A stretch of 64,000 bases of DNA. It comes from an uncultured Gemmatimonadaceae bacterium. Lineage in GTDB: Bacteria; Gemmatimonadota; Gemmatimonadetes; Gemmatimonadales; Gemmatimonadaceae. Shown here piece by piece: positions 1 to 64,000 of this stretch; the stretch's first letter is position 1; each line of letters begins with the position of its first letter. Location: assembly GCA_963829055.1 (NCBI GenBank), contig CAWHHI010000008.1, forward strand, positions 64,001-128,000, written 5' to 3'. A program made the translations under genes and the position numbers. A model generated the notes under the pieces. The model was given only the letters and a program-made list of their open reading frames with translations, ran no database searches and was not told where the DNA came from.

Positions 1-344
1 CGATGAACCGATGACCATGCGTCGACATCGCGATGAGGTCGCAATGCTCTCGCTCCGCCGCCGCGGCGATCTCGGCCGATGGGTCACCTGACGCGAGCAG
101 GGCTTCGGCTGCCAGCCCGTCGCGTCGAGCGACGCACCGCGAGGCGCTCGATGTACTCGCGGTCGTCGCGCATCTCCTCGGACTCGCGAAGATTGAGATG
201 CCGGATGTTCCGCGCCGCCCACCCGTCGGCCACGTGGATCAGCACGATGGACGCGCCGCAGTACTGGGCCAGTTGGCGCACGTGGTCGAGAATCCGCTCG
301 TCGTAGCTGGAGTTCTCGACAGGAACGAGAATGCGATGGTACAT
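1..344 (-). CDS. Universal stress protein (partial, runs off window start; frameshifted)
   Basis: MYHRILVPVENSSYDERILDHVRQLAQYCGASIVLIHVADG is a typical Usp N-terminus; ATG at 344, directly after mntH. Confidence 0.8.
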
Positions 345-345
345 G

Positions 346-1745
346 TCAGCGCGAGCCAGTTGCTGGAACGTCTGCCAGAGCAGCCACGCGTTGAGGCCGG
401 CGATCACGAATGCCACCAGATACGCGAGGATCTTGAGCCACGTCGCGTTCACGAACTCGCCCATCTTCACGCGGTCGGACGTGAACATCACGAGCGGAAA
501 GACAGCGAACGAGAGTTGAAGACTGAGGACGACCTGGCTCGAGCACCAGGAGCTTCGCGGTCCCACTTTCTCCGTACAAGATGGCGACGATGGCAGCCGG
601 CACAATGGCGATTGCCCGTGTGATCGAGCCGCCTGCAGCCAGGGTCGGATGCGGATGTTGAGGAATCCCTCCATCACGATCTGACCGGCGAGCGTGCCGG
701 TCAGCGTCGAGTTCTGGCCCGACGCCAAGCAGCGCGAGCGCGAACACGACGCTCGCCGCCCCCACGCCAAGCAGCGGCGTGAGCAGCTGGTACGCGTCCT
801 GGATCTCCGCCACCTGCGTGTTACCCGTTCGGTGGAACGTCGCCGCGGCGACGATCAGAATGGCCGCGTTGATGAAGAGCGCGAACGACAGCGCGATCGT
901 CGAATCGAGGAACGCGATAGCGCACCGCTTCGCGTTTCCCTGCCGACGTCAGATCGTAGCGCCGCGTCTGCACGATGGACGAGTGCAGGTAGAGATTGTG
1001 CGGCATCACGGTCGCGCCGAGGATGCCGATCGCGATGTACAGCTTGTCGGGATCCTGAAGAATGCTCGGGCTTGGAATGAATCCTCGCATCACACCGCCG
1101 AGCTCGGGGCGCGACACGATGAGCTCGAACAGAAAGCAGAGGCCGACGGTCGCGACGAGCGTGATGACGAGCGCCTCGAGCACCCGGAAGCCCTTGTTCT
1201 GCAGGTAGAGCACGATCAGCACGTCGAGCGCGGTGATTCCTACGCCCCACGCGATCGGGATGTGAAACAGCAGGTTGAGCGCGATGGCCGTGCCGATGAC
1301 TTCGGCGAGGTCACAGGCCGCGATCGCGATCTCGCACAGCACCCACAGCACGAAGTTGACGCGCGGCGAGTAGTGATCGCGGCATGCCTGAGCGAGATCG
1401 CGACCCGAGACGATGCCGAGCTTCGACGCCAACCCCTGCAGCAGGACGGCCATCAGGTTCGAGATCAGGATGACGCTCAGCAGCGTGTATCCGAATCGGG
1501 AGCCGCCGGCGAGGTCGGTCGCCCAGTTGCCGGGATCCATGTAGCCGACGGCAACCAGGTATCCGGGGCCGGCGAATGCGAGAATCTTCCGCCACCACGT
1601 CGCGCCCGTAACCGGGACGGAGCGGTAGACATCGGAGAGACTCGGCGTGACACGAGAGAGGCGCCACCCCGCGTCGTCGTGCGCGGTCGACGCGCGCGAC
1701 GCGTGGTGGTTCGGGTTTTCGCGGAGATATGCGTGGTGCGGTCAT
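346..1745 (-). CDS. mntH: Nramp-family divalent metal (Mn2+) transporter, split by several frameshifts
   Basis: DPGNWATD and MPHNLYLHS motifs in ORF 821-1540; [17 protein letters not shown] and SQVVLSLQL in ORF 84-770. Confidence 0.9.
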
Positions 1746-1793
1746 ATGGGGCGCGGCGACGCCGGTCGGTTTCAGGCTAGTGAAAATTATGTT

Positions 1794-1812
1794 TTAGGTT
1801 CGGCTAACATAT
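1794..1812. promoter_or_regulatory. DtxR/IdeR/MntR-family metal-repressor operator upstream of mntH
   Basis: TTAGGTTCGGCTAACATAT matches the DtxR/IdeR consensus TTAGGTTAGGCTAACCTAA at 16/19 positions; next to a minus-strand CATAAT -10 box at 1786-1791. Confidence 0.7.
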
Positions 1813-1844
1813 GTCGAAATCGCGAAACGGGCAAGCGACGCATG

Positions 1845-2478
1845 TCACACGCGGCGACAACGCGCTAGCCGAGCAGCGAGCAGCAGGTTGTTGAGTATCC
1901 GCTCCGTCATGCCCCACACGACGTGACCCGCCGAGCGAATAGCTCGGGACGCGCCACGTCGTGCCGCGCGCGGTGACTTCGGATTCAACCGCCACCTCCG
2001 GATCGCCAAGTGAGGCGAGTGAGACCCAGAACGTCGACGCGACCTCGTCGCTGATCTCGATCGTGACGTCCGCGCGGACCACGGCGACGAACGGCGTGAC
2101 AATGATCGACGGCAACATCGCGGAGCGCGGCCGGAGCTCGTCGAGTGTGCCTAACACGAGACCGTCTCGCGCGAGATCGATCCCGGTCTCTTCGCGCGTC
2201 TCGCGGACGGCGGTGTCCTGCAGCGTGGCGTCGGTGGGGTCGTAGCGCCCGCCCGGCAGCGCGATGTGGCCGCTCCATGGGTCGTTCTCGCGCTCGGAGC
2301 GCTTGATCAGCAGCAGCTCCACGTCGCCCTCCGCCGTGTGCCTCAACACGATGGCAACCGCCGCTCGGCGTGGCGCGCCATCATCGGGCGCGAGCGCACC
2401 GGGACGCTCGGCCAGCACCCGACGCAGATGCTCGAAGCGTCGGATGATCGATGAGCGTCAGAGCGTCGTCACGCGCAT
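1845..2478 (-). CDS. Nudix hydrolase, CoA pyrophosphatase (NudL-like), frameshifted
   Basis: SGHIALPGGR...TAVRETREETG Nudix box; C-terminal VWGMTERIL in another frame. Confidence 0.85.
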
Positions 2479-2481
2479 CGC

Positions 2482-2847
2482 TCAATCCTCGACCGGGCCT
2501 CCGACCGCGATCCAGCCTCCGAACCCGTCGGCCATCGACGTCACGTCGGTGTAGCCCATCTGCTGCAGCGTGTCGGCCGCCAGCGCCGAGCGGTTCCCGC
2601 GCGCGCAGTAGATCACGATGGGCTGCGACGCGATCGACACGCGCTTCGATGTTCGACTCCAGGTTTCCGCGCGGGAGGTGCATCGCGTCAGGCAGGTGCC
2701 CGAGGTTCCATTCGTTAGGCTCGCGGACGTCGAGGTAGATGACGTTGGCGTTTCTGTTGTTGCATCTCCAGGACCTCCTGCGGCGTCAGCTCGCGGATGC
2801 GCTGCTTCGCCTCGGTGACGAGGTCCGTCTCCGGTCTTGTAGGTCAT
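2482..2847 (-). CDS. Rhodanese-like domain protein (frameshifted)
   Basis: IVIYCARGNRSALAADTLQQMGY...MADGFGGW; HLPRGNLE in an alternate frame. Confidence 0.85.
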   Translation of the reverse strand: MTYKTGDGPRHRGEAAHPRADAAGGPGDATTETPTSSTSTSASLTNGTSGTCLTRCTSRAETWSRTSKRVSIASQPIVIYCARGNRSALAADTLQQMGYTDVTSMADGFGGWIAVGGPVED

Positions 2848-3805
2848 GGGTTGCTCTCGATCAGGCGATCGTTAGGGTCGGCTGCACCGCCAGCGTGCGA
2901 CGGTCGGTATCCAACACGGCGGGGGCGCCAAGCGGGAGCGTCCACTGGTCGTCGATGTGGCCGATGGGGACGCCCGACATCGCCGGCACCGTCGAGCAGA
3001 TCTGCCACCTCGATGATGACATCATCGAGGCCGCGCGCTCCGTCGTCGGAGGCCTCTGGGCAGTTCGTGCACATCGCCGAACACGATGCCGCGGACGCCG
3101 TCGAGCAGCCCCGCGAGCAGCAATTGGCGCAGCATGCGGTCGACGCGATACACCGCCTCGCCGACGTCTTCGAGCACGAGGATCGTGTCATCGAGTCGTG
3201 GCGCGAACGGCGTGCCGGCCAGGGCGGCCAGGAGCGAGAGGTTCCCGCCCGCGAGTATTCCCTGCGCGCTCCCGCCGCGCAGCACACGCGCATCGGTCGC
3301 GACGCCACACGAGTCACCACCGTGAATGAGCGCGCAGGCGAGCGAGTCGCGCGAGAACGCCGACATCACCGCGCGCGCCGTCGGTCCGTGATACGTGACG
3401 AGCTCGCTCCGACGAGCGAATGCCGCATGCAGCGCTGTGATATCGGAGTACCCGATGATCGGTTTCGGTCGACGCGCCATTGCGTCGTAGTCGAGTGTGT
3501 CGAGAATGCGCATCGCGCCGTAGCCGCCACGCAGACACCACACCGCATCGATCGAATCGTCGGTGAGCGCATGATTGAGATCAGCCGCGCGTTGTGCATC
3601 CACGCCAGCGAAGTAGCCATCACGAGCGAGTGCGTGTTCGCCTACCACTGGTTCCCAACCAAACGAGCGCACGTTGTCGATGGCGCGCGCGAGGTCCGCA
3701 TCGCCACGCAATGGTCCCGCCGGCGCGACGAGCGCGACACGCGCGCCCTCGCTCAGCAGCGGAGGACGACGCGCGCGCAGAACCGCGGGGGTGCTCGTGT
3801 GTCAA
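2844..3805 (-). CDS. ldcA: LD-carboxypeptidase (peptidase S66), frameshifted
   Basis: CLRGGYG, GYSDITALH, GGNLSLL and LEDVGE motifs. Confidence 0.85.
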
Positions 3806-3911
3806 AGCGCTCCTTGGCACATGCGTTGCCACTGCCTCCTCCGCCTATGGTGCGGCAGACCGTTCCGCCGCACATGGAGGACGCAGTCAAAATATGCTGG
3901 AGGGTACTGCC

Positions 3912-4486
3912 ATGGCGGACCAGAACAAGAATCGTGGCTCGAGCGGCGGCAATCCGAATGACGACGAGAGCATGAAGGGCTCGTCAGGCTCGCAGCGCGG
4001 ATCGTCGGGTGGCTCATCAGGCGGCTCGTCAGGAGGGTCATCCGGCGGGTCATCTCGTGGGTCGCAGGGAGGCAGTGGCTCGGGCGCTGGCGGCTCCGGT
4101 GGCAGTGGCCAGTCCGAAGGCATGGGTGACGAAGATGACCTGACGGGTGGCACGGGCGGATCAGGTGGCACGTCGGGACGCGGCGGCTCGTCAGGCACAG
4201 GCGGAACGGGCGGCTCCGGCGGCGGCATGGGCGGCTCCGGGTCGGAAGTGGAAGCGGTGGTGGAACGGGAGGCAGCAGCGGAGCCGGCAGGAGCGGCACC
4301 GGCGGCAGTGGTTCCGGTGGAAGCAGCGGCGGTGGCATGGGCGGTAGTGGTGGCGGCACAGGCGGAAGCGGCGGCGGTGGATCGCAGCGTGGCGGATCAT
4401 CGGGCGGCTCCGGCGGATCTGGAACTGGCGGTTCCGGCGGATCGGGCAGCTCTGGTGGATCCGGTGGCTCGGGCGGCAACCGCTAA
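3912..4486 (+). CDS. Gly/Ser-rich low-complexity hypothetical protein (one frameshift near 4240)
   Basis: GGAGGG RBS before ATG 3912; GGSSGG/GGTGG repeats; TAA at 4484-4486 followed by a terminator. Confidence 0.65.
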
Positions 4487-4520
4487 GCACAGTCGCACAC
4501 TGTTCGCGGACCTCGAGACG

Positions 4521-4546
4521 GGGCGGCCCAACGGGCCGCCCTTTTT
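4521..4546 (+). terminator. Rho-independent terminator
   Basis: GGGCGGCCC-AAC-GGGCCGCCC-TTTTT. Confidence 0.85.
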
Positions 4547-4610
4547 CACGTCGGTCTACTGCCTGACGAGTGCGTCTCGTGCCGCGCCAGACCGCTGCCT
4601 AGATTGGCGC

Positions 4611-5880
4611 ATGTCTCTCACTACCCGCGTTCTCATCGCGCTCGTCGCTGGCATTGGCGGGGGCGTCGCCATCGCGAGCAGTGGCTCCCCGCGTCTCGCC
4701 AGCGCCGCGCTCGCGATCGAGCCGCTCGGCACGCTGTGGATCAACGCCATCCGAATGACGGTGATTCCGCTGGTCGTCGGAAGTCTGATCGTCGGCATAA
4801 CGAGTGCGCCGAACGCGAGGTCCATCGGTCGCGTCGGTCGAGGGGCGATCGTGTTTTTCATCGTGACGCTGTTTGCCGCCGCTGCGTACGCGGCACTCCT
4901 CGCACCGCCGCTGATCAACCGAATTCCGCTCGATCCCGCCGCCATCGCGTCCATGAAGGCGAGCGCGTCGAGCGCGGGAACGACCGCGGCGCAGAACGCG
5001 ACGAATATTCCGACGTTCTCCCGGTGGCTCGTCGACCTGGTCCCGGCAAACCCGGTCAAGGCCGCAGCCGACGGCGCGCTTCTGCCGCTGATCATCTTCA
5101 CCCTGATGTTCGGGCTCGCGCTCCTTACGCTGCCGGCAGAGCGGAAAGTCGCCGGTGATCGCGTTCTTTCAGGGCCTTGGCGACGCGGCGTTGACCGTCG
5201 TGCGATGGGTGCTGCAGCTCGCACCGCTCGGCGTGTTCGCGCTCGCGCTCCCGCTCGCGACGCGCATGGGAGCGTCGGCCGCCGGCGCGCTCGCCGCGTT
5301 CGTCGTCACGGTCATTGGTATCACGGTCTCGTTCGCCGTCGTCGTCCTGTATCCACTCGCCGCCGTTGTCGGACGCGTGCCGTTAGGCGAGTTCGCGCGC
5401 GCGATCTTCGCCGCGCAGGCGGTCGCGTTCAGCTCGCGGTCGTCACTGGCGGCACTGCCCGCGATGATCGAGAGTGCTCGTTCCCGACTCGGACTTCCGC
5501 CAGAGATCTCCGGCTTCTTCCTCCCGCTCGCGGCGTCGACGTATCGCGTTGCGGGCGCGCTCGCGCAGCCGACCGCCGTGCTCTTCATCGCCCGGCTCTA
5601 CGGCGTCGAACTGACGGCCACGCAACTCATGACGGTCGTGCTGACCGTCGTGCCGACGACGTTCAGCGTCCCCGGCATTCCCGCTGGTTCGATCATCGTC
5701 ATGGTGCCGATCCTCATCGGCGCCGGCCTCCCCGCGGAAGGCATTGGCGTGCTGCTCGGCATCGACGCGATCACCGACATGTTTCGCACAGCCACCAATG
5801 TCACTGGCGACATGGTCGGTGCCGTCGTCCTCGGCCGGCGCGACCGCGTCGCGCGCCGCTCCAATGCGCGCCGTGAGTGA
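4611..5880 (+). CDS. Dicarboxylate/amino acid:cation symporter (GltP-like), frameshift near 5155
   Basis: Hydrophobic helices; AFSSRSSLAALP and DMFRTATNVTGD motifs. Confidence 0.9.
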
Positions 5881-7146
5881 AGCGACGCCCTAACGCGGAT
5901 CGGCGACGGCCGCGCGAATCGCGGTGCGGCTGATGGATCTCGCGCGGGACATCGCGGTGGCACTCGCCATCGCGTCGCCATGGATCGTCGTGCCCGTCGG
6001 TCACGATGTGGCGCATCCGCCGCTCGCGCGATCTGGCCGAGCTTCCGGCTGATCCGCCTCCCGATGCGCCGCTCGTTTCGGTGGTCATCCCGGCGCGCGA
6101 CGAGCGCCGCAACATTGAAGCGTGCCTGCGATCCGTCGCTCGACGCGTCGTATCCAGCGCTCGATGTGGTCGTTGTCGACGATCGCTCGAGCGACGGAAC
6201 GGGCGACGTCGTTCGAGCACTGAGCCGCGAGGACGCGCGTGTTCGACTCATCGAGAACCCGGAGCTGCCGGACGGTTGGTTCGGGAAGCCGTGGGCCTGC
6301 ACCACCGGGCGCCAACGCGGCGCAAGGGTGAGATCATCTGCTTCACGGACGCGGACGCCGTGCCACGGCACCAGCGCTCGTCGCGCGCGCCGTTCGGGAA
6401 ATGCAGGCGAACCGGCTGGACATGCTCTCCGTCGCCGGACGCCAGGAGCTCGGCAGCTTCTGGGAGCGCATCGTCCAGCCGCACGTGTTCTGGATGCTCG
6501 GCAGCTCGCTACGGTGGCACCGAGGCGGTCAACCGATCGCGCAAGGTCGAGGACAAGATCGCGAACGGTCAGTGCATATTCGTTAGGCGCGACGCGTACG
6601 AAGCCGTCGGCGGACACGGTGCCGTACGGGAGCACGTGGCCGAGGACGTCGCGCTGGCACAGCATCTGTTCGCGTCCGGAAAGCGCACGGCGCTGATCCT
6701 CGGCCACGACGAGCTCACGACGCGCATGTACACGTCGCTGCGCGAGATCATGGCGGGGTGGCGCAAGAACGTCTTCGCCGGCGGACGCGAGGCCATGCCG
6801 TTTGGGCGGCTCGGGCAGGTGATCTTCCCCGCCCTGCTGTTACTGATGCCGATCCTGACGCTCGCCCCGCCGCTCGTGCTCGCCGGTGCCGCGGTCGTCG
6901 GGGCACCGGCGCTCGCTCACGCTAGCCGCCGACAATCGCGGTCGCCGCGGAGCTCGCCACGTGGGCGGTCGTGTACCGCTGGATGGGCGTGCCGGTTCGC
7001 TACGCCCTGCTTTTCCCGTTAGGCGCCGCCGTGTTCGCGGTCATCGCGCTGCAGGCGATCGGCCGCGGATCACGGGTGGAATGGAAGGGGCGCGCCTACG
7101 TCACGCCCCCCCGGCGCACGGCTCGACGATCTCGCGCTTGACCTGA
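5873..7146 (+). CDS. Family 2 glycosyltransferase (CrtQ/HpnB-like), frameshifted
   Basis: VSVVIPARDE, DDRSSDGT, GWFGKPWAC, FTDADA, ANGQC, EDVALA and VEWKGR motifs across frames. Confidence 0.8.
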
Positions 7147-8247
7147 CGCTGGTCCGCGATGATCCGGAAGAACTCGTCCTCGTAGTCGAGCACGCGCTTC
7201 CGGTAATTGTCTTCGAGCGGAAGCTTCGCGTAGAGGTCACGGATGGCGGCCTTCTGCGCGGCGAATTTCCCCAGCACCGCCGGCAGATCCGCTGGCGGGA
7301 AGCACGGACCACGGAACAAGCGCTCCTGCACCGTCTTGATGCCGAGCCGTGGGTCAGGCTTCGCGTATCGCGCGAACACCGCACCCGACCAGTCGAAGTC
7401 GTACGGCACCGGCATGTAGCGGCCGTCCGGTGTCGTCATGAGGCGGATGTTGTGCAGCGAGGAGAGCGACCAGTCGGTGTTGCCAAGGAAGTACGCGAAC
7501 AAGCTGATGAGCATCATCTGCGTCGGATCGACGTCGCCGAACGTGGCGCCGCGCAGCGTCAGGACGCGGCCGCCGTTCCGCTTGGACATGTCACTCTCAT
7601 CTTCGATGAGCAGGCCGAACCTCGTGAACGCGTCCTTCTCCTCGCCCACCGGCACGTAGTTCACGCGCGCCAGACGCGACTTGAAGCTCGCGTCCGTCAA
7701 CATGTTCAGCACCTCATACGCGGCGTGCTCGCGCACCGGGTACTCGGCGAACTCCTTGTCGCGCATCTGACAGTGCGTTCCGAGCTTGAGTGCTTTCTGA
7801 CCGGCGAACGGCGTGCCCTTGAGACCTTCCTTCGGGAAGATCAGCACGGAGCGGAGGGAAGTTGCAGATGTCGTTGCGCAGACGGAAATGTCCGCGTGGC
7901 GAGATCTCGACTGGAATCGCGACGGGGTTGCCTGACGAGTCGTTCACCGTCAACGTCGCCTTGGTCGTCTTCACCTTGAGCGTGTCGCGGCTCTTGAACG
8001 TCGCCTTGAAGTCGGCAGTCAGCGTGAACTCGAGCGGCTCATCGCGCCGAACAGCCGCTCGGTGCGTCGCTTGGCGGCCGCCATCTCCTCGGGCGTGATC
8101 GGCTGTGTCTTGTCCTTCTTCGGCTTCGGCTCCTTCGCCGCCCGCCGCTTTCTCCGGCTTCGGCGTGAGCTGTTGCGCCGGTGCGACGACGCTCGCACAC
8201 AGGAGCGCGAGAACCGGCAACAATCGGGTGCAGTGCATGGTGCGCAT
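7101..8247 (-). CDS. Secreted hypothetical protein, possible atypical (CotH-like) kinase fold; frameshifted
   Basis: Signal-peptide-like start; RGHFR, LGNTDWS...HNIRL...PYDFDWSG motifs. Confidence 0.55.
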
Positions 8248-8273
8248 GGTGCTGTTCCTCGAGGACGCTTCGT

Positions 8274-9409
8274 CTACTCCGAACTCGGATTCCGTTTCCA
8301 CGATCTCCACGCCGATGACGTACGGCGCGCCCTTCTCTCGCACGGTGTCCGCAAGGCTCTGCCGGCTGTAGCCCTTGCGTCATCCGCAGCTCGTATTCGA
8401 CCGACGTTCCGGTCTCGTTCGTCGACACACCACGATACCGCCAGCGCTTCGACTCGGACTCGAGCACGGGATCGATCGCGCCGCGGAGCGACGACGCATC
8501 GGACGTGAGGATACGCATCGTCGCGTCGTATCGCGCGTCCGAGCCGCTCCCCGCTAGCTCCCCCCTTCGCTTCCGCAATCGAGTCTCGAGCGCATCGAGC
8601 TGTGCCGGCGCGAGCGTTTCGAGCACTTCCGAATCGAGTCGCGCGACGAACTGCGAGGTGCGATTCGCGATCGCGGTCGCACGCTCGAGTTGCCGCTTGG
8701 CACGAACCCCTTCGAGCGACGGCGGCATGCGCGCGAAATCGCTCGTCCACAATATCAGCACGGCACCGTTGAACAACACGGACATCACCGCGGCGACCTC
8801 GATCTGCACGCCGCAGGCGAGCCCCAGCGCCGTCGCGAGGAAGATGAACGTCGCGTCCTTGCTGTCCTCGAGGTTCGTCCGAAAGCGGACGGCCGCTACG
8901 ATGCCCGCGAGGCTGAATGCCAGCGGCAGACTGTTCTTCACCAGTACAACCACTCCCGCTACCACCACCGGCATGAGCACGAGCGCGTGCACGTCGGATG
9001 GTCGGTATCCCTTTCGCTGCCGCGTGAACATGTAGACCCACGCGACGGGCAGCGCGAGCAGGAACGCGCTCGTCACCGCGATGACGACGAGAATGAGCGG
9101 CTGGAAGGGAGGGACGACGAAGTCCGCCGCCGGCATTCCGGTCGGATCGAGCTTGACGCCCGGCGCCCCGGTCGGGCGGAACGCGATGAGCGACGACATG
9201 ACGCCCATCACCTCGGCGCGCCCTCCGGCTGGCAGCAGCGCCCATGTCAGCGCGACGGCCGCGCCAAGGCCCAGGTAATAGAACACGACCCGGGCAATGA
9301 GACTGTGCGCGAAGTCGTTCAGGTTGTCGGCAGTTCGGCCGTTCTCGGCCATATAAGGACTCTCGACGGGTGACGTCGCGCGGTCGGCAGGCAGCACCGG
9401 CGGCGACAA
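8274..9409 (-). CDS. DUF4956-family membrane protein
   Basis: VKNSLPLAFSLAGIVAAVRFRTNLED...FIFLATALGLACG. Confidence 0.75.
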
Positions 9410-9550
9410 CCAGAATGGAAAGACCGGGGTGACTCGACCGTTTTTGCGGCCGGTACGATCATAACGTCGAACACTCGGTCTGGCGATATTTGACTATGCG
9501 CGCGGTGGAGCGATGACGGAGCTCGGTCACCGCCGGCGCACTGTGCGCGC

Positions 9551-12500
9551 GTGCCGACTCTCCGAGCCGCCGCCGCGCTCCTCGCCGCCGCCACCGACAT
9601 CACCGCCCTCGGCGCCATTGCCGCTGCGGTGGGGTGTCACACCCCGCCCGCAGCCCTCGACGGCGCAGCGCGCAGCGCGCTCGGCATTCCTGAAGAGTGC
9701 TCGGTCGCGCACGTCGCGCGGGGCCCGGACACGCTGCGTGCCCTGTTACTCGACGTGAACGACGGACCTCCGATGCGGGAGGTCATCACGCAACTCGCCC
9801 GCCGGCTCTCCTCGCGAGCTCCTCACCTGCTCTGGCTCGCGATCGCCTGCCGTGACACGAGCTCGGAAGTGGCCATCGCCGCCTGGACGCCGGGCCGAGC
9901 GGCGCCGCGGGTCAGCGCGCTGGTGGTAGATCGAACGCACGTGGTGGACAGCGACGCGGAAACGCTGTGCGCTCTGGCAGCCGGAATGGAAGCGGTGGAT
10001 GTGCTCACGCATGCGCGCTGGGTCGCGGTGCTCGGACGCGAGGCGGTGACGCGTCGGTTCTACCGGACACTCGAACGCCTGGTTGGCGCGCTGGCGGACA
10101 ACGCCGTGGGCCGCGCGACACCCGATGTTCGTCGCGAGATCGCGCTGCTGTACGCATCGCGTCTGCTCTTCCTCTCCTTTCTCGAAGCCAAGGAATGGCT
10201 CGACGGCGACCGCTCGTTCCTGGCGCGCCGCTACGACGACTGCATGGGAGCGCGAGGCGGCTTCCAGCGCCGCGTGCTCGTCCCGTTGTTCTTCGGAACG
10301 TTGAACACTCCGGTCCGATCACGCGCGCCCACGGCCAGGTCGCTCGGCAGAATTCCCTTTCTCAATGGCGGATTGTTCGCGCGTTCGCCGCTCGAGCGCG
10401 CGCACTCGCAACTCGAGCTTCGCGATGAGGAGCTCGGTCGCTTTCTCTCCGAGCTGCTCGGGCACTACCGGTTCACGGCGCGCGAAGAAAGCGCCGACTG
10501 GTCAGAGGCGGCCGTCGATCCCGAGATGCTCGGTCGGGCATTCGAGTCGCTCATGGCCGGGCAGGACCGGCGCAATACGGGAGCGTTCTTCACGCCGCAC
10601 GAGCTCGTGACGCGCGTGACGGACGAGGCGCTGACGCACGCGCTCGGAGTCTCGACCGACGAGCTCAGTCTCGTTAGGCCCGCGGATCGCACGGCGACCG
10701 AAGGCGTTGTCGCGGACTTCCAGCGCGCGCACGACATCCGTGCGCGACTCGCGACGCTTCGCCTGCTCGACCCTGCCTGCGGTTCCGGCGCGTTCCTCGT
10801 CCACGCCCTGGAACGCATCGCGAACCTGCTCTCCACGCTCGGCGACCCGCGCCCCGAGGCCGGACCTGCGACGTGCGGTGCTCACGAGCTCCATCTTCGG
10901 AGTGGACATGAACCCCACGGCGGTGTGGCTATGCCAGCTCCGCCTCTGGCTGTCCATCGTCATCGAGAGCCCGGCGCGCGACCCAGCACACGTCGCGCCG
11001 CTGCCGAACCTCGACCGCCACGTGCGCGTCGGGGATGCCCTCGCTGGCGATGACGTCACGACGCGTTCGCATCGTCGGGACCTCGGACGATCGCGCGATT
11101 GCGTACGCGTTATGCACGCGCCGTCGGCGTTCGGAAGCGCACGCTCGCGCGAGCATTGGACCGCGCCGAACGCACCGCCGCGCTCGCGGTGCTCGACCGC
11201 ACGCATCACCGCCATCACCGAAATGCGGCGCGACATGATCGTCGCCGCGCGTGGACACGATCTGTTCGGCGAGCAGAGCCGTTCCACCCGCTGCCACGCG
11301 TTCGCTGCTTGCGGAGCTCAAGGTCCAGCTACGAGGCGCCCGCGCACGGCGGAAGTCGCTGTCGTCGGGCGGAGCGCTCCCCTTCTCCTTCGCCACGCAT
11401 TTCGCCGACGTCGTGAACGCCGGCGGGTTCGACGTCGTCGTCGGCAATCCGCCATGGGTCCGCGTGCACCGCATTCCGGAGGCGGCGCGCGAGGCGCTCC
11501 GCCGCGATTACGCGAGCTATCGCGGTGCGGCGTGGCGTGCCGGCGCCCTGGCGGCACGCGCCGGATTGGGATTCGCGGCGCAGGTCGATCTCGCGGCCCT
11601 GTTCGTCGAACGGTCGCTCGCGGTCGCGGCACCCGACGGTGTCGTCGCGCTACTCGTTCCGGCGAAGCTCTGGAGGTCGCTCGCCGGCGGCGGCGTCAGG
11701 CAGCTACTCGCGTCGGAGCATCGACTGCTCGCGCTCGAAGACTGGTCCGACGCGCCTTCGCTGTTCGACGCCGCCGTCTACCCCTCGTTGTGCGTCGTTA
11801 GGCGCGGCAAAGGCCGGACAGCCGACACGCTGGCGGAAACGCAGCATCACCGTGCACGCGTCTCGCGTTGCCGCGACGTGGGGCGTGCATGCGCGCGAGC
11901 TCGGCCTCGACGACACGCCGGGCGCTCCGTGGCTCATGCTCCCCCACCCGGCGCGGCGCGCGTTCGAGGCTGTGCGCGCCGCGGGCACACCGTTCGCCGC
12001 GTCGCCGTTCGGTCCGCCACTGCTGGGCGTGAAGTGCGGATGCAACGGCGCGTTCATCGTGGAGTCGCGGGGTGGAACTACCGTCGCGAGCGAGAACGGC
12101 GCTGTCGTCGACATCGAGCCGGAACTGCTTCGGCCGCTCGTCCGCGGCGAGCACGTCACACGCTGGCGCATCGATGTGAACGGCGAACGGCTCATCTGGA
12201 CACACGGCGCGGACGGCGTGCCGCTCGATCGCCTGCCACCGCGGACCGAGCGATGGATGCGAAGCTGGCGTCGGCGGCTGATGGCTCGCTCTGACGCTCG
12301 AACGAGCGCGCCGCTGGTGGACGCTGTTCCGAACCGAGGCCGCGTCGGGAAACGCGGCGCGCGTCGTCTGGGCGGACTTCGGACGCGCGCTCACGGCGGC
12401 GGTGCTGCTCCCAGGCGATCCAGCGGTGCCGCTCAACACGTGCTATGCGGTTCGCTGCACCGACCCGCGCGACGCGTTCGCGTTGGCCGTTGTACTCAAC

Positions 12501-12758
12501 TCGCCGCTGGCCGCCGCGTGGCTCGCCGCGCTAGCCGAACCCGCCCGAGGCGGATACAAGCGCTACCTCGGATGGACAATCTCGCTCCTTCCGCTGCCGA
12601 CGCGCTGGGATCGCGCGCGCGAAACACTCGCTCCGATCGGGCAGCGCGCGCATGCCGGCGACGCACCATGCGACGCCGAACTGCTCGACATCGTCGTCCG
12701 CGCGTTCGGGCTGCGGCCCGCGGCCGTGACCGCACTCCTCGACTGGAACATCCGATGA
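9551..12758 (+). CDS. Large N6-adenine DNA methyltransferase (Eco57I/type IIG-like) with a C-terminal specificity-like domain; frameshifted
   Basis: IPFLNGGLF, DPEMLGRAFE, GAFFTP, DPACGSGAFL (SAM motif I), GNPPW (motif IV) and C-terminal LNSP...RGGY, joined from 4-5 frames. Confidence 0.85.
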
Positions 12759-15061
12759 CACACTGGCGGTGGGCGGACCCCACGGACGTGCGCTCGACCA
12801 TCGCAACCCTCGCGTTGCACGATCAGTCGGCAGACGCGCGCCTGGGTGAGATCGTCCTGCGCGAGCACCAGCGCGAAGCCGCGGGACGACTGCGACTCGC
12901 GATTGACCGCTACGGCGGCGCGCTGCTCGCCGACGAGGTCGGACTGGGCAAGACGTTCACGGCGCTCGCTGCCGCGCGCGACGCCGCGACGCTGCTCATC
13001 GTCGCTCCGGCATCGCTCGCCTCGATGTGGCGCACCGCGCTCGAGCGTTCTCACCTGCGCGGTGATTTCGTCTCGCTCGAGACGCTGAGTCACCGCGACG
13101 CGGTCGCGGAGCGCTACCACTTCGTCATCGTGGACGAGGCACATCACGCGCGCAATCCGCTCACGCGACGCTATGACCGCCTTGCGGCCATCACGCGCGA
13201 CGCTCGTGTCCTGCTGCTCTCGGCGACGCCGGTGCATAACGCGGTCAGGGATCTGCACGCGCTCCTCGCGCTGTTCCTCGGAGCGCGCGCGCAGCACCTG
13301 ACCCGCCTCGACCTCGCGTCATGCATCGTGCGGCGCAGTCGCGATGACATTCGAGATGACCAGACGCCGCATCGGGCGCCGCCCGTATGGTTGCCCGTCG
13401 ACGACTCGGCCGACGTCCTGCGCGCCATCGCCGGGATTCCCGCGCCGTGTCCGCCGAGCGACGGTGGCGACGGCGGAGCGCTCGTTGGACTGTCACTCGT
13501 TAGGGCGTGGGCTTCCACCGAAGCCGCGCTCCGATCGTCCCTGCGCCGTCGGATCGCGCGCGCGGACTCGCTCGCTGACGCGCTCGCGACGGGTCGTCAC
13601 CCCACACGCGCGGAGCTGCGCGCCTGGGTCGTGGGCGACGACGCCACACAGCTGGCGTTTCCCGAGCTCATGGCGCAATCGCTGGCGGCGAATGAGGCGA
13701 CGTTGCTCGAGGTCGTCCGCGCCCATGCCAGCGGAGCACGGCGCGCGCTCGCCGTCGTCAATGCCTCCGGCGGCGAGATCGACGACCGGCGGGCCGCACT
13801 CATTCGCGAGATCCGACGTCGCCACGCGGGTGAACGCATTGTCGTGTTCTCGCAGTTCGCGGACTCCGTGCACGTCGATGTTCGAGCGTCTTCGCGGCGA
13901 CGGGCGCGTCGCGGCGGTCACGGCCAACGGCGCGTGGGTCGCCGGCGGCTCGCTCAGCCGAGCGGAGGTACTGGCCCGGTTCGCCCCGACCGCGACCGGT
14001 GCAGGCCCGGCGCCGCGTGCCGAAATCGTCGAGCTCCTCATTGCCACAGACCTGTTGAGCGAAGGGCTGAATCTCCAGGATGCATTGGTCGTGGTGCACC
14101 TGGACTTGCCGTGGACCGCCGCGCGCCTAACGCAGCGAATGGGTCGCGTGTGGCGCATCGGGTCCGTGCACTCGCAGGTGCACGAGTACGCGCTCGCCCC
14201 GCCGGCGCCGGCCGAGGACGTGTTGCGGGTGACGCAGCTGTTGACGAGAAAGGCGGGCGACGCCTGCGCCGCGGTGGGCGAGGCGTTCACTCCATTGCTC
14301 GTCGCGCGAGCGGCTAGCAGGAGCGTCGCTCGTCAGCACGGAGGGCGCTCGCGCGCCAGAGGCGCTGCGGAAGCTTTGGCACCACTGGCTCGACGTCGCC
14401 CCGGCTGGCCATGACCAGACACGCGCACCGGCATGTGCAGACGCGGGCGAGGGGTACAGGTCGCTCGTCGCCGGAGTGCGCTCGTCCGTCGACGGTTGGA
14501 TCGCGGCAATCGATCGTGGCGGCGTTGTGGAGGTCGTTGCCGCGCGCACCGGCAGCGCCGCGACGAACGACCCAACGCTCGTACTCGGAGCTGGCGCGCA
14601 TGGCTCATGGCGCGGCGCGGGTGACGTCCCCGTCGCGGGCGGCCCGCGTGCTCGGCGAGATCAGTGCGTACCTGGATGCTACGCGCGCCGCGGCCGACGC
14701 TGGCGTGCTCGCAGTCGGGTCACGAACGCACGCCAGCGCTGCCGGCCGCATAGCGTCACTCGCGGCCTCGGCGCCCCCTCATCGACGGGTCGTCGTATCC
14801 CGGCTCGCTGCCGGTGCGCGTCGAACCATCCAGAGCGCGAGGTCGGCGGGTGCGGAGCGCTTGCTCGCGGCGCTGGTGTCGGCCGACGTGTCCGACAACG
14901 GAGATGCAGACGCCGGCGAAGCCTGGCTGGAACGCGTGATCGAGCTGGGCTCACCCGGCGCGCCTAACGTCGAGCCGTCGCCGGGCACCAGCGCGCCGGT
15001 TGTTCGGGCGGTGCTGCTCCTCGTCGGCGAACCGCGAGCGTCGCTGCCATTCCTCCAGTAG
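12755..15061 (+). CDS. SNF2-like superfamily 2 helicase/translocase; frameshifted
   Basis: [51 protein letters not shown] overlap with the methyltransferase stop. Confidence 0.85.
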
Positions 15062-15070
15062 CTTTCCCGC

Positions 15071-15766
15071 ATGGGAACGACTTCGCACAGCCACGCGGCT
15101 GATGCCCACGCTCGCACGTTGCCGGCGGTGCTGTTCGACCTCGACGGGACGCTCATCGACAGCATTGAGCTGCTTCTGAGCTCGACGCGTCACGCCTTCG
15201 AGGGACGCTCGCGGGCGCCCACCACCGAGGAATGGGTGCGTGGCATCGGGACGCCGCTCGTCGAACAGCTTCGGCAGTTCGCCGACACCGAAGAGGACGT
15301 GGCGTACCTGGTGGCGCGATACCGCCGCTACCAGCACGAGCACCACGACCGCCTCACGCGCTGCTATGACCACGTGCCGGACGTCGTGGCGCAGCTGTTC
15401 GAGCGTGGCCACCCGCTCGCCGTCGTCACCAGTAAGGCATCGGCGATCGCACACCAGAGCCTCGCGTTCGTCGGGCTCGACCAGTACTTCCCCGTCGTGG
15501 TCGGCTACGATGAGACGACGCGCCACAAGCCGGACCCGGAGCCGGTCATGGTCGCGCTCAGCCGCCTGGGGGTATCCGCCGACCATGCCGTCTTCGTAGG
15601 CGATTCGCCGCACGATATCCACGCCGGCAACGCCGCCGGCGTCATCACCGTTGCCGCGCTGTGGGGCCCGTTCGACCGTGAAACTCTGGCCGCAGCCAAC
15701 CCGGATCACTTCATAGGATGCCTCCCGGACCTGCCCGCCGTCCTCGAGCGGGCGTTCGGAGCGTGA
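15071..15766 (+). CDS. HAD-IA family hydrolase (PpaX/Gph-like)
   Basis: FDLDGTLIDS, VTSK, KPDP and VGDSPHD motifs. Confidence 0.9.
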   Translation: MGTTSHSHAADAHARTLPAVLFDLDGTLIDSIELLLSSTRHAFEGRSRAPTTEEWVRGIGTPLVEQLRQFADTEEDVAYLVARYRRYQHEHHDRLTRCYDHVPDVVAQLFERGHPLAVVTSKASAIAHQSLAFVGLDQYFPVVVGYDETTRHKPDPEPVMVALSRLGVSADHAVFVGDSPHDIHAGNAAGVITVAALWGPFDRETLAAANPDHFIGCLPDLPAVLERAFGA

Positions 15767-15872
15767 CCCGGGTCACTGGACCCGTCATTGGCCCCTTTTC
15801 GGGCGCCGCTCTTCAAACCATCTGGGCCGTTTCGGTATCTCATTCCGCGAGCAACCGAGGACCGGCCGGCGA

Positions 15873-16442
15873 ATGACGGTGGCGACAGTCGACAACCAAA
15901 GCTTCACCACCGGCCGACCCGACGCCGATGACGTAGCGCTCGCCGCGACCGGCGATCGCCTGGCGTTCGAGCGCGTGTACCGTGCCCATGTGAATCGCGT
16001 GTTCGCGGTATGCGCGCGCATGGTCGCCGATCGCGCGTTGGCCGAGGAGCTCACGCAGGACGTGTTCGTACGGGCGTGGTCGAAGCTCTCGCTGTACCGC
16101 GGTGAGAGCGCCTTCACGACCTGGCTGCACCGGTTGGCTGTGAACGTCGTGCTCAACGCTCGCAAGAGTGAGGGCCGTAACCGAACTCGATTCGGCTCGG
16201 AGCCCGACGAGGTGGACAGCCTGCCGCATGCGCGGGCGAGCAGCTGGACGCCCGGCATGTCGCTCGACCTCGACGCGGCGATCGCGGGACTGCCGCCGGG
16301 CGCTCGACAGGTGTTCGTTCTGCACGACGTGGAGGGGTACAAGCACGAGGAGATCGCCGACATGCTCGGGATCACCTCGGGAGGGAGCAAGGCGCAGCTG
16401 CACCGCGCGCGACTCCTGTTGCGGGAGGCACTGAACCGATGA
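15873..16442 (+). CDS. ECF RNA polymerase sigma factor
   Basis: AEELTQDVF, FTTWLHRLAVN, LHDVEGYKHEEIA...SKAQLHRAR. Confidence 0.92.
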   Translation: MTVATVDNQSFTTGRPDADDVALAATGDRLAFERVYRAHVNRVFAVCARMVADRALAEELTQDVFVRAWSKLSLYRGESAFTTWLHRLAVNVVLNARKSEGRNRTRFGSEPDEVDSLPHARASSWTPGMSLDLDAAIAGLPPGARQVFVLHDVEGYKHEEIADMLGITSGGSKAQLHRARLLLREALNR

Positions 16443-17267
16443 CTATGCACGCCATGGATTGCACGACGTTCGACGACCGGCTGGCCGACTACCTCGAAGG
16501 GGATCTCGCACCCGCCGATCGCCGGCAGGTCGAGGCGCACCTCGCGACGTGTGTTCGGTGCACGGCGCTCGTTCGCGATCTCGAGCGCATCCGCGCTGAC
16601 GCGAGCGAGCTGCCGGAGCTGACACCGTCGGCGGACCTGTGGAGCGGCATCGCTCGTCGTATCGACGCGCCCGTGGTTCCGCTGGTGCCGCGTGTCCACG
16701 CCTAACGTGACGACGCGCCGCCGGTTCGAGCGCCTGCGCACGGCGGCGATCGCGGCGGCACTGGTCGCCGTCACCGCCAGCGTGACGTACACCCTCACGG
16801 TCGCTCGGGATTCGGCCCGGTCCGGCGAATCCATTGCGGCGAACACGCAGCGGGGTCCGACACCCGACACGAACGTCGCGTCGTCCGTACGGGACGAAGC
16901 CCGCCGTGACACACTTCCGTCATCGAACGTTGGCCCGGCGCCCGAGTCGGTCGCGAGCACCAACCCGACTCGAGCCAGCGGGCGCGCCACGACGCAAGCC
17001 GTCCGGAATACGCCGGAGTCCGTGACGTACTCACGAGAGATCGATCGCCTGCGGACGATCTTCGCCCGCACACGCTCGCAGCTCGATCCGCGGACGGCGG
17101 CGATCATCGAAGCGAACCTGAAGGTGATCGACGACGCCATTGCGCAGAGCGAGGCTGCGCTGGCGCAGGATCCGGCGAGTCGGTTCCTCAGCGATCAGTT
17201 GAACAGTGCACTCGACAAGAAGCTCGAGCTCCTGCGGACAGCAGCGCTGCTGCCGAACCGCACCTAA
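16439..17267 (+). CDS. Zinc-finger (ZAS) anti-sigma factor, frameshift near 16700
   Basis: HLATCVRC (HxxxCxxC) followed by a transmembrane helix; ATGA overlap with sigma. Confidence 0.8.
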
Positions 17268-17273
17268 CGGGAA

Positions 17274-18221
17274 ATGACACGCATGAGAACGTCCCTGCTC
17301 CTGGCCGCGATCGCGGTCGTCGCCCTGCCCCCCTGTATAGTCGGGGCGCAGAGCAATCGCGACCGCGAGCGCGAACGTGAGGAGCCGCAAGATGTACAAT
17401 CGCGCATCGATACGACGTTCACGTTCAGCCGCACGGGCGTCGTGGACCTCACGCAGGTCTCGGGCGACGTCATTGTCACCGCGTGGGACCGCGGCGAAGC
17501 GCGCATCCGCGCCTACGCCGAGCGTGGACGCATTCGCTCCAGCCTGTCGTCGTCGCGCCTAACGCTGGAGATCGAGTCGGTCCGCGGGCGTGTCGGGGAC
17601 TCGCGCTTCGAGGTGTCCGTTCCCGTCGGCGTCCGCGTCCTCGCGCGCAGTACGTCCGGCGATGTCACCGTGAAAGGCACGAAGGGTCCGGTGGACGCCC
17701 GGTCCACGAGCGGCGACGTCACGGTAACGGAGGCAACCGATCGCGTCGTGATCGAGTCGGTGTCCGGCGACGTGCACGCCTCACAACTCACCGGCGAGGT
17801 CCGGAGCGAATCGGTCAGCGGCACGATCGAGATCCGCAACGCCAGCGGCGAGGTCCGCGCCGAGACCACGAGTGGCGACGTGTCGCTGCTCGGGGTTACC
17901 TCGCGCAGCGTATTCGCGACGACCGTGAGCGGCGAGGTCGAGTACGACGGCACCATCGACGCGAACGGACGCTACGAGTTCCACTCGCATTCGGGCGACA
18001 TCCGGCTGGAAATTCCGGAGAGCTCGGGGGCGCAGTTCACGGTCGAGACGTTCAGTGGATCGCTCGATACCGAGTTCAAACTCACCCTGCAGCCAGGACA
18101 GCGCTCCACCGGACGTCCTCGGCGCTTCGAATTCACGCTCGGGAACGGCAGTGCGCGCGTCACCGCGGAATCATTCAGCGGCGACGTCATTCTCGCACGG
18201 CGCGCCGGCTCTAGTCGCTGA
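17274..18221 (+). CDS. DUF4097 beta-strand repeat exported protein
   Basis: Signal peptide; repeated SxSGDV units. Confidence 0.85.
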   Translation: MTRMRTSLLLAAIAVVALPPCIVGAQSNRDREREREEPQDVQSRIDTTFTFSRTGVVDLTQVSGDVIVTAWDRGEARIRAYAERGRIRSSLSSSRLTLEIESVRGRVGDSRFEVSVPVGVRVLARSTSGDVTVKGTKGPVDARSTSGDVTVTEATDRVVIESVSGDVHASQLTGEVRSESVSGTIEIRNASGEVRAETTSGDVSLLGVTSRSVFATTVSGEVEYDGTIDANGRYEFHSHSGDIRLEIPESSGAQFTVETFSGSLDTEFKLTLQPGQRSTGRPRRFEFTLGNGSARVTAESFSGDVILARRAGSSR

Positions 18222-18276
18222 CAGGACGCCAAACAGCATCAAACCAGACATGTCTGATCTCGGGAGACCACACGCA

Positions 18277-19125
18277 ATGCTTGCAACGCTCGCAATGCTG
18301 ACACGCTTCGCAGGGCGACGCACGTCGATCGCGGCGGTGACAGCCCTCGCTGTCGCATTGGCCGGGCTGACGTCCGTCGCTGCAGCGCAGGAGAAGAGCG
18401 GTAAGGATTTCTCGTGGGATGGCCGCATCACGAGTGGGAAGTGGCTGTACGTTCGCGATCTCAATGGCTCGATTCGCGTCGAGCGCGCGACCGGTGACCG
18501 CGCGGAAGTCACGGCCGTGAAGCGCTCCCGTCACGGCAACCCCGAGGACGTTCGCATCGAGACGCGAAGAATCGGTGGTGATGATGGCGACGTCATCATC
18601 TGCGCGTTCTGGACCGAGAATGCGTCGTGTGATGAAGACGGCTATCGCTCGCGTGGCGACGACAACCGGCGCGATCGCAACAACGACACGTCGGTCGAGT
18701 TCACGGTGAAGCTGCCAGCGGGCGTTCGCCTCAACGTGAGCACGGTCAACGGCGGGGTGGACGTAGCGGGTGCCACGAGCGAGGTGCGAGCGAGCACGGT
18801 GAATGGCCGAGTGTCGGCAGCGTCGACAGGCGGTCCGGTGAACGCGTCGACCGTGAACGGCGACATTGACGTCCGCATGCGCGAGCTCGGCACGGGAGAT
18901 CTCGAGTACTCGACCGTGAACGGTTCCATCGAGATCGAAGTCCCGTCAAACCTCGATGCCGATCTCGACATGCGCACGGTGAATGGAAGCCTCTCAGCCG
19001 ATTTCCCGATCACGCTGCAGGGCCGCGTGAATCCCCGCCGCATGCGCGCGACGATCGGCAAGGGCGGCCGTCGCATCCGCCTCGAGACGGTGAACGGCAG
19101 CGTGGAGTTGCGTAAGTCGTCGTAA
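18277..19125 (+). CDS. DUF4097 beta-strand repeat exported protein
   Basis: Signal peptide; repeated STVNG units. Confidence 0.85.
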   Translation: MLATLAMLTRFAGRRTSIAAVTALAVALAGLTSVAAAQEKSGKDFSWDGRITSGKWLYVRDLNGSIRVERATGDRAEVTAVKRSRHGNPEDVRIETRRIGGDDGDVIICAFWTENASCDEDGYRSRGDDNRRDRNNDTSVEFTVKLPAGVRLNVSTVNGGVDVAGATSEVRASTVNGRVSAASTGGPVNASTVNGDIDVRMRELGTGDLEYSTVNGSIEIEVPSNLDADLDMRTVNGSLSADFPITLQGRVNPRRMRATIGKGGRRIRLETVNGSVELRKSS

Positions 19126-19161
19126 GCTGAAGCCGCGCAGCACGCAGACGCACGCAGCAAG

Positions 19162-19196
19162 ACGGGCCGGTCGCCTAAAGGCGACCGGCCCGTTTT
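19162..19196 (+). terminator. Rho-independent terminator between convergent genes
   Basis: ACGGGCCGGTCGCC-TAAA-GGCGACCGGCCCGT-TTT. Confidence 0.85.
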
Positions 19197-19238
19197 CGAT
19201 TCCCGATTCCCGATTCCCGATTCCCGATTCCCGATTCC
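19197..19238. repeat. Heptamer tandem repeat (CGATTCC)x6
   Basis: Six perfect copies read directly from the sequence. Confidence 0.95.
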
Positions 19239-19242
19239 GATC

Positions 19243-19539
19243 TCACACCCCTGATTCCGTCGCCAGCCGCTCGATCTCCCGAGCCAGCGATAGATCGTTC
19301 GTCGTGATGCCGCCGGCGTCGTGCGTGCTCAGCGTGAAGGTCAGCCGCGTGTGTCGGATGTCGATGTCCGGGTGGTGGTTCATCGACTCAGCCAGGTCTG
19401 CCACCCGCGTAACGAACGTGATGCCCGACGGGAAGGTCGGAAAACGATACGTCTTCGTCAGCGAGTCCCCGCGACGGGACCACCCGGGAAGTGCGCCGAG
19501 CTCGCGCTGAATTCCGATGTCGGAGAGTAGTTCAGCCAC
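19243..19539 (-). CDS. phhB: Pterin-4a-carbinolamine dehydratase
   Basis: NHHPDI...LSTHDAGGITTND motif. Confidence 0.9.
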   Translation of the reverse strand: MAELLSDIGIQRELGALPGWSRRGDSLTKTYRFPTFPSGITFVTRVADLAESMNHHPDIDIRHTRLTFTLSTHDAGGITTNDLSLAREIERLATESGV

Positions 19540-19829
19540 AGGTCGGGATCTGCCCCATCTCCGCGCCGCGGACGCCAGCCGCGCGTGAAGCATTCGTGAG
19601 CACTCGTGAGCAAGCGTCAGATGACTCGGCTCGCGCGACAGCATAACTCAACTGTCCGCAAACGACAACGGACCGCCGGGCTCGACCGCTGTTGGCCCGC
19701 GACATGCCTGTGTCTGGTTCGCCACCGCGTGCAGTCGGCACTCTCGGTCCCACGCTGGGTAGATCAATTCAGGCCCGTGCAGCGAGACCACCCGCGCGTG
19801 TGGCCATCCCCAAACGGAGCCTTGCACTC

Positions 19830-20513
19830 ATGACACGTACCCTCGTCCGATTCCATAGAACGATCGCAATCACCGCCTGCGCCTCGCTGGCGTTGAGCGG
19901 GTGCGCGTCGCTCAACAACAAGGAAACAGCCGGCATCATCGGCGCCGCCGGAGGCGCCGTGGCCGGCGGAGCCATCGGCCGGGCCAATGGGTCCACCGCC
20001 AAGGGCGCCATCCTCGGCGCGGTTGTCGGAGGTGCCGCAGGCATGATCATCGGCCATCAAATGGACAAGCAGGCGGCAGAGTTGAAGCAGAACATCCCGG
20101 GTGCAATCGTCGAGCGCGTCGGCGAAGGTATCCAGGTCACGTTCGCGTCAGGGCTGTTGTTCGACTTCGACTCCGACGTCATCCGCGCCGACGCGAGAAC
20201 GAATCTCCGCAACCTCGCTGCGAGCCTCGACAAGTATCCAGGCTCCGAGTTGCTCATCGCCGGACACACCGACAGCGTCGGCACCGACTCGTACAACCTC
20301 GCGCTGTCGCAGCGACGCTCGGAGGCGGCCGTCGCATACCTCGCCGAGCAGGGCGTCAGTCGGTCGCGCATGACGTCGCGCGGCCTGGGCGAGACGGAGC
20401 CGGTCGCGCCTAACGAGAACGAGGCCGGACGCAGCAAGAATCGACGCGTCGAGGTCGCGATCTACGCCAGTGAGGCCCAGCGCGCAGAGGCAAAGCGGCA
20501 GGCCGGCAGCTGA
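19830..20513 (+). CDS. OmpA-family lipoprotein with glycine zipper (YiaD-like)
   Basis: LSGC lipobox; GHTDSVG, LSQRR and NRRVE motifs. Confidence 0.92.
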   Translation: MTRTLVRFHRTIAITACASLALSGCASLNNKETAGIIGAAGGAVAGGAIGRANGSTAKGAILGAVVGGAAGMIIGHQMDKQAAELKQNIPGAIVERVGEGIQVTFASGLLFDFDSDVIRADARTNLRNLAASLDKYPGSELLIAGHTDSVGTDSYNLALSQRRSEAAVAYLAEQGVSRSRMTSRGLGETEPVAPNENEAGRSKNRRVEVAIYASEAQRAEAKRQAGS

Positions 20514-20532
20514 TCGACTTATGAATCGACGG

Positions 20533-20571
20533 GCGGGGTGACGGCGCGTCTCCGACGCGCCGTCACCCCGC
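20533..20571. terminator. Perfect 18-bp hairpin between convergent genes (probable bidirectional terminator)
   Basis: GCGGGGTGACGGCGCGTC-TCC-GACGCGCCGTCACCCCGC. Confidence 0.7.
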
Positions 20572-20585
20572 ACTGTCGTTCAGTG

Positions 20586-21384
20586 TCACTTCACGAGGCT
20601 CTGGCGCTCGAGCATCGCCCCGTACTCCCGATAGAGCGCGAAGATGCTGGTCGCCGCGCGTGTGTACGCCGCACGCGTGAGCTTGGACCCCGGGACGTCG
20701 CGCCACTCGTCCAGCGGCAGCTCGTACAGCCGGCGCGCGACGGCGGCCGTGCCGGCCGGACTCCGATCGATCAGACGTGCGAGAATCTCCACGTCGAACA
20801 GCCACGCGGTGTGAAACGGCTCGGCCAACACCGCGCGGAGCTCGTCGCTCGCGCGGAACATCTTCGCCCCGCACTGCGTGTCGTACACCGACAGTCGGAG
20901 AAGCTGCGACACCAGCGTCGCGAACACCCGGCCCAGGTAGTGACGCCACGCGTGTCGCTCGATCGTGCGGCCGAGCAGCTTCACGCGCGACCCGAGCACG
21001 ACGTCGATGTCCGGCCGCTCATCGAGCAGCTGGAGAAAACGCGAGAGCGCCGGGAGCGGAGTGGCGAGATCGGCGTCCCAGTAGCCAACAAAGTCCGCGT
21101 TCGTCGCGCAGCGCCTCGAGCATTCCGGTCCGTACCGCCTCGGCCTTGCCCTGGTTCGGCTGCTGGTCCCGCACGCGAACCGTATCAGGAGAGCCGCAGC
21201 GCACTTGCTGAAGCAAGTCGAGCGTGGCATTGCTGCTGCCGTCGTTGACGAACAGGAATTCGACCCAGTGTCCGGTCGAGCGGAACTGGGTGAACGCGCG
21301 GGCATTCAGTCGCCGAGCCTCGTTGAAGCACGGGACGACGACGATCGAATGGGGCAAATGCAGACCTTGGGAGACCTGGCTCAC
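20586..21384 (-). CDS. Family 2 glycosyltransferase (polyprenol-phosphate glucosyltransferase-like), frameshifted
   Basis: VVPCFNEA, VNDGS, GKAEAVR, WDADLATP, DTQCGAK and WLFDVE motifs. Confidence 0.88.
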
Positions 21385-21492
21385 GAACGACTGTCACCGG
21401 TCGGCGCGGTCGCATCGGTTCGCGCGGTTTCAGCGGCTTCGATTGTCCGATGACCGCAAATGAGTCGCCGAGCGCGGCAAAGGCAACGCAAC

Positions 21493-21521
21493 TTGTCGAT
21501 TCGGCCTATGTTCGGTATTTT
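21493..21521 (+). promoter_or_regulatory. Putative sigma70 promoter of the radical SAM gene
   Basis: TTGTCG-N17-TATTTT ending just before the GTG start at 21527. Confidence 0.5.
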
Positions 21522-21526
21522 GCGGC

Positions 21527-22621
21527 GTGAGTCTCCGCACGCGAATTCCGCCCTCCGTCGGGCAGCAGTTGGTGCTACCGGAAGCGTCGTTGGAACCGCC
21601 GCTCCCGCTGCCGACGATAGGCGAACAGAAAGACATTCGCTACCACGCGGCGCGCGCGAAGGGGCTGCTCAACGGGCCAGAGTCCACCGGCATGGGCTAC
21701 TGGTCGATCAATCCGTACGTCGGCTGCGCCTTCGGGTGCACGTACTGCTATGCGCGGTACGCGCACCGCTACGCGCTCGACCGAGCGATCTCGTCATCCT
21801 CTCCGGGCGACGCGTTGCGCGACGAGATCGAGTCCATGCCGCCATGGCTCGCGTTCGAGCGCCACGTGCTCATCAAGGAGAACGCCGCCGCCGTCCTCGG
21901 CCAGGAGCTGCGGCCCGGCGGTGCGCGCCTCGCGGCACTCAAGGCTGGCGAGGTCGTGGTGGTTGGAACGGCAACCGACCCGTATCAGCCTGCTGAGCGG
22001 CGGTTCCGCATAACGCGAGGTGTCCTCGAGACGCTTGCCGAGCATGCGGGCCTGTCCATCGTCATCATCACCAAGAGTCCGCTCATCACGCGCGATGTCG
22101 ACGTGCTTCGTCGCATCGCCGATCGATCGGAGCTGACGATCCATCTGTCGCTGATCACGATGCGGCGCGAGCTCGCGCGGCTGATCGAGCCGAGAGCGCC
22201 GACGCCGGACGCGCGCATCCGCGCCCTGGCCCGCCTGCGTCGCGCCGACATCGACGTCGGGATCAACGTGATGCCCGTACTCCCGGGCATCACCGATAAC
22301 CCCGCGGACCTCGACGACCTGGTCCGCCAGGTCGCGGCCGCGGGCGCTACGCACGTCAACGCGTGTGCCCTACGACTGCGCAGCACGGCCCGCGCGCGCT
22401 ACCTGCCATTTATCGCCGAGCACTTTCCTCAGCTTGCGGACCGCTACGCATCGTCGTTCGCGAGGGGGCACCAGCTGAGTCAGCACTACCGCGATGGCCT
22501 CCGCCGTTTCTTCGACGACCTCTGCGCTCGCGTGGGGGTTCAGTTCGGGAGGCTCGACGATGATGGCGATCTCGCGTCCACCCAGCCGGTGCCGGCAGAA
22601 GCTCAGACGGAGCTGTTCTAG
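21527..22621 (+). CDS. Radical SAM protein, SplB/Rv2578c-like (DNA repair associated)
   Basis: NPYVGCAFGCTYCYAR (CxxxCxxC), TDPYQPAE and ITKS motifs. Confidence 0.88.
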   Translation: MSLRTRIPPSVGQQLVLPEASLEPPLPLPTIGEQKDIRYHAARAKGLLNGPESTGMGYWSINPYVGCAFGCTYCYARYAHRYALDRAISSSSPGDALRDEIESMPPWLAFERHVLIKENAAAVLGQELRPGGARLAALKAGEVVVVGTATDPYQPAERRFRITRGVLETLAEHAGLSIVIITKSPLITRDVDVLRRIADRSELTIHLSLITMRRELARLIEPRAPTPDARIRALARLRRADIDVGINVMPVLPGITDNPADLDDLVRQVAAAGATHVNACALRLRSTARARYLPFIAEHFPQLADRYASSFARGHQLSQHYRDGLRRFFDDLCARVGVQFGRLDDDGDLASTQPVPAEAQTELF

Positions 22622-22662
22622 CTGATAGCTGATCGCTGACAGCCCTACTAGCTTCTGTCCCC

Positions 22663-24597
22663 ATGTCTACGACCGCCATTCGCGACCAGCTTCGCGCCAT
22701 TTCGTTCCTCGACGGGCTCACGGATTCCGCCTACCACCAGCTCGCGCGTCTCGTGAACGGCGTGCGCTATGACACGGACGAGATCCTGTTCGAGGAGGGC
22801 GCGCCGCGCGCGTTCCTCGCCATGGTCGTGAACGGCGCCGTCGCCATAGAAAAGCAGATGAACGGGCGACCCATCCGCCTCGTCACGCTCGGTGCCGGAG
22901 AGGCCGTCGGCGAAGGTCTGCTGCTCGACGACTCGAAGCACGGTACCAGCGCCCGCGCCCTGCAGCCGACGGAGGTCTATGTCCTCCGGGCCGAGAAGGT
23001 CGCGGACATCATGAAGGAGCATCCGCAGTTGTATGCGGCGCTCATTGGCCGCGCCGCGCGTGCAATTTCTCAACGACTCGCCGCCACCGATGCGACCATC
23101 GTCGGCCGCGGCCGGACGCTAGGGTTCGGCGGCCATCACGTTCGCGTCGAGACCGATTTGCTCGGAGATCGCGAGATTCCCGATGAGGCGCTCTACGGCG
23201 TGCAGACGCTGCGCGCGCTCGAGAACTTCCCGATCACCGGCATCGCGCTCAGAGAATTTCCGTCGCTGGTAGAAGCGTTGGCTGCTGTGAAGGAAGCCGC
23301 CGCGCTCGCGAACGCCGAGCTGGGTCTGCTGAGTCCGGAGATCGCGGACGCAATCGTGCGAGCCGCGCGCGAGATCCGCACCGGGCGTCATCACGAGCAT
23401 TTCGTCGTCGACATGGTGCAGGGCGGCGCCGGCACCTCGACGAACATGAACGCGAATGAAGTCATCGCGAACCGCGCGCTCGAGCTGCTCGGTCGCCCGC
23501 GCGGTGATTATGCGACGATCAGCCCGAACACGCACGTCAACCTCAGTCAGTCGACGAACGACGTCTACCCCACCGCGGTGAAGCTCGCGCTGCATTCGGG
23601 CATTGAGTCGCTCCGCGCCGCGATGCGCGAGATCTGCGACGCGTTTCTCAGGAAGGGTGATGAGTTCAACGGGTTCCTGAAGATGGGCCGCACGCAGTTG
23701 CAGGACGCAGTGCCGATGACCCTGGGTCAGGAGTTCGCAGCGTTCGCGCATACCATCCTCGAGGACGTCGACAGACTCGGTGAAGCGCAGGCGCTGATTC
23801 GCGAGATCAATATGGGAGCGACTGCGATCGGAACGCGGATCAACGCGCCCGAGGGCTACGCGGAATCCGTGCGGCGTCACCTGTCCACCGTGTCCGGCCT
23901 CGAGCTCATCACCGCGCCGGACCTCGTCGAGGCGACAGCCGATACCGGCTCGTTCGTTCAGCTATCGGGCGTGCTCAAGCGCTGCGCCGTGAAGATCTCG
24001 AAGATCTGCAACGATCTTCGATTGCTGAGCTCAGGTCCCCGGGCGGGACTCGGCGAGATCAACTTGCCGCCGATGCAACCGGGGTCCTCGATCATGCCGG
24101 GCAAAGTGAACCCGGTGATTCCGGAAGTCGTGAATCAGGTGTGCTTCGATGTGATCGGCGGCGACGTGACGGTAACGATGGCGGCCGAGGCGGGTCAGCT
24201 TCAGCTGAATGTCTTCGAGCCCATCATCGCCTATCGACTGCTGTACGGGCTCGACTCGATGAAGCAGGCGTTCACGGTGCTTCGCACCCGATGCGTGGAC
24301 GGCATCACCGCCAACCCGGACCGCATGCGCTGGTTCGTCGAGAACTCGATCGGCATCGTCACCGCGCTCGTGCCGGTGCTCGGCTACGAGAAGGCGACGG
24401 AGATCGCGAAGGAAGCGTTGGCGACCGGGCGTGGCGTGTACGATCTCGTCTGTGATCGTGGACTCATGACGCGCGCCGATCTGGATCACGTGCTCGATCC
24501 GCGGTCAATGACCGGTACGTTTCCGGTCGAGCAAGTCATCGCGGCGCCCGTGCCACTCAGTGGAGGCGCCGGCACGGATCGCGGCGAACGCGGCTGA
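22663..24597 (+). CDS. aspA: Aspartate ammonia-lyase with an N-terminal cyclic-nucleotide-binding domain
   Basis: GGAGTSTNMN, KMGRTQLQDA and GSSIMPGKVNP; CAP-like N-terminal ~150 aa; intact ORF. Confidence 0.92.
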   Translation: MSTTAIRDQLRAISFLDGLTDSAYHQLARLVNGVRYDTDEILFEEGAPRAFLAMVVNGAVAIEKQMNGRPIRLVTLGAGEAVGEGLLLDDSKHGTSARALQPTEVYVLRAEKVADIMKEHPQLYAALIGRAARAISQRLAATDATIVGRGRTLGFGGHHVRVETDLLGDREIPDEALYGVQTLRALENFPITGIALREFPSLVEALAAVKEAAALANAELGLLSPEIADAIVRAAREIRTGRHHEHFVVDMVQGGAGTSTNMNANEVIANRALELLGRPRGDYATISPNTHVNLSQSTNDVYPTAVKLALHSGIESLRAAMREICDAFLRKGDEFNGFLKMGRTQLQDAVPMTLGQEFAAFAHTILEDVDRLGEAQALIREINMGATAIGTRINAPEGYAESVRRHLSTVSGLELITAPDLVEATADTGSFVQLSGVLKRCAVKISKICNDLRLLSSGPRAGLGEINLPPMQPGSSIMPGKVNPVIPEVVNQVCFDVIGGDVTVTMAAEAGQLQLNVFEPIIAYRLLYGLDSMKQAFTVLRTRCVDGITANPDRMRWFVENSIGIVTALVPVLGYEKATEIAKEALATGRGVYDLVCDRGLMTRADLDHVLDPRSMTGTFPVEQVIAAPVPLSGGAGTDRGERG

Positions 24598-24641
24598 TTC
24601 AGCGCCACGGTCGTCACGTTCATCGGCGCCGGATCCGCTGA

Positions 24642-25700
24642 ATGCCGCGTCGTCGCAAGCGGCTCGATGCCTCGTCGTTCGAGCTTCCGGCTGAAGAACT
24701 GCGTCGCGGCGCATTCTCGCACGCGAGCGCGGTGTGGGCGCGCGATGTGCTCATCGCCGACGGTCGATCGCCACTCGCGACCGTGCAATTCGCCAGTGAG
24801 CAGTCGGGGTTACTCGGTGGCATTGATGAAGCTGTTGCCGTGTTGAAGGTGGGTATCGAGGACTGGTCGCAGCTGAGCGTGCAGGCGCTCTACGATGGTG
24901 ATCGCATCGAGGCCGACGAGACGGTGATGAGCGTCGACGGTCGGTTCGATCAGTTCGCGCACCTCGCGCCACTCTGCGTTGGCGTTCTCTCGCGGCGCAC
25001 GCGCGTGTCGACGAACGCGCGCAGCTTGGTGGAAGCAGCGCGGCCCAAACCGGTGATGACGCTGCCGGCGCGCAACGATCACTGGCTGTTGCAGCGCGGC
25101 GATGCGTTCGCGGCGCAGATCGGCGGCACCATGCAGCTCACGGGCGCCGCGCAGAGCTCGCGGAGCCAACCGCCGCTCATGCTCGTGCCTCACGGGCTCG
25201 TTGCGGCATACGGTGGCGACACTGTGGCCGCGGTCCGCGCGTGCGTCGCGCACACGCCCGACCGCACGATGCTGGTCGTGCCCGTAGATTACGACAACGA
25301 TTCCGTCGCGACCGCACTCGCCATCGCGCGTTCGCAGGAAAGCCGCGTCTGGGGCGTGCAGCTTGCGACGTCGGAACACCTCGTCGACCAGTCGATCATT
25401 CCGGTGATGGGTGGCTTCGTGCCCACTGGGGTGAACCCACAGCTCGTGTGGAACGTGCGCAATGCACTCGACGCCGAGGGATTTGGGGACATCAAGATTC
25501 TCGTGTCGGGCTCGATCACGGTGTCGCGCATTCGCGAATTCGAAGACAACGGCGTGCCTGTCGACGCATACGGCGTGGGCAGCGCATTGACGAGCGGTCG
25601 ATTCAGCTTCGTCGCGGACGTCGTGATGCTCGACGGCGCGGCGCACGCGCGCGCCGGCCGCACGCTCAAGCCCAACCCGCGGATGGAGCGCGTGCGATGA
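24642..25700 (+). CDS. Nicotinate/quinolinate phosphoribosyltransferase-like protein with degenerate motifs
   Basis: PHGLVAAYGGDT, VDYDND, ILVSG and VDAYGVGS family motifs. Confidence 0.75.
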   Translation: MPRRRKRLDASSFELPAEELRRGAFSHASAVWARDVLIADGRSPLATVQFASEQSGLLGGIDEAVAVLKVGIEDWSQLSVQALYDGDRIEADETVMSVDGRFDQFAHLAPLCVGVLSRRTRVSTNARSLVEAARPKPVMTLPARNDHWLLQRGDAFAAQIGGTMQLTGAAQSSRSQPPLMLVPHGLVAAYGGDTVAAVRACVAHTPDRTMLVVPVDYDNDSVATALAIARSQESRVWGVQLATSEHLVDQSIIPVMGGFVPTGVNPQLVWNVRNALDAEGFGDIKILVSGSITVSRIREFEDNGVPVDAYGVGSALTSGRFSFVADVVMLDGAAHARAGRTLKPNPRMERVR

Positions 25701-25703
25701 GCC

Positions 25704-26165
25704 ATGTCTAGTGGTCCAACACTCGATGGCGCTGGCATGGCCAAGTTGGAGACGCTCGAGACCGCGAGCGGCCAGCTGCAACGACTGCACGGCATCGTCG
25801 AACAGATGGCGATGGCGATGCGTGCGCAGCAGAACACCTCGCAGATCGGCGCGCAGATGCGGCGGGCCGGTAGTCCGATGGTCGGTCTACTCAAAGGGCA
25901 GTTCGGAATGATTGCGGATCAGGTGACTGCGCTGCTCCTGGTGTCCACGCGCGGCGGCGGGGAGCAGACGAAGCTGCGATCGATGCGGGAGGGGATCGCG
26001 CAGGTGCGCACCGCACTGGAGATCGCGATCGCGAAGACCAAGGAGAAGCACACCGTGTCCAATGAGCCCGAACGCGTGAAACACGTTGCACACGTTGCAC
26101 ATTGCGGACTTCCGCTGCTTGATTCGACTGTAGGGGTCCAATACCTTGCATTGGCTATTCAATAA
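25704..26165 (+). CDS. Small helical hypothetical protein (true stop possibly earlier, near 26080)
   Basis: Starts 3 nt after the upstream stop; host-like codon usage to about 26075. Confidence 0.6.
   Translation: MSSGPTLDGAGMAKLETLETASGQLQRLHGIVEQMAMAMRAQQNTSQIGAQMRRAGSPMVGLLKGQFGMIADQVTALLLVSTRGGGEQTKLRSMREGIAQVRTALEIAIAKTKEKHTVSNEPERVKHVAHVAHCGLPLLDSTVGVQYLALAIQ
26119..26147 (+). promoter_or_regulatory. Putative sigma70 promoter of the cox operon
   Basis: TTGATT-N17-TACCTT about 80 nt upstream of coxB. Confidence 0.45.
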
Positions 26166-26225
26166 GAGCCGTGACACCGCGGGTCGTGTGCGGTGCCCTT
26201 CATAACGCCGGTTCTCGTGACACGA

Positions 26226-27566
26226 ATGCACTGGAAGATTCGTCCGCGCCAGCTCGCTTCGATCGCCGTCATCGCACTGCTCGTGGTGGCCATCGCCGCG
26301 TGTGGAACGTACGGCAAGAGCTACCCCAACTCGACGTTCAACAACACGACCGAGTTCAACACGGCGATCAAGTCGCTCTGGGACAAGCTGCTGTTCTGGG
26401 GAACGCTGGTGTTCGTGATCGTCGAAGGCATTCTCATCTACACGATCATTCGCTTCCGTCGTCGAAGCGATGCGGATGAGCCGCAGCACGTCCACGGCAA
26501 CACGGTCCTCGAGATCGCGTGGACGATCGCGCCGGCCGTCATTCTCGTCTTCATTGCCATCCCAACCGTCCGCACGATCTTCCGCACGCAGGCGCGCGCG
26601 GTACCGAACGCGCTGCAGGTCGAGGTCGTCGGACACCAGTGGTGGTGGGAGTTCCGCTACCCGCAGTACACCACGCCGTCCGCGATGCCTGGCCGCGTGG
26701 ACACGCTGGTCACCGCCAACGATCTGTATCTGCCCATCGGTCGGACTGTGAACTTCACGCTCAGAACGAAGGACGTCCTGCATTCGTTCTGGATTCCGCA
26801 GCTCGGCGGGAAGCGTGACCTCATCACGAACCACACGAACTATCTGTGGTTCACGCCCGACTCGTCGCTCACGACGAGCGTGTTCAACGGCAGCTGCAAC
26901 GAGTACTGCGGCGCATCGCACGCGAACATGCGCTTCCGGACGTTTGTGGTGACGCCCACGGAGTTCGAAGGCTGGGTGTCGCATCAGCTCACGCCGGCCG
27001 CGTTTGCCGCGGCGCCTCCAGCGCCGCCGGCCGCAGCGCCACCGGCAGACTCGACGCGTGGTGCTGCGACAGCGAGACAGACCGCGGCTACGGCCGCGCC
27101 CGTGCCCGTGACGCCCGCGGTCGCCGTGGCTCAACAGCCAGCGGGCTACACGTTCCCCATGGCGTCGCTGCCGGACCACGCGACGCCGCACACGGGAGTG
27201 CCCTCGGGTCTCACGTTCCCGGACGGGATCACCGGCGACGCTCAGCGAGGCGCGCGGCAGTTCTCCCAGAGCGCCTGCATTGGCTGTCACGCGATTCGCG
27301 GCACGATGGCGTCATCTCCCATTGGCCCGAATCTCACGCACATCGGCAGTCGCTCGACTATCGCCGCCGGCATCTACCCTAACGACACGCGGCACCTTCG
27401 CCTCTGGATCAAGAACGCGCGGCTCATGAAGCCCGGGTCGGCAATGCCGACGCTTGGCCTCGGGCAGCGCGATCCGATCACGGGCGCTGCGGTCACGGCA
27501 GGGCTGGGCGGGCTCAGCGACCAGCAGATCGCGGATATCGTCGCGTACCTGCAGGCCCTGCGGTAG
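26226..27566 (+). CDS. coxB: Cytochrome c oxidase subunit II with fused cytochrome c (caa3 type)
   Basis: HQWWWEFRY, DVLHSFW, CNEYCGASHANM (CuA) and CIGCH heme motif. Confidence 0.95.
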   Translation: MHWKIRPRQLASIAVIALLVVAIAACGTYGKSYPNSTFNNTTEFNTAIKSLWDKLLFWGTLVFVIVEGILIYTIIRFRRRSDADEPQHVHGNTVLEIAWTIAPAVILVFIAIPTVRTIFRTQARAVPNALQVEVVGHQWWWEFRYPQYTTPSAMPGRVDTLVTANDLYLPIGRTVNFTLRTKDVLHSFWIPQLGGKRDLITNHTNYLWFTPDSSLTTSVFNGSCNEYCGASHANMRFRTFVVTPTEFEGWVSHQLTPAAFAAAPPAPPAAAPPADSTRGAATARQTAATAAPVPVTPAVAVAQQPAGYTFPMASLPDHATPHTGVPSGLTFPDGITGDAQRGARQFSQSACIGCHAIRGTMASSPIGPNLTHIGSRSTIAAGIYPNDTRHLRLWIKNARLMKPGSAMPTLGLGQRDPITGAAVTAGLGGLSDQQIADIVAYLQALR

Positions 27567-27665
27567 TCTGACATTCGTCAGATCGTTCGCACCACGAACC
27601 GATCGCCCCCGACGCACCTAACGACAGCGATCGACTTCTCACCCTCGTAGCAAACCGACGACCCC

Positions 27666-29595
27666 ATGGCCACTGTCGCTGCATCGCCGACGTACGCTGG
27701 TTCACACTCCGGAGAAGAGACCGGGCTGTGGAGCTGGCTGACCACGGTCGACCACAAGCGGATCGGGGTGCTGTACCTCTACACCTCGCTCTTCTTCTTC
27801 CTGTTCGGCGGACTCGAGGCCGTTCTCATCCGCGCGCAGCTCGCGCGTCCCGAACGAGACGCTCGTGTCGGCTGAGATGTACAATCAGCTGTTCACGATG
27901 CACGGGACGACGATGGTGTTCCTCGCCATCATGCCCCTGTCTGCGGCGTTCTTCAACTTCCTCATTCCGCTGCAGATCGGCGCGCGCGACGTCGCGTTCC
28001 CGCGACTGAACGCGTTCAGCTACTGGGTCTATCTGTTCGGCGGCCTGTTCATCACGTTCCCGATCTTCTTCAGCGTCGCGCCGGACGGCGGCTGGTTCGG
28101 TTACGCCCCACTGACCACGCGTCAGTTCTCGCAGGGCCTGAACATCGACTTCTGGGTGCTCGGCCTGCAGATCCTCGGCATCTCGTCGCTCGCGGCCGCG
28201 TTCAACTTCATCACGACGATCATCAATCTGCGCGCACCAGGGATGAACCTGATGCGCATGCCGATGTTCACGTGGATGTCGTTCGTCGTGCAGTTCCTGA
28301 TCGTGCTCGCGTTCCCGGTGATCACGATCGCGCTCGTGTTCCTGCAGTTCGACCGCTTCTTCGGTACGAACTTCTACAACATTGGCGCCGGCGGCGACCC
28401 GCTGCTCTGGCAGCACCTGTTCTGGATCTTCGGTCATCCAGAGGTCTACATCCTGATCCTGCCGGCGTTCGGACTCGTGTCCGAGGTGTTGCCGACGAAC
28501 TCCAAGAAGCCACTGTTCGGATACCCGGTCATGGTGTACTCGGGCATCCTCATCGGCTTCCTTGGCTTCGGCGTGTGGGCACACCACATGTTCTCGGTCG
28601 GCATGGGGCCGATCGCCGACACCGTCTTCGGACTCACGACGCTGCTCATCGCCATCCCGACGGGCGTGAAGATCTTCAACTGGATCTTCACGATGTGGGG
28701 CGGCTCCATCCGCTTCACGGCCGCGATGAAGTTCGCGATCGGGCTCGTCGCGCTGTTCACGATCGGTGGCATCTCCGGCGTATCGCACGCGTCACCGCCG
28801 GCCGACCTTCAGCAGACGGACACGTACTACATCGTCGCCCACTTCCACTACGTGCTGTTCGGTGGGTCGATCATGGGCATCTTCGCCGGCATCTATCACT
28901 ACTTCCCGAAGATGTTCGGCCGCATGATGAACGAGCGGCTCGGCACCTGGCATTTCTGGCTGAACTTCATCGCGATGAACCTGACGTTCTTCCCGATGCA
29001 CTTCTCCGGACTGCTCGGCATGCCGCGCCGTATCTACACGTACGATGCCGGTCAGGGCTGGGACACGTTCAACATGCTCTCGAGCATCGGCGCGTTCATG
29101 CTCGTGATCGCGACGGCGATCTTCGTCTGGAATTTCTTCCGCAGCAAAGCGACCGGGCCGATCGCGCCTGACAATCCGTGGGATGCCGCGACACTCGAGT
29201 GGTCGATTCCGTCGCCACCGCCCGAGTACAACTTCGCGGAGATCCCGCTCGTCGAGTCACGGTATCCGCTGTGGGACCTGACACACCCCGAGCGCACGTC
29301 CGAGATCCCGCACACGCACGACGCGTGGACGGACCACGAGAAGGAAGCGGACGCAAAGCCGGTGCACATCGAAACGGAACGTCGCACGGCGAAGGAGCTT
29401 GGCATCCCAATGCCGTTGCCGACCATCAAGCCGCTATTCGTGGCGGCGAGCATCATCGTCATGTTCTCTGGCCTCATCTTCATTCACCTGGAGAACAAGG
29501 CGGTCGCGTTCACGCTCATATTCGGCGGCGCGGCAGGGCTCATCGGTTTCCTGTATGCCTGGCTGCTGAGCCCTCTCGAAGAAGCCCACCACTAG
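27666..29595 (+). CDS. coxA: Cytochrome c oxidase subunit I (frameshift near 27860)
   Basis: DHKRIG, FTMHGT, GHPEVY, WAHHMF, AHFHY and GMPRR motifs. Confidence 0.95.
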
Positions 29596-29627
29596 TTCAG
29601 TCTGTTCACTAGATCTCCACGAGACGA

Positions 29628-30311
29628 ATGTCTGCCTCGCCAGCGCTCGACCACGTACAAGCCGGCGCACACGGCCATCACTACACGACCACCGGGCTGG
29701 ATAGCCGGAAGATCGCCATCTGGGCGTTCATCGGGTCGGAGTGCATGCTGTTCGCGTCGTTGATTTCGACGTACCTCATCTACAAGGGGCGAAGCGTCGT
29801 CGGACCGTTCCCGCATGAGGCGTGCGCTCCACCGGCCTGCCAGGTGCCCCTCAAGGCGATCCTGAACATCCCGGTCACGTCCGCGTCGACGTTCGTGCTG
29901 CTCATGTCGTCGCTGGCGATGGTGCTCGCGCTGGCGGCGGTCGAGAACCGCAATCTTCCGAAGCTCACGACGGGCGACCGCATTCTCGGGTCGTCCAAGC
30001 TGTGGCTGTGGGTCACGTGCATTCTCGGCGCGACGTTCCTCGGCTTCCAGGCATTCGAGTTCACGTCGTTCGTGCACGAGGGTCTGTCCATCCGCACGAA
30101 CCTGTTCGGCTCGTCGTTCTTCACGCTCACAGGCTTCCACGGCGCGCACGTTACCGCCGGCGTGATCTGGCTAGGCACGTTGCTCGCGATCGACTACAAG
30201 CGCGGGCTCGGGCCCGGTGACGCCATCAACGTCGACATTGCGGCCCTGTACTGGCACTTCGTCGACGTCGTCTGGATCGCGATCTTCACCCTCATCTACC
30301 TCATCAGGTAA
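29628..30311 (+). CDS. coxC: Cytochrome c oxidase subunit III
   Basis: TGFHGAHV and YWHFVDVVW motifs. Confidence 0.93.
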   Translation: MSASPALDHVQAGAHGHHYTTTGLDSRKIAIWAFIGSECMLFASLISTYLIYKGRSVVGPFPHEACAPPACQVPLKAILNIPVTSASTFVLLMSSLAMVLALAAVENRNLPKLTTGDRILGSSKLWLWVTCILGATFLGFQAFEFTSFVHEGLSIRTNLFGSSFFTLTGFHGAHVTAGVIWLGTLLAIDYKRGLGPGDAINVDIAALYWHFVDVVWIAIFTLIYLIR

Positions 30312-30321
30312 GGAGCCGCAC

Positions 30322-30720
30322 ATGGCGCAGCAGGACTCGGCTCCCAAGGGGCACGGCGGGCATGCGAGCGGTGCAGCGGCGGGCGGAGCACACGTCGCCC
30401 CAGCCGCCGACGATGCACATGCGCACGCACACCCCACGTGGAAGCAGTACAAGTGGGTCGCACTGATCCTGACCGCGATTACCGTCGTCGAGGTGTGGAT
30501 CTACTACATCCCGTCGTTCGTCGCGTCCAAGCTGTTCGTTCCCGCCTTGCTCATCATGTCGGCGGTGAAGTTCGCGATCGTGGTGCTGTTCTACATGCAC
30601 CTCAAGTACGACGCGCGACTGTTCCGCGCGCTGTTCACCGGCCCACTGATCATCGCCGTCGTGACGATCATCAGCTTGATGTTCCTGTTCGGACATCTCG
30701 CCATTCGCGTTGGCTCCTGA
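30322..30720 (+). CDS. coxD: Cytochrome c oxidase subunit IV
   Basis: KFAIVVLFYMHLKYD; AGGAG RBS; operon position. Confidence 0.88.
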   Translation: MAQQDSAPKGHGGHASGAAAGGAHVAPAADDAHAHAHPTWKQYKWVALILTAITVVEVWIYYIPSFVASKLFVPALLIMSAVKFAIVVLFYMHLKYDARLFRALFTGPLIIAVVTIISLMFLFGHLAIRVGS

Positions 30721-30769
30721 TCGCGCGACTGGCCCCAGTTCCCTCGCTGTACCGTAGGTGTTGCTCGTA

Positions 30770-31718
30770 ATGTCCCCTGCACTGCCGCCTGCCGCGCTCG
30801 CCGTCGTCCACCCTGTTGCCCAGGTCGGGTGGACGAGCTGGACGATCCACTGGAGCACCGTCATCGGGCTCGCGGCGTTAGGCTGGCTGTACGTGTGGGG
30901 CGCGCGTCGCGTGCAGGCACGCGCGGCGGCTCGCGGTGAGAACGTCCCCGAGGTCCGGCGGTCGCAGCAGGTCTCGTTCTTCTGCGGCCTGCTGGTGATT
31001 TTCTGCTCGCTGAACGGGCCACTGCACGACTTGAGCGACACGTATCTGTTCAGCGCGCACATGGTGCAGCACCTGCTGCTCAGCCTCGCCGTTCCGCCGT
31101 TGCTCATTGTGGGCACGCCCGGCTGGCTGCTGCGCCCCTTCCTCCGAGAACGCGAAGATCGCGACCGTGGCGCGCGCTGTCACACCACCCGTCCGCTGCT
31201 TCGTCATCTTCAACGTCGTGATTTCGTTGTGGCACCTGCCGCCGCTCTACAACACGGCGATGGCGTACCACCCGATCCACATCGTGCAGCACCTGACGTT
31301 CATGATCGCGTCGGTGCTCATGTGGTGGCCGTTTCTCAGCCCGCTGCCCGAGCTACCTCGGCTCTCGTACCCGGGCCAGATGCTCTACTGCTTCCTCATG
31401 GTCATCCCGATGTCGATCATTTCGATCTACATCGCGATGGCGGATCATGTCCTGTATCCCGCCTACTCGATCGCGCCGCGCGTCTGGGACATCTCTCCGC
31501 TCAGCGACCAGCAGATCGGTGGTCTCATCATGTGGATTCCGGGCGGGCTTCTGTTCTACGTGGTGATGACGTTCGTGTTCTTCAAGTGGGCAGGCCGAGA
31601 TACCGACACCACCGCCGGCGCGCAGGTCGATTGGCGTCCGGCGCCGCCCGCTCGCGCCTCCCGTCCTCAGCCGCAGCCGCCGGTCACCGTTCGACAGGAT
31701 CGCTCGTCCTCGTACTGA
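30770..31718 (+). CDS. ctaG: caa3 oxidase assembly factor (CtaG-like), frameshift near 31145
   Basis: LFSAHMVQHLLL, WHLP and DQQIGGLIMWIPG motifs. Confidence 0.85.
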
Positions 31719-31936
31719 GCGATACCTGGGTCGCGTCGCCGTGGTGCGCTGACAGCTCGCGCGGCGGCCGTCACTGCGCGTACTCTTCAATGTCGGGCTA
31801 CGCGGAAGACGTTCTCGCGAACAACGTCAGACTCGTTCCAGGCGCTGCCTTTCTCGGCAAGCCGTTCAAGCCGAAGGCGTTGGTGACCAAGGTCCGCGAA
31901 GTCCTGGATGCCCGGCCCGAATCGGAAATGGAGTGA
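31700..31936 (+). pseudogene. C-terminal half of a response-regulator receiver domain
   Basis: MSGYAEDVL...AFLGKPFKPKALVTKVREVLD with no N-terminal half. Confidence 0.55.
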
Positions 31937-31940
31937 GCCC

Positions 31941-33218
31941 ATGAGTGCGGCCACATTGACGCCAGAGCGGACGGACACCCCCGTCGCGAGATACACACCC
32001 CCGCCCACGCCGTCGCCGCGCCCCTCCCGCGAGCGCCTGTTGTCGCTGGATGTGTTTCGAGGCATGACGATCGCCGGGATGCTGCTCGTCAACAATCCCG
32101 GCAGCTGGGGCGCGATCTACCCGCCACTGGAGCACGCGACGTGGAACGGATGGACGCCGACAGATCTGATCTTCCCGTTCTTCCTGTTCATCGTCGGCAT
32201 CACGACGCACCTCTCGCTCGATGCGCGTCGCGCGCGTGGCGACGACGAGGGCGCGCTCATCAGGCAGGTCATCCGTCGCGGCCTGCTGATCTTCCTCGCG
32301 GGCTTCCTGGTCAACGGGTTTCCGTATTTCACGTGGGGTGCGGTGGACGGCATCGCGAACCCGTCGTTCATCGAGCGCGTCGTCGATCGCCTGTACCACT
32401 GGCGGATCATGGGCGTGCTGCAGCGCATCGGCTTGGCCTACATGTTCGCGGCGCTGCTCAGCTTCAGGACGACGCTCAAACAGCAGGTCGCGATCATCGC
32501 CACACTGTTGTTCGGGTACTGGTTCGCGATGACGCTCGTACCCGTACCGCCTAACGGCTTCCTCGGCATCGACGTGCTAGGGAACCCTCCGGAGACGCTC
32601 GCCGCCTACTTCGATCGTCTGCTGCTCGACTGGGGCAGGTTTGGGAACCACCTCTGGGTCAGCAGCGTCACGTGGGATCCGGAAGGCCCATTCTCCACGA
32701 TCCCCGCGGTCGGCACGGCGATGCTCGGCATCATCTGCGGCCGCTGGATCAAGTCACCCCGCCCGCTGAGCGAGCGCCTTGCAGGCATGTTTGCCGCGGG
32801 CAGCATCGCCATGATGCTCGGTCTCATGTGGCACTGGTCCTTCCCGATCAACAAGAGCCTGTGGACGAGCTCGTACGTTCTTTTCACCGCGGGTATGGCT
32901 GCGGTGGCGCTCGCGACATGCATGTGGATCATCGACGAGCACCGCGTCGCGGGCTGGACCAAGCCCTTCGTGATCTACGGAATGAACCCCATTGTGGCGT
33001 TCGTCGGCTCCGGAGTCACGGCGCGCCTCATCTATTCGATCTTCAAGGTCGAGTCGGACGGCAAGCCTATCCCCCTCGAGACCTGGATCTACCAGACGTT
33101 CTATGCCTCATGGCTCGAGCCGCGCAACGCATCGTTGCTGTTCGCGATCACCTTCGTCCTCGTGTGGCTCGCCATCCTCTGGGTGCTCTACCGCCGGCGT
33201 ATCTTCGTGAAGCTCTAG
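31941..33218 (+). CDS. HGSNAT/NagX-like membrane acyltransferase
   Basis: [29 protein letters not shown] and [10 protein letters not shown] motifs. Confidence 0.9.
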
Positions 33219-33300
33219 CGGTATAACGCGGTATAGGAATCGTTCGAGCCATTGGTGCGGCCGGTCACCTACGCCTGGGCCCGGTCGTGGCCCGACCGAC

Positions 33301-34980
33301 GTGCTCGTCGAGCCTGTGCCCGGAACGCCTGTTGCCACGTCAGACATCGTGAACTTGAAACGCACTTCTCTGCTCCGCACCCTGCGGAGATTGACGGATA
33401 TTGCCGTCGTTTCGGTGGCGCTCGCGGCTCCCGTCGCCACGTCCGCCGCGCAGAACGGCGGTACTCGCCCGCCTGGCGGAACCAAGGCGGCGACCTCGAG
33501 GTCCCGCCCCACGACGCGCACAGCGCCTCGCGCCAAGACCACGCGTCCTGCAGCGCGCCGCCCCGCACCGCCGCCTGCGCTCCGCTACACGGCCCCAGCG
33601 AGTGCGGCCGCGCTCGCGTCCGACATCGGCACGTTTCTCAACGCGCGAGTTCGCAGCGGCAACTGGGGCGCGATGGTCGTCTCGCTCACGCGCGGCGACA
33701 CGCTGTACTCGGCCAACGCTGGCGATCTGCTGATGCCAGCGTCGACCATGAAGCTGTTCACGTCCGCGCTGGCGTTCGACACGTTCGGTCCCGACCACCA
33801 GTTCACGACTACCGTGCTGCGCGACGGAACGCTCGGCCCCGACGGTACGCTTACTGGGAACCTCGTCCTGCGCGGCGGAGGCGACCCCGGTTTGTCCACC
33901 CGCTACTATCGCGCGCCCGCCGACGGACCGATGTCGACGCTTGCACGCATGGTCGCCGCCGCTGGCATCAAGCGCGTCTCGGGCGATCTCCTCGCGGACG
34001 CGAGCGCGTTCGAATCGAAGCGCGTCCCCGATGGCTGGCTCGCGCGGTATCTGGAGTCCGGCTACGCTGCACGCGTGTCCGCGCTCTCCATGAACGAGAA
34101 CCTCGCGACCGTCGTCATCACCCCGGCGCCTAACGGCGGCGCGGCGAGCGTCTACCTCGACCCTCCGTCGAGCACCGTGCCTGTGACGAGCGCCGTGCGC
34201 ACGGTCATGGGCAGCAAGCGTGACAAGCTCGTGATTCGTCGGCAGCCGGACGGCCGCGTCGACGTCCGCGGCTGGATCGGATCGAAGGCTGGTCCGCGCT
34301 CGTACCTCGTGGTCATCGACGACCCTGCGCCCTGGGTAGCCGGAACACTGCGATCCGCATTGGCTGCCCAGGGTGTGACCGTCACTGGACAGGTGAAGAC
34401 CGGCGCCGCGACGTCGAACGCGGTGACAGTGGCGTCGTTATCGTCGCCACCGCTCGCGCGACTCGCGTCAGCCATGAACCGCGAGAGCATCAACCACTTC
34501 GCCGAGTTGCTGTTTCGCGATGTCGCGCACATTGCCAGTCCCGACAAGGTCGGGTCGGCCGAGTACGGGAATACCGCGCTCAGAAAGTTCATGGCGGACA
34601 AGGTCGGCGCGACCGCCACGGACGTCATGGCCGCTGACGGCAGCGGCCTCTCCACACTCGATCGTGTGACCGCTCGCGCGCTGGTGCAACTGCTGTCCTA
34701 CTCGCATCGCGCGTCATGGTCAGCCGACTTCCACGCGTCGCTACCAGTGGCTGGCGAGTCGGAGCTGCTGCGTCATCGCATGCGGTACACGCCCGCGCAG
34801 GGAAACCTGCACGCGAAGACCGGAACCACGAACGACGTCATCGGACTCGCGGGCTACGTCACCGCACGTGACGGCGAGGTGCTGGCCTTCGCGTTTCTCT
34901 ACAACGGTCGCGATCGCTGGAATGCCAAGGAGGCGATCGACGTCTCAGGAGCGACGCTGGCTGGCTTCGTGCGAGAGTAG
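33301..34980 (+). CDS. dacB: D-Ala-D-Ala carboxypeptidase/endopeptidase PBP4 (peptidase S13)
   Basis: PASTMK (SxxK), SIN (SxN), DGSGLS and KTG motifs. Confidence 0.92.
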   Translation: MLVEPVPGTPVATSDIVNLKRTSLLRTLRRLTDIAVVSVALAAPVATSAAQNGGTRPPGGTKAATSRSRPTTRTAPRAKTTRPAARRPAPPPALRYTAPASAAALASDIGTFLNARVRSGNWGAMVVSLTRGDTLYSANAGDLLMPASTMKLFTSALAFDTFGPDHQFTTTVLRDGTLGPDGTLTGNLVLRGGGDPGLSTRYYRAPADGPMSTLARMVAAAGIKRVSGDLLADASAFESKRVPDGWLARYLESGYAARVSALSMNENLATVVITPAPNGGAASVYLDPPSSTVPVTSAVRTVMGSKRDKLVIRRQPDGRVDVRGWIGSKAGPRSYLVVIDDPAPWVAGTLRSALAAQGVTVTGQVKTGAATSNAVTVASLSSPPLARLASAMNRESINHFAELLFRDVAHIASPDKVGSAEYGNTALRKFMADKVGATATDVMAADGSGLSTLDRVTARALVQLLSYSHRASWSADFHASLPVAGESELLRHRMRYTPAQGNLHAKTGTTNDVIGLAGYVTARDGEVLAFAFLYNGRDRWNAKEAIDVSGATLAGFVRE

Positions 34981-35164
34981 CTGGTCGAGCCCCGGATTTG
35001 TTCGCGCCCCGCGTTCGGCAGGAAGCCCGAGCATGGGGCGCAGTCATTCCGGCGACACCCGATTCACTTCCCTCTCGCCAGTCCTCCGGCTACATCACGG
35101 AACACTCCGTGACCGCGTGCACTCGGCGCCGGCTCGGATGATGACTCGTTGCGGAGGTACTCCT

Positions 35165-35803
35165 ATGGGGATTCTCGACACGATTGGGGCGCAGCTTGGC
35201 GGCAATACCATTGCGCAGATCAGCCAGCAAGTCGGCGCTGATCCAGCGACCACAGCGAAAGCGGTTTCAGTCGCGCTACCGCTCTTGCTCGGTGGTCTGA
35301 ACCGGAACGCGGCCACGCCAGACGGTGCTGCCGCCCTCGATCAGGCGCTGACGCGCGACCACGACGGTTCGCTCCTCGATGCCCCGCACCAGGCGATCAC
35401 CAACCCTACCGCGCTCAACGCCGGCGGGATCCTCGGCCATATCTTCGGTCAGCGACAGGCGCCGATCCAGCAGGGCGTCGCGAAAGCCACCGGCATGGAT
35501 ATGCAGAGCGCGGGCAAGGTTCTGATGATCCTGGCGCCGATCGTGATGGCTGGGTTGGCGCGGGCTCGCGCCGCTCACGGCGCGAACGCGTCCGCGGGCG
35601 CAGTGCTTCAGGGGGAACAACAGCACATGGAGCGCCAGGTTCCGGGAATCGGCGGACTTGCCTCCATCCTCGACCGCAATCACGACGGAAGCATCGCCGA
35701 CGACATCGCGAACATGGCGTCCGGTCAGCTCGGCGGCTCGGCCGGCGGACTCGGCGGCGGATTGGGCAGCATCCTCGGCGGCCTGCTCGGCGACAAGCGT
35801 TAG
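35165..35803 (+). CDS. DUF937-family protein
   Basis: DHDGSLLD, ILGHIFG and LDRNHDGSIADD motifs. Confidence 0.75.
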   Translation: MGILDTIGAQLGGNTIAQISQQVGADPATTAKAVSVALPLLLGGLNRNAATPDGAAALDQALTRDHDGSLLDAPHQAITNPTALNAGGILGHIFGQRQAPIQQGVAKATGMDMQSAGKVLMILAPIVMAGLARARAAHGANASAGAVLQGEQQHMERQVPGIGGLASILDRNHDGSIADDIANMASGQLGGSAGGLGGGLGSILGGLLGDKR

Positions 35804-35886
35804 GCCCTCGACACAACCGGCGACGCCATGATGACGTCGCCGGGTCTTGCTTCCAACATCGTTAGGCGGTCAGACACCGGGCATTG

Positions 35887-37069
35887 TCAATCGGCGATGC
35901 CCGGTCCTTCATCGCGCGTCGCGATCCTGATGCCCCGCTTCGCGAGCTCGTCGATGTAGCGCTGCGGCGGAATGCACTCGTCAGGCGTGTGCACGCCAGC
36001 CGGTGTGATGTCGCCACAGGCCTGCATCTGTCCCGTGATCGATAGCGAGTAGCCCGTCGTCCGCATCATCGCGCTGATGCCGTGGCGCTCGTCGTACCGG
36101 TCGATCAGCTCCCACGTGAGCGTCCGTGGCGTGCCGTTCTTGCTGCCCGACACGCTCACGCGCAGGGCAACGAGGTCACGGCCCTCCGGCTTTTTCAGCT
36201 TCGGCCCGATCGTGGCAACCACGGCATCGCGCGGAACGACCTTCGTACCCTTCACGTCCACCGGGTCGAGCGAGAGCAGGCCGAGCTCGCGGATCGCCTC
36301 CATGATGTGCGCATGGCCCGGATACCGAAGCGTCTTGTACTCCATCAACGGAATCTGGCCCTCGTACCGGAACGGCATCGTCGACAGCCCGCCCGCGGTA
36401 TGGAACGCCTCCAGCTCGCCGACCGGCTCGGGGAACTGCACCATCACGCGCTCCGATAGTGCCGTGCACCTGATGGCGCTTCCCGTCGCGCAGCACCCAC
36501 GACAGCGTCGTGTAGTAGTCGAGCACTCCCTCGAGCGAGTACACGATCTGGTAGTTGAGCGGCGGTTCCGGCTGTTGCGGTAACCCGCCTACGAACATGC
36601 GCACCGCGCTCACCGAATCGAGCTGGCTGATGCCGTACTGCGCCAGCACGTTGACCATCCCGGGCGCGACTCCGCAATCGGGAACGATCGTCACGCCCTT
36701 CGCCGCCGCCTGCGCGTTCAGCCCTTTCTGCTTGAACACGATCTCCGTGTTCCCACCGAGGTCGCAGAAATGGACGCCCGCCTCTACCGCGAGCTCCGCG
36801 AGCGGAAAGTTGAAGTAGTACGGGATCGCGCTCATGACCGCATCGCTCTGCCGCATGAGCGCCAGCACGGCTTCACGAGCGCGAACGTCCAGTCGCGTCG
36901 GAAGGAGACGCGGCCCTGAATACGGCGCGAGGAACGACGGCAGGTGTTCGACGTTCAGGTCGGCGAGCCGAACCTCGCGAACATCGGGATTCTGAAGTAG
37001 ATCGAAGGCGCAGGCCGAGCCCTGAAGGCCCGCGCCGAGTACGAGCATCCGCATCCGGTATTTCTCCAA
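35887..37069 (-). CDS. Saccharopine dehydrogenase / lysine 6-dehydrogenase family, frameshift near 36460
   Basis: GAGLQG, DLGGN, DCGVAPG, KTLRYPGH and AMMRTTG motifs. Confidence 0.88.
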
Positions 37070-37173
37070 GGCGGTCGTGTGAACGAGAGCCGTATAAGCT
37101 AACCGAGGTCAGCCTCGCCTGTCATCCCGCGATACCGCGCTCCGCGCGCACGATCCTGGCAACGAAACTGGGC

Positions 37174-37632
37174 ATGTCTACCACTCCAACTACCGATTGG
37201 CGCGCCCATCTCATCGAGTCGACAGAAGAGATCCGGGCCCTGCTCAGACAAACACGTCGCATCGCCGTTCTCGGGATCAAGCCAGAAACGCGAGCTTCCC
37301 AGCCGGCTCATTTCGTCGCTGCGTATGCGCAGGAAGCAGGCTTCGAGATCGTCCCGGTCCCGGTTTACTACCCTGAGGTGACCGAGATCCTCGGCCAGCC
37401 AGTGTATCGGCGCCTGGCCGACGTTCCGGGCGATGTCGACATGGTGAATGTCTTCCGGCGCCCCGAGCACGTGCTGCCACACGTGGACGACATCATTGCC
37501 AAGGCCCCGCGTGCGGTGTGGATGCAACTCGGCATACGAAACGACGAAGCCGCCGAGCGTCTGGCTCGAGCGGGCATTGACGTCGTTCAGGACAGGTGCC
37601 TGAAGGTGGAGCTCATGCGAATGGGAATCTGA
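37174..37632 (+). CDS. CoA-binding protein (YccU-like)
   Basis: VDMVNVFR, VWMQLGI and VVQDRC motifs. Confidence 0.9.
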   Translation: MSTTPTTDWRAHLIESTEEIRALLRQTRRIAVLGIKPETRASQPAHFVAAYAQEAGFEIVPVPVYYPEVTEILGQPVYRRLADVPGDVDMVNVFRRPEHVLPHVDDIIAKAPRAVWMQLGIRNDEAAERLARAGIDVVQDRCLKVELMRMGI

Positions 37633-37711
37633 CTCGTCCGGACGACACGGGACGGATTGGACACAGGCGCCCGAACGGTCGACGCCCGTGTCCTCCCCGC
37701 TCCGATAGGGA

Positions 37712-37872
37712 CTACTGCGGAACCGGCTCCGAGTACAGGAAGTCGTCCATCACCACGAGGTCGTACGTCCCGCCGTTGCTGACATCCTGGGCCTGCGCGC
37801 CTAACGCGCCGGTGCCCGATGTGATGCGGACGCGGGCGATCAGGGCTGACGCGAACTTCACGCCCACGACGC
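37712..37872 (-). pseudogene. C-terminal fragment of a hypothetical protein
   Basis: Reads VVGVKFASALIARVRITSGTGALGAQAQDVSNGGTYDLVVMDDFLYSEPVPQ* with host-like codons and no clear start. Confidence 0.45.
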
Positions 37873-38091
37873 AGTGCGCATCTCGATGCATTGGGAACGC
37901 GGCGCGGACGACAGCGCCACGTAAATTGTCTGCCAGCGTCGGCGACGCGATTAAGAAACACCAACGGATCGCGGTACTGCAGCCGACGGCAGGCCGATCT
38001 GGCGGCCGGAGATGGCTGGTGAGAACTGCTGACCGACGGGAGTGCCCTGCCCTGACCTGAGGCAGGGGTCCAGCGTCGAGCGAGGTCGCTG

Positions 38092-38745
38092 CTACCGGGG
38101 CGGCGCTACGACGTCGTGCTTTGCCGCGAGCAGCGCGGCCTGCGTGCGGTCCTCGACGCCGAGCTTCTCGAAGATCGCGCTCACGTAGCCCTTCACGGTG
38201 CCGATGCTGAGGTTCAGCGATGCGGCAATGCGCTTGTTGCTGTCGCCGCGCGCCAGCAACGCGAGCACGTCACGCTCGCGCGGCGTGAGCGCCCCGAACG
38301 GCGACGGCGTTTCCGGCTCGGCGATGCCGCGCATGAGATGCTGCTGGGCGCGTGGGTGAAGCGTGGGCACACCATCCGCCGCGAGCCGGATGGCCGCGAG
38401 CAGCTCTGCCTTCAGCACGTCCTTCATGAGGTAGCCAGTGACGCCGGCGCGCACCGCGTCGCGCACCCCTTCGCCCTCGGCGAAGCTCGTGAGGATGAGG
38501 ACACGCGACTCGAGCCCGGCATCCCGCATCCGTCGCGTGGCCTCGAGTCCATCCACCCGCGGCATGCTCAGATCCATGAGCACGACGTCCGGCTTCAGAG
38601 ACGCAGCTAGACGGACGGCGTCGTCGCCGTCGGACGCCTCACCAACCACGACGATCTCGCCATCGGAGTCGGCGAGAATCATCTGCAGCCCTTCCCGAAC
38701 GACCTGGTGGTCGTCGGCGATCAACACGCGGACCGGCTTCTTCAT
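38092..38745 (-). CDS. NarL/LuxR-family response regulator
   Basis: ADDH...LMDLSMP receiver; LTPRE...TVKGYVSAIFEKL HTH. Confidence 0.93.
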   Translation of the reverse strand: MKKPVRVLIADDHQVVREGLQMILADSDGEIVVVGEASDGDDAVRLAASLKPDVVLMDLSMPRVDGLEATRRMRDAGLESRVLILTSFAEGEGVRDAVRAGVTGYLMKDVLKAELLAAIRLAADGVPTLHPRAQQHLMRGIAEPETPSPFGALTPRERDVLALLARGDSNKRIAASLNLSIGTVKGYVSAIFEKLGVEDRTQAALLAAKHDVVAPPR

Positions 38746-40547
38746 GAGTCTTCCTTGCTCGCGGACGCGAGCGGTACCGACACCTCGACAATCGTCCCGT
38801 CACCCGGCGACGACTGCACCGTGAAATGCGCGCCTAACGACTCTGCCCGCTCTCGCATCGTGCGGAGACCGAGCCCAGGCCAGGTTCGCCCGGAATGGGC
38901 ATCAGGCATCCCCCCGCCAAATCCTGTACCGTCATCGCAAACACGCAAGACCGTCGTTGACGGCCCGCTCGAGAGCGTGAGCTCGACCATTCGCGCATTC
39001 GCGTGCTTGGCGACATTGTGCAGCGCTTCCTGCGCGATCCGAAACAGCTCGTATTCCTGCTCGCCCGGAGCTGCGACGTATCCTCGCGCACTGAAGATGA
39101 CGCGCAGACCATCCGCGCTCAGCTCGCGGGCATGTCGTCGCAGTGCACCGACCAGTCCATGACGGCGAATCGCATCCGCAGCCCGGGCCACGGGCGCCGT
39201 ATCGCCAGGCGGCGTGTCGCTGCCCGGCCGAAGCTCGCTCAGCAACGCACGCATCTCGGCGAGCGCCGTCTGACTCAGCTGAAGTAGCCGCTCCACGCGG
39301 CGCTCGCCCTCGGCCGGATCGCGCTTCCACGCTGCGCCCAGTGACTGCGCGATCAGCGTGACGCTGAACAACAGTTGCGTCACCGAGTCATGCAGTTCCC
39401 GCGCGAGCCTGTTTCTCTCTTCACTCGCCGCCAGCTTCCTGGCCACCGCATGCAACCGCGCGTTCGCGATGGCGACGCCCAGTTGATCGGCCACCAATCG
39501 GAGCACCTCCGCATCCGATTCGCCGAGCGGCTCATCCGCCTCCACGTTCAGCACGCCGAGCACACTATCGCCGAGCAGGATGGGAACCGCAATCTCCGAG
39601 TAGACGTCCGGCGCACCTGGCGTGCGCAGGTATCGTGGATCCGCGAGCACGTCGTTCACGAGCACCGTCTCGCGCGTTCTCGCCGCGGCGCCCATGATGC
39701 CCTGGTCGATCGGGAACTGATATTCGCCATGAATGATCGCCCGATAGTGCCCGCCTAACGTGTCCAGAATGAGCGTCTGTGGATCCTCGGGGTCGATCAG
39801 CGCAATCGCCACGTTCGGATAGCCGAGCAGCTCGTGCACCGCGTCGGCTGCCTTCTTCAGCATGTCGCCGAGTCGCAGATCCGAGGTGATGATGCCGCCG
39901 ATACGCGTGATGACCCGAAGACGCTCGGTGCGGCGCTGCTCGAGCTCATACGTGCGCGCATTCTGAATCGCGATCGCGGCGTGTCGTGCGAACTCCCCCA
40001 GGGCGGCAACGTCGGATTGCGTGAAGCGGCGCGCCCGCGTTCGTCCTTTCTTCGTTGCGGCGACGGCCTGCTTGCCGCGCGCAGGCCTCTTCGCTGGCGA
40101 TTTCGGCGACCGCCCGATCCCGAAGAACCCGATCATCGCGCCACGCCACACGATCGGCATGCCGAGAATGGCGTCGTTCAGCATGCCGGGCTGCGTCGGC
40201 TGCGGCACGTCACCGTATCGGCTGAATCTGAGAGGCTGGCGCGCCTCGAGCACGAGACCCGCGATTCCCTCACCGATACCGAGCTCCGTCCCGAGCTCGT
40301 TCGGCGGCATGTTGAAGCCCGCCTCCGTGCGCACGATCCCACGCGCCTCGTCCACGAGGCCTATCGTCCCGTGGTCGGCTTCGAGCAGCGTGCACGCCTG
40401 TTCGACGATTCGCGTGAGCAACGGACGAAGCTCCAGCTCGCCGCCGATCGACTCGATGACGGACCGTAGACTCCGTTGGCGCCGAAGGGTACGCGTCCGT
40501 CGCCGCGACCGGATGGCGTCGTCGTTAGGCGACACGTGAGGCATCAA
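38742..40547 (-). CDS. Soluble GAF-GAF HisKA_3 sensor kinase
   Basis: ERNRLARELHDSV, QEALHNVAKHA, DDGTGF and GLGL motifs; two GAF domains. Confidence 0.9.
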   Translation of the reverse strand: MMPHVSPNDDAIRSRRRTRTLRRQRSLRSVIESIGGELELRPLLTRIVEQACTLLEADHGTIGLVDEARGIVRTEAGFNMPPNELGTELGIGEGIAGLVLEARQPLRFSRYGDVPQPTQPGMLNDAILGMPIVWRGAMIGFFGIGRSPKSPAKRPARGKQAVAATKKGRTRARRFTQSDVAALGEFARHAAIAIQNARTYELEQRRTERLRVITRIGGIITSDLRLGDMLKKAADAVHELLGYPNVAIALIDPEDPQTLILDTLGGHYRAIIHGEYQFPIDQGIMGAAARTRETVLVNDVLADPRYLRTPGAPDVYSEIAVPILLGDSVLGVLNVEADEPLGESDAEVLRLVADQLGVAIANARLHAVARKLAASEERNRLARELHDSVTQLLFSVTLIAQSLGAAWKRDPAEGERRVERLLQLSQTALAEMRALLSELRPGSDTPPGDTAPVARAADAIRRHGLVGALRRHARELSADGLRVIFSARGYVAAPGEQEYELFRIAQEALHNVAKHANARMVELTLSSGPSTTVLRVCDDGTGFGGGMPDAHSGRTWPGLGLRTMRERAESLGAHFTVQSSPGDGTIVEVSVPLASASKEDS

Positions 40548-42203
40548 CGAGACTGGAACGTCCCCAGCACGCGCACGTCCGGATCGAACGCTACGCCACG
40601 AGGCGAGGTCTCGAGGTCGAGCGGCACGACGAGCGTGGCGGAGCCGGTGGCGGGCACGTCGATCGTCGCTCGACGCTCACGACCCGAGGCATCGACGACC
40701 GCGACGGTCAGCGGGAAGCGATAGGCTCCGAACCGTGTTCCCTGCGCGATCGTCGCCACGACCCGCCGCTGAGCGGCGTCGTACCGCCACGAGGTCGTTA
40801 CCTCCGCGTACCCCGGCCGGCGCAGCCACTGGTCGAAGAACCAGCCTAACGACCTACCGGAGCGTGCCCTCCAGCGCGCGACGGAGATCATCGGTGAGCG
40901 CCGTGGAGTGACGGTTCGCCAGGTAGTACGATCGCACGCCGCGAAAGAACGCCGAGTCGCCGACCAGCCCGCGAAGCATGTGCAACGTCCAGCCGCCTTT
41001 CTGGTAGCTGTTCGTGTTCAACAGCTGCATGAGATTGGTTTGCAGCGTGTCGATCACCGGACGCGAGGCGACTTCGGGAGCTTTGACGATCTGGTCCCGG
41101 ATCCGACGCATGTCCGCGCGAAACGTGCTGTCGCCCCGGAAGCGCTCCACCCACAACTCCTGGAAGTACGTCGCGAATCCTTCCGAGAGCCACACGTGCG
41201 ACCACTCGCGCTCGGTGACGGCATCGCCGAACCACTGGTGCGCCGTCTCGTGCGCGATGACGCCAGGCTGCATGGTCTTCTTGCGGAACGGCCCGTCGGC
41301 GTAGAAGATCGCGCCCGCGTTCTCCATGCCTCCGTATCGCGTGGAGCTCTGCAGATGGGCGAGCTTCTCGTACGGGAATGGTGCGACGAGCTCGGAGAAC
41401 AACCGCACGATCTCCGGCGAATGCGCGAACGGGCCGGGGAGGAAATCACGCGATTCCGGAAACACGTACACCGACTGCCGCACGCACGAGCCGAACTCGC
41501 CCACGCCACAGCCATCGCGGCCGAGGTCGTAGTACACGAGTGGCGCCGCGGCGATCACCATCAGGTACGGCGCGATCGGCCGGTCTTCGCGCCACCGTGT
41601 CAGCGTGCGTGGCAGACCGCCGGAACGCGCCGCGAGCGGCGTCTCCTCGACGAGGTCTCCATTCGCCACCACGCGCCGTTCGCTCGGAGCGCGAACCGTC
41701 CACGTGACGGTCGCCTTGTCCGACGGATGGTCCACGCTCGGGATCCAGTTGCGCGCACGGTTCGGCCAGTTGTCGCCGAACGCGGTCCACCGACCCGCGC
41801 TGTCGGTGCGGATGATGAGTCCGTCCTTCGGCTCTCCGCTGTAGCGCACAGTCACGGAGAACGAGTCGCCCACGACCGTGCCGATCGGCACGCGAAGCAG
41901 CGAGTCCGTTCGCGCGAACGCAGCTGCGCGATCGTCCACGAGCACGCTGTCCACACGCAGCGACACCAGGTCCAGCACGAGCGTGTCCACCGCGGCCGAT
42001 CGACGGACCGCCAGCACCGCTCGGCCCTGAATGGCGGCTCCGCGGTCAGGCAGGTCGAGCGTGATCGCGTAGTCGACCACGTCGATGCCCGGGCGGTACG
42101 GGTGCGGACCGGGACTCTGCGCGAGCGCGGGGCCAGCCAACGTTAGGCTGCCGATCACCACCTGGAAGTAACGACGCGAGCCTGCGCAACGCGATTGGGT
42201 CAT
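40544..42203 (-). CDS. M1-family aminopeptidase (exported), frameshift near 40860
   Basis: GGMEN, HETAHQW...WLSEGFA (HExxH-18-E) and YQKG motifs. Confidence 0.9.
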
Positions 42204-43459
42204 TGGCGGATTGTGTGGTACACGATGAGATGATTCGGCGGGTCGTACGACTTCGCGTTCGGATCTGGCGCGATGGCGACGACGAACTCGCCACTCGCCG
42301 TCGACGCCAGCGCGATGCCGGGGCCGATAATGCGCGGTACCCGTACGCGGCCACCATCGCTGACGAACAGGCGAATCCAGCCGTCCTCGCTCTCGACATC
42401 CACCCCGCCGCCACGAAACGCGCGACGCTGCGTCATGTCCACGGTGGTCGATGCATCGATCGTCGGTCCTTCCACCCACTGAACGGGCGCGAGCGACGTC
42501 GCGTCCACAACACCGCGAGACGCGCCGCTTTCCGGGTCGACGAGGCGCCAACGCGATGCCTGTCCGTCGTCACTGATGACGTCCGCCGGCGCGCCGATCG
42601 CCAGACGTGAGCCGTTCGCTGCCCATGCCAGCCTCCACCCCTCAGCGATCGGGAGCGCGACTTCCCTCACGGGTGTAGAGTCATTCGCCACGCTCACGTC
42701 GACCACGAATGTACGCGCCGCGCCGAACGCCGACACCATGCCGCTCGTGGGAAACGCATGCATTCGGACGATCGATTCCCGAAGCCCGACGCCACGAGCG
42801 AGTCGACGCCACTCGCTCGCGGGGACGGAGTCCGACTCGCCCGGTCGCGTCGTGTACGCGCGCGAGTACGCGACACGTTTCCAGTCCGGGGCGGCCGCGG
42901 CGTCCCACGTGCTATCACGCTGTACGGGCGGCAACCCCTCCCGCGCGAAGACGAACCCGTTAGGCACGGGATCGTTTTCCGCTCCACGCGGGTCCTCCAC
43001 GACGAGTAGCCCGCGCCGGTCCTGACTCGAGACCCACCGCACCCGCGCCGACATTCCGTGCGTCCCGCGGTTCACGGCGACTACGCTCACGGCGATTCCG
43101 CTCGTCGAAGTCTGCGCTCCGACGACCTGGGGCTGCATTCCAGTCGCGCGCAGCGCGTGAGCGATCGCCCCTGCGAGCGCCGTATCGCCCGGAACGATGA
43201 CGCTCACCGCCCACCCGTTAGGCGGACGCTGCGCTCCGGTCGCAGCTTGCCAACCCTCCCGGCCCAGCGAATCGGCCAGCGCCGCGGCGCCACTCGAGTC
43301 GGCGACGTACGCGACGCGCACCAACGTCCCGGCGGCCGGTCGGTGCGTTACCGCCGTGGTGTCGGCGCTCGGACGCGCCTGCTCGCCACGACTGCACGCT
43401 CCGGCGATGGCGGCGCCGAGCGCGATGACCGCCACCTTGGTCCGACGGAGAGCGGGCAT
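42200..43459 (-). CDS. Hypothetical lipoprotein
   Basis: Basic N-terminus plus IAGAC lipobox; long beta-rich ORF overlapping the M1 start. Confidence 0.6.
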   Translation of the reverse strand: MPALRRTKVAVIALGAAIAGACSRGEQARPSADTTAVTHRPAAGTLVRVAYVADSSGAAALADSLGREGWQAATGAQRPPNGWAVSVIVPGDTALAGAIAHALRATGMQPQVVGAQTSTSGIAVSVVAVNRGTHGMSARVRWVSSQDRRGLLVVEDPRGAENDPVPNGFVFAREGLPPVQRDSTWDAAAAPDWKRVAYSRAYTTRPGESDSVPASEWRRLARGVGLRESIVRMHAFPTSGMVSAFGAARTFVVDVSVANDSTPVREVALPIAEGWRLAWAANGSRLAIGAPADVISDDGQASRWRLVDPESGASRGVVDATSLAPVQWVEGPTIDASTTVDMTQRRAFRGGGVDVESEDGWIRLFVSDGGRVRVPRIIGPGIALASTASGEFVVAIAPDPNAKSYDPPNHLIVYHTIRQ

Positions 43460-43481
43460 GCGAAACCGAACGCCGGCGTGC

Positions 43482-44633
43482 CTAACGGTCCGCGGCGCGA
43501 GTGACGCGGTAGATAGCGCCGGCGGCGTCGTCGGAAATGAGTAACGAGCCATCCTTGTGCACCATCACGTCGACGGGGCGGCCCCAACGTCGCCCGTTCG
43601 GACCCTGCCATCCGGTGATGAAATCTTCGTAGGACACGGGACGGCCATCGCGCACTCGCACGCGAACGACCTTCGCGCCCGTCGGCGTCGACCGATTCCA
43701 CGACCCGTGGAACGCCACCAGCGCGTCTCCGCGCCAGTCCGCCGGGAACATCGTGGCCCGATCGAGAAACGTGATCCCGAGTGGGGCGGAGTGTGCCTGC
43801 ATCTCGAGCGCTGGCGGAATTGTGCGCTCGCAGCGTGCGGGATCGTGAAAGTCGCGATCGGGACTCGGAATGCGATTGCCGTAGCAGAACGGCCAGCCAT
43901 AGTCGCCGCCGTCCTGAAGAATGTTGATCTCCTCGGGCGGAAGGTCCTCATGATCCGGCGTGATGTTATCGCGTTCGTTCTGCGTGACCCAGATCTGCTT
44001 CGTCGCCGGGTTCATCGCGATGCCCACGGCGTTTCGCAGTCCCGACGCGAACACTCGGCCATTGCTCCCGTTCTCGTCGAATCGCATGACGGCCGCGCGA
44101 TCGCGGGACTTCTCGACGCACATGTTGCATGACGATCCGATCGCGACGTACATCGCGCTGTCCGCGCCGAACGCGATCGACCGACTCCAGTGACCACCAC
44201 CGCCGCTGTACGAATTCACCCGCTCCGCCGATCCCGCGGCCTGCCCGTTCGCGCCGAGTCGAACGCGCACGACGCCGTCGGTGTTCGCGATGTAGAGGTA
44301 ACCACCGTGAAACGCGAGCCCGTGCGGCCGATTCAGACCGGACGCGGCGACCACCTGCGATTCCGCCTCTCCGTTTCCGTCGGCGTCCACGAGACGCACG
44401 ACCTCTCCCGCGCTCGGGCGACTGACGTACACCGCCCCGTCCGGACCGAGCGCCATGAACCGGGCACCGCCCACATGCGCGTATTCGCTGATGCTGTAGC
44501 CGGCCGGAAGCGTCAGGCGGCTCTGGAGTGCATCCTGCGCGCTACTCCGCGATGACGAGCACGCGGCGACGGCAACGATAACGAGGGGGAACGCGCTGAG
44601 TCGCACAGAAGTCCTCGGAGGGCGGGAGTCCAT
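43482..44633 (-). CDS. PQQ-dependent sugar/sorbosone dehydrogenase lipoprotein
   Basis: GLRNAVG, NERD, YGWP, HSAPLG, HGSWNR, GRPVDV and ISDD motifs. Confidence 0.9.
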   Translation of the reverse strand: MDSRPPRTSVRLSAFPLVIVAVAACSSSRSSAQDALQSRLTLPAGYSISEYAHVGGARFMALGPDGAVYVSRPSAGEVVRLVDADGNGEAESQVVAASGLNRPHGLAFHGGYLYIANTDGVVRVRLGANGQAAGSAERVNSYSGGGGHWSRSIAFGADSAMYVAIGSSCNMCVEKSRDRAAVMRFDENGSNGRVFASGLRNAVGIAMNPATKQIWVTQNERDNITPDHEDLPPEEINILQDGGDYGWPFCYGNRIPSPDRDFHDPARCERTIPPALEMQAHSAPLGITFLDRATMFPADWRGDALVAFHGSWNRSTPTGAKVVRVRVRDGRPVSYEDFITGWQGPNGRRWGRPVDVMVHKDGSLLISDDAAGAIYRVTRAADR

Positions 44634-44713
44634 CGACCAGCGTGGAGCGTACACACGTTCCACGCAGGCGACAACCCCGGCCGGTCCGACCGATGCACCC
44701 CGCTCGAGAAGCC

Positions 44714-46189
44714 CTAATTCCGAACGCGGTTTCGCCCCTCGGCTTTCGCGCGATAAAGCGCCTGGTCCGCGCGCATGAACAGGTCTTCGACCGTCGCGAC
44801 TCGGGGCGCCGGGAACGTCGCCACGCCAATGCTCGCCGTCACCTGGAGCGTCGGGCCGGCGTCCAGCGAGAACGGATGGATCTCGATGCGCTCGCGGATA
44901 CGTTCGGCGAACGCCACCGCACCATCCTCGCGCGTCTCTGGAAGTACGATGACGAACTCCTCGCCGCCGTATCGGGCGACGAGATCGACGCTGCGTACCT
45001 CGTGCTGCAGCAACGCCGCGAGTGCCATCAGCACGTCGTCTCCCACGAGGTGGCCGTACGTGTCGTTGATGCGCTTGAAGTGATCGATGTCGATCATCAG
45101 CAGCGTGACCGTGGAGTCATACCGCCGCGCGCGCTCGAGCTCCGCGTTCAGCCGCTCGGTCAACGCGCGTCGGTTGAGCGCATCGGTGAGCGGGTCCGTT
45201 TGCGCGAGCGCCTCGAGCCGGCGATTGTCGGCGCGCGTGCTCTCCATCATGTTCGCGCGCTGTACCGCCGCGACGGCGGCGCGCACGACCGTATCCGCGA
45301 ACGCGACGTCGTCTTCCCTGAGCGGACGCTCGTCGTCGCCACGACGAAGGAAGAACACGCCGGACTGTCGGGCATCGGCCAGCGAGAACGGCATCGCGAT
45401 CACCGACCGGATGGCCACGTGCGTCCCTTCCTCGCGCCATCGCTCGCGGATATCCGCGTACAACGGGCTCGAACGCACGTCCTCCACCAGAACGGGCTGA
45501 CCCGAATCGAGCGCGGCGCGGATCTCGGGATACCGATCGAGATTGAGCTCGAAGTTCTTCACGAGCGCGTGCTCGAACGACGCGGCGACGACGCCCGACT
45601 TGTCTCCCGGCCGAGCGAGGATGACCGAGCAGCGCGTGAGGTCGAGCGCACGCGCGACGCGACGCGCGAGCAGGTGATAGATCTCGTCCGACGTGAGATC
45701 GCCAGTGACCTCACGGAGGATGTCGACCAGCTTCCGCCGGCTCTCCGCGTCCGCGCGCGCCCGCGCCAACTCTTCCTCCGTCACCCGGAGCGAATCGTAT
45801 GCGGAACGCAGGATGGCACGCATGCGGAGCTGCGCCTGGATGCGCGCGAGCAGCTCACGCACGCGAAACGGCTTGCGCACGAAATCCGCCGCGCCGAGAC
45901 CGAGCGTTTTCACCGCGGCTTCTTCGGGCGGCAGCGATGAGATCATCAGCACTGGCATGTCGCGCCAGCGGTCGTCGTTCTTGATCCGCTCGAGCAGCTG
46001 GAAGCCGTCAACGTCCGAGAACATGACGTCGAGGAGCAGCAGATCCGGCGTGCGCTCCTCGAGCAGTGCCATCAGATCACGGCCACCGGACGCCGAACCG
46101 ACGTCGTAGCCGTGCTCCTTGAGCACCCAGGTCATGGTCTGGAGAATCGCCGGATCATCATCGGCGATCACGATGCGGGCGTTAGCCAT
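44714..46189 (-). CDS. REC-GAF-GGDEF diguanylate cyclase
   Basis: N-terminal receiver; DIDHFKRINDTYGH; RSVD I-site and GGEEF. Confidence 0.92.
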   Translation of the reverse strand: MANARIVIADDDPAILQTMTWVLKEHGYDVGSASGGRDLMALLEERTPDLLLLDVMFSDVDGFQLLERIKNDDRWRDMPVLMISSLPPEEAAVKTLGLGAADFVRKPFRVRELLARIQAQLRMRAILRSAYDSLRVTEEELARARADAESRRKLVDILREVTGDLTSDEIYHLLARRVARALDLTRCSVILARPGDKSGVVAASFEHALVKNFELNLDRYPEIRAALDSGQPVLVEDVRSSPLYADIRERWREEGTHVAIRSVIAMPFSLADARQSGVFFLRRGDDERPLREDDVAFADTVVRAAVAAVQRANMMESTRADNRRLEALAQTDPLTDALNRRALTERLNAELERARRYDSTVTLLMIDIDHFKRINDTYGHLVGDDVLMALAALLQHEVRSVDLVARYGGEEFVIVLPETREDGAVAFAERIRERIEIHPFSLDAGPTLQVTASIGVATFPAPRVATVEDLFMRADQALYRAKAEGRNRVRN

Positions 46190-46555
46190 CGCGAGGTAAG
46201 ACCCCAGCGGTGGGTACGTCGGTCATCGAGAAGTTGACGTTCACGAAGGACAAGAAAGAAGCGCGTGAGAGGACGGACGTAGGATCAGTGGCATGCCACC
46301 CCGTGCATACCGTGAGCCCCGTGGCCGCGCTGCTAATTCATTGTGACATAGTGGCTTGCATAATCGCCGAACTCGACCGTGGGCAGCGCTGTGGTGCTGC
46401 GCCTACAGTCGTGTCGTGGAAGGCCCCCGAATACCTCGTGCGCCAGTCCCCGATCTTTGTAGTTCCGCGAAGGTCGATGCGACGCGGGGCCTGCCAGCAG
46501 GCAGACCCCCGTCAGGCCCGCAAACGCAATCGACTTGCTATTGGATCACTCCGTT

Positions 46556-49066
46556 CTACTCCTCGTCCGGCGCTACCTCGAGCGGCTCGTCGACTTCGTC
46601 ACCTTCGCCTTCGGCCTTGTCCTCGGGAACCACGCGAGCGACGGCGGTGACGTGGTCGCCATCGTCGAGCGAGACGAGGCGAACACCCTGCGCGTTACGG
46701 CCCGTCACGCGCACCTGCTCGACCGACGACCGAATGACGATGCCACCACGTGTGATCAACATGATCTCGTCTTCCGGCAGTACTTCCATCAACGCGACGA
46801 CGTCGCCGGTCTTCTCAGTGCGGTTCACCGTGAGGATTCCCTTTCCGCCGCGCTTCTGCACGCGATAGTCGTCGATGTGCGTGCACTTCCCGAGGCCCTT
46901 CTCCGTCACGACGAGCAGCGTCGCTTCGCGCTTGATCACGACCATCCCCACGACGAAGTCATCGGGCCTGAGCTCGATGCCCTTCACGCCTGTGGTGTCG
47001 CGACCCATGTCGCGCACGTCGCTCTCGTGGAACCGCACTGACAACCCGTGCTTGGTGGCGATGACGATGTCGTTCGTTCCGCTCGTCACCTGCACGTCGA
47101 TCAGCTCATCGTTCTTCTCGATCTTGATGGCCTTGATGCCGTTCGCACGCGGGTTGGAATACTCGCTGAGCTTCGTCTTCTTGACCGTTCCATTCTTCGT
47201 GCAGAACAACAGGGAGCTCTCGTCGTTGAACTCGCGCACCGGCACGATCGCCTTGATCTGCGTATCGGGCGTGACGTTGATGAGATTCACGATGGGTTTG
47301 CCCTTCGTCGCGCGACCTGCCTGTGGCAGCTCGTGCACCTTGAGCCAGAAGCAACGCCCGTCGTCGGTGAAGATGAGCAGGTAGTCGTGCGTGCTGCCGA
47401 TGAAGAGCCGCTCGATGAAGTCGAGCTCCTTCAGGTCCTGTCCACTCGACCCCCGACCTCCGCGGCGTTGTCGGCGGTATGTCGTCGTCGGCGTCCGCTT
47501 GATGTACCCGGAGTGCGAGATCGTGACGACCATGTCTTCTTCAGCGATCAGATCCTCGATCGTGAATTCGCCCTGGTCGCTCGTGATCTCGGTGCGACGC
47601 GGATCACCGTACGTGTCGACGATCTTCTGCAGCTCGTCCTTCATGAGCTTGAGACGCCTCGGCTTCGACTCGAGCAGTGAGCGCAGGTCCTTGATCACGC
47701 CGCGGACTTCCTTGAGCTCCGCCTCGAGCTCGTCGATCGCGAGTCCCGTGAGCCTCGCGAGTCGCATGTTCAGGATTGCTTCCGCCTGACGCTCCGAAAG
47801 CTTGAAGCGCTTCTGCAGCTGAGCACTCGCCTTGGGCGTGTCCTCCGCCTTGCGAATGACCTTGATCACTTCGTCGATGTTGTCGACGGCGATCTTGAGG
47901 CCGTCCAGGATGTGCTCGCGCTCGAGCGCCTTGTCGAGCTCATACTGCGCGCGCCGCACGATGACTTCGTGCCGGTGCGTGATGTAGTGCTCGAGCACTT
48001 CCCTGATGCCCATGACCTTCGGCACGAGCTGCCGCGTGTTCACGTCAGGCACGAGTGCCAGCATGATCACGCCGAACGTCGCCTGCATCGTCGTGTGCTT
48101 GTACAGCTGATTCAGCACAACGCGCGGAATCGCATCGCGCTTGAGCTCAATGACAATGCGCGTGGTGTCCGACGACTCGTCGCGTAGATCGCTGATCCCT
48201 TCCAGCTTCTTGTCGCGCACGAGCTCCGCGATGTCACGCACGAGGTTCGCGCGGTTCACCTGATACGGCAGCTCTGTCACGACGATCTGCGACTTGTTCG
48301 AGGTCTCCTTCTCCTCGATGACCGCACGCGCGCGCATCACGATCTTGCCGCGTCCCGTCTCCTGATAGTCCTTGATGCCGTCGCGTCCGTAGATGTACGC
48401 GCCGGTGGGGAAGTCGGGGCCCTTGATGATTTTTCGAATGTCCGTGATCGACAAATCCGGGTTGTCGATCATCGCCATCGTCGCGCTGATGACTTCCTTG
48501 AGATTGTGCGGCGGGATGTTCGTGGCCATGCCGACGGCGATTCCCGACGATCCGTTCACGAGCAGGTTCGGAATGCCCGCGGGCAGAACCTTCGGCTCGG
48601 TGAGGTGGTCGTCGAAGTTCGGCGCGAAGTCGACCGTGTTCTTGTCGATGTCGGCGAGCAGCTCGGTCGCGATCCGCATGAGCCGCGCTTCCGTGTAGCG
48701 GTACGCCGCGGCGGGATCACCGTCCATCGACCCGAAGTTTCCCTGCCCGTCCACCAACGGATAGCGCAGCGAGAACTCCTGAACCATTCGGACAAGCGCG
48801 TCGTAGACTGCGCCGTCTCCGTGCGGATGGAATCGACCCAGCACGTCACCCACGACCGTCGCGGACTTCTTGAACGGGCGGTTGGGCAAGAGGCCCAGGT
48901 CGTTCATCGCGTACAAAATGCGCCGATGGACGGGCTTCAGTCCGTCGCGTACATCGGGCAGCGCACGCGACACGATCACGCTCATCGAATAGTTGATGAA
49001 CGATTCCTTGATCTCCTCGTCAATGAGACGCGGGAGAATACGCTCGCGGTTGTTTGGTGCGGTCAT
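46556..49066 (-). CDS. gyrA: DNA gyrase subunit A
   Basis: [20 protein letters not shown], GyrA-box QRRGGRG and C-terminal pinwheel repeats. Confidence 0.97.
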
Positions 49067-49293
49067 GACGTCCTGCGGGAGGAAAAACCGAGTCGAAATC
49101 GGGAACGGGAAGTATACCCGAAGGGGAGGCGAATGGCAACGCGTGCTTAGCTGTGTAAGCAACAGCACGACAACGACTTAGAAACCGTGTTGCCGTGCTG
49201 TTCGCAATGCCTGTCCTACAGCCCCGATGTGAGACGACGCACATCCCGCAGACGCAAAGCGGACTCTACCGTATGAGCTCCGCTGGCGTTACT

Positions 49294-50700
49294 TCAACAC
49301 CCTCGCTTCGCCTGCCAGGTCAGCTCGTTCTCCGCGTCGTTGAGCAGCAGTCGGTTCACCCACTCGACGCCCTGCGCCACCGAGTGGTCCATGTTTCCGA
49401 CCTCATAGCGCCACGAGCCGAACCGACCGCGCGAGTGAATGCCTTTCGCCTCGAGCCACGGCTGTACCGCCTTGAGCGCCTCGTCGCGCTCGAGCGACGG
49501 AGTCGGGTAGGTGTAGTCACGCTCGATGAGATGGGCGTCGACGATGTCCCGCTTGTCCGCCTCGGAGATCATGCGCGTGTTGACGAGTCCCTGAATCGTC
49601 TCGTCGACGATGGTGCGCCTGTCCACCGGCTTGAACTCCGAGTGCGAGATCTCGGCGAGCAGCGAGTAGTGTGTCGCCGGATCAGGCACGACATCGGGTG
49701 AATAGTTCGACAGGTACGTGAGCCGGTAGAACGGGCAGTTGTCCTCGGGGAAATACATCCAGCACTTGTTCGACGGCGAGGGCTGCTTGATCCCCACGCC
49801 GACGATGTACGATCCCGAGTGACGGAGCCGCGCCGCCTGCGTGCGCACGCAATCGGGGACGTCGCCGGTCATGGACTTGACCAGGATGTCGAGCGGAATC
49901 GTGGACAGCAGCACATCGAACGGCTCACGACCACCGTCCGCCAACACGACCTCGCGGCGATCCGCATCCACCGACACGACCGGCGCGCAGAGCCGGAGAT
50001 TCTCCTCCACGTACGGCCGCATTCGCTCGAAGAGCTCACCGGTACCGCCGACGCGTGGGTACTTGAATGTCGCGTTAGGTCCCCACGAGACATCTTCGCG
50101 ATCGAGCACCACGTTGCCGAGCACGCGCTCGATCGGCGGAGTAGCGACGCGCTCGCCGATCCATTCCTTGTTCATCATCCGCGGCGGGTGCGCCCAGACC
50201 TTGAAGTTGTAGGGCATCATGAAGTGCTTCGCGATGCCAACGCCGAACACGCCGCGAATCAGCTCCTCGAAGTTCGCGAACTGATTCTTGTCGATCGGCT
50301 GCTTCTGCGCCTCGATGAGTCCGAGGAGACACTCCAGCACCACTTCCTTCGGCAGGAACTTGATGTTGTTCTGGAACGGATAGGGGAGGAAGCGATCGAA
50401 CATCCACACCCACGACTCGCGTAGCAGTTCCTGGTACTCGTCACCCATCAGCTTGTCGAACAGTCGATCGAAGTACTCGTAGTGCGAGAACAGAACGTGA
50501 CCGCCGATGTCGTAGATGAATCCGTTGGGGCTTCGCTCCGACGACGCCAGACCGCCGACCTTGTAGCGACTCTCGAGCATCGTGAAGTTCGTGTAGCCGA
50601 GCTCGCGCAGCCGGTATCCGGCTGCGAGTCCCGTCGGCCCTGCACCGATGATGACGATCTTTGGTCCGTCGGCGGTCGTACTCGTCTCGATCTGCGTCAT
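49294..50700 (-). CDS. FAD oxidoreductase, eukaryote-type UDP-galactopyranose mutase-like
   Basis: GAGPTG, DIGGHVLFSHY, PYPFQNNI, PYNFKVWA, WGPNATF and RGRFGSWRYEVGNMDHS. Confidence 0.8.
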   Translation of the reverse strand: MTQIETSTTADGPKIVIIGAGPTGLAAGYRLRELGYTNFTMLESRYKVGGLASSERSPNGFIYDIGGHVLFSHYEYFDRLFDKLMGDEYQELLRESWVWMFDRFLPYPFQNNIKFLPKEVVLECLLGLIEAQKQPIDKNQFANFEELIRGVFGVGIAKHFMMPYNFKVWAHPPRMMNKEWIGERVATPPIERVLGNVVLDREDVSWGPNATFKYPRVGGTGELFERMRPYVEENLRLCAPVVSVDADRREVVLADGGREPFDVLLSTIPLDILVKSMTGDVPDCVRTQAARLRHSGSYIVGVGIKQPSPSNKCWMYFPEDNCPFYRLTYLSNYSPDVVPDPATHYSLLAEISHSEFKPVDRRTIVDETIQGLVNTRMISEADKRDIVDAHLIERDYTYPTPSLERDEALKAVQPWLEAKGIHSRGRFGSWRYEVGNMDHSVAQGVEWVNRLLLNDAENELTWQAKRGC

Positions 50701-53021
50701 ACCTGATCCTGAGCGCGCGCGAGCAGCGCCGCACGCGAGCCGTCGTGTGTTGATGGTGTGGAATTTCTGGAAGACCGCTTGGGCTGGTTGACTGGCCCGT
50801 GTGTACCGGCGCTCGTGACGCCGCCGTAACTCTGCTCCCACGCGCGCGCGCGTGCATAACGCTGCAGCGCGTCATCGAGAGGGCTGAGGAGCGTACCGCG
50901 CACGCTCTCGAGCGCGGTGTAGCGCGGCCGGGGTGCGGCGAGTCCGAGCTCTTCGACCGGGACCGCGCGCAGATTCGCCGTACTGACGCCTACGGTGTGC
51001 GCCGCTCGGCGCGCCAGCTCTTCCCACGTCACCGCACCGCCGTTCGCGAGATGCCACACGCCTGACTCGCCATCGATCAGCAAGTCCAGCATCCCCTCGA
51101 CGAGGTCGGGCACATACGTCGGCGACACCACGATGTCGCTGATGGCCGTATAGGTCTGGCCGCTGGCCAGCGACTGCAGGGCGCACGTGACGAAGTTGTA
51201 CGGATCGTGATCGCCGAAGAATGCCGCCGTGCGGATGACCAGCGCCTGCGGATTCGCCGCGAGCACCATCGCCTCTGCCTCGGCCTTGGTGCGGCCGTAC
51301 TCGCACAGCGGGCGAACATCGTCAGTCTCGACGTATGGCGCCCGCTTGTGACCGTCGAAGACGAGATCCGTCGATACCGTCACGAACCGTGCGCCCGCGG
51401 CGGCACACGCAGCCGCGAGCACGCGGGCACCGTCGACATTTTCTCGCTGGCATGCGCCCCGCTCGCGCTCGGCGTCGTCGACCCGCACGAAGCCGGCACA
51501 GTTCACGATCGCCCATGGCCTATGCCTCGCCACAGCCGCGGCAACGGCGTTCGCATCAGCGATGTCGAGCTCTCGGCGTGTGAGCGCCCAGTGCTTGATG
51601 CCGCGCACCTCACAGGCGCGGACGACGGCTCGCCCCAGCGTGCCCGTTGCGCCGACGATCAGCATCGGACGGGTCGTGGCCGCGGGTGCCCTCGGAATGA
51701 ATGCATGGGCAGCGCGCGGCGCTCGTAGCGATACGGGCGGATACGTTAGTCGCTCATCGGAGCGCCACCATCCCGGTCCGTGCAACGCTGGATGATCATA
51801 CGAGCCGCATAACGCGAGCGACTGAACCATGCGGGCCAGCGCCGTGGGCCGTGGCTCCGGAGCGCGGATGTCGAACAGTCCCGCTTCGTACACGCCGTCA
51901 TCCCGCCTGAGTAACGAGCTCCAGTCATGCGCACCGAACGCCGACCACGCAGTCACCGCGACGATGTTGGCGCCCTCGCCGCGAAGCTGACTGGCAGACC
52001 GCCACACTTCGTCCAGCCAGCGAAGCTGCTGCTCACGCGTGCACGCGAGGTGAGCTTCCGTCACGGCAACAGGCGCGCGATATCGCTCCCACGTTTCGCG
52101 CATGAGCGTGTACGGCCCAGCCAACCCGTCGCGTAGCACTCGCACCGCTTCGACATCGGCGTAGCGATGCCGGTGGTTCCCGCCGTGCGTGCTCTCCGGG
52201 TACGAGGCGAGTTGCTCGTCGAGGAAGCGTTCGCTCGTGAGGTAGTGATTGATGCCGATGATATCTGGCGGGCACGCGTTCTCTGCGAACGCATCGAGCT
52301 CCCGCGAAGCGATGCCCGCCCACCGCAGATACTTGACGAGCGGGTGTCGACCGCGAACGCGACCACACAGCAGATCGAACGTCAGCCAGCGGCGCTCGTT
52401 CTCGAACTCCGCTTGATAACGCAGGCATTCGCGCGAATGCGTCTTGCCGAGGTCTTCAGTCTGTACCAGGCGCGCATGCGGAGTGACCTCGCGGATGGCC
52501 CGCATCGCGGCCACGATCGCTTGGCATTGCGTAATGACCGCGCGCGCGAAGTCTCGAGGCGAGCGCGCGTGCGGGTACCAGTGGCCGTAGAGCGCGGAGA
52601 ACCGGGCGGTCGTGAGCGGCTCGTTGATCGGCGTGAACCGATCGACCCAGGGATAGCGCTCCGCGACGGTCCGCGCGAATCGCGCGAGCTGTGCGGGGAA
52701 TCGCGGGTCGATCAGGCTCGTGTTCGCCGGGCCGCTTCCGTGGTGCAGCAGCCCGATGATCGGCGCGATACCGTGGGCGCGAAGGCGCTCGAGGCAGTCG
52801 TCCGTCCACTTCCACGCGGAAGCCCCGAGTGCGACCACCCGCTCCCAGAGGACGGGAAACCGAACGGCTCGCACCCCCAGTGCTGCCAGGCGGTCCACGT
52901 CCTCCGGGCGATCGTACTGCCCTCCTCGCACCAACTGATCGCCGTACCGATTGCCGACACGATTGAGCGAGCATTCGATTCCGGCCCACACCTCCACAGG
53001 CTGTCGCACGAGAGCTGCCAC
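50697..53021 (-). CDS. GH1-like glycoside hydrolase fused to dTDP-4-dehydrorhamnose reductase (RmlD-like)
   Basis: TPINEP and VTEAH in the N-half; GATGTLG, STDLVFDG and YGRTK in the C-half; intact ORF. Confidence 0.85.
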   Translation of the reverse strand: MAALVRQPVEVWAGIECSLNRVGNRYGDQLVRGGQYDRPEDVDRLAALGVRAVRFPVLWERVVALGASAWKWTDDCLERLRAHGIAPIIGLLHHGSGPANTSLIDPRFPAQLARFARTVAERYPWVDRFTPINEPLTTARFSALYGHWYPHARSPRDFARAVITQCQAIVAAMRAIREVTPHARLVQTEDLGKTHSRECLRYQAEFENERRWLTFDLLCGRVRGRHPLVKYLRWAGIASRELDAFAENACPPDIIGINHYLTSERFLDEQLASYPESTHGGNHRHRYADVEAVRVLRDGLAGPYTLMRETWERYRAPVAVTEAHLACTREQQLRWLDEVWRSASQLRGEGANIVAVTAWSAFGAHDWSSLLRRDDGVYEAGLFDIRAPEPRPTALARMVQSLALCGSYDHPALHGPGWWRSDERLTYPPVSLRAPRAAHAFIPRAPAATTRPMLIVGATGTLGRAVVRACEVRGIKHWALTRRELDIADANAVAAAVARHRPWAIVNCAGFVRVDDAERERGACQRENVDGARVLAAACAAAGARFVTVSTDLVFDGHKRAPYVETDDVRPLCEYGRTKAEAEAMVLAANPQALVIRTAAFFGDHDPYNFVTCALQSLASGQTYTAISDIVVSPTYVPDLVEGMLDLLIDGESGVWHLANGGAVTWEELARRAAHTVGVSTANLRAVPVEELGLAAPRPRYTALESVRGTLLSPLDDALQRYARARAWEQSYGGVTSAGTHGPVNQPKRSSRNSTPSTHDGSRAALLARAQDQV

Positions 53022-53024
53022 GCG

Positions 53025-54326
53025 TTAGGCGCGAGTCGCCGCGCCCTCCCCTTTCGAGCCGGAGCGCACGGCCGCGGACCCGCCGCTGGCCTGCGTGGCG
53101 CTCGTAGCACTAACGCTGGCGGCAGTCGCCCGACGCCCCTGCGTCGCTTCCTTGGCCGCTGACCAGGGCCGCCGTGCCTGCACCGCGGTGGTCATGAGGC
53201 GATCCATGGCCGTGACGATGGACTCCCACGACGAGCGCCGGGCACACGCCACGCCCGCTTCGATCCGTTCGGGATCCGGGGCAATGGCGGCGCGAGCTTC
53301 GTGAATGAACCCGTCGGTGGAATCGGCGACGCGAACGATGGGAGTGAAGTTACGAACAACGTCAGGCACCGCCGTCGACACGATGGGCTTTCCCGCCGCC
53401 ATGTACTCCAGCGTCTTCGTCGGGTTGATGAACTCCGTCGCCTCGTTGAGGGCGAACGGCATCAGACACACATCGAACGCCTTCACATAACGCGGGAGAT
53501 CGGCGTACGCGCGCTGGCCAAGCCAGTGGAGGTTCGGGCGTTGCGGCAGATCGCGAGGATCCACCTTGACGACCGGGCCCACGACGACCACCGAGCCGTC
53601 CGGGAAGGCGTCAGCGAGCCGGCCAAGGAGCTCGTAGTCCAGTCGCTCATCAACCACGCCGAAATATCCGAGCACCGGCTGCGGCAGATCCGCGAGCTCA
53701 GGTGGCACCGGCGTCTCCGGGTTGCGCGCGAGACCGAAGTGGCGCGCATCCACGCCGCACCCGAAGAAGTGCACGTTCTCGTGGTGCTTCGCCTTGGACT
53801 GGTACAGCTGATAACCCCCAGTGAAGACGACGTCCGCTGCCGACATGAGCTGGCGCTCGCGCACGCCAAGATCCGGCGGCGCAAAGCGGAACTGCGCCAA
53901 CTCATCCATGCAGTCGTAGACGACGGCGCACTCACCAAGCGCACCGAGCATCGTGCGCGCAGGCATCGGCGTGTAGAACCACTGGACGGCGTCGTCGAAC
54001 GTTCCGGCGAGCTGACCACCCTCGCCTAACAACTCGACGAGCAGTGTGCGCACGGCCGCCGCGGCGTCATCGTACGAGGCGCGCAGATCACCGGGCAGCC
54101 TCGGAATGACGCGATACACACCGGGCGTCGGCTGCGAGACGTCGAGCGAGCCTGCGGCGATGTCATCGGCGAAAACCGGCTCCTCGACGTAGAGCACGGG
54201 ACGGCTGCGGCCGAAGCGCGACAGAATCTGCTGTGGGCGCTGCCACACAAAATCCCAGCGCAGATGGCTGTGGACGATCAACGGATGACGGCCGTCGTTG
54301 ACGGCCGTGCGCGCAACGGATGCCAT
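53025..54326 (-). CDS. GT-B glycosyltransferase (GT4-like)
   Basis: HLRWDFVWQRPQ, YDCMDEL and NPTKTLEYMAAGKP motifs. Confidence 0.88.
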   Translation of the reverse strand: MASVARTAVNDGRHPLIVHSHLRWDFVWQRPQQILSRFGRSRPVLYVEEPVFADDIAAGSLDVSQPTPGVYRVIPRLPGDLRASYDDAAAAVRTLLVELLGEGGQLAGTFDDAVQWFYTPMPARTMLGALGECAVVYDCMDELAQFRFAPPDLGVRERQLMSAADVVFTGGYQLYQSKAKHHENVHFFGCGVDARHFGLARNPETPVPPELADLPQPVLGYFGVVDERLDYELLGRLADAFPDGSVVVVGPVVKVDPRDLPQRPNLHWLGQRAYADLPRYVKAFDVCLMPFALNEATEFINPTKTLEYMAAGKPIVSTAVPDVVRNFTPIVRVADSTDGFIHEARAAIAPDPERIEAGVACARRSSWESIVTAMDRLMTTAVQARRPWSAAKEATQGRRATAASVSATSATQASGGSAAVRSGSKGEGAATRA

Positions 54327-54517
54327 GCTCAAATCGGGGCGAGTGGTGGTGTTCGGCGACGTGCTGGCGAGCGCCGCCCAATGGGCAAATCATATGCCCC
54401 ACTCGTCCGATTTTCGCGTTGATGGGATGATCTGTTTGCCTAACGAGCGAGAGCCAAAGCGCTAACGCTTTGGCTCCCAATTAGATCCGGAATTGCAGGT
54501 GACTGGTCGCGAAATGA

Positions 54518-55723
54518 CTATGCCTGAGCACGCACAAAATTGCTCACTCCGCCATTAGCCGTCCACTGCGGCCCCCATGTCGCGACGATCTCGCGATAGC
54601 GGTGCGCAACCGGACGCGGCCGTCGTTTGAGGTCGTACAGGCCAACCGGATGGAGGTGATTCCGCTCCTCACGCAGAGCGTACTGCCAGTCCACCTGATC
54701 CGTAAGCGAATACCACGTGAATCCGCGGATGGGAATTCCGTCGGCGTGCAGCTGCACCATGTCGCGCCATTGCTCGTCGAGCCAGTCCACAGCGTGCCCG
54801 TGCACGCGATTGGTCTCGCAGTGAAAGAGCGGAACGTTGTACCGGTGGTAGTACTGCATCGCCAGCGCGCGGAAGCCGACCCCTCGCCGCGACGTCGTGC
54901 TGCGCCCTGTCGCGGACACACGGTGCTCGCACGTCGGGTAATAGTCCATGCCGAGCCACCGCTGACCAACGGCGCGACGCTCTCGAAAAAAACTGAGGTC
55001 GTTGGACGTTACGCCGTTGACGTTGAGATAGGCCGCCATTCCTGGCGCGAGCTCGTGCCCCATTGTCAGATCGAGCGACAGGTACTTGATCGCGTTCCAG
55101 CGCTCCGCCTCGCGTGTGGCGGAGCGGCCAGCAGCCTCGAAGTGCTCGATCGATTCTCCCTGCACGATGATCGCGTCCGGCCGCTCGGAGAGAATCGCCT
55201 CCACCGCCAGCTCGTGCGCCATGCAGAGATTCCGGAGCGCGCGGACGAACGTCGCGTCGCTCGTCCCACATTCATTCCACCACCCGCGCAGCGCCGAGAA
55301 GCTCGCGCAGATGAAGATCTCGTTCACCGGCGTGAAGTACCGCACCCACGGATAGCGACGCGCGAAGTTCCGCGCGTACTCCGCGAACAGCACGGGGAAC
55401 GCATCGTCCTGAAAGCCGCCGAGCCACGACGGGACGCCGAAGTGACACAGGTCGGCGATGACCTCGAGCCCCAACTCGCGCAGGCAATGCATGGGCGCGT
55501 CGGCGGTGTCCCAGTCGAACCGGTCGGGCGCGACGTGCGTCCGGTAATAGGGCGGACCGTAGCGCAGGGCATTGAGGCCCATCTCGCGCACGAGCGCGAA
55601 GTCCTCCTCCCAGCGCTCGTAGTGGCCGCACTTTTCCATCTGGTCGACGCGCGCACCGGTGCGCAGCGTCGGATAGCTGTTCTCGATGCCAGTGGCAAAG
55701 AGAAACGGGACAGCAGCAGACAT
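54518..55723 (-). CDS. GH1-like beta-glycosidase
   Basis: FATGIENS, TPVNE, CETN and FTWYSLTDQVDW motifs. Confidence 0.85.
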   Translation of the reverse strand: MSAAVPFLFATGIENSYPTLRTGARVDQMEKCGHYERWEEDFALVREMGLNALRYGPPYYRTHVAPDRFDWDTADAPMHCLRELGLEVIADLCHFGVPSWLGGFQDDAFPVLFAEYARNFARRYPWVRYFTPVNEIFICASFSALRGWWNECGTSDATFVRALRNLCMAHELAVEAILSERPDAIIVQGESIEHFEAAGRSATREAERWNAIKYLSLDLTMGHELAPGMAAYLNVNGVTSNDLSFFRERRAVGQRWLGMDYYPTCEHRVSATGRSTTSRRGVGFRALAMQYYHRYNVPLFHCETNRVHGHAVDWLDEQWRDMVQLHADGIPIRGFTWYSLTDQVDWQYALREERNHLHPVGLYDLKRRPRPVAHRYREIVATWGPQWTANGGVSNFVRAQA

Positions 55724-55940
55724 CTCTGAATGCGACGGAAAAACGGCCGGAAGTGGTCGTCGGCGTGGACTCGGTGAGCGCGAAGCTCAGCTGCACACGC
55801 GGCGATCGAGGAATGGTACCGCAGCGACGACGAACGACGACCACCGACGTAACTAAGCCAAAGGCCAACTTGTTAGGCGTGGTCCGGCTCGCCACCCCAG
55901 GCGAGCCGGGCTCTGCCTTGGGCTTCTCACACTGCCCGCC

Positions 55941-57227
55941 TCAACGGCCGTATTTCTTCATGATCGTTTTCAGTCGATCTACCGGCAGCGCGTAGACACG
56001 GAGGTCGTTCGCGCCGGTCATCGTCTCCGCGGCCAGCAACGCGTTGACGATTGCCTCCTCGGTTGCCTGCGCGGTTGCCGTGAACAGCGGGGTGATCTTC
56101 GCGTTCGCGAGCATCTTGACGCTGGCGGTATCTGCCGCCCCCGCCGCACCCGCGTTCGCGGTCGAGAACGCCACGAAGATGTCGCCCGACGAATTTCCAC
56201 CCCATCCCCCCATCCGCCCGACGCCGAGCGAGATGCGCGTCGCCATGCGCTTGAGCTGATGCGGCAGCAGGGGCGCGTCGGTAGCCAGGACGACGATGAT
56301 CGACCCGGCGCCGTCTTCATCGTTGCGGCCCGGCGTTGGTGCGTCACAGGGGCGGCGCTGCCCAGGTCCGCCCTGCGCGGGAACCGGGTCATGATTCGCG
56401 ATACACGCCGCGAGATCGGGGATCTCTTCACCGACCGGGACGCCGGCGATTCTCAGGTCGCGCCGAGCGCCATAGTTGCACTGCACGAGCACGCCTACGG
56501 TGTAGCCGCCCTGCTCCGGCGGGAGTTTTCGTGATGCCGTACCGATCCCACCCTTGAAGCCGTGGCACACCATCCCGGTGCCGCCGCCGACGGCACCCTC
56601 CTGTACCGGACCGCCGCGCGCACCATCCAGCGCGCTGAATACATGCTCCGGCTTCACGTGAAAGCCGTTGATGTCGTTCAACCCGCCGTCATACGTCTCG
56701 GCGACGACAGGTAGCCCCCACGGCTGCATCCCCGGCTTGCCGACCTGCCACTGCAGAATCGCGTCGCGCACCACACCCACGCTGTGCGTGTTCGTGATCG
56801 CGATGGGTCCTTCGAGAATCCCGGATTCCTGCAGCCATGTAGTCCCGGTCATCTCGCCGTTCCCATTCAGCGTGAACCACGCGCCGAATACGGGGTCGGG
56901 GTTTGCCTTCCCCCGCGGATGGATGACCGTGACGCCGGTTCGAATCGGACCCTTCCCCACTACGAGCTTGCCACTGCCCGAGATCAGCGTGGTGTGGCCG
57001 ACTTCGATTCCCGCGACGTCAGTGATCGCGTCGAGCGCCCCCGCAGTCCCGCCGATTGGCAGCCCGAGATCGCGGGCGCGCGGCTTCGCCGGCGTCTGCG
57101 CGCCGAGCGACGCACCCACCACGAGTGCCACGACGGCCGCGCACGCCAGTCGGTCGAGATTCCGTGTCGGCGTGCGCGCGTCGACAGCGCACGGCTGTCG
57201 ACGCTCCCGTGAAACGTTAGGCATCAT
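55941..57227 (-). CDS. P1/DmpA family aminopeptidase (peptidase S58), exported
   Basis: LNGNGEMTG, FKGGIGTASR, GSIIVVLATDAP and SSGD motifs. Confidence 0.9.
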   Translation of the reverse strand: MMPNVSRERRQPCAVDARTPTRNLDRLACAAVVALVVGASLGAQTPAKPRARDLGLPIGGTAGALDAITDVAGIEVGHTTLISGSGKLVVGKGPIRTGVTVIHPRGKANPDPVFGAWFTLNGNGEMTGTTWLQESGILEGPIAITNTHSVGVVRDAILQWQVGKPGMQPWGLPVVAETYDGGLNDINGFHVKPEHVFSALDGARGGPVQEGAVGGGTGMVCHGFKGGIGTASRKLPPEQGGYTVGVLVQCNYGARRDLRIAGVPVGEEIPDLAACIANHDPVPAQGGPGQRRPCDAPTPGRNDEDGAGSIIVVLATDAPLLPHQLKRMATRISLGVGRMGGWGGNSSGDIFVAFSTANAGAAGAADTASVKMLANAKITPLFTATAQATEEAIVNALLAAETMTGANDLRVYALPVDRLKTIMKKYGR

Positions 57228-57309
57228 CGATTGGCCTCGCGTGGCGAACGTGACAGACGTGACGGTGGGTACGACGTCTTCGGGCAGACGAGCGATTGCG
57301 TTCGTGCGG

Positions 57310-58663
57310 CTAGCTGACCGACTTGATCACGTCGGCCAGCGTTCCGACCAATTCGTCGATCTGTCGCTTCTCGATGATCAGCGGCGGAGAGAGCGCGATG
57401 ATGTCTCCCGTCACACGAATCAGCGCACCGCGGTTGAAACACTCGATGAACACGTCGAACCCGCGCGCGCCCGGTGCGGCAGCGCGCGGCTCGAGCTCGA
57501 ATGCCGCCCACGAGTCCGAGGTTCCGGATGTCGATCACGTGCGGCAGGCCACGCAGCGAGTGCAGCGCGTTTTCCCAGTACGGTGCCAGCGACGCCGCGC
57601 GCTCGAACAGCCCTTCCGTCCGATACAACTCGAGCGTTGCGAGACCAGCCGCCGCCGCCAGCGGATGTCCGGAGTACGTATAGCCGTGAAACAGCTCGAT
57701 GCCAGTTGGCGCCGAGTTCACGACCGTATCGTAGATGCCGTGACGAACGAACACGGCGCCCATCGGGACGGCGGCATTCGTTAGGCCCTTCGCCACCGTC
57801 ATCAGGTCGGGAACCACGCCGAAGTAATCCGCCGCGAACGGTGTACCCAACCGGCCGAAGCCGGTGATGACTTCGTCGAAAATGAGCAGGATCCCGTGGC
57901 GATCACAGATGCCGCGGAGCCGCTCGAGATATCCCTTCGGAGGAATCAGCACGCCCGTGGATCCCGCCATCGGCTCGACGATCACCGCCGCAATCGTGTC
58001 CGCGCCGCGCTCCCGAACGATACGCTCGAGATCATCCGCGAGCTCCGCACCGTGAGCCGGCACGCCGCGCGAGAACGCGTTGCGCGCGAGGTCGTGCGTA
58101 TGCGGCATGTGGTCCACCTGCGGGAGCAACTGTGCCGCATAGGCGCGCTTGTTGGGCTCGATGCCGCCGACCGAGATCCCCCCGAATCCTACGCCGTGAT
58201 ATCCGCGGAGCCGTCCGACAAACCGCGTGCGCTGCGGCTCCCCCTTCGACTGGAAATACGCCAGCGCAATCTTGAGCGCCGAGTCGACCGCTTCCGAACC
58301 AGAGTTCGAGAAGAAGACGTGATCCAGGTCGCCCGGCAGCATCTGCGCGACCCGCTCGGCGAGTGCGAAGCTGTACGGATGCCCCATCTGAAAGCCAGGC
58401 GCGAAGTCCAGCGTCGCCGCGGCTTCCTGCACCGCGCGCACGATCGGCTCACGGCAGTGGCCTGCGTTCACGCACCACAGTCCCGCCGTGCCGTCGAGCA
58501 CCTGACGGCCATCGACCGACGTGTAGTACATGCCGTTGGCCGATGCGAGCATTCGCGGCGCGCGCTTGAACGCACGGTTCGCCGTGAACGGCATCCAGAG
58601 CTCCTCGAGTGATGGCTCGGAAGCGATTGCGCTGGCGATGGAGGCAGTCTCAGTCATGGTCAT
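57310..58663 (-). CDS. Class III omega-amino acid:pyruvate aminotransferase, frameshift near 57500
   Basis: LWMPFTANR, GLWCVNAGH, FDEVITGFGR, AKGLT and HGYTYSGHP motifs. Confidence 0.92.
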
Positions 58664-58726
58664 GTCCTTCTCGTAGGTTCGTCGTGTCCGTGCCATCGAG
58701 CAACGGCTATTGAACGCGATTGAACG

Positions 58727-59479
58727 CTATTCCGGTCCATCTCCCCCGCCTAACACGGGGTTCCCTTCCGCTTCACGATCATCCGCAAGCTCGGCCTCGC
58801 GCTCGGCCGCCGCAATCGCGTCGCGCTCCGCCTTGTATCGCTCGTACCACGCGCGAGTGACCTCGCCCGCGAGCTCCCGGTTGCCGAGTCCGAACGAGAG
58901 CGCGAGTGCAAGCGCGACTGCGCCGAACAGAATCGCGAACGCGGTGACGACGATCTCGTTGGCGATGCCCAGTTGCTGCAGCGCCATGAAGATCGCGAGC
59001 AGTATCACACCCCAGCGTCCTACACGCGCGAGTGTGGGCCCACCTTGAATGGCTCCGGCGGAGGCCAGAATCAATCCACCCACGAATCTTCCGAGCACGA
59101 TGCCGACGATGAGCAGGACGATCGCCGCCATCATGCTCGGGATGTAACCGACCAGCTCCGAGAACACGTCGGCGAGCGTTTCCATTCCCAGCGCGTTCGC
59201 GGCAACCATAATCACCACGAACATCACGAACCAGAAGACCAGGTTCGCGATCACGCGAGAGGGATTGAAGTGCGATCCCGATCGCTCCACGGCTTGCATG
59301 ACGCCGCCGCGCTCGAGGAAATAGTTCAGCCGCATGCGGCGGAAGAGACGTTCCGTTCCGCGTTCGATGAGCTTCGCCAGGAGATACCCGGCGAACAGGA
59401 TGATGAGCGCGCCGAAGAGCGCGGGGACGAATTCGGCGAACTGGGCGAAGCTGCTTTGCAGTCGCTCCAGAAAAGTCAT
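58727..59479 (-). CDS. Mechanosensitive-channel-related TM helix protein (CmpX-like)
   Basis: Repeated TM helices; ALQQLGIA...ALALSFGLG. Confidence 0.75.
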   Translation of the reverse strand: MTFLERLQSSFAQFAEFVPALFGALIILFAGYLLAKLIERGTERLFRRMRLNYFLERGGVMQAVERSGSHFNPSRVIANLVFWFVMFVVIMVAANALGMETLADVFSELVGYIPSMMAAIVLLIVGIVLGRFVGGLILASAGAIQGGPTLARVGRWGVILLAIFMALQQLGIANEIVVTAFAILFGAVALALALSFGLGNRELAGEVTRAWYERYKAERDAIAAAEREAELADDREAEGNPVLGGGDGPE

Positions 59480-59501
59480 GCGGAAGCTCCGGGTCGGTCC
59501 C

Positions 59502-59729
59502 TCAGTTTCTCGTGCCTCGTTTCACATCGAAGATGGCGCTCCGATGGCATTTCGGGCAGATGAGCCACTCACGTCGTCGCGCGTACCCAAGCCCAAACGA
59601 CCCGCCGCCAATGGTCCGAGCGGAGAGCGCCACCGTGCACCGCGGGCAGTGAGCCGAGTGGCCGGCCGCAACAGCTTCGCGGATCTCTCGCTGTTCTTCG
59701 ACCGTGAACTGCGCCTGATCTCCGGTCAC
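59502..59729 (-). CDS. Small zinc-ribbon protein (75 aa)
   Basis: CPRC...CPKC; GTG start overlaps the upstream TGA. Confidence 0.7.
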   Translation of the reverse strand: MTGDQAQFTVEEQREIREAVAAGHSAHCPRCTVALSARTIGGGSFGLGYARRREWLICPKCHRSAIFDVKRGTRN

Positions 59730-60769
59730 CGGTCCGCCACCCGCACCACGACCTTGCCGAACTGCTGTCCCGATTGGAGCCGCTCGAACGCCTCCCGCCC
59801 CTTCTCGAGCGGGAATTCCGAGTCGATCGGCGGTTGCAACCGCCCCTCCCGAAGCTCCGCGACGATCGCCTCGAACTCGTCGTCGCTGCCCATCGTCGAA
59901 CCCATCAGGGTCCACTGATTCCAGAACATTCTCCGGACGTCGGTCTGCACCAGTGGGCCGGACGTGCCGCCGCAGGTGACGAGCCGGCCGCGCTTCCCGA
60001 GCGACCCGAGCGACGAGGCCCACGTCGCCTCCCCGACGCAATCGATGACGACATCCACACCGCGCTTCCCCGTTCGCGCGCGGACCTCCTTCCCGACATC
60101 GTGTGTCGTATGGTTGATGAGCTCATCGGCGCCTAACACGGCCGCGCGGGCCAGCTTGGCGTCGCTGCTCGATGTCACCCATACGCGCGCGCCGAGGTAC
60201 TTGGAGATCTGCAGCGCGGCAAGTGCGACACCGCCACCGATGCCTTGAATGAGCACCTGGTCGCTCGGGCGAACATTCGCGCGCGACACCACCATGCGCC
60301 ACGCCGTCAGCGTCGCCAACGGAAACGCTGCCGCAACCGACAAATCGACGGTCGGTGGAATCGGCAGCACGTTCGCCACTGGAACGACGACGAACTCCGC
60401 CAACGAACCCGGCCGGTGCTCGCCGAGAATGCTGTAGCGAAGGCAGAGCGGATTGTCGCCGGTGCGGCAATACTCGCAGGTGCGGTCGCTCACCCCCGGA
60501 TTGAGCACGACGCGATCACCCGGCCGAACCGACGTCACTCCGGGCCCCACCGCGTCGACGACGCCAGCGCAATCCGAGCCGAGAATCCAGCCGGGAGATA
60601 TGCGAACCCCGGGTACGCCGCGAACCACCCAGAGGTCGAGATGATTCAGCGCCGCCGCATGCACACGAACCCGCACATCGTCGGGCGACGTGATCTCGGG
60701 TGCAGGGATGTCGTCGCGAAACTTGAGTTGATCGAGTTGGCCGTGCGCATCGATCGTCAGCGCTCGCAC
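59726..60769 (-). CDS. Zinc-binding alcohol dehydrogenase/quinone oxidoreductase (MDR family)
   Basis: [17 protein letters not shown] and FGKVVV motifs. Confidence 0.9.
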
Positions 60770-60834
60770 GAGGTTCCTCGACGGTTATATTCCGCGAAAA
60801 CTTCGCCCACCATACCGGTCACTGGATTCGCGGA

Positions 60835-62127
60835 ATGATATCGATCAAGGTGCCCCCTCTCGGAGAATCGATCGTCGAAGCGACGGTCGCTCGATGGCTC
60901 AAGAAGGAGGGGGATGCGGTCGCTGCAGGCGACACTCTGGTCGAATTGGAGACGGATAAAGTTACCGTCGAGGTGCCCGCGCTCAAAGCGGGTGTGCTCG
61001 CTCGGCAAGTGAAGCACGACGGTGATGTCGTCGCCGTCGATGACGTCCTTGGCGAGATCGACGAGACAGCAGCAGGTGCGTCTGCCGCGCCCGCGCCCGC
61101 TGAAGCTCCGACGCCGCAGCGGAACGCGGCTCAAGTCGACCCCGCTGCCACGCCCGCTCCAGCCGCGGCGCCCGTTGACGTCAAGGCATCGCCTGCGGCC
61201 AGGCGCATCGCCGCTGAAGGCGGAGTCGATCTCGGCGGCATCACCGGAACCGGTCGAGGCGGTGTAGTCAGCAAGCCGGATGTCATCGAACAGGCCGACC
61301 GCGCAACGCCGCCCAACACACAACGTGGTGATGGCGCCGGCTCACAACCCGCGGCGCGGCCAGCTGTCGAAGCGGCCCCACGGCCAGCGACCGCCCCGAG
61401 CAAGCCGCCGACCGCACCCGCTCCCGCGGGCGCGCGCGAAACGCGCGAGAAGATGTCGACGCGCCGCAAGCGCATTGCCGAACATCTCCTCGAAGCGCAG
61501 CACGCGACAGCGCACCTGACGACGTTCAACGAAATCGACATGTCGGCGGTGAGCACGCTCCGCGAACGCATCAAGGAGCGTGTCGAGAAGGAGCGTGGAG
61601 TGAAGCTCAGCTTCATGCCGTTCTTCGTGAAGGCCGCGTGTCAGGCGCTCGAGGCGTACCCAGTCGTCAATGCGCAGATCGATGGTGACTCGATCGTCTA
61701 CAAGCACTACGTCAACATGGGAATCGCCGTCGCGTCCGATGCCGGTCTGGTTGTGCCGAACATCAAGGACGCGGATCGCAAAGGCATGGTCGAGGTCTCG
61801 AGCGACATCGCCGCGATCGCAAAGCGCGCGCGCGACGGCAAGCTCACGATGGACGATCTCACCGGCGGCACGTTCACCATCACGAATGGCGGCGTGTTCG
61901 GTTCACTGGTGTCGACACCGATCATCAACTATCCGCAGGTCGCCATTCTCGGACTGCACAAGATTCAGGATCGCCCGGTCGCCATCAACGGCAAGGTCGA
62001 GATTCGGCCCATGATGTATGTGGCTCTCTCGTACGATCACCGAATCATCGATGGGCAGCAGGCGGTGTTGTTCCTCGTGCGCGTGAAGGAGTTGATGGAA
62101 GATCCCGCGACGATGCTGATCAACTAA
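60835..62127 (+). CDS. sucB: 2-oxoglutarate dehydrogenase E2, dihydrolipoamide succinyltransferase
   Basis: Lipoyl [20 protein letters not shown] and YDHRIIDG motifs. Confidence 0.95.
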
Positions 62128-62156
62128 CGCAGCGCCCGCACCGCACTCCGGCTCTC

Positions 62157-62200
62157 CCCGGGATGCACGCTCCTCGTGAGCGATGCATCCCGGGTTTTTT
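62157..62200 (+). terminator. Rho-independent terminator after sucB
   Basis: CCCGGGATGCA...TGCATCCCGGG-TTTTTT. Confidence 0.85.
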
Positions 62201-62376
62201 CATCGGGGATTTCCGTCTCGAGGCAAACCCTTTTCCGTCGAACTGCATCCAATGAGCAACAGAGAGTGAGACGGGCGCGCGATGCTGCGACTGTCGGGAG
62301 CCCTCGGAGCCGCTGATGCCGAGAGCCGACACTTTTCGATAGGTATCTCGTAGTGAGCGGTGACAGGAGTAGCCAG

Positions 62377-62817
62377 ATGGGCAAGTCTTCAACTTCATTC
62401 GCGTTTACGCCAATACCGCCCGCGCGCGGAAGCTTCAGGCCGCCAATCATGTCGGCCCTTTCCGGAGTCTGGCGCGGACATCTGATGGCGGCTGACGAGG
62501 ACGTCAGCGTTCCGTTCACCTTGATTCGCGATGCGTCGGTGGACGCGTCAGTTGTAGGACGGTTCCTGTTCTTCATGACGAAGGACATCCCGCCTACCGG
62601 TGCCAAGCTGCTCGAAGCAAGTCAGAGCACGTTCGTCGCGATGGTCGGGCCGTATTTCGATCCGCGTGAGAACGCCGAAGTGGTGACGGTGTTCGAGGGT
62701 CGTCGCGTCGACGGGAAGATTTCGGGCAAGTTCAACACGCGACTCGTACGCGGATACCGGCCGCTGCGCGAAGGGAAATTCGTGGCAGTCCGCGCTGACA
62801 CCGAAGCACACGTGTAA
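62377..62817 (+). CDS. Hypothetical protein
   Basis: AGGAG RBS, 146-codon ORF, flanked by terminators. Confidence 0.6.
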   Translation: MGKSSTSFAFTPIPPARGSFRPPIMSALSGVWRGHLMAADEDVSVPFTLIRDASVDASVVGRFLFFMTKDIPPTGAKLLEASQSTFVAMVGPYFDPRENAEVVTVFEGRRVDGKISGKFNTRLVRGYRPLREGKFVAVRADTEAHV

Positions 62818-62868
62818 TTGAAGCCGCCGACTCCGGCGGCGCTGATGGGGCTCCCTGAGGGGGGAGCG

Positions 62869-62910
62869 GCGGGTACGGTCGCCTTCGGTGGCCGTACCCG
62901 CTACTTTTTT
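62869..62910 (+). terminator. Rho-independent terminator
   Basis: GCGGGTACGGTCGCC-TTC-GGTGGCCGTACCCGC-TACTTTTTT. Confidence 0.8.
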
Positions 62911-62937
62911 CCGCTTCCCCTTGTGCCCCAATGAAAC

Positions 62938-64000
62938 ATGGCAAACGCTAGCGAAACGGCCGACGTCGTTGTCATCGGCGGCGGTCCCGGCGGCTATGTC
63001 GCCGCGATCCGCGCCGCGCAACTCGGCCTGAAGACGGTTTGCGTCGAGATGGACAAAACGCTCGGCGGGACGTGCGTCAATGTCGGCTGCATTCCCTCCA
63101 AAGCACTGCTTCAGTCATCCGAGCACTACGAGTTCGCTCGCGTACATGCGGCCGAGCACGGGATCAACTTCGACGGCGTGAAGGTGGATCTGCCGACGAT
63201 GATGAACCGCAAAGTGGAGGTCGTCGCCCAGAACACGCGAGGCGTTGAGTTTCTCTTCAAGAAGAACAAGGTCACCTGGGCGAAAGGCCGCGGCACCTTG
63301 CGACCTGGGAACCTCGTCGAGGTCGCTGGCAGCGATGGTTCGGTCACGACGTATCAGGCCAGGAACGTCATCATCGCGACTGGCTCCGTGCCCATCGAGC
63401 TGCCGTTTCTCAAGTTCGATGAGCGCCGCGTGTTATCGAACATTGGCGCGCTGACCATCGGCGAGGTTCCGAAACACCTTGTGGTGATCGGCGGTGGTGT
63501 GATCGGTCTAGAGCTGGGCTCGGTGTGGCGACGATTGGGCGCCAAGGTTACCGTCGTCGAGCTCATGCCCACGATCCTGCCCGGCATGGATGCCGACGTC
63601 GTGAAGGAAGCCGACAAGGTCTTTCGCAAGCAGGGTCTGGAGATCCGCGCCGGAACGAAAGTGACCGGCGCAACCATCGAAGCCGATCGCGTGCTCGTCC
63701 AGACCGACAAGGACGGAACATCGGAGACGCTCGAGGCCGATTACGTGCTGGTCTCGATTGGGCGCCGTTCCTCCATCACGGGCATCGATGCCGCCGCGCT
63801 CGGCCTGAATGTCGGTAAGCGCGGTGAGATTCTCGTCGACCACGCGATGCGCACGAACCTGCCGGGCGTATTCGCGATCGGTGACGTGGTTGGCGGAAAA
63901 TTGCTCGCGCACAAGGCCGAAGAAGAGGGCGTCATCGCCGCCGAGGTCATCGCCGGAAAGCCGTCGGAAATGCACTACCGATCGATGCCATCCATCGTAT
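62938..64000 (+). CDS. lpdA: Dihydrolipoyl dehydrogenase (partial, runs off window end)
   Basis: Translated by hand: GGGPGGY, GGTCVNVGCIPSK, GGGVIGLE and LLAHKAEEEG. Confidence 0.95.
   Translation, partial: MANASETADVVVIGGGPGGYVAAIRAAQLGLKTVCVEMDKTLGGTCVNVGCIPSKALLQSSEHYEFARVHAAEHGINFDGVKVDLPTMMNRKVEVVAQNTRGVEFLFKKNKVTWAKGRGTLRPGNLVEVAGSDGSVTTYQARNVIIATGSVPIELPFLKFDERRVLSNIGALTIGEVPKHLVVIGGGVIGLELGSVWRRLGAKVTVVELMPTILPGMDADVVKEADKVFRKQGLEIRAGTKVTGATIEADRVLVQTDKDGTSETLEADYVLVSIGRRSSITGIDAAALGLNVGKRGEILVDHAMRTNLPGVFAIGDVVGGKLLAHKAEEEGVIAAEVIAGKPSEMHYRSMPSIV

Follow-up and report, generated by a model that had tools for sequence, protein, structure and literature searches.

A hyper-abundant, non-palindromic octamer in Gemmatimonadaceae genomes as a candidate uptake or self-recognition sequence

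Chi and KOPS/AIMS are 8-mers over-represented across the chromosome, with an excess of just a few-fold and an orientation that strongly follows replication. The cyanobacterial octamer HIP1 (GCGATCGC) is palindromic, has been linked to methyltransferases and has a reported periodicity of 10–90 kb, and the DUS of Neisseriaceae are 10–12 bp long and form terminators as inverted pairs. HIP1 is 15–300-fold over-represented, lies in and between genes at conserved sites, has related variant words in some lineages and has been proposed to play a structural role (PMC5861425, excerpt). DUS occur about once per kb on both strands, also in genes and without replichore bias, and have a family-level distribution with variant ‘dialects’ (PMC3630211; PMC2397512, excerpts); their spacing is non-random and reported to match conversion-tract size, and their sites are conserved in permissive surroundings (PMC2397512, excerpt). 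The USS of Pasteurellaceae have a short asymmetric core with graded position importance and lie mostly in coding DNA, in several frames and with recoded peptides (PMC2817400; PMC3458573; PMC1939737, excerpts), at spacing reported as even (PMC1939737, excerpt).

We analysed a 64,000-nt stretch (the window) of a soil bacterium genome (G000; 20 contigs, 86% complete), in which the octamer CGTTAGGC shares features with each of these systems. Like Chi and KOPS/AIMS, it is over-represented across the chromosome, but it is unskewed and 20–80-fold in excess. It has the HIP1 properties of abundance, genic and intergenic placement, site conservation and variant words, but is asymmetric, and no methyltransferase link was found for it in this analysis. 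Its likeness to DUS, drawn from sequence, covers density, strand use, spacing, conservation and dialects; it differs in being 8 bp long with a 6-bp core, in having almost no inverted pairs, in being carried by only roughly one in four of the Gemmatimonadaceae genomes sampled, and in that a search of 31 genomes gave no ComP_DUS-type pilin (PF16732) in the eight motif-rich ones (G000–G006 and G014). The USS features listed above also apply to CGTTAGGC, which differs in lacking AT-rich flanking tracts and in belonging to another phylum.

Excess, orientation and reading frame

The window contains 29 copies of CGTTAGGC, 16 of them on + and 13 on −, against a mean of 0.97 (s.d. 0.95, maximum 3) in 100 dinucleotide-preserving shuffles, confirming the excess claimed in the initial annotation; the core GTTAGG occurs 41 times against 5.3 expected. 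A GTTAGG search recovered exactly the 41 core positions listed in that annotation (Table 1), and its further counts also held: a pyrimidine precedes every core (C in 36/41, T in 5/41), the 3′ base is mostly C (34/41, with 4 G and 3 T), GTTAGGC is balanced at 17 copies on each strand, and 3 of 44 TTAGG/CCTAA pentamers (1794, 19174 and 44713) fall outside GTTAGG.

Table 1 Copies of CGTTAGGC and its flank variants in the window.
Word	Position	Strand	Context
TGTTAGGC variant	2149..2156	-	in predicted gene, same strand
CGTTAGGC	2713..2720	+	
CGTTAGGG variant	2870..2877	+	
CGTTAGGC	5381..5388	+	in gene, same strand
CGTTAGGG variant	5888..5895	-	
CGTTAGGC	6581..6588	+	
CGTTAGGC	7017..7024	+	TAG of word terminates ORF 6636-7022
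CGTTAGGC	10672..10679	+	in gene 9551-11053, read x-Leu-Gly
CGTTAGGC	11796..11803	+	
CGTTAGGG variant	13498..13505	+	
CGTTAGGC	14125..14132	-	in gene, opposite strand
CGTTAGGC	14962..14969	-	
CGTTAGGC	16700..16707	-	
CGTTAGGT variant	17262..17269	-	
CGTTAGGC	17557..17564	-	
CGTTAGGC	20408..20415	-	
CGTTAGGG variant	27377..27384	-	
CGTTAGGT variant	27616..27623	-	
CGTTAGGC	30876..30883	+	
CGTTAGGC	32549..32556	-	
CGTTAGGC	34128..34135	-	
CGTTAGGC	35798..35805	+	TAG of word terminates ORF 35165-35803
CGTTAGGC	35860..35867	+	
CGTTAGGC	37799..37806	-	
CGTTAGGC	38832..38839	-	in GAF histidine-kinase gene
CGTTAGGC	39753..39760	-	in GAF histidine-kinase gene
CGTTAGGC	40523..40530	+	
CGTTAGGC	40844..40851	-	kept at orthologous place, locus L002 (G001)
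CGTTAGGC	42141..42148	+	in peptidase M1 gene, opposite strand
CGTTAGGC	42958..42965	+	
CGTTAGGC	43216..43223	+	
CGTTAGGC	43480..43487	-	kept in loci L002 (G001), L003/L006 (G003)
CGTTAGGT variant	50073..50080	+	
CGTTAGGC	53023..53030	+	opposite-strand TAA terminates ORF 53025-54281 (-)
TGTTAGGC variant	54024..54031	-	
CGTTAGGC	54438..54445	-	
TGTTAGGC variant	55871..55878	+	
CGTTAGGC	57215..57222	+	
CGTTAGGC	57779..57786	+	
TGTTAGGC variant	58748..58755	-	
TGTTAGGC variant	60131..60138	-	

The whole genome carries 5004 copies (2547 on +, 2457 on −) in 7,784,024 bases, about one per 1.5 kb, where 131 (order-1 Markov), 257 (order-3) or 60 (order-3, motif masked) would be expected, and its predicted genes hold 3118 against 91–116 in five synonymous-codon shuffles. 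Under the order-1 and order-3 nulls CGTTAGGC is by far the top over-represented 8-mer; a maximal-order Markov null does not discriminate, since the motif itself dominates the counts of its sub-words. Enrichment thus holds under the genome-wide order-1 and order-3 Markov nulls and, in genes, under a codon shuffle of the kind that the initial annotation had proposed; restriction to a single contig does not apply since all 20 carry the word, and the density, placed there in the order of DUS and USS, is of that order in this genome and its relatives.

Orientation is mixed: by GC skew the G-rich strand carries 51% of copies, 51.9% of neighbouring copies share an orientation, and the arms around the skew switch of contig C16 have 58.7% and 47.2% of their copies on +. 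Relative to genes, 1840 copies are on the same strand, 1625 on the opposite strand and 1539 intergenic. The word is found in every non-stop frame, with in-frame readings of x-Leu-Gly (819), Pro-Asn (511), Leu-Thr (329) and Val-Arg (240); its two stop frames have just 3 and 7 copies with the same frame on both sides, and a one-sided coding signal, as at a gene end, accompanies 99 (TAG) and 101 (TAA, other strand). The word accounts for 47% of all TTA codons, and for 46% and 22%, respectively, of the contexts Pro-Asn-[VADEG] and [SPTA]-Leu-Gly. These counts show a DNA-level signal that is independent of reading frame and has no replichore or transcription polarity.

Specificity, spacing and site conservation

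The core GTTAGG is strict, as one-off variants at positions 1, 4 and 6 have observed/expected ratios of 0.4–1.1, that is, no enrichment. Its flanks are soft (Y before, C>T>G after), with enrichment of the flank variants TGTTAGGC (17-fold), CGTTAGGT (21-fold), CGTTAGGG (14-fold) and CGTTATGC (9-fold). The sequence flanking the word holds almost no information, and the lowest ratios among neighbouring words are 0.38–0.40 (CGTTAGTC and CGTTAGAC), with none strongly depleted. Such a graded profile is as would be expected for a binding protein.

Copies exclude one another at short range: gaps below 100 bp number 71 versus 316 expected, gaps of 100–200 bp number 144 versus 296, and gaps of 500–2000 bp number 2776 versus 2246. 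Apart from the short-gap deficit, the distribution is near-exponential (median gap 1101 versus 1060 expected). Inverted close pairs are rare, with 13 adjacent opposite-orientation pairs within 60 bp.

In six same-genus loci, 21 of 36 G000 sites are identical versus 18.6% for all aligned 8-mers, and flanking 8-mers are kept in just 7–13% (28% at +8). Between species of the genus, 45–58% of sites are retained versus 7–19% of neighbouring or average 8-mers. DUS are reported to behave alike, with sites retained while their flanks vary (PMC2397512, excerpt). Three stretches of 31–50 kb hold no copy at all, and look like foreign DNA.

Distribution among relatives

Of 251 Gemmatimonadaceae genomes, about 68 show strong enrichment of CGTTAGGC; they fall in 21 of 77 genera and several separate clades. 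The 119 genomes surveyed from the phylum's other families show none. The word had been proposed to be lineage-specific, and this survey limits it to a subset of the family. Among relatives, G205 has 7821 copies in 6.1 Mb and G014 has 6360 in 5.1 Mb; all six other genomes of the G000 genus (260–1170 contigs) have 2501–5112 each. Of the six sampled species of genus g56, five have 3244–4141 copies and G124 has 66. On a GyrA tree the motif-rich genomes are polyphyletic, and at least 4–5 changes are needed. Variant words dominate or accompany CGTTAGGC in some lineages: G010 has 925 copies of CGTTTGGC, 605 of CGTTAGGC and 236 of CGTTATGC, and G030 has 315 of CGTTATGC (reversed control 30) and 345 of CGTTAGGC. 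No earlier description of the word was found in the literature searched; the string GCCTAAC does appear in a paper on integrons (PMC12901181, excerpt).

Candidate readers of the word

An artefact of sequencing or assembly, in the form of systematic long-read errors where a base is modified, had been raised in the initial annotation as a platform artefact, and the many apparent frameshifts in the 20 contigs of G000 would suit it. It is refuted by same-genus MEGAHIT- and SPAdes-style contigs (k141_/k101_/NODE_), which hold 0.2–0.7 copies per kb, and by sites kept at orthologous positions; all six fragmented congeners are rich in the word, few-contig and many-contig assemblies occur in both motif-rich and motif-poor groups, and frames change at the same rate at the motif as at control sites, making this origin scarcely conceivable. 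A polar signal of the Chi or KOPS type, read by RecBCD/AddAB or by FtsK, would suit an over-represented 8-mer present on all contigs, but the absence of skew in G000, with mixed orientation in six further genomes, refutes it, in line with the earlier claim, and we consider it extremely improbable. Integron core sites have the consensus GTTRRRY, which GTTAGGC and its complement match letter for letter, and a copy might represent half an attC site or a secondary site for an integron integrase: such integrases are widespread in the family, exceeding the TIGR02249 cut-off in 28 of 40 genomes (in G000 at C20:208041-208958), a few RYYYAAC...GTTRRRY pairs of 84–133 bp lie close to the G000 integrase gene, and CGTTATGC is a secondary enriched variant. 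However, the integrase is present in 13/20 motif-rich versus 15/20 motif-poor genomes, GTTRRRY lies 45–150 nt downstream of 296 of 5628 GCCTAAC sites versus 255 in the upstream control, no attC-like arrays were found among those 5628 sites, copies do not pair into attC-like structures, and most are in frame within conserved or core genes; integron-site identity is thereby largely refuted, and very improbable. For CGTTAGGC as the target of a DNA methyltransferase, restriction-modification or very-short-patch (VSP)-type biased repair enriching its own word, one can cite the non-palindromic words that Type IIG and Type III enzymes typically recognise, the skewing of related words by VSP repair in E. 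coli and the methyltransferase link of HIP1. Against it, PF01555, PF02384 and PF00145 methyltransferases and Vsr had no match in G000 (86% complete), Vsr occurs in 4/20 motif-rich versus 8/20 motif-poor genomes, relatives of the only D12 methyltransferase in G000 occur in 5/20 and 10/20, respectively, graded flank-variant enrichment mismatches all-or-none enzyme recognition, and neighbouring words show no strong depletion. The ‘modification target’ option of the initial annotation has therefore lost support and is improbable. Across the genomes searched, none of Vsr, DNA methyltransferases, integron integrase and ComP tracks motif presence.

A HIP1-like intracellular site, bound by an abundant nucleoid-associated or chromosome-organising protein or a repair factor and kept by selection at roughly even density, is the main rival reading, a serious possibility albeit a doubtful one. 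Hyper-abundance, symmetry, frame independence, conserved sites and soft flanks fit it equally, the depletion of second copies within ~200 bp would match the footprint of a complex that wraps or bridges DNA, and competence genes do not separate motif-rich from motif-poor genomes. On the other side, no candidate protein was found in this analysis, gaps have no long-range regularity, the function of HIP1 is itself unproven, and the lack of the word in most Gemmatimonadaceae genera, and equally its scarcity in one g56 species (G124), would be puzzling for an essential nucleoid site. Sequence evidence cannot separate this reading from an uptake signal. HIP1 also illustrates that hyper-abundance is possible with no known uptake role, a point against uptake.

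Most likely, CGTTAGGC marks DNA as ‘self’ for a DNA-binding protein, with the DNA-uptake machinery perhaps as reader, and our best reading, offered tentatively, is a DUS/USS-like uptake or self-recognition sequence. A sequence-specific protein would read the word as double-stranded DNA, regardless of genes, transcription and replication direction, and drive or selection on its density would hold about one copy per 0.8–3 kb. The likeliest reader would be the natural-transformation machinery (type IV pilus, ComEA-like protein, ComEC and DprA): word-bearing fragments would be preferentially bound and imported, and homologous recombination would then copy the word into recipients, spreading and preserving it as for neisserial DUS and pasteurellacean USS. 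We infer both uptake as the reading step and the identity of the receptor; no documentation of natural transformation in Gemmatimonadota was found in the literature searched.

The co-occurrence with competence genes raised in the initial annotation was not borne out: ComEC is in 31/31 genomes and ComEA-like genes in 40/40, motif-poor relatives equally, and ComP does not track the motif either. Two pilus-cluster proteins were found in 5/5 genomes tested (one in G033 as a weak, partial match). As motif-poor relatives share ComEC, the ComEA-like genes and the two pilus-cluster proteins, no gene found explains possession of the motif. Rare inverted pairs, GyrA polyphyly and a split ComEA-like gene also count against uptake; this HHH_3 gene of G000 is spread over several frames, which may be an assembly error, the assembly having many such breaks. 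In favour of uptake, G000 has ComEC as a 719-aa open frame and DprA as a 351-aa frame, and its PilQ/O/N/M cluster adjoins three N-methyl pilin genes, a fourth lying on another contig.

Abundance and anatomy of the octamer

The octamer CGTTAGGC, with its core GTTAGG, matches the window 29 times, against a mean of 0.97 and a maximum of 3 in 100 dinucleotide-preserving shuffles, while the core alone matches 41 times against 5.3 expected. The base 5' of the core is C in 36 of the 41 matches and T in 5, the 3' base is C in 34, G in 4 and T in 3, and only three TTAGG/CCTAA pentamers lie outside the GTTAGG context. All of these details, counted by eye in the initial annotation, were reproduced. The excess also stands genome-wide: the source genome G000 (7.78 Mb, 20 contigs, 66.6% G+C) has 5004 copies (2547 on + and 2457 on −), where 131 are expected under an order-1 Markov model, 257 under order-3 and 60 under order-3 with the motif masked; the maximal-order null is uninformative, as the counts of the sub-words are themselves dominated by the motif. 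Shuffling synonymous codons among predicted genes, which preserves proteins and codon usage, gave 91–116 copies compared with 3118 observed, and no rival 8-mer came near CGTTAGGC under the order-1 and order-3 nulls. Restriction to this one contig had been considered a possible objection, but copies were found on all contigs, at 0.48–0.80 per kb. Hundreds to thousands of copies, at about one per kb and far over compositional expectation, are likewise typical of the DNA uptake sequences of Neisseriaceae (DUS) and Pasteurellaceae (USS).

The word is exactly 8 bp long, with nearly no information in the flanks of G000 sites. One-off variants at core positions 1, 4 and 6 are not tolerated (observed/expected 0.4–1.1); outer positions are soft, with the flank variants TGTTAGGC, CGTTAGGT and CGTTAGGG enriched 17-, 21- and 14-fold and CGTTATGC, a variant word of other lineages, 9-fold. 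This recognition profile is graded and resembles that of a binding protein.

The motif is used in all four non-stop frames and on both strands relative to genes, being read as x-Leu-Gly (819 copies), Pro-Asn (511), Leu-Thr (329) and Val-Arg (240), which rules out a protein or RNA motif. The same stop frame runs through both sides of the motif in only 3 and 7 copies; a stop frame flanked by coding signal on just one side, as where a gene ends, is seen for TAG in 99 copies and for TAA on the other strand in 101. Among contexts in which synonymous codons could spell it, the motif occupies 46% of Pro-Asn-[VADEG], 22% of [SPTA]-Leu-Gly, 20% of [SRCG]-Leu-Thr and 11% of Val-Arg, and it supplies 47% of all TTA codons in G000 genes. 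Motif density is alike inside predicted genes and between them. The octamer is maintained as a feature of the double-stranded DNA itself.

Orientation was 51% relative to GC skew, 58.7% and 47.2% on the two arms around the skew switch of contig C16, and 51.9% of neighbouring copies share an orientation. That the motif differs from the strand-skewed Chi and KOPS, as the initial annotation had proposed, is confirmed: strong leading-strand skew is lacking in G000 and also in six other motif-rich genomes, where orientation is mixed. Runs of '+' sites that gave genomes of genus g55 an apparent polarity merely reflected the listing order of the matches. DUS and USS are similarly without replication-linked orientation bias. 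Spacing is near-exponential with close pairs strongly depleted (71 gaps below 100 bp versus 316 expected; 144 of 100–200 bp versus 296 expected), and only 13 of 4984 gaps are opposite-orientation adjacent pairs within 60 bp, in contrast to the frequent inverted terminator pairs of DUS. The octamer is independent of genes and replication direction, and is held at a density, not at fixed regulatory places.

Coordinates of features in the window (C8:64001-128000 of G000), elsewhere in G000 and in other genomes
Feature	Location	Strand	Remarks
Pentamers outside GTTAGG context	window 1794, 19174, 44713		TTAGG/CCTAA
gyrA	window 46556-49168	-	870 aa; PF00521 + PF03989
TGTCATTCCGAGCG core repeat	window 35043	+	
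TGTCATTCCGAGCG core repeat	window 54103	-	
D12 methyltransferase	C8:134570-135647 (L295:654-1785)		just outside the window; frameshift-split
ComEA-like gene	L289:1223-1987		G000; split over frames in the error-prone assembly
Integron integrase	C20:208041-208958		G000; over TIGR02249 cut-off
Octamer-free stretches	C6:5440-55037; C11:1-46789; C6:591808-623330		G000 contig ends, outside the window
Heptamer repeats (CTGCTTT)n	L179-L188		G124
Heptamer repeats (CGCTTCC)n	L189-L198		G033
Same-strand octamer runs	G021:C95:188-23656; G021:C80; G019:C3:996-4708; G313:C12, C23, C27		copies ~500-650 bp apart

Distribution among relatives and conservation of sites

The source lineage, Gemmatimonadaceae, is represented by soil metagenome-assembled genomes, and octamer counts over 251 of its genomes (the tallies include unpublished ones) are bimodal. 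By hand count of the table, about 68 of the 251, in 21 of 77 genera, reach at least three times a reversed-word control, with a maximum of 7821 copies in 6.1 Mb (G205) and with 4469 in the complete 7.5-Mb genome G057 (4 contigs), while most remaining family genomes have 3–40 copies, under their own control of about 100–400. None of 119 genomes from eleven other families of the phylum reached threefold (highest, G371, 2.5-fold), which bears out the earlier suggestion of a lineage-specific word. All seven genomes of the source genus carry it; among six species sampled from another motif-rich genus, g56, one (G124) has 66 copies versus 3244–4141 in the other five. When the 66 rows of a GyrA tree are classed by the motif density of the DNA around them (up to 22 kb), motif-rich rows cluster, yet the rich state requires at least 4–5 changes; 10-kb flanks were used because 3.5-kb GyrA loci are too short for classing genomes by motif counts.

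Variant words prevail or co-occur in some lineages: G010 has 925 copies of CGTTTGGC, 605 of CGTTAGGC and 236 of CGTTATGC, and G030, from another family of the order, has 315 of CGTTATGC (control 30) and 345 of CGTTAGGC. DUS and USS, too, are found across related species and take variant forms in certain lineages. Samples of the motif-poor genomes G007, G012 and G018 yielded no alternative hyper-abundant word. In motif-poor G124 and G033 the most over-represented words are tandemly repeated heptamers and not dispersed words. Same-strand runs of the octamer in motif-poor genomes of another family (see table) suggest giant repetitive genes with a recurring domain and not a dispersed motif.

Site conservation was measured in six same-genus loci around gyrA with 76–80% DNA identity, a small sample of genomes related to each other. 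There, the other genome has the identical word at 21 of 36 G000 sites, compared with 18.6% for aligned 8-mers as a whole, and 21 of the 47 sites present in either genome (45%) are shared, while flanking 8-mers are kept at 7–13% (28% at +8). The word is therefore preserved in more-variable-than-average surroundings; conserved sites in permissive surroundings are reported for DUS (PMC2397512). Conservation over background is also a feature of the cyanobacterial octamer HIP1, shared by CGTTAGGC within this small sample of related genomes. Of the 26 pairs in which the word is not shared, 15 have at least three of the eight letters changed, for which synonymous-codon preferences may be the cause. 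The gyrA gene of G000 is without the motif, and four same-genus records carry one at GyrA residue 240; across the gene, each of three motif-rich clades has a conserved site of its own (residues 162, 240 and 403). Within clades, therefore, sites are stable, but from clade to clade they either arose independently or underwent turnover.

Artefact, integron and candidate drivers

A platform artefact had been named as a danger, and the G000 assembly is indeed error-prone: a simple gene caller assigns only 71% of it as coding, frame changes occur in ~7–9% of 300-nt coding windows, mostly +1, and several genes are split. Frame changes at the motif (131 of +1 and 57 of −1 in 2097 same-strand coding windows) are, however, as frequent as at random sites (128 and 46 in 2457 windows) and at control words, which rules out motif-linked frameshifts. 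Six other same-genus genomes (260–1170 contigs) hold 2501–5112 copies each. Named same-genus records, with GyrA 91–94% identical to that of the window, have 0.2–0.7 copies per kb over the 14–22 kb around gyrA, and their contig names include k141_, k101_ or NODE_ labels, which we take to be those of short-read assemblers. Few-contig and many-contig assemblies occur among both motif-rich and motif-poor genomes. The same-genus assemblies, the mixed assembly types and the control frame-change rates together rule out a sequencing or assembly artefact.

Three contig-end stretches of 31–50 kb in G000 are without the octamer, against a mean gap of 1.5 kb. Fragmented housekeeping genes lie in them, including FtsK, DAHP synthase, peptidase M17 and a second chorismate synthase that is broken into two pieces. 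These stretches probably derive from chimeric joins or from contamination by a motif-poor organism.

GTTAGGC fits the integron core-site consensus, GTTRRRY. We looked for attC sites as RYYYAAC and GTTRRRY boxes 50–140 bp apart, in arrays adjoining intI: a partner box at attC distance was found at 296 of 5628 sites versus 255 in the control, with no arrays. The integrase does not track the motif, passing the TIGR02249 cut-off in 13 of 20 motif-rich and 15 of 20 motif-poor genomes of a contrast panel drawn from the 251-genome survey. An integron origin is largely ruled out on these counts. Integron integrases, found in 28 of the 40 panel genomes including G000, seem unusually common in Gemmatimonadaceae, and a few attC-like box pairs adjoin the G000 gene.

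Modification was another early proposal. The D12 enzyme was the sole DNA methyltransferase detected in G000; PF01555, PF02384 and PF00145 gave no match there. Relatives of the D12 enzyme turned up in 5 of 20 motif-rich genomes and 10 of 20 motif-poor ones. With no cognate enzyme among these families tracking the motif, this option lost support. VSP-type biased repair fared no better: Vsr, absent from G000, is present in 4 of 20 rich versus 8 of 20 poor genomes, and no neighbour word is strongly depleted.

Co-occurrence with competence genes, also proposed in the initial annotation, gave no tracking. G000 has the competence set that accompanies DUS and USS, with ComEC, DprA, a ComEA-like gene and a type IV pilus with secretin; its PilQ/O/N/M cluster adjoins three N-methyl pilin genes, with a fourth on another contig. 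ComEC was found in 31 of 31 relatives, motif-poor ones included, and ComEA-like HHH_3 in all 20 rich and all 20 poor genomes. The DUS receptor of Neisseriaceae is ComP; here ComP_DUS (PF16732) had no match in motif-rich G000–G006 and G014, with weak matches solely in motif-poor genomes or G030, which speaks against a ComP minor pilin as the reader. Rich and poor genomes alike have both of the unknown pilus-cluster proteins examined (one match, in G033, is weak and partial). No gene among Vsr, integrase, D12, ComEC, ComEA-like, ComP_DUS and the pilus-cluster candidates tracks the motif.

Possible roles of the octamer

Tests went against all of the methylation or repair, integron, Chi/KOPS and artefact readings. 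Because its properties match DUS and USS best, we rank first, tentatively, a role for CGTTAGGC in uptake or self-recognition, by analogy with those systems, in which competent cells favour DNA bearing the word. An intracellular role like that of HIP1 fits the same facts and is the main rival, somewhat less probable; HIP1 is a palindrome, whereas CGTTAGGC is not its own reverse complement. The uptake or self-recognition reading can be extended, more speculatively, to a first such system outside Proteobacteria: a subset of soil Gemmatimonadaceae, which are abundant and for the most part uncultured, would label their DNA with CGTTAGGC for selective import by way of a receptor not related to ComP, and gains, losses and specificity shifts of that receptor (CGTTTGGC, CGTTATGC) would set the bounds of exchange groups among the genera.

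To our knowledge, short words of such abundance have been described in just three groups of bacteria, as DUS, USS and HIP1, and the reader protein is still unknown for USS and HIP1. CGTTAGGC adds a fourth case, asymmetric and from a different phylum. Such words bear on the discrimination of self from foreign DNA and on chromosome organisation, and the on/off pattern among close relatives, including a motif-poor species in a motif-rich genus, offers a natural comparative experiment for the reader protein. Should the word mark DNA for uptake, it would point to selective natural transformation in a lineage that is dominant in soil; frequent homologous recombination is reported for abundant soil bacteria (PMC7305173). 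The literature searched contained no paper with CGTTAGGC or GCCTAACG, and none pairing 'DNA uptake sequence' with 'Gemmatimonad'; PMC2843746 mentions neither Gemmatimonas nor uptake. The 7-mers appear in three papers, one of them about integron recombination sites and none dealing with Gemmatimonadota or with a genome-wide motif. In practice, the octamer can serve as a sharp marker in binning and in detecting chimeric joins in metagenome-assembled genomes.

A second repeated element, with core TGTCATTCCGAGCG, occurs twice in the window and in 934 copies in G000. It is 73% intergenic and sometimes tandem or within an inverted repeat, which gives it a REP-like look, and related words also rank top in the G007 sample.
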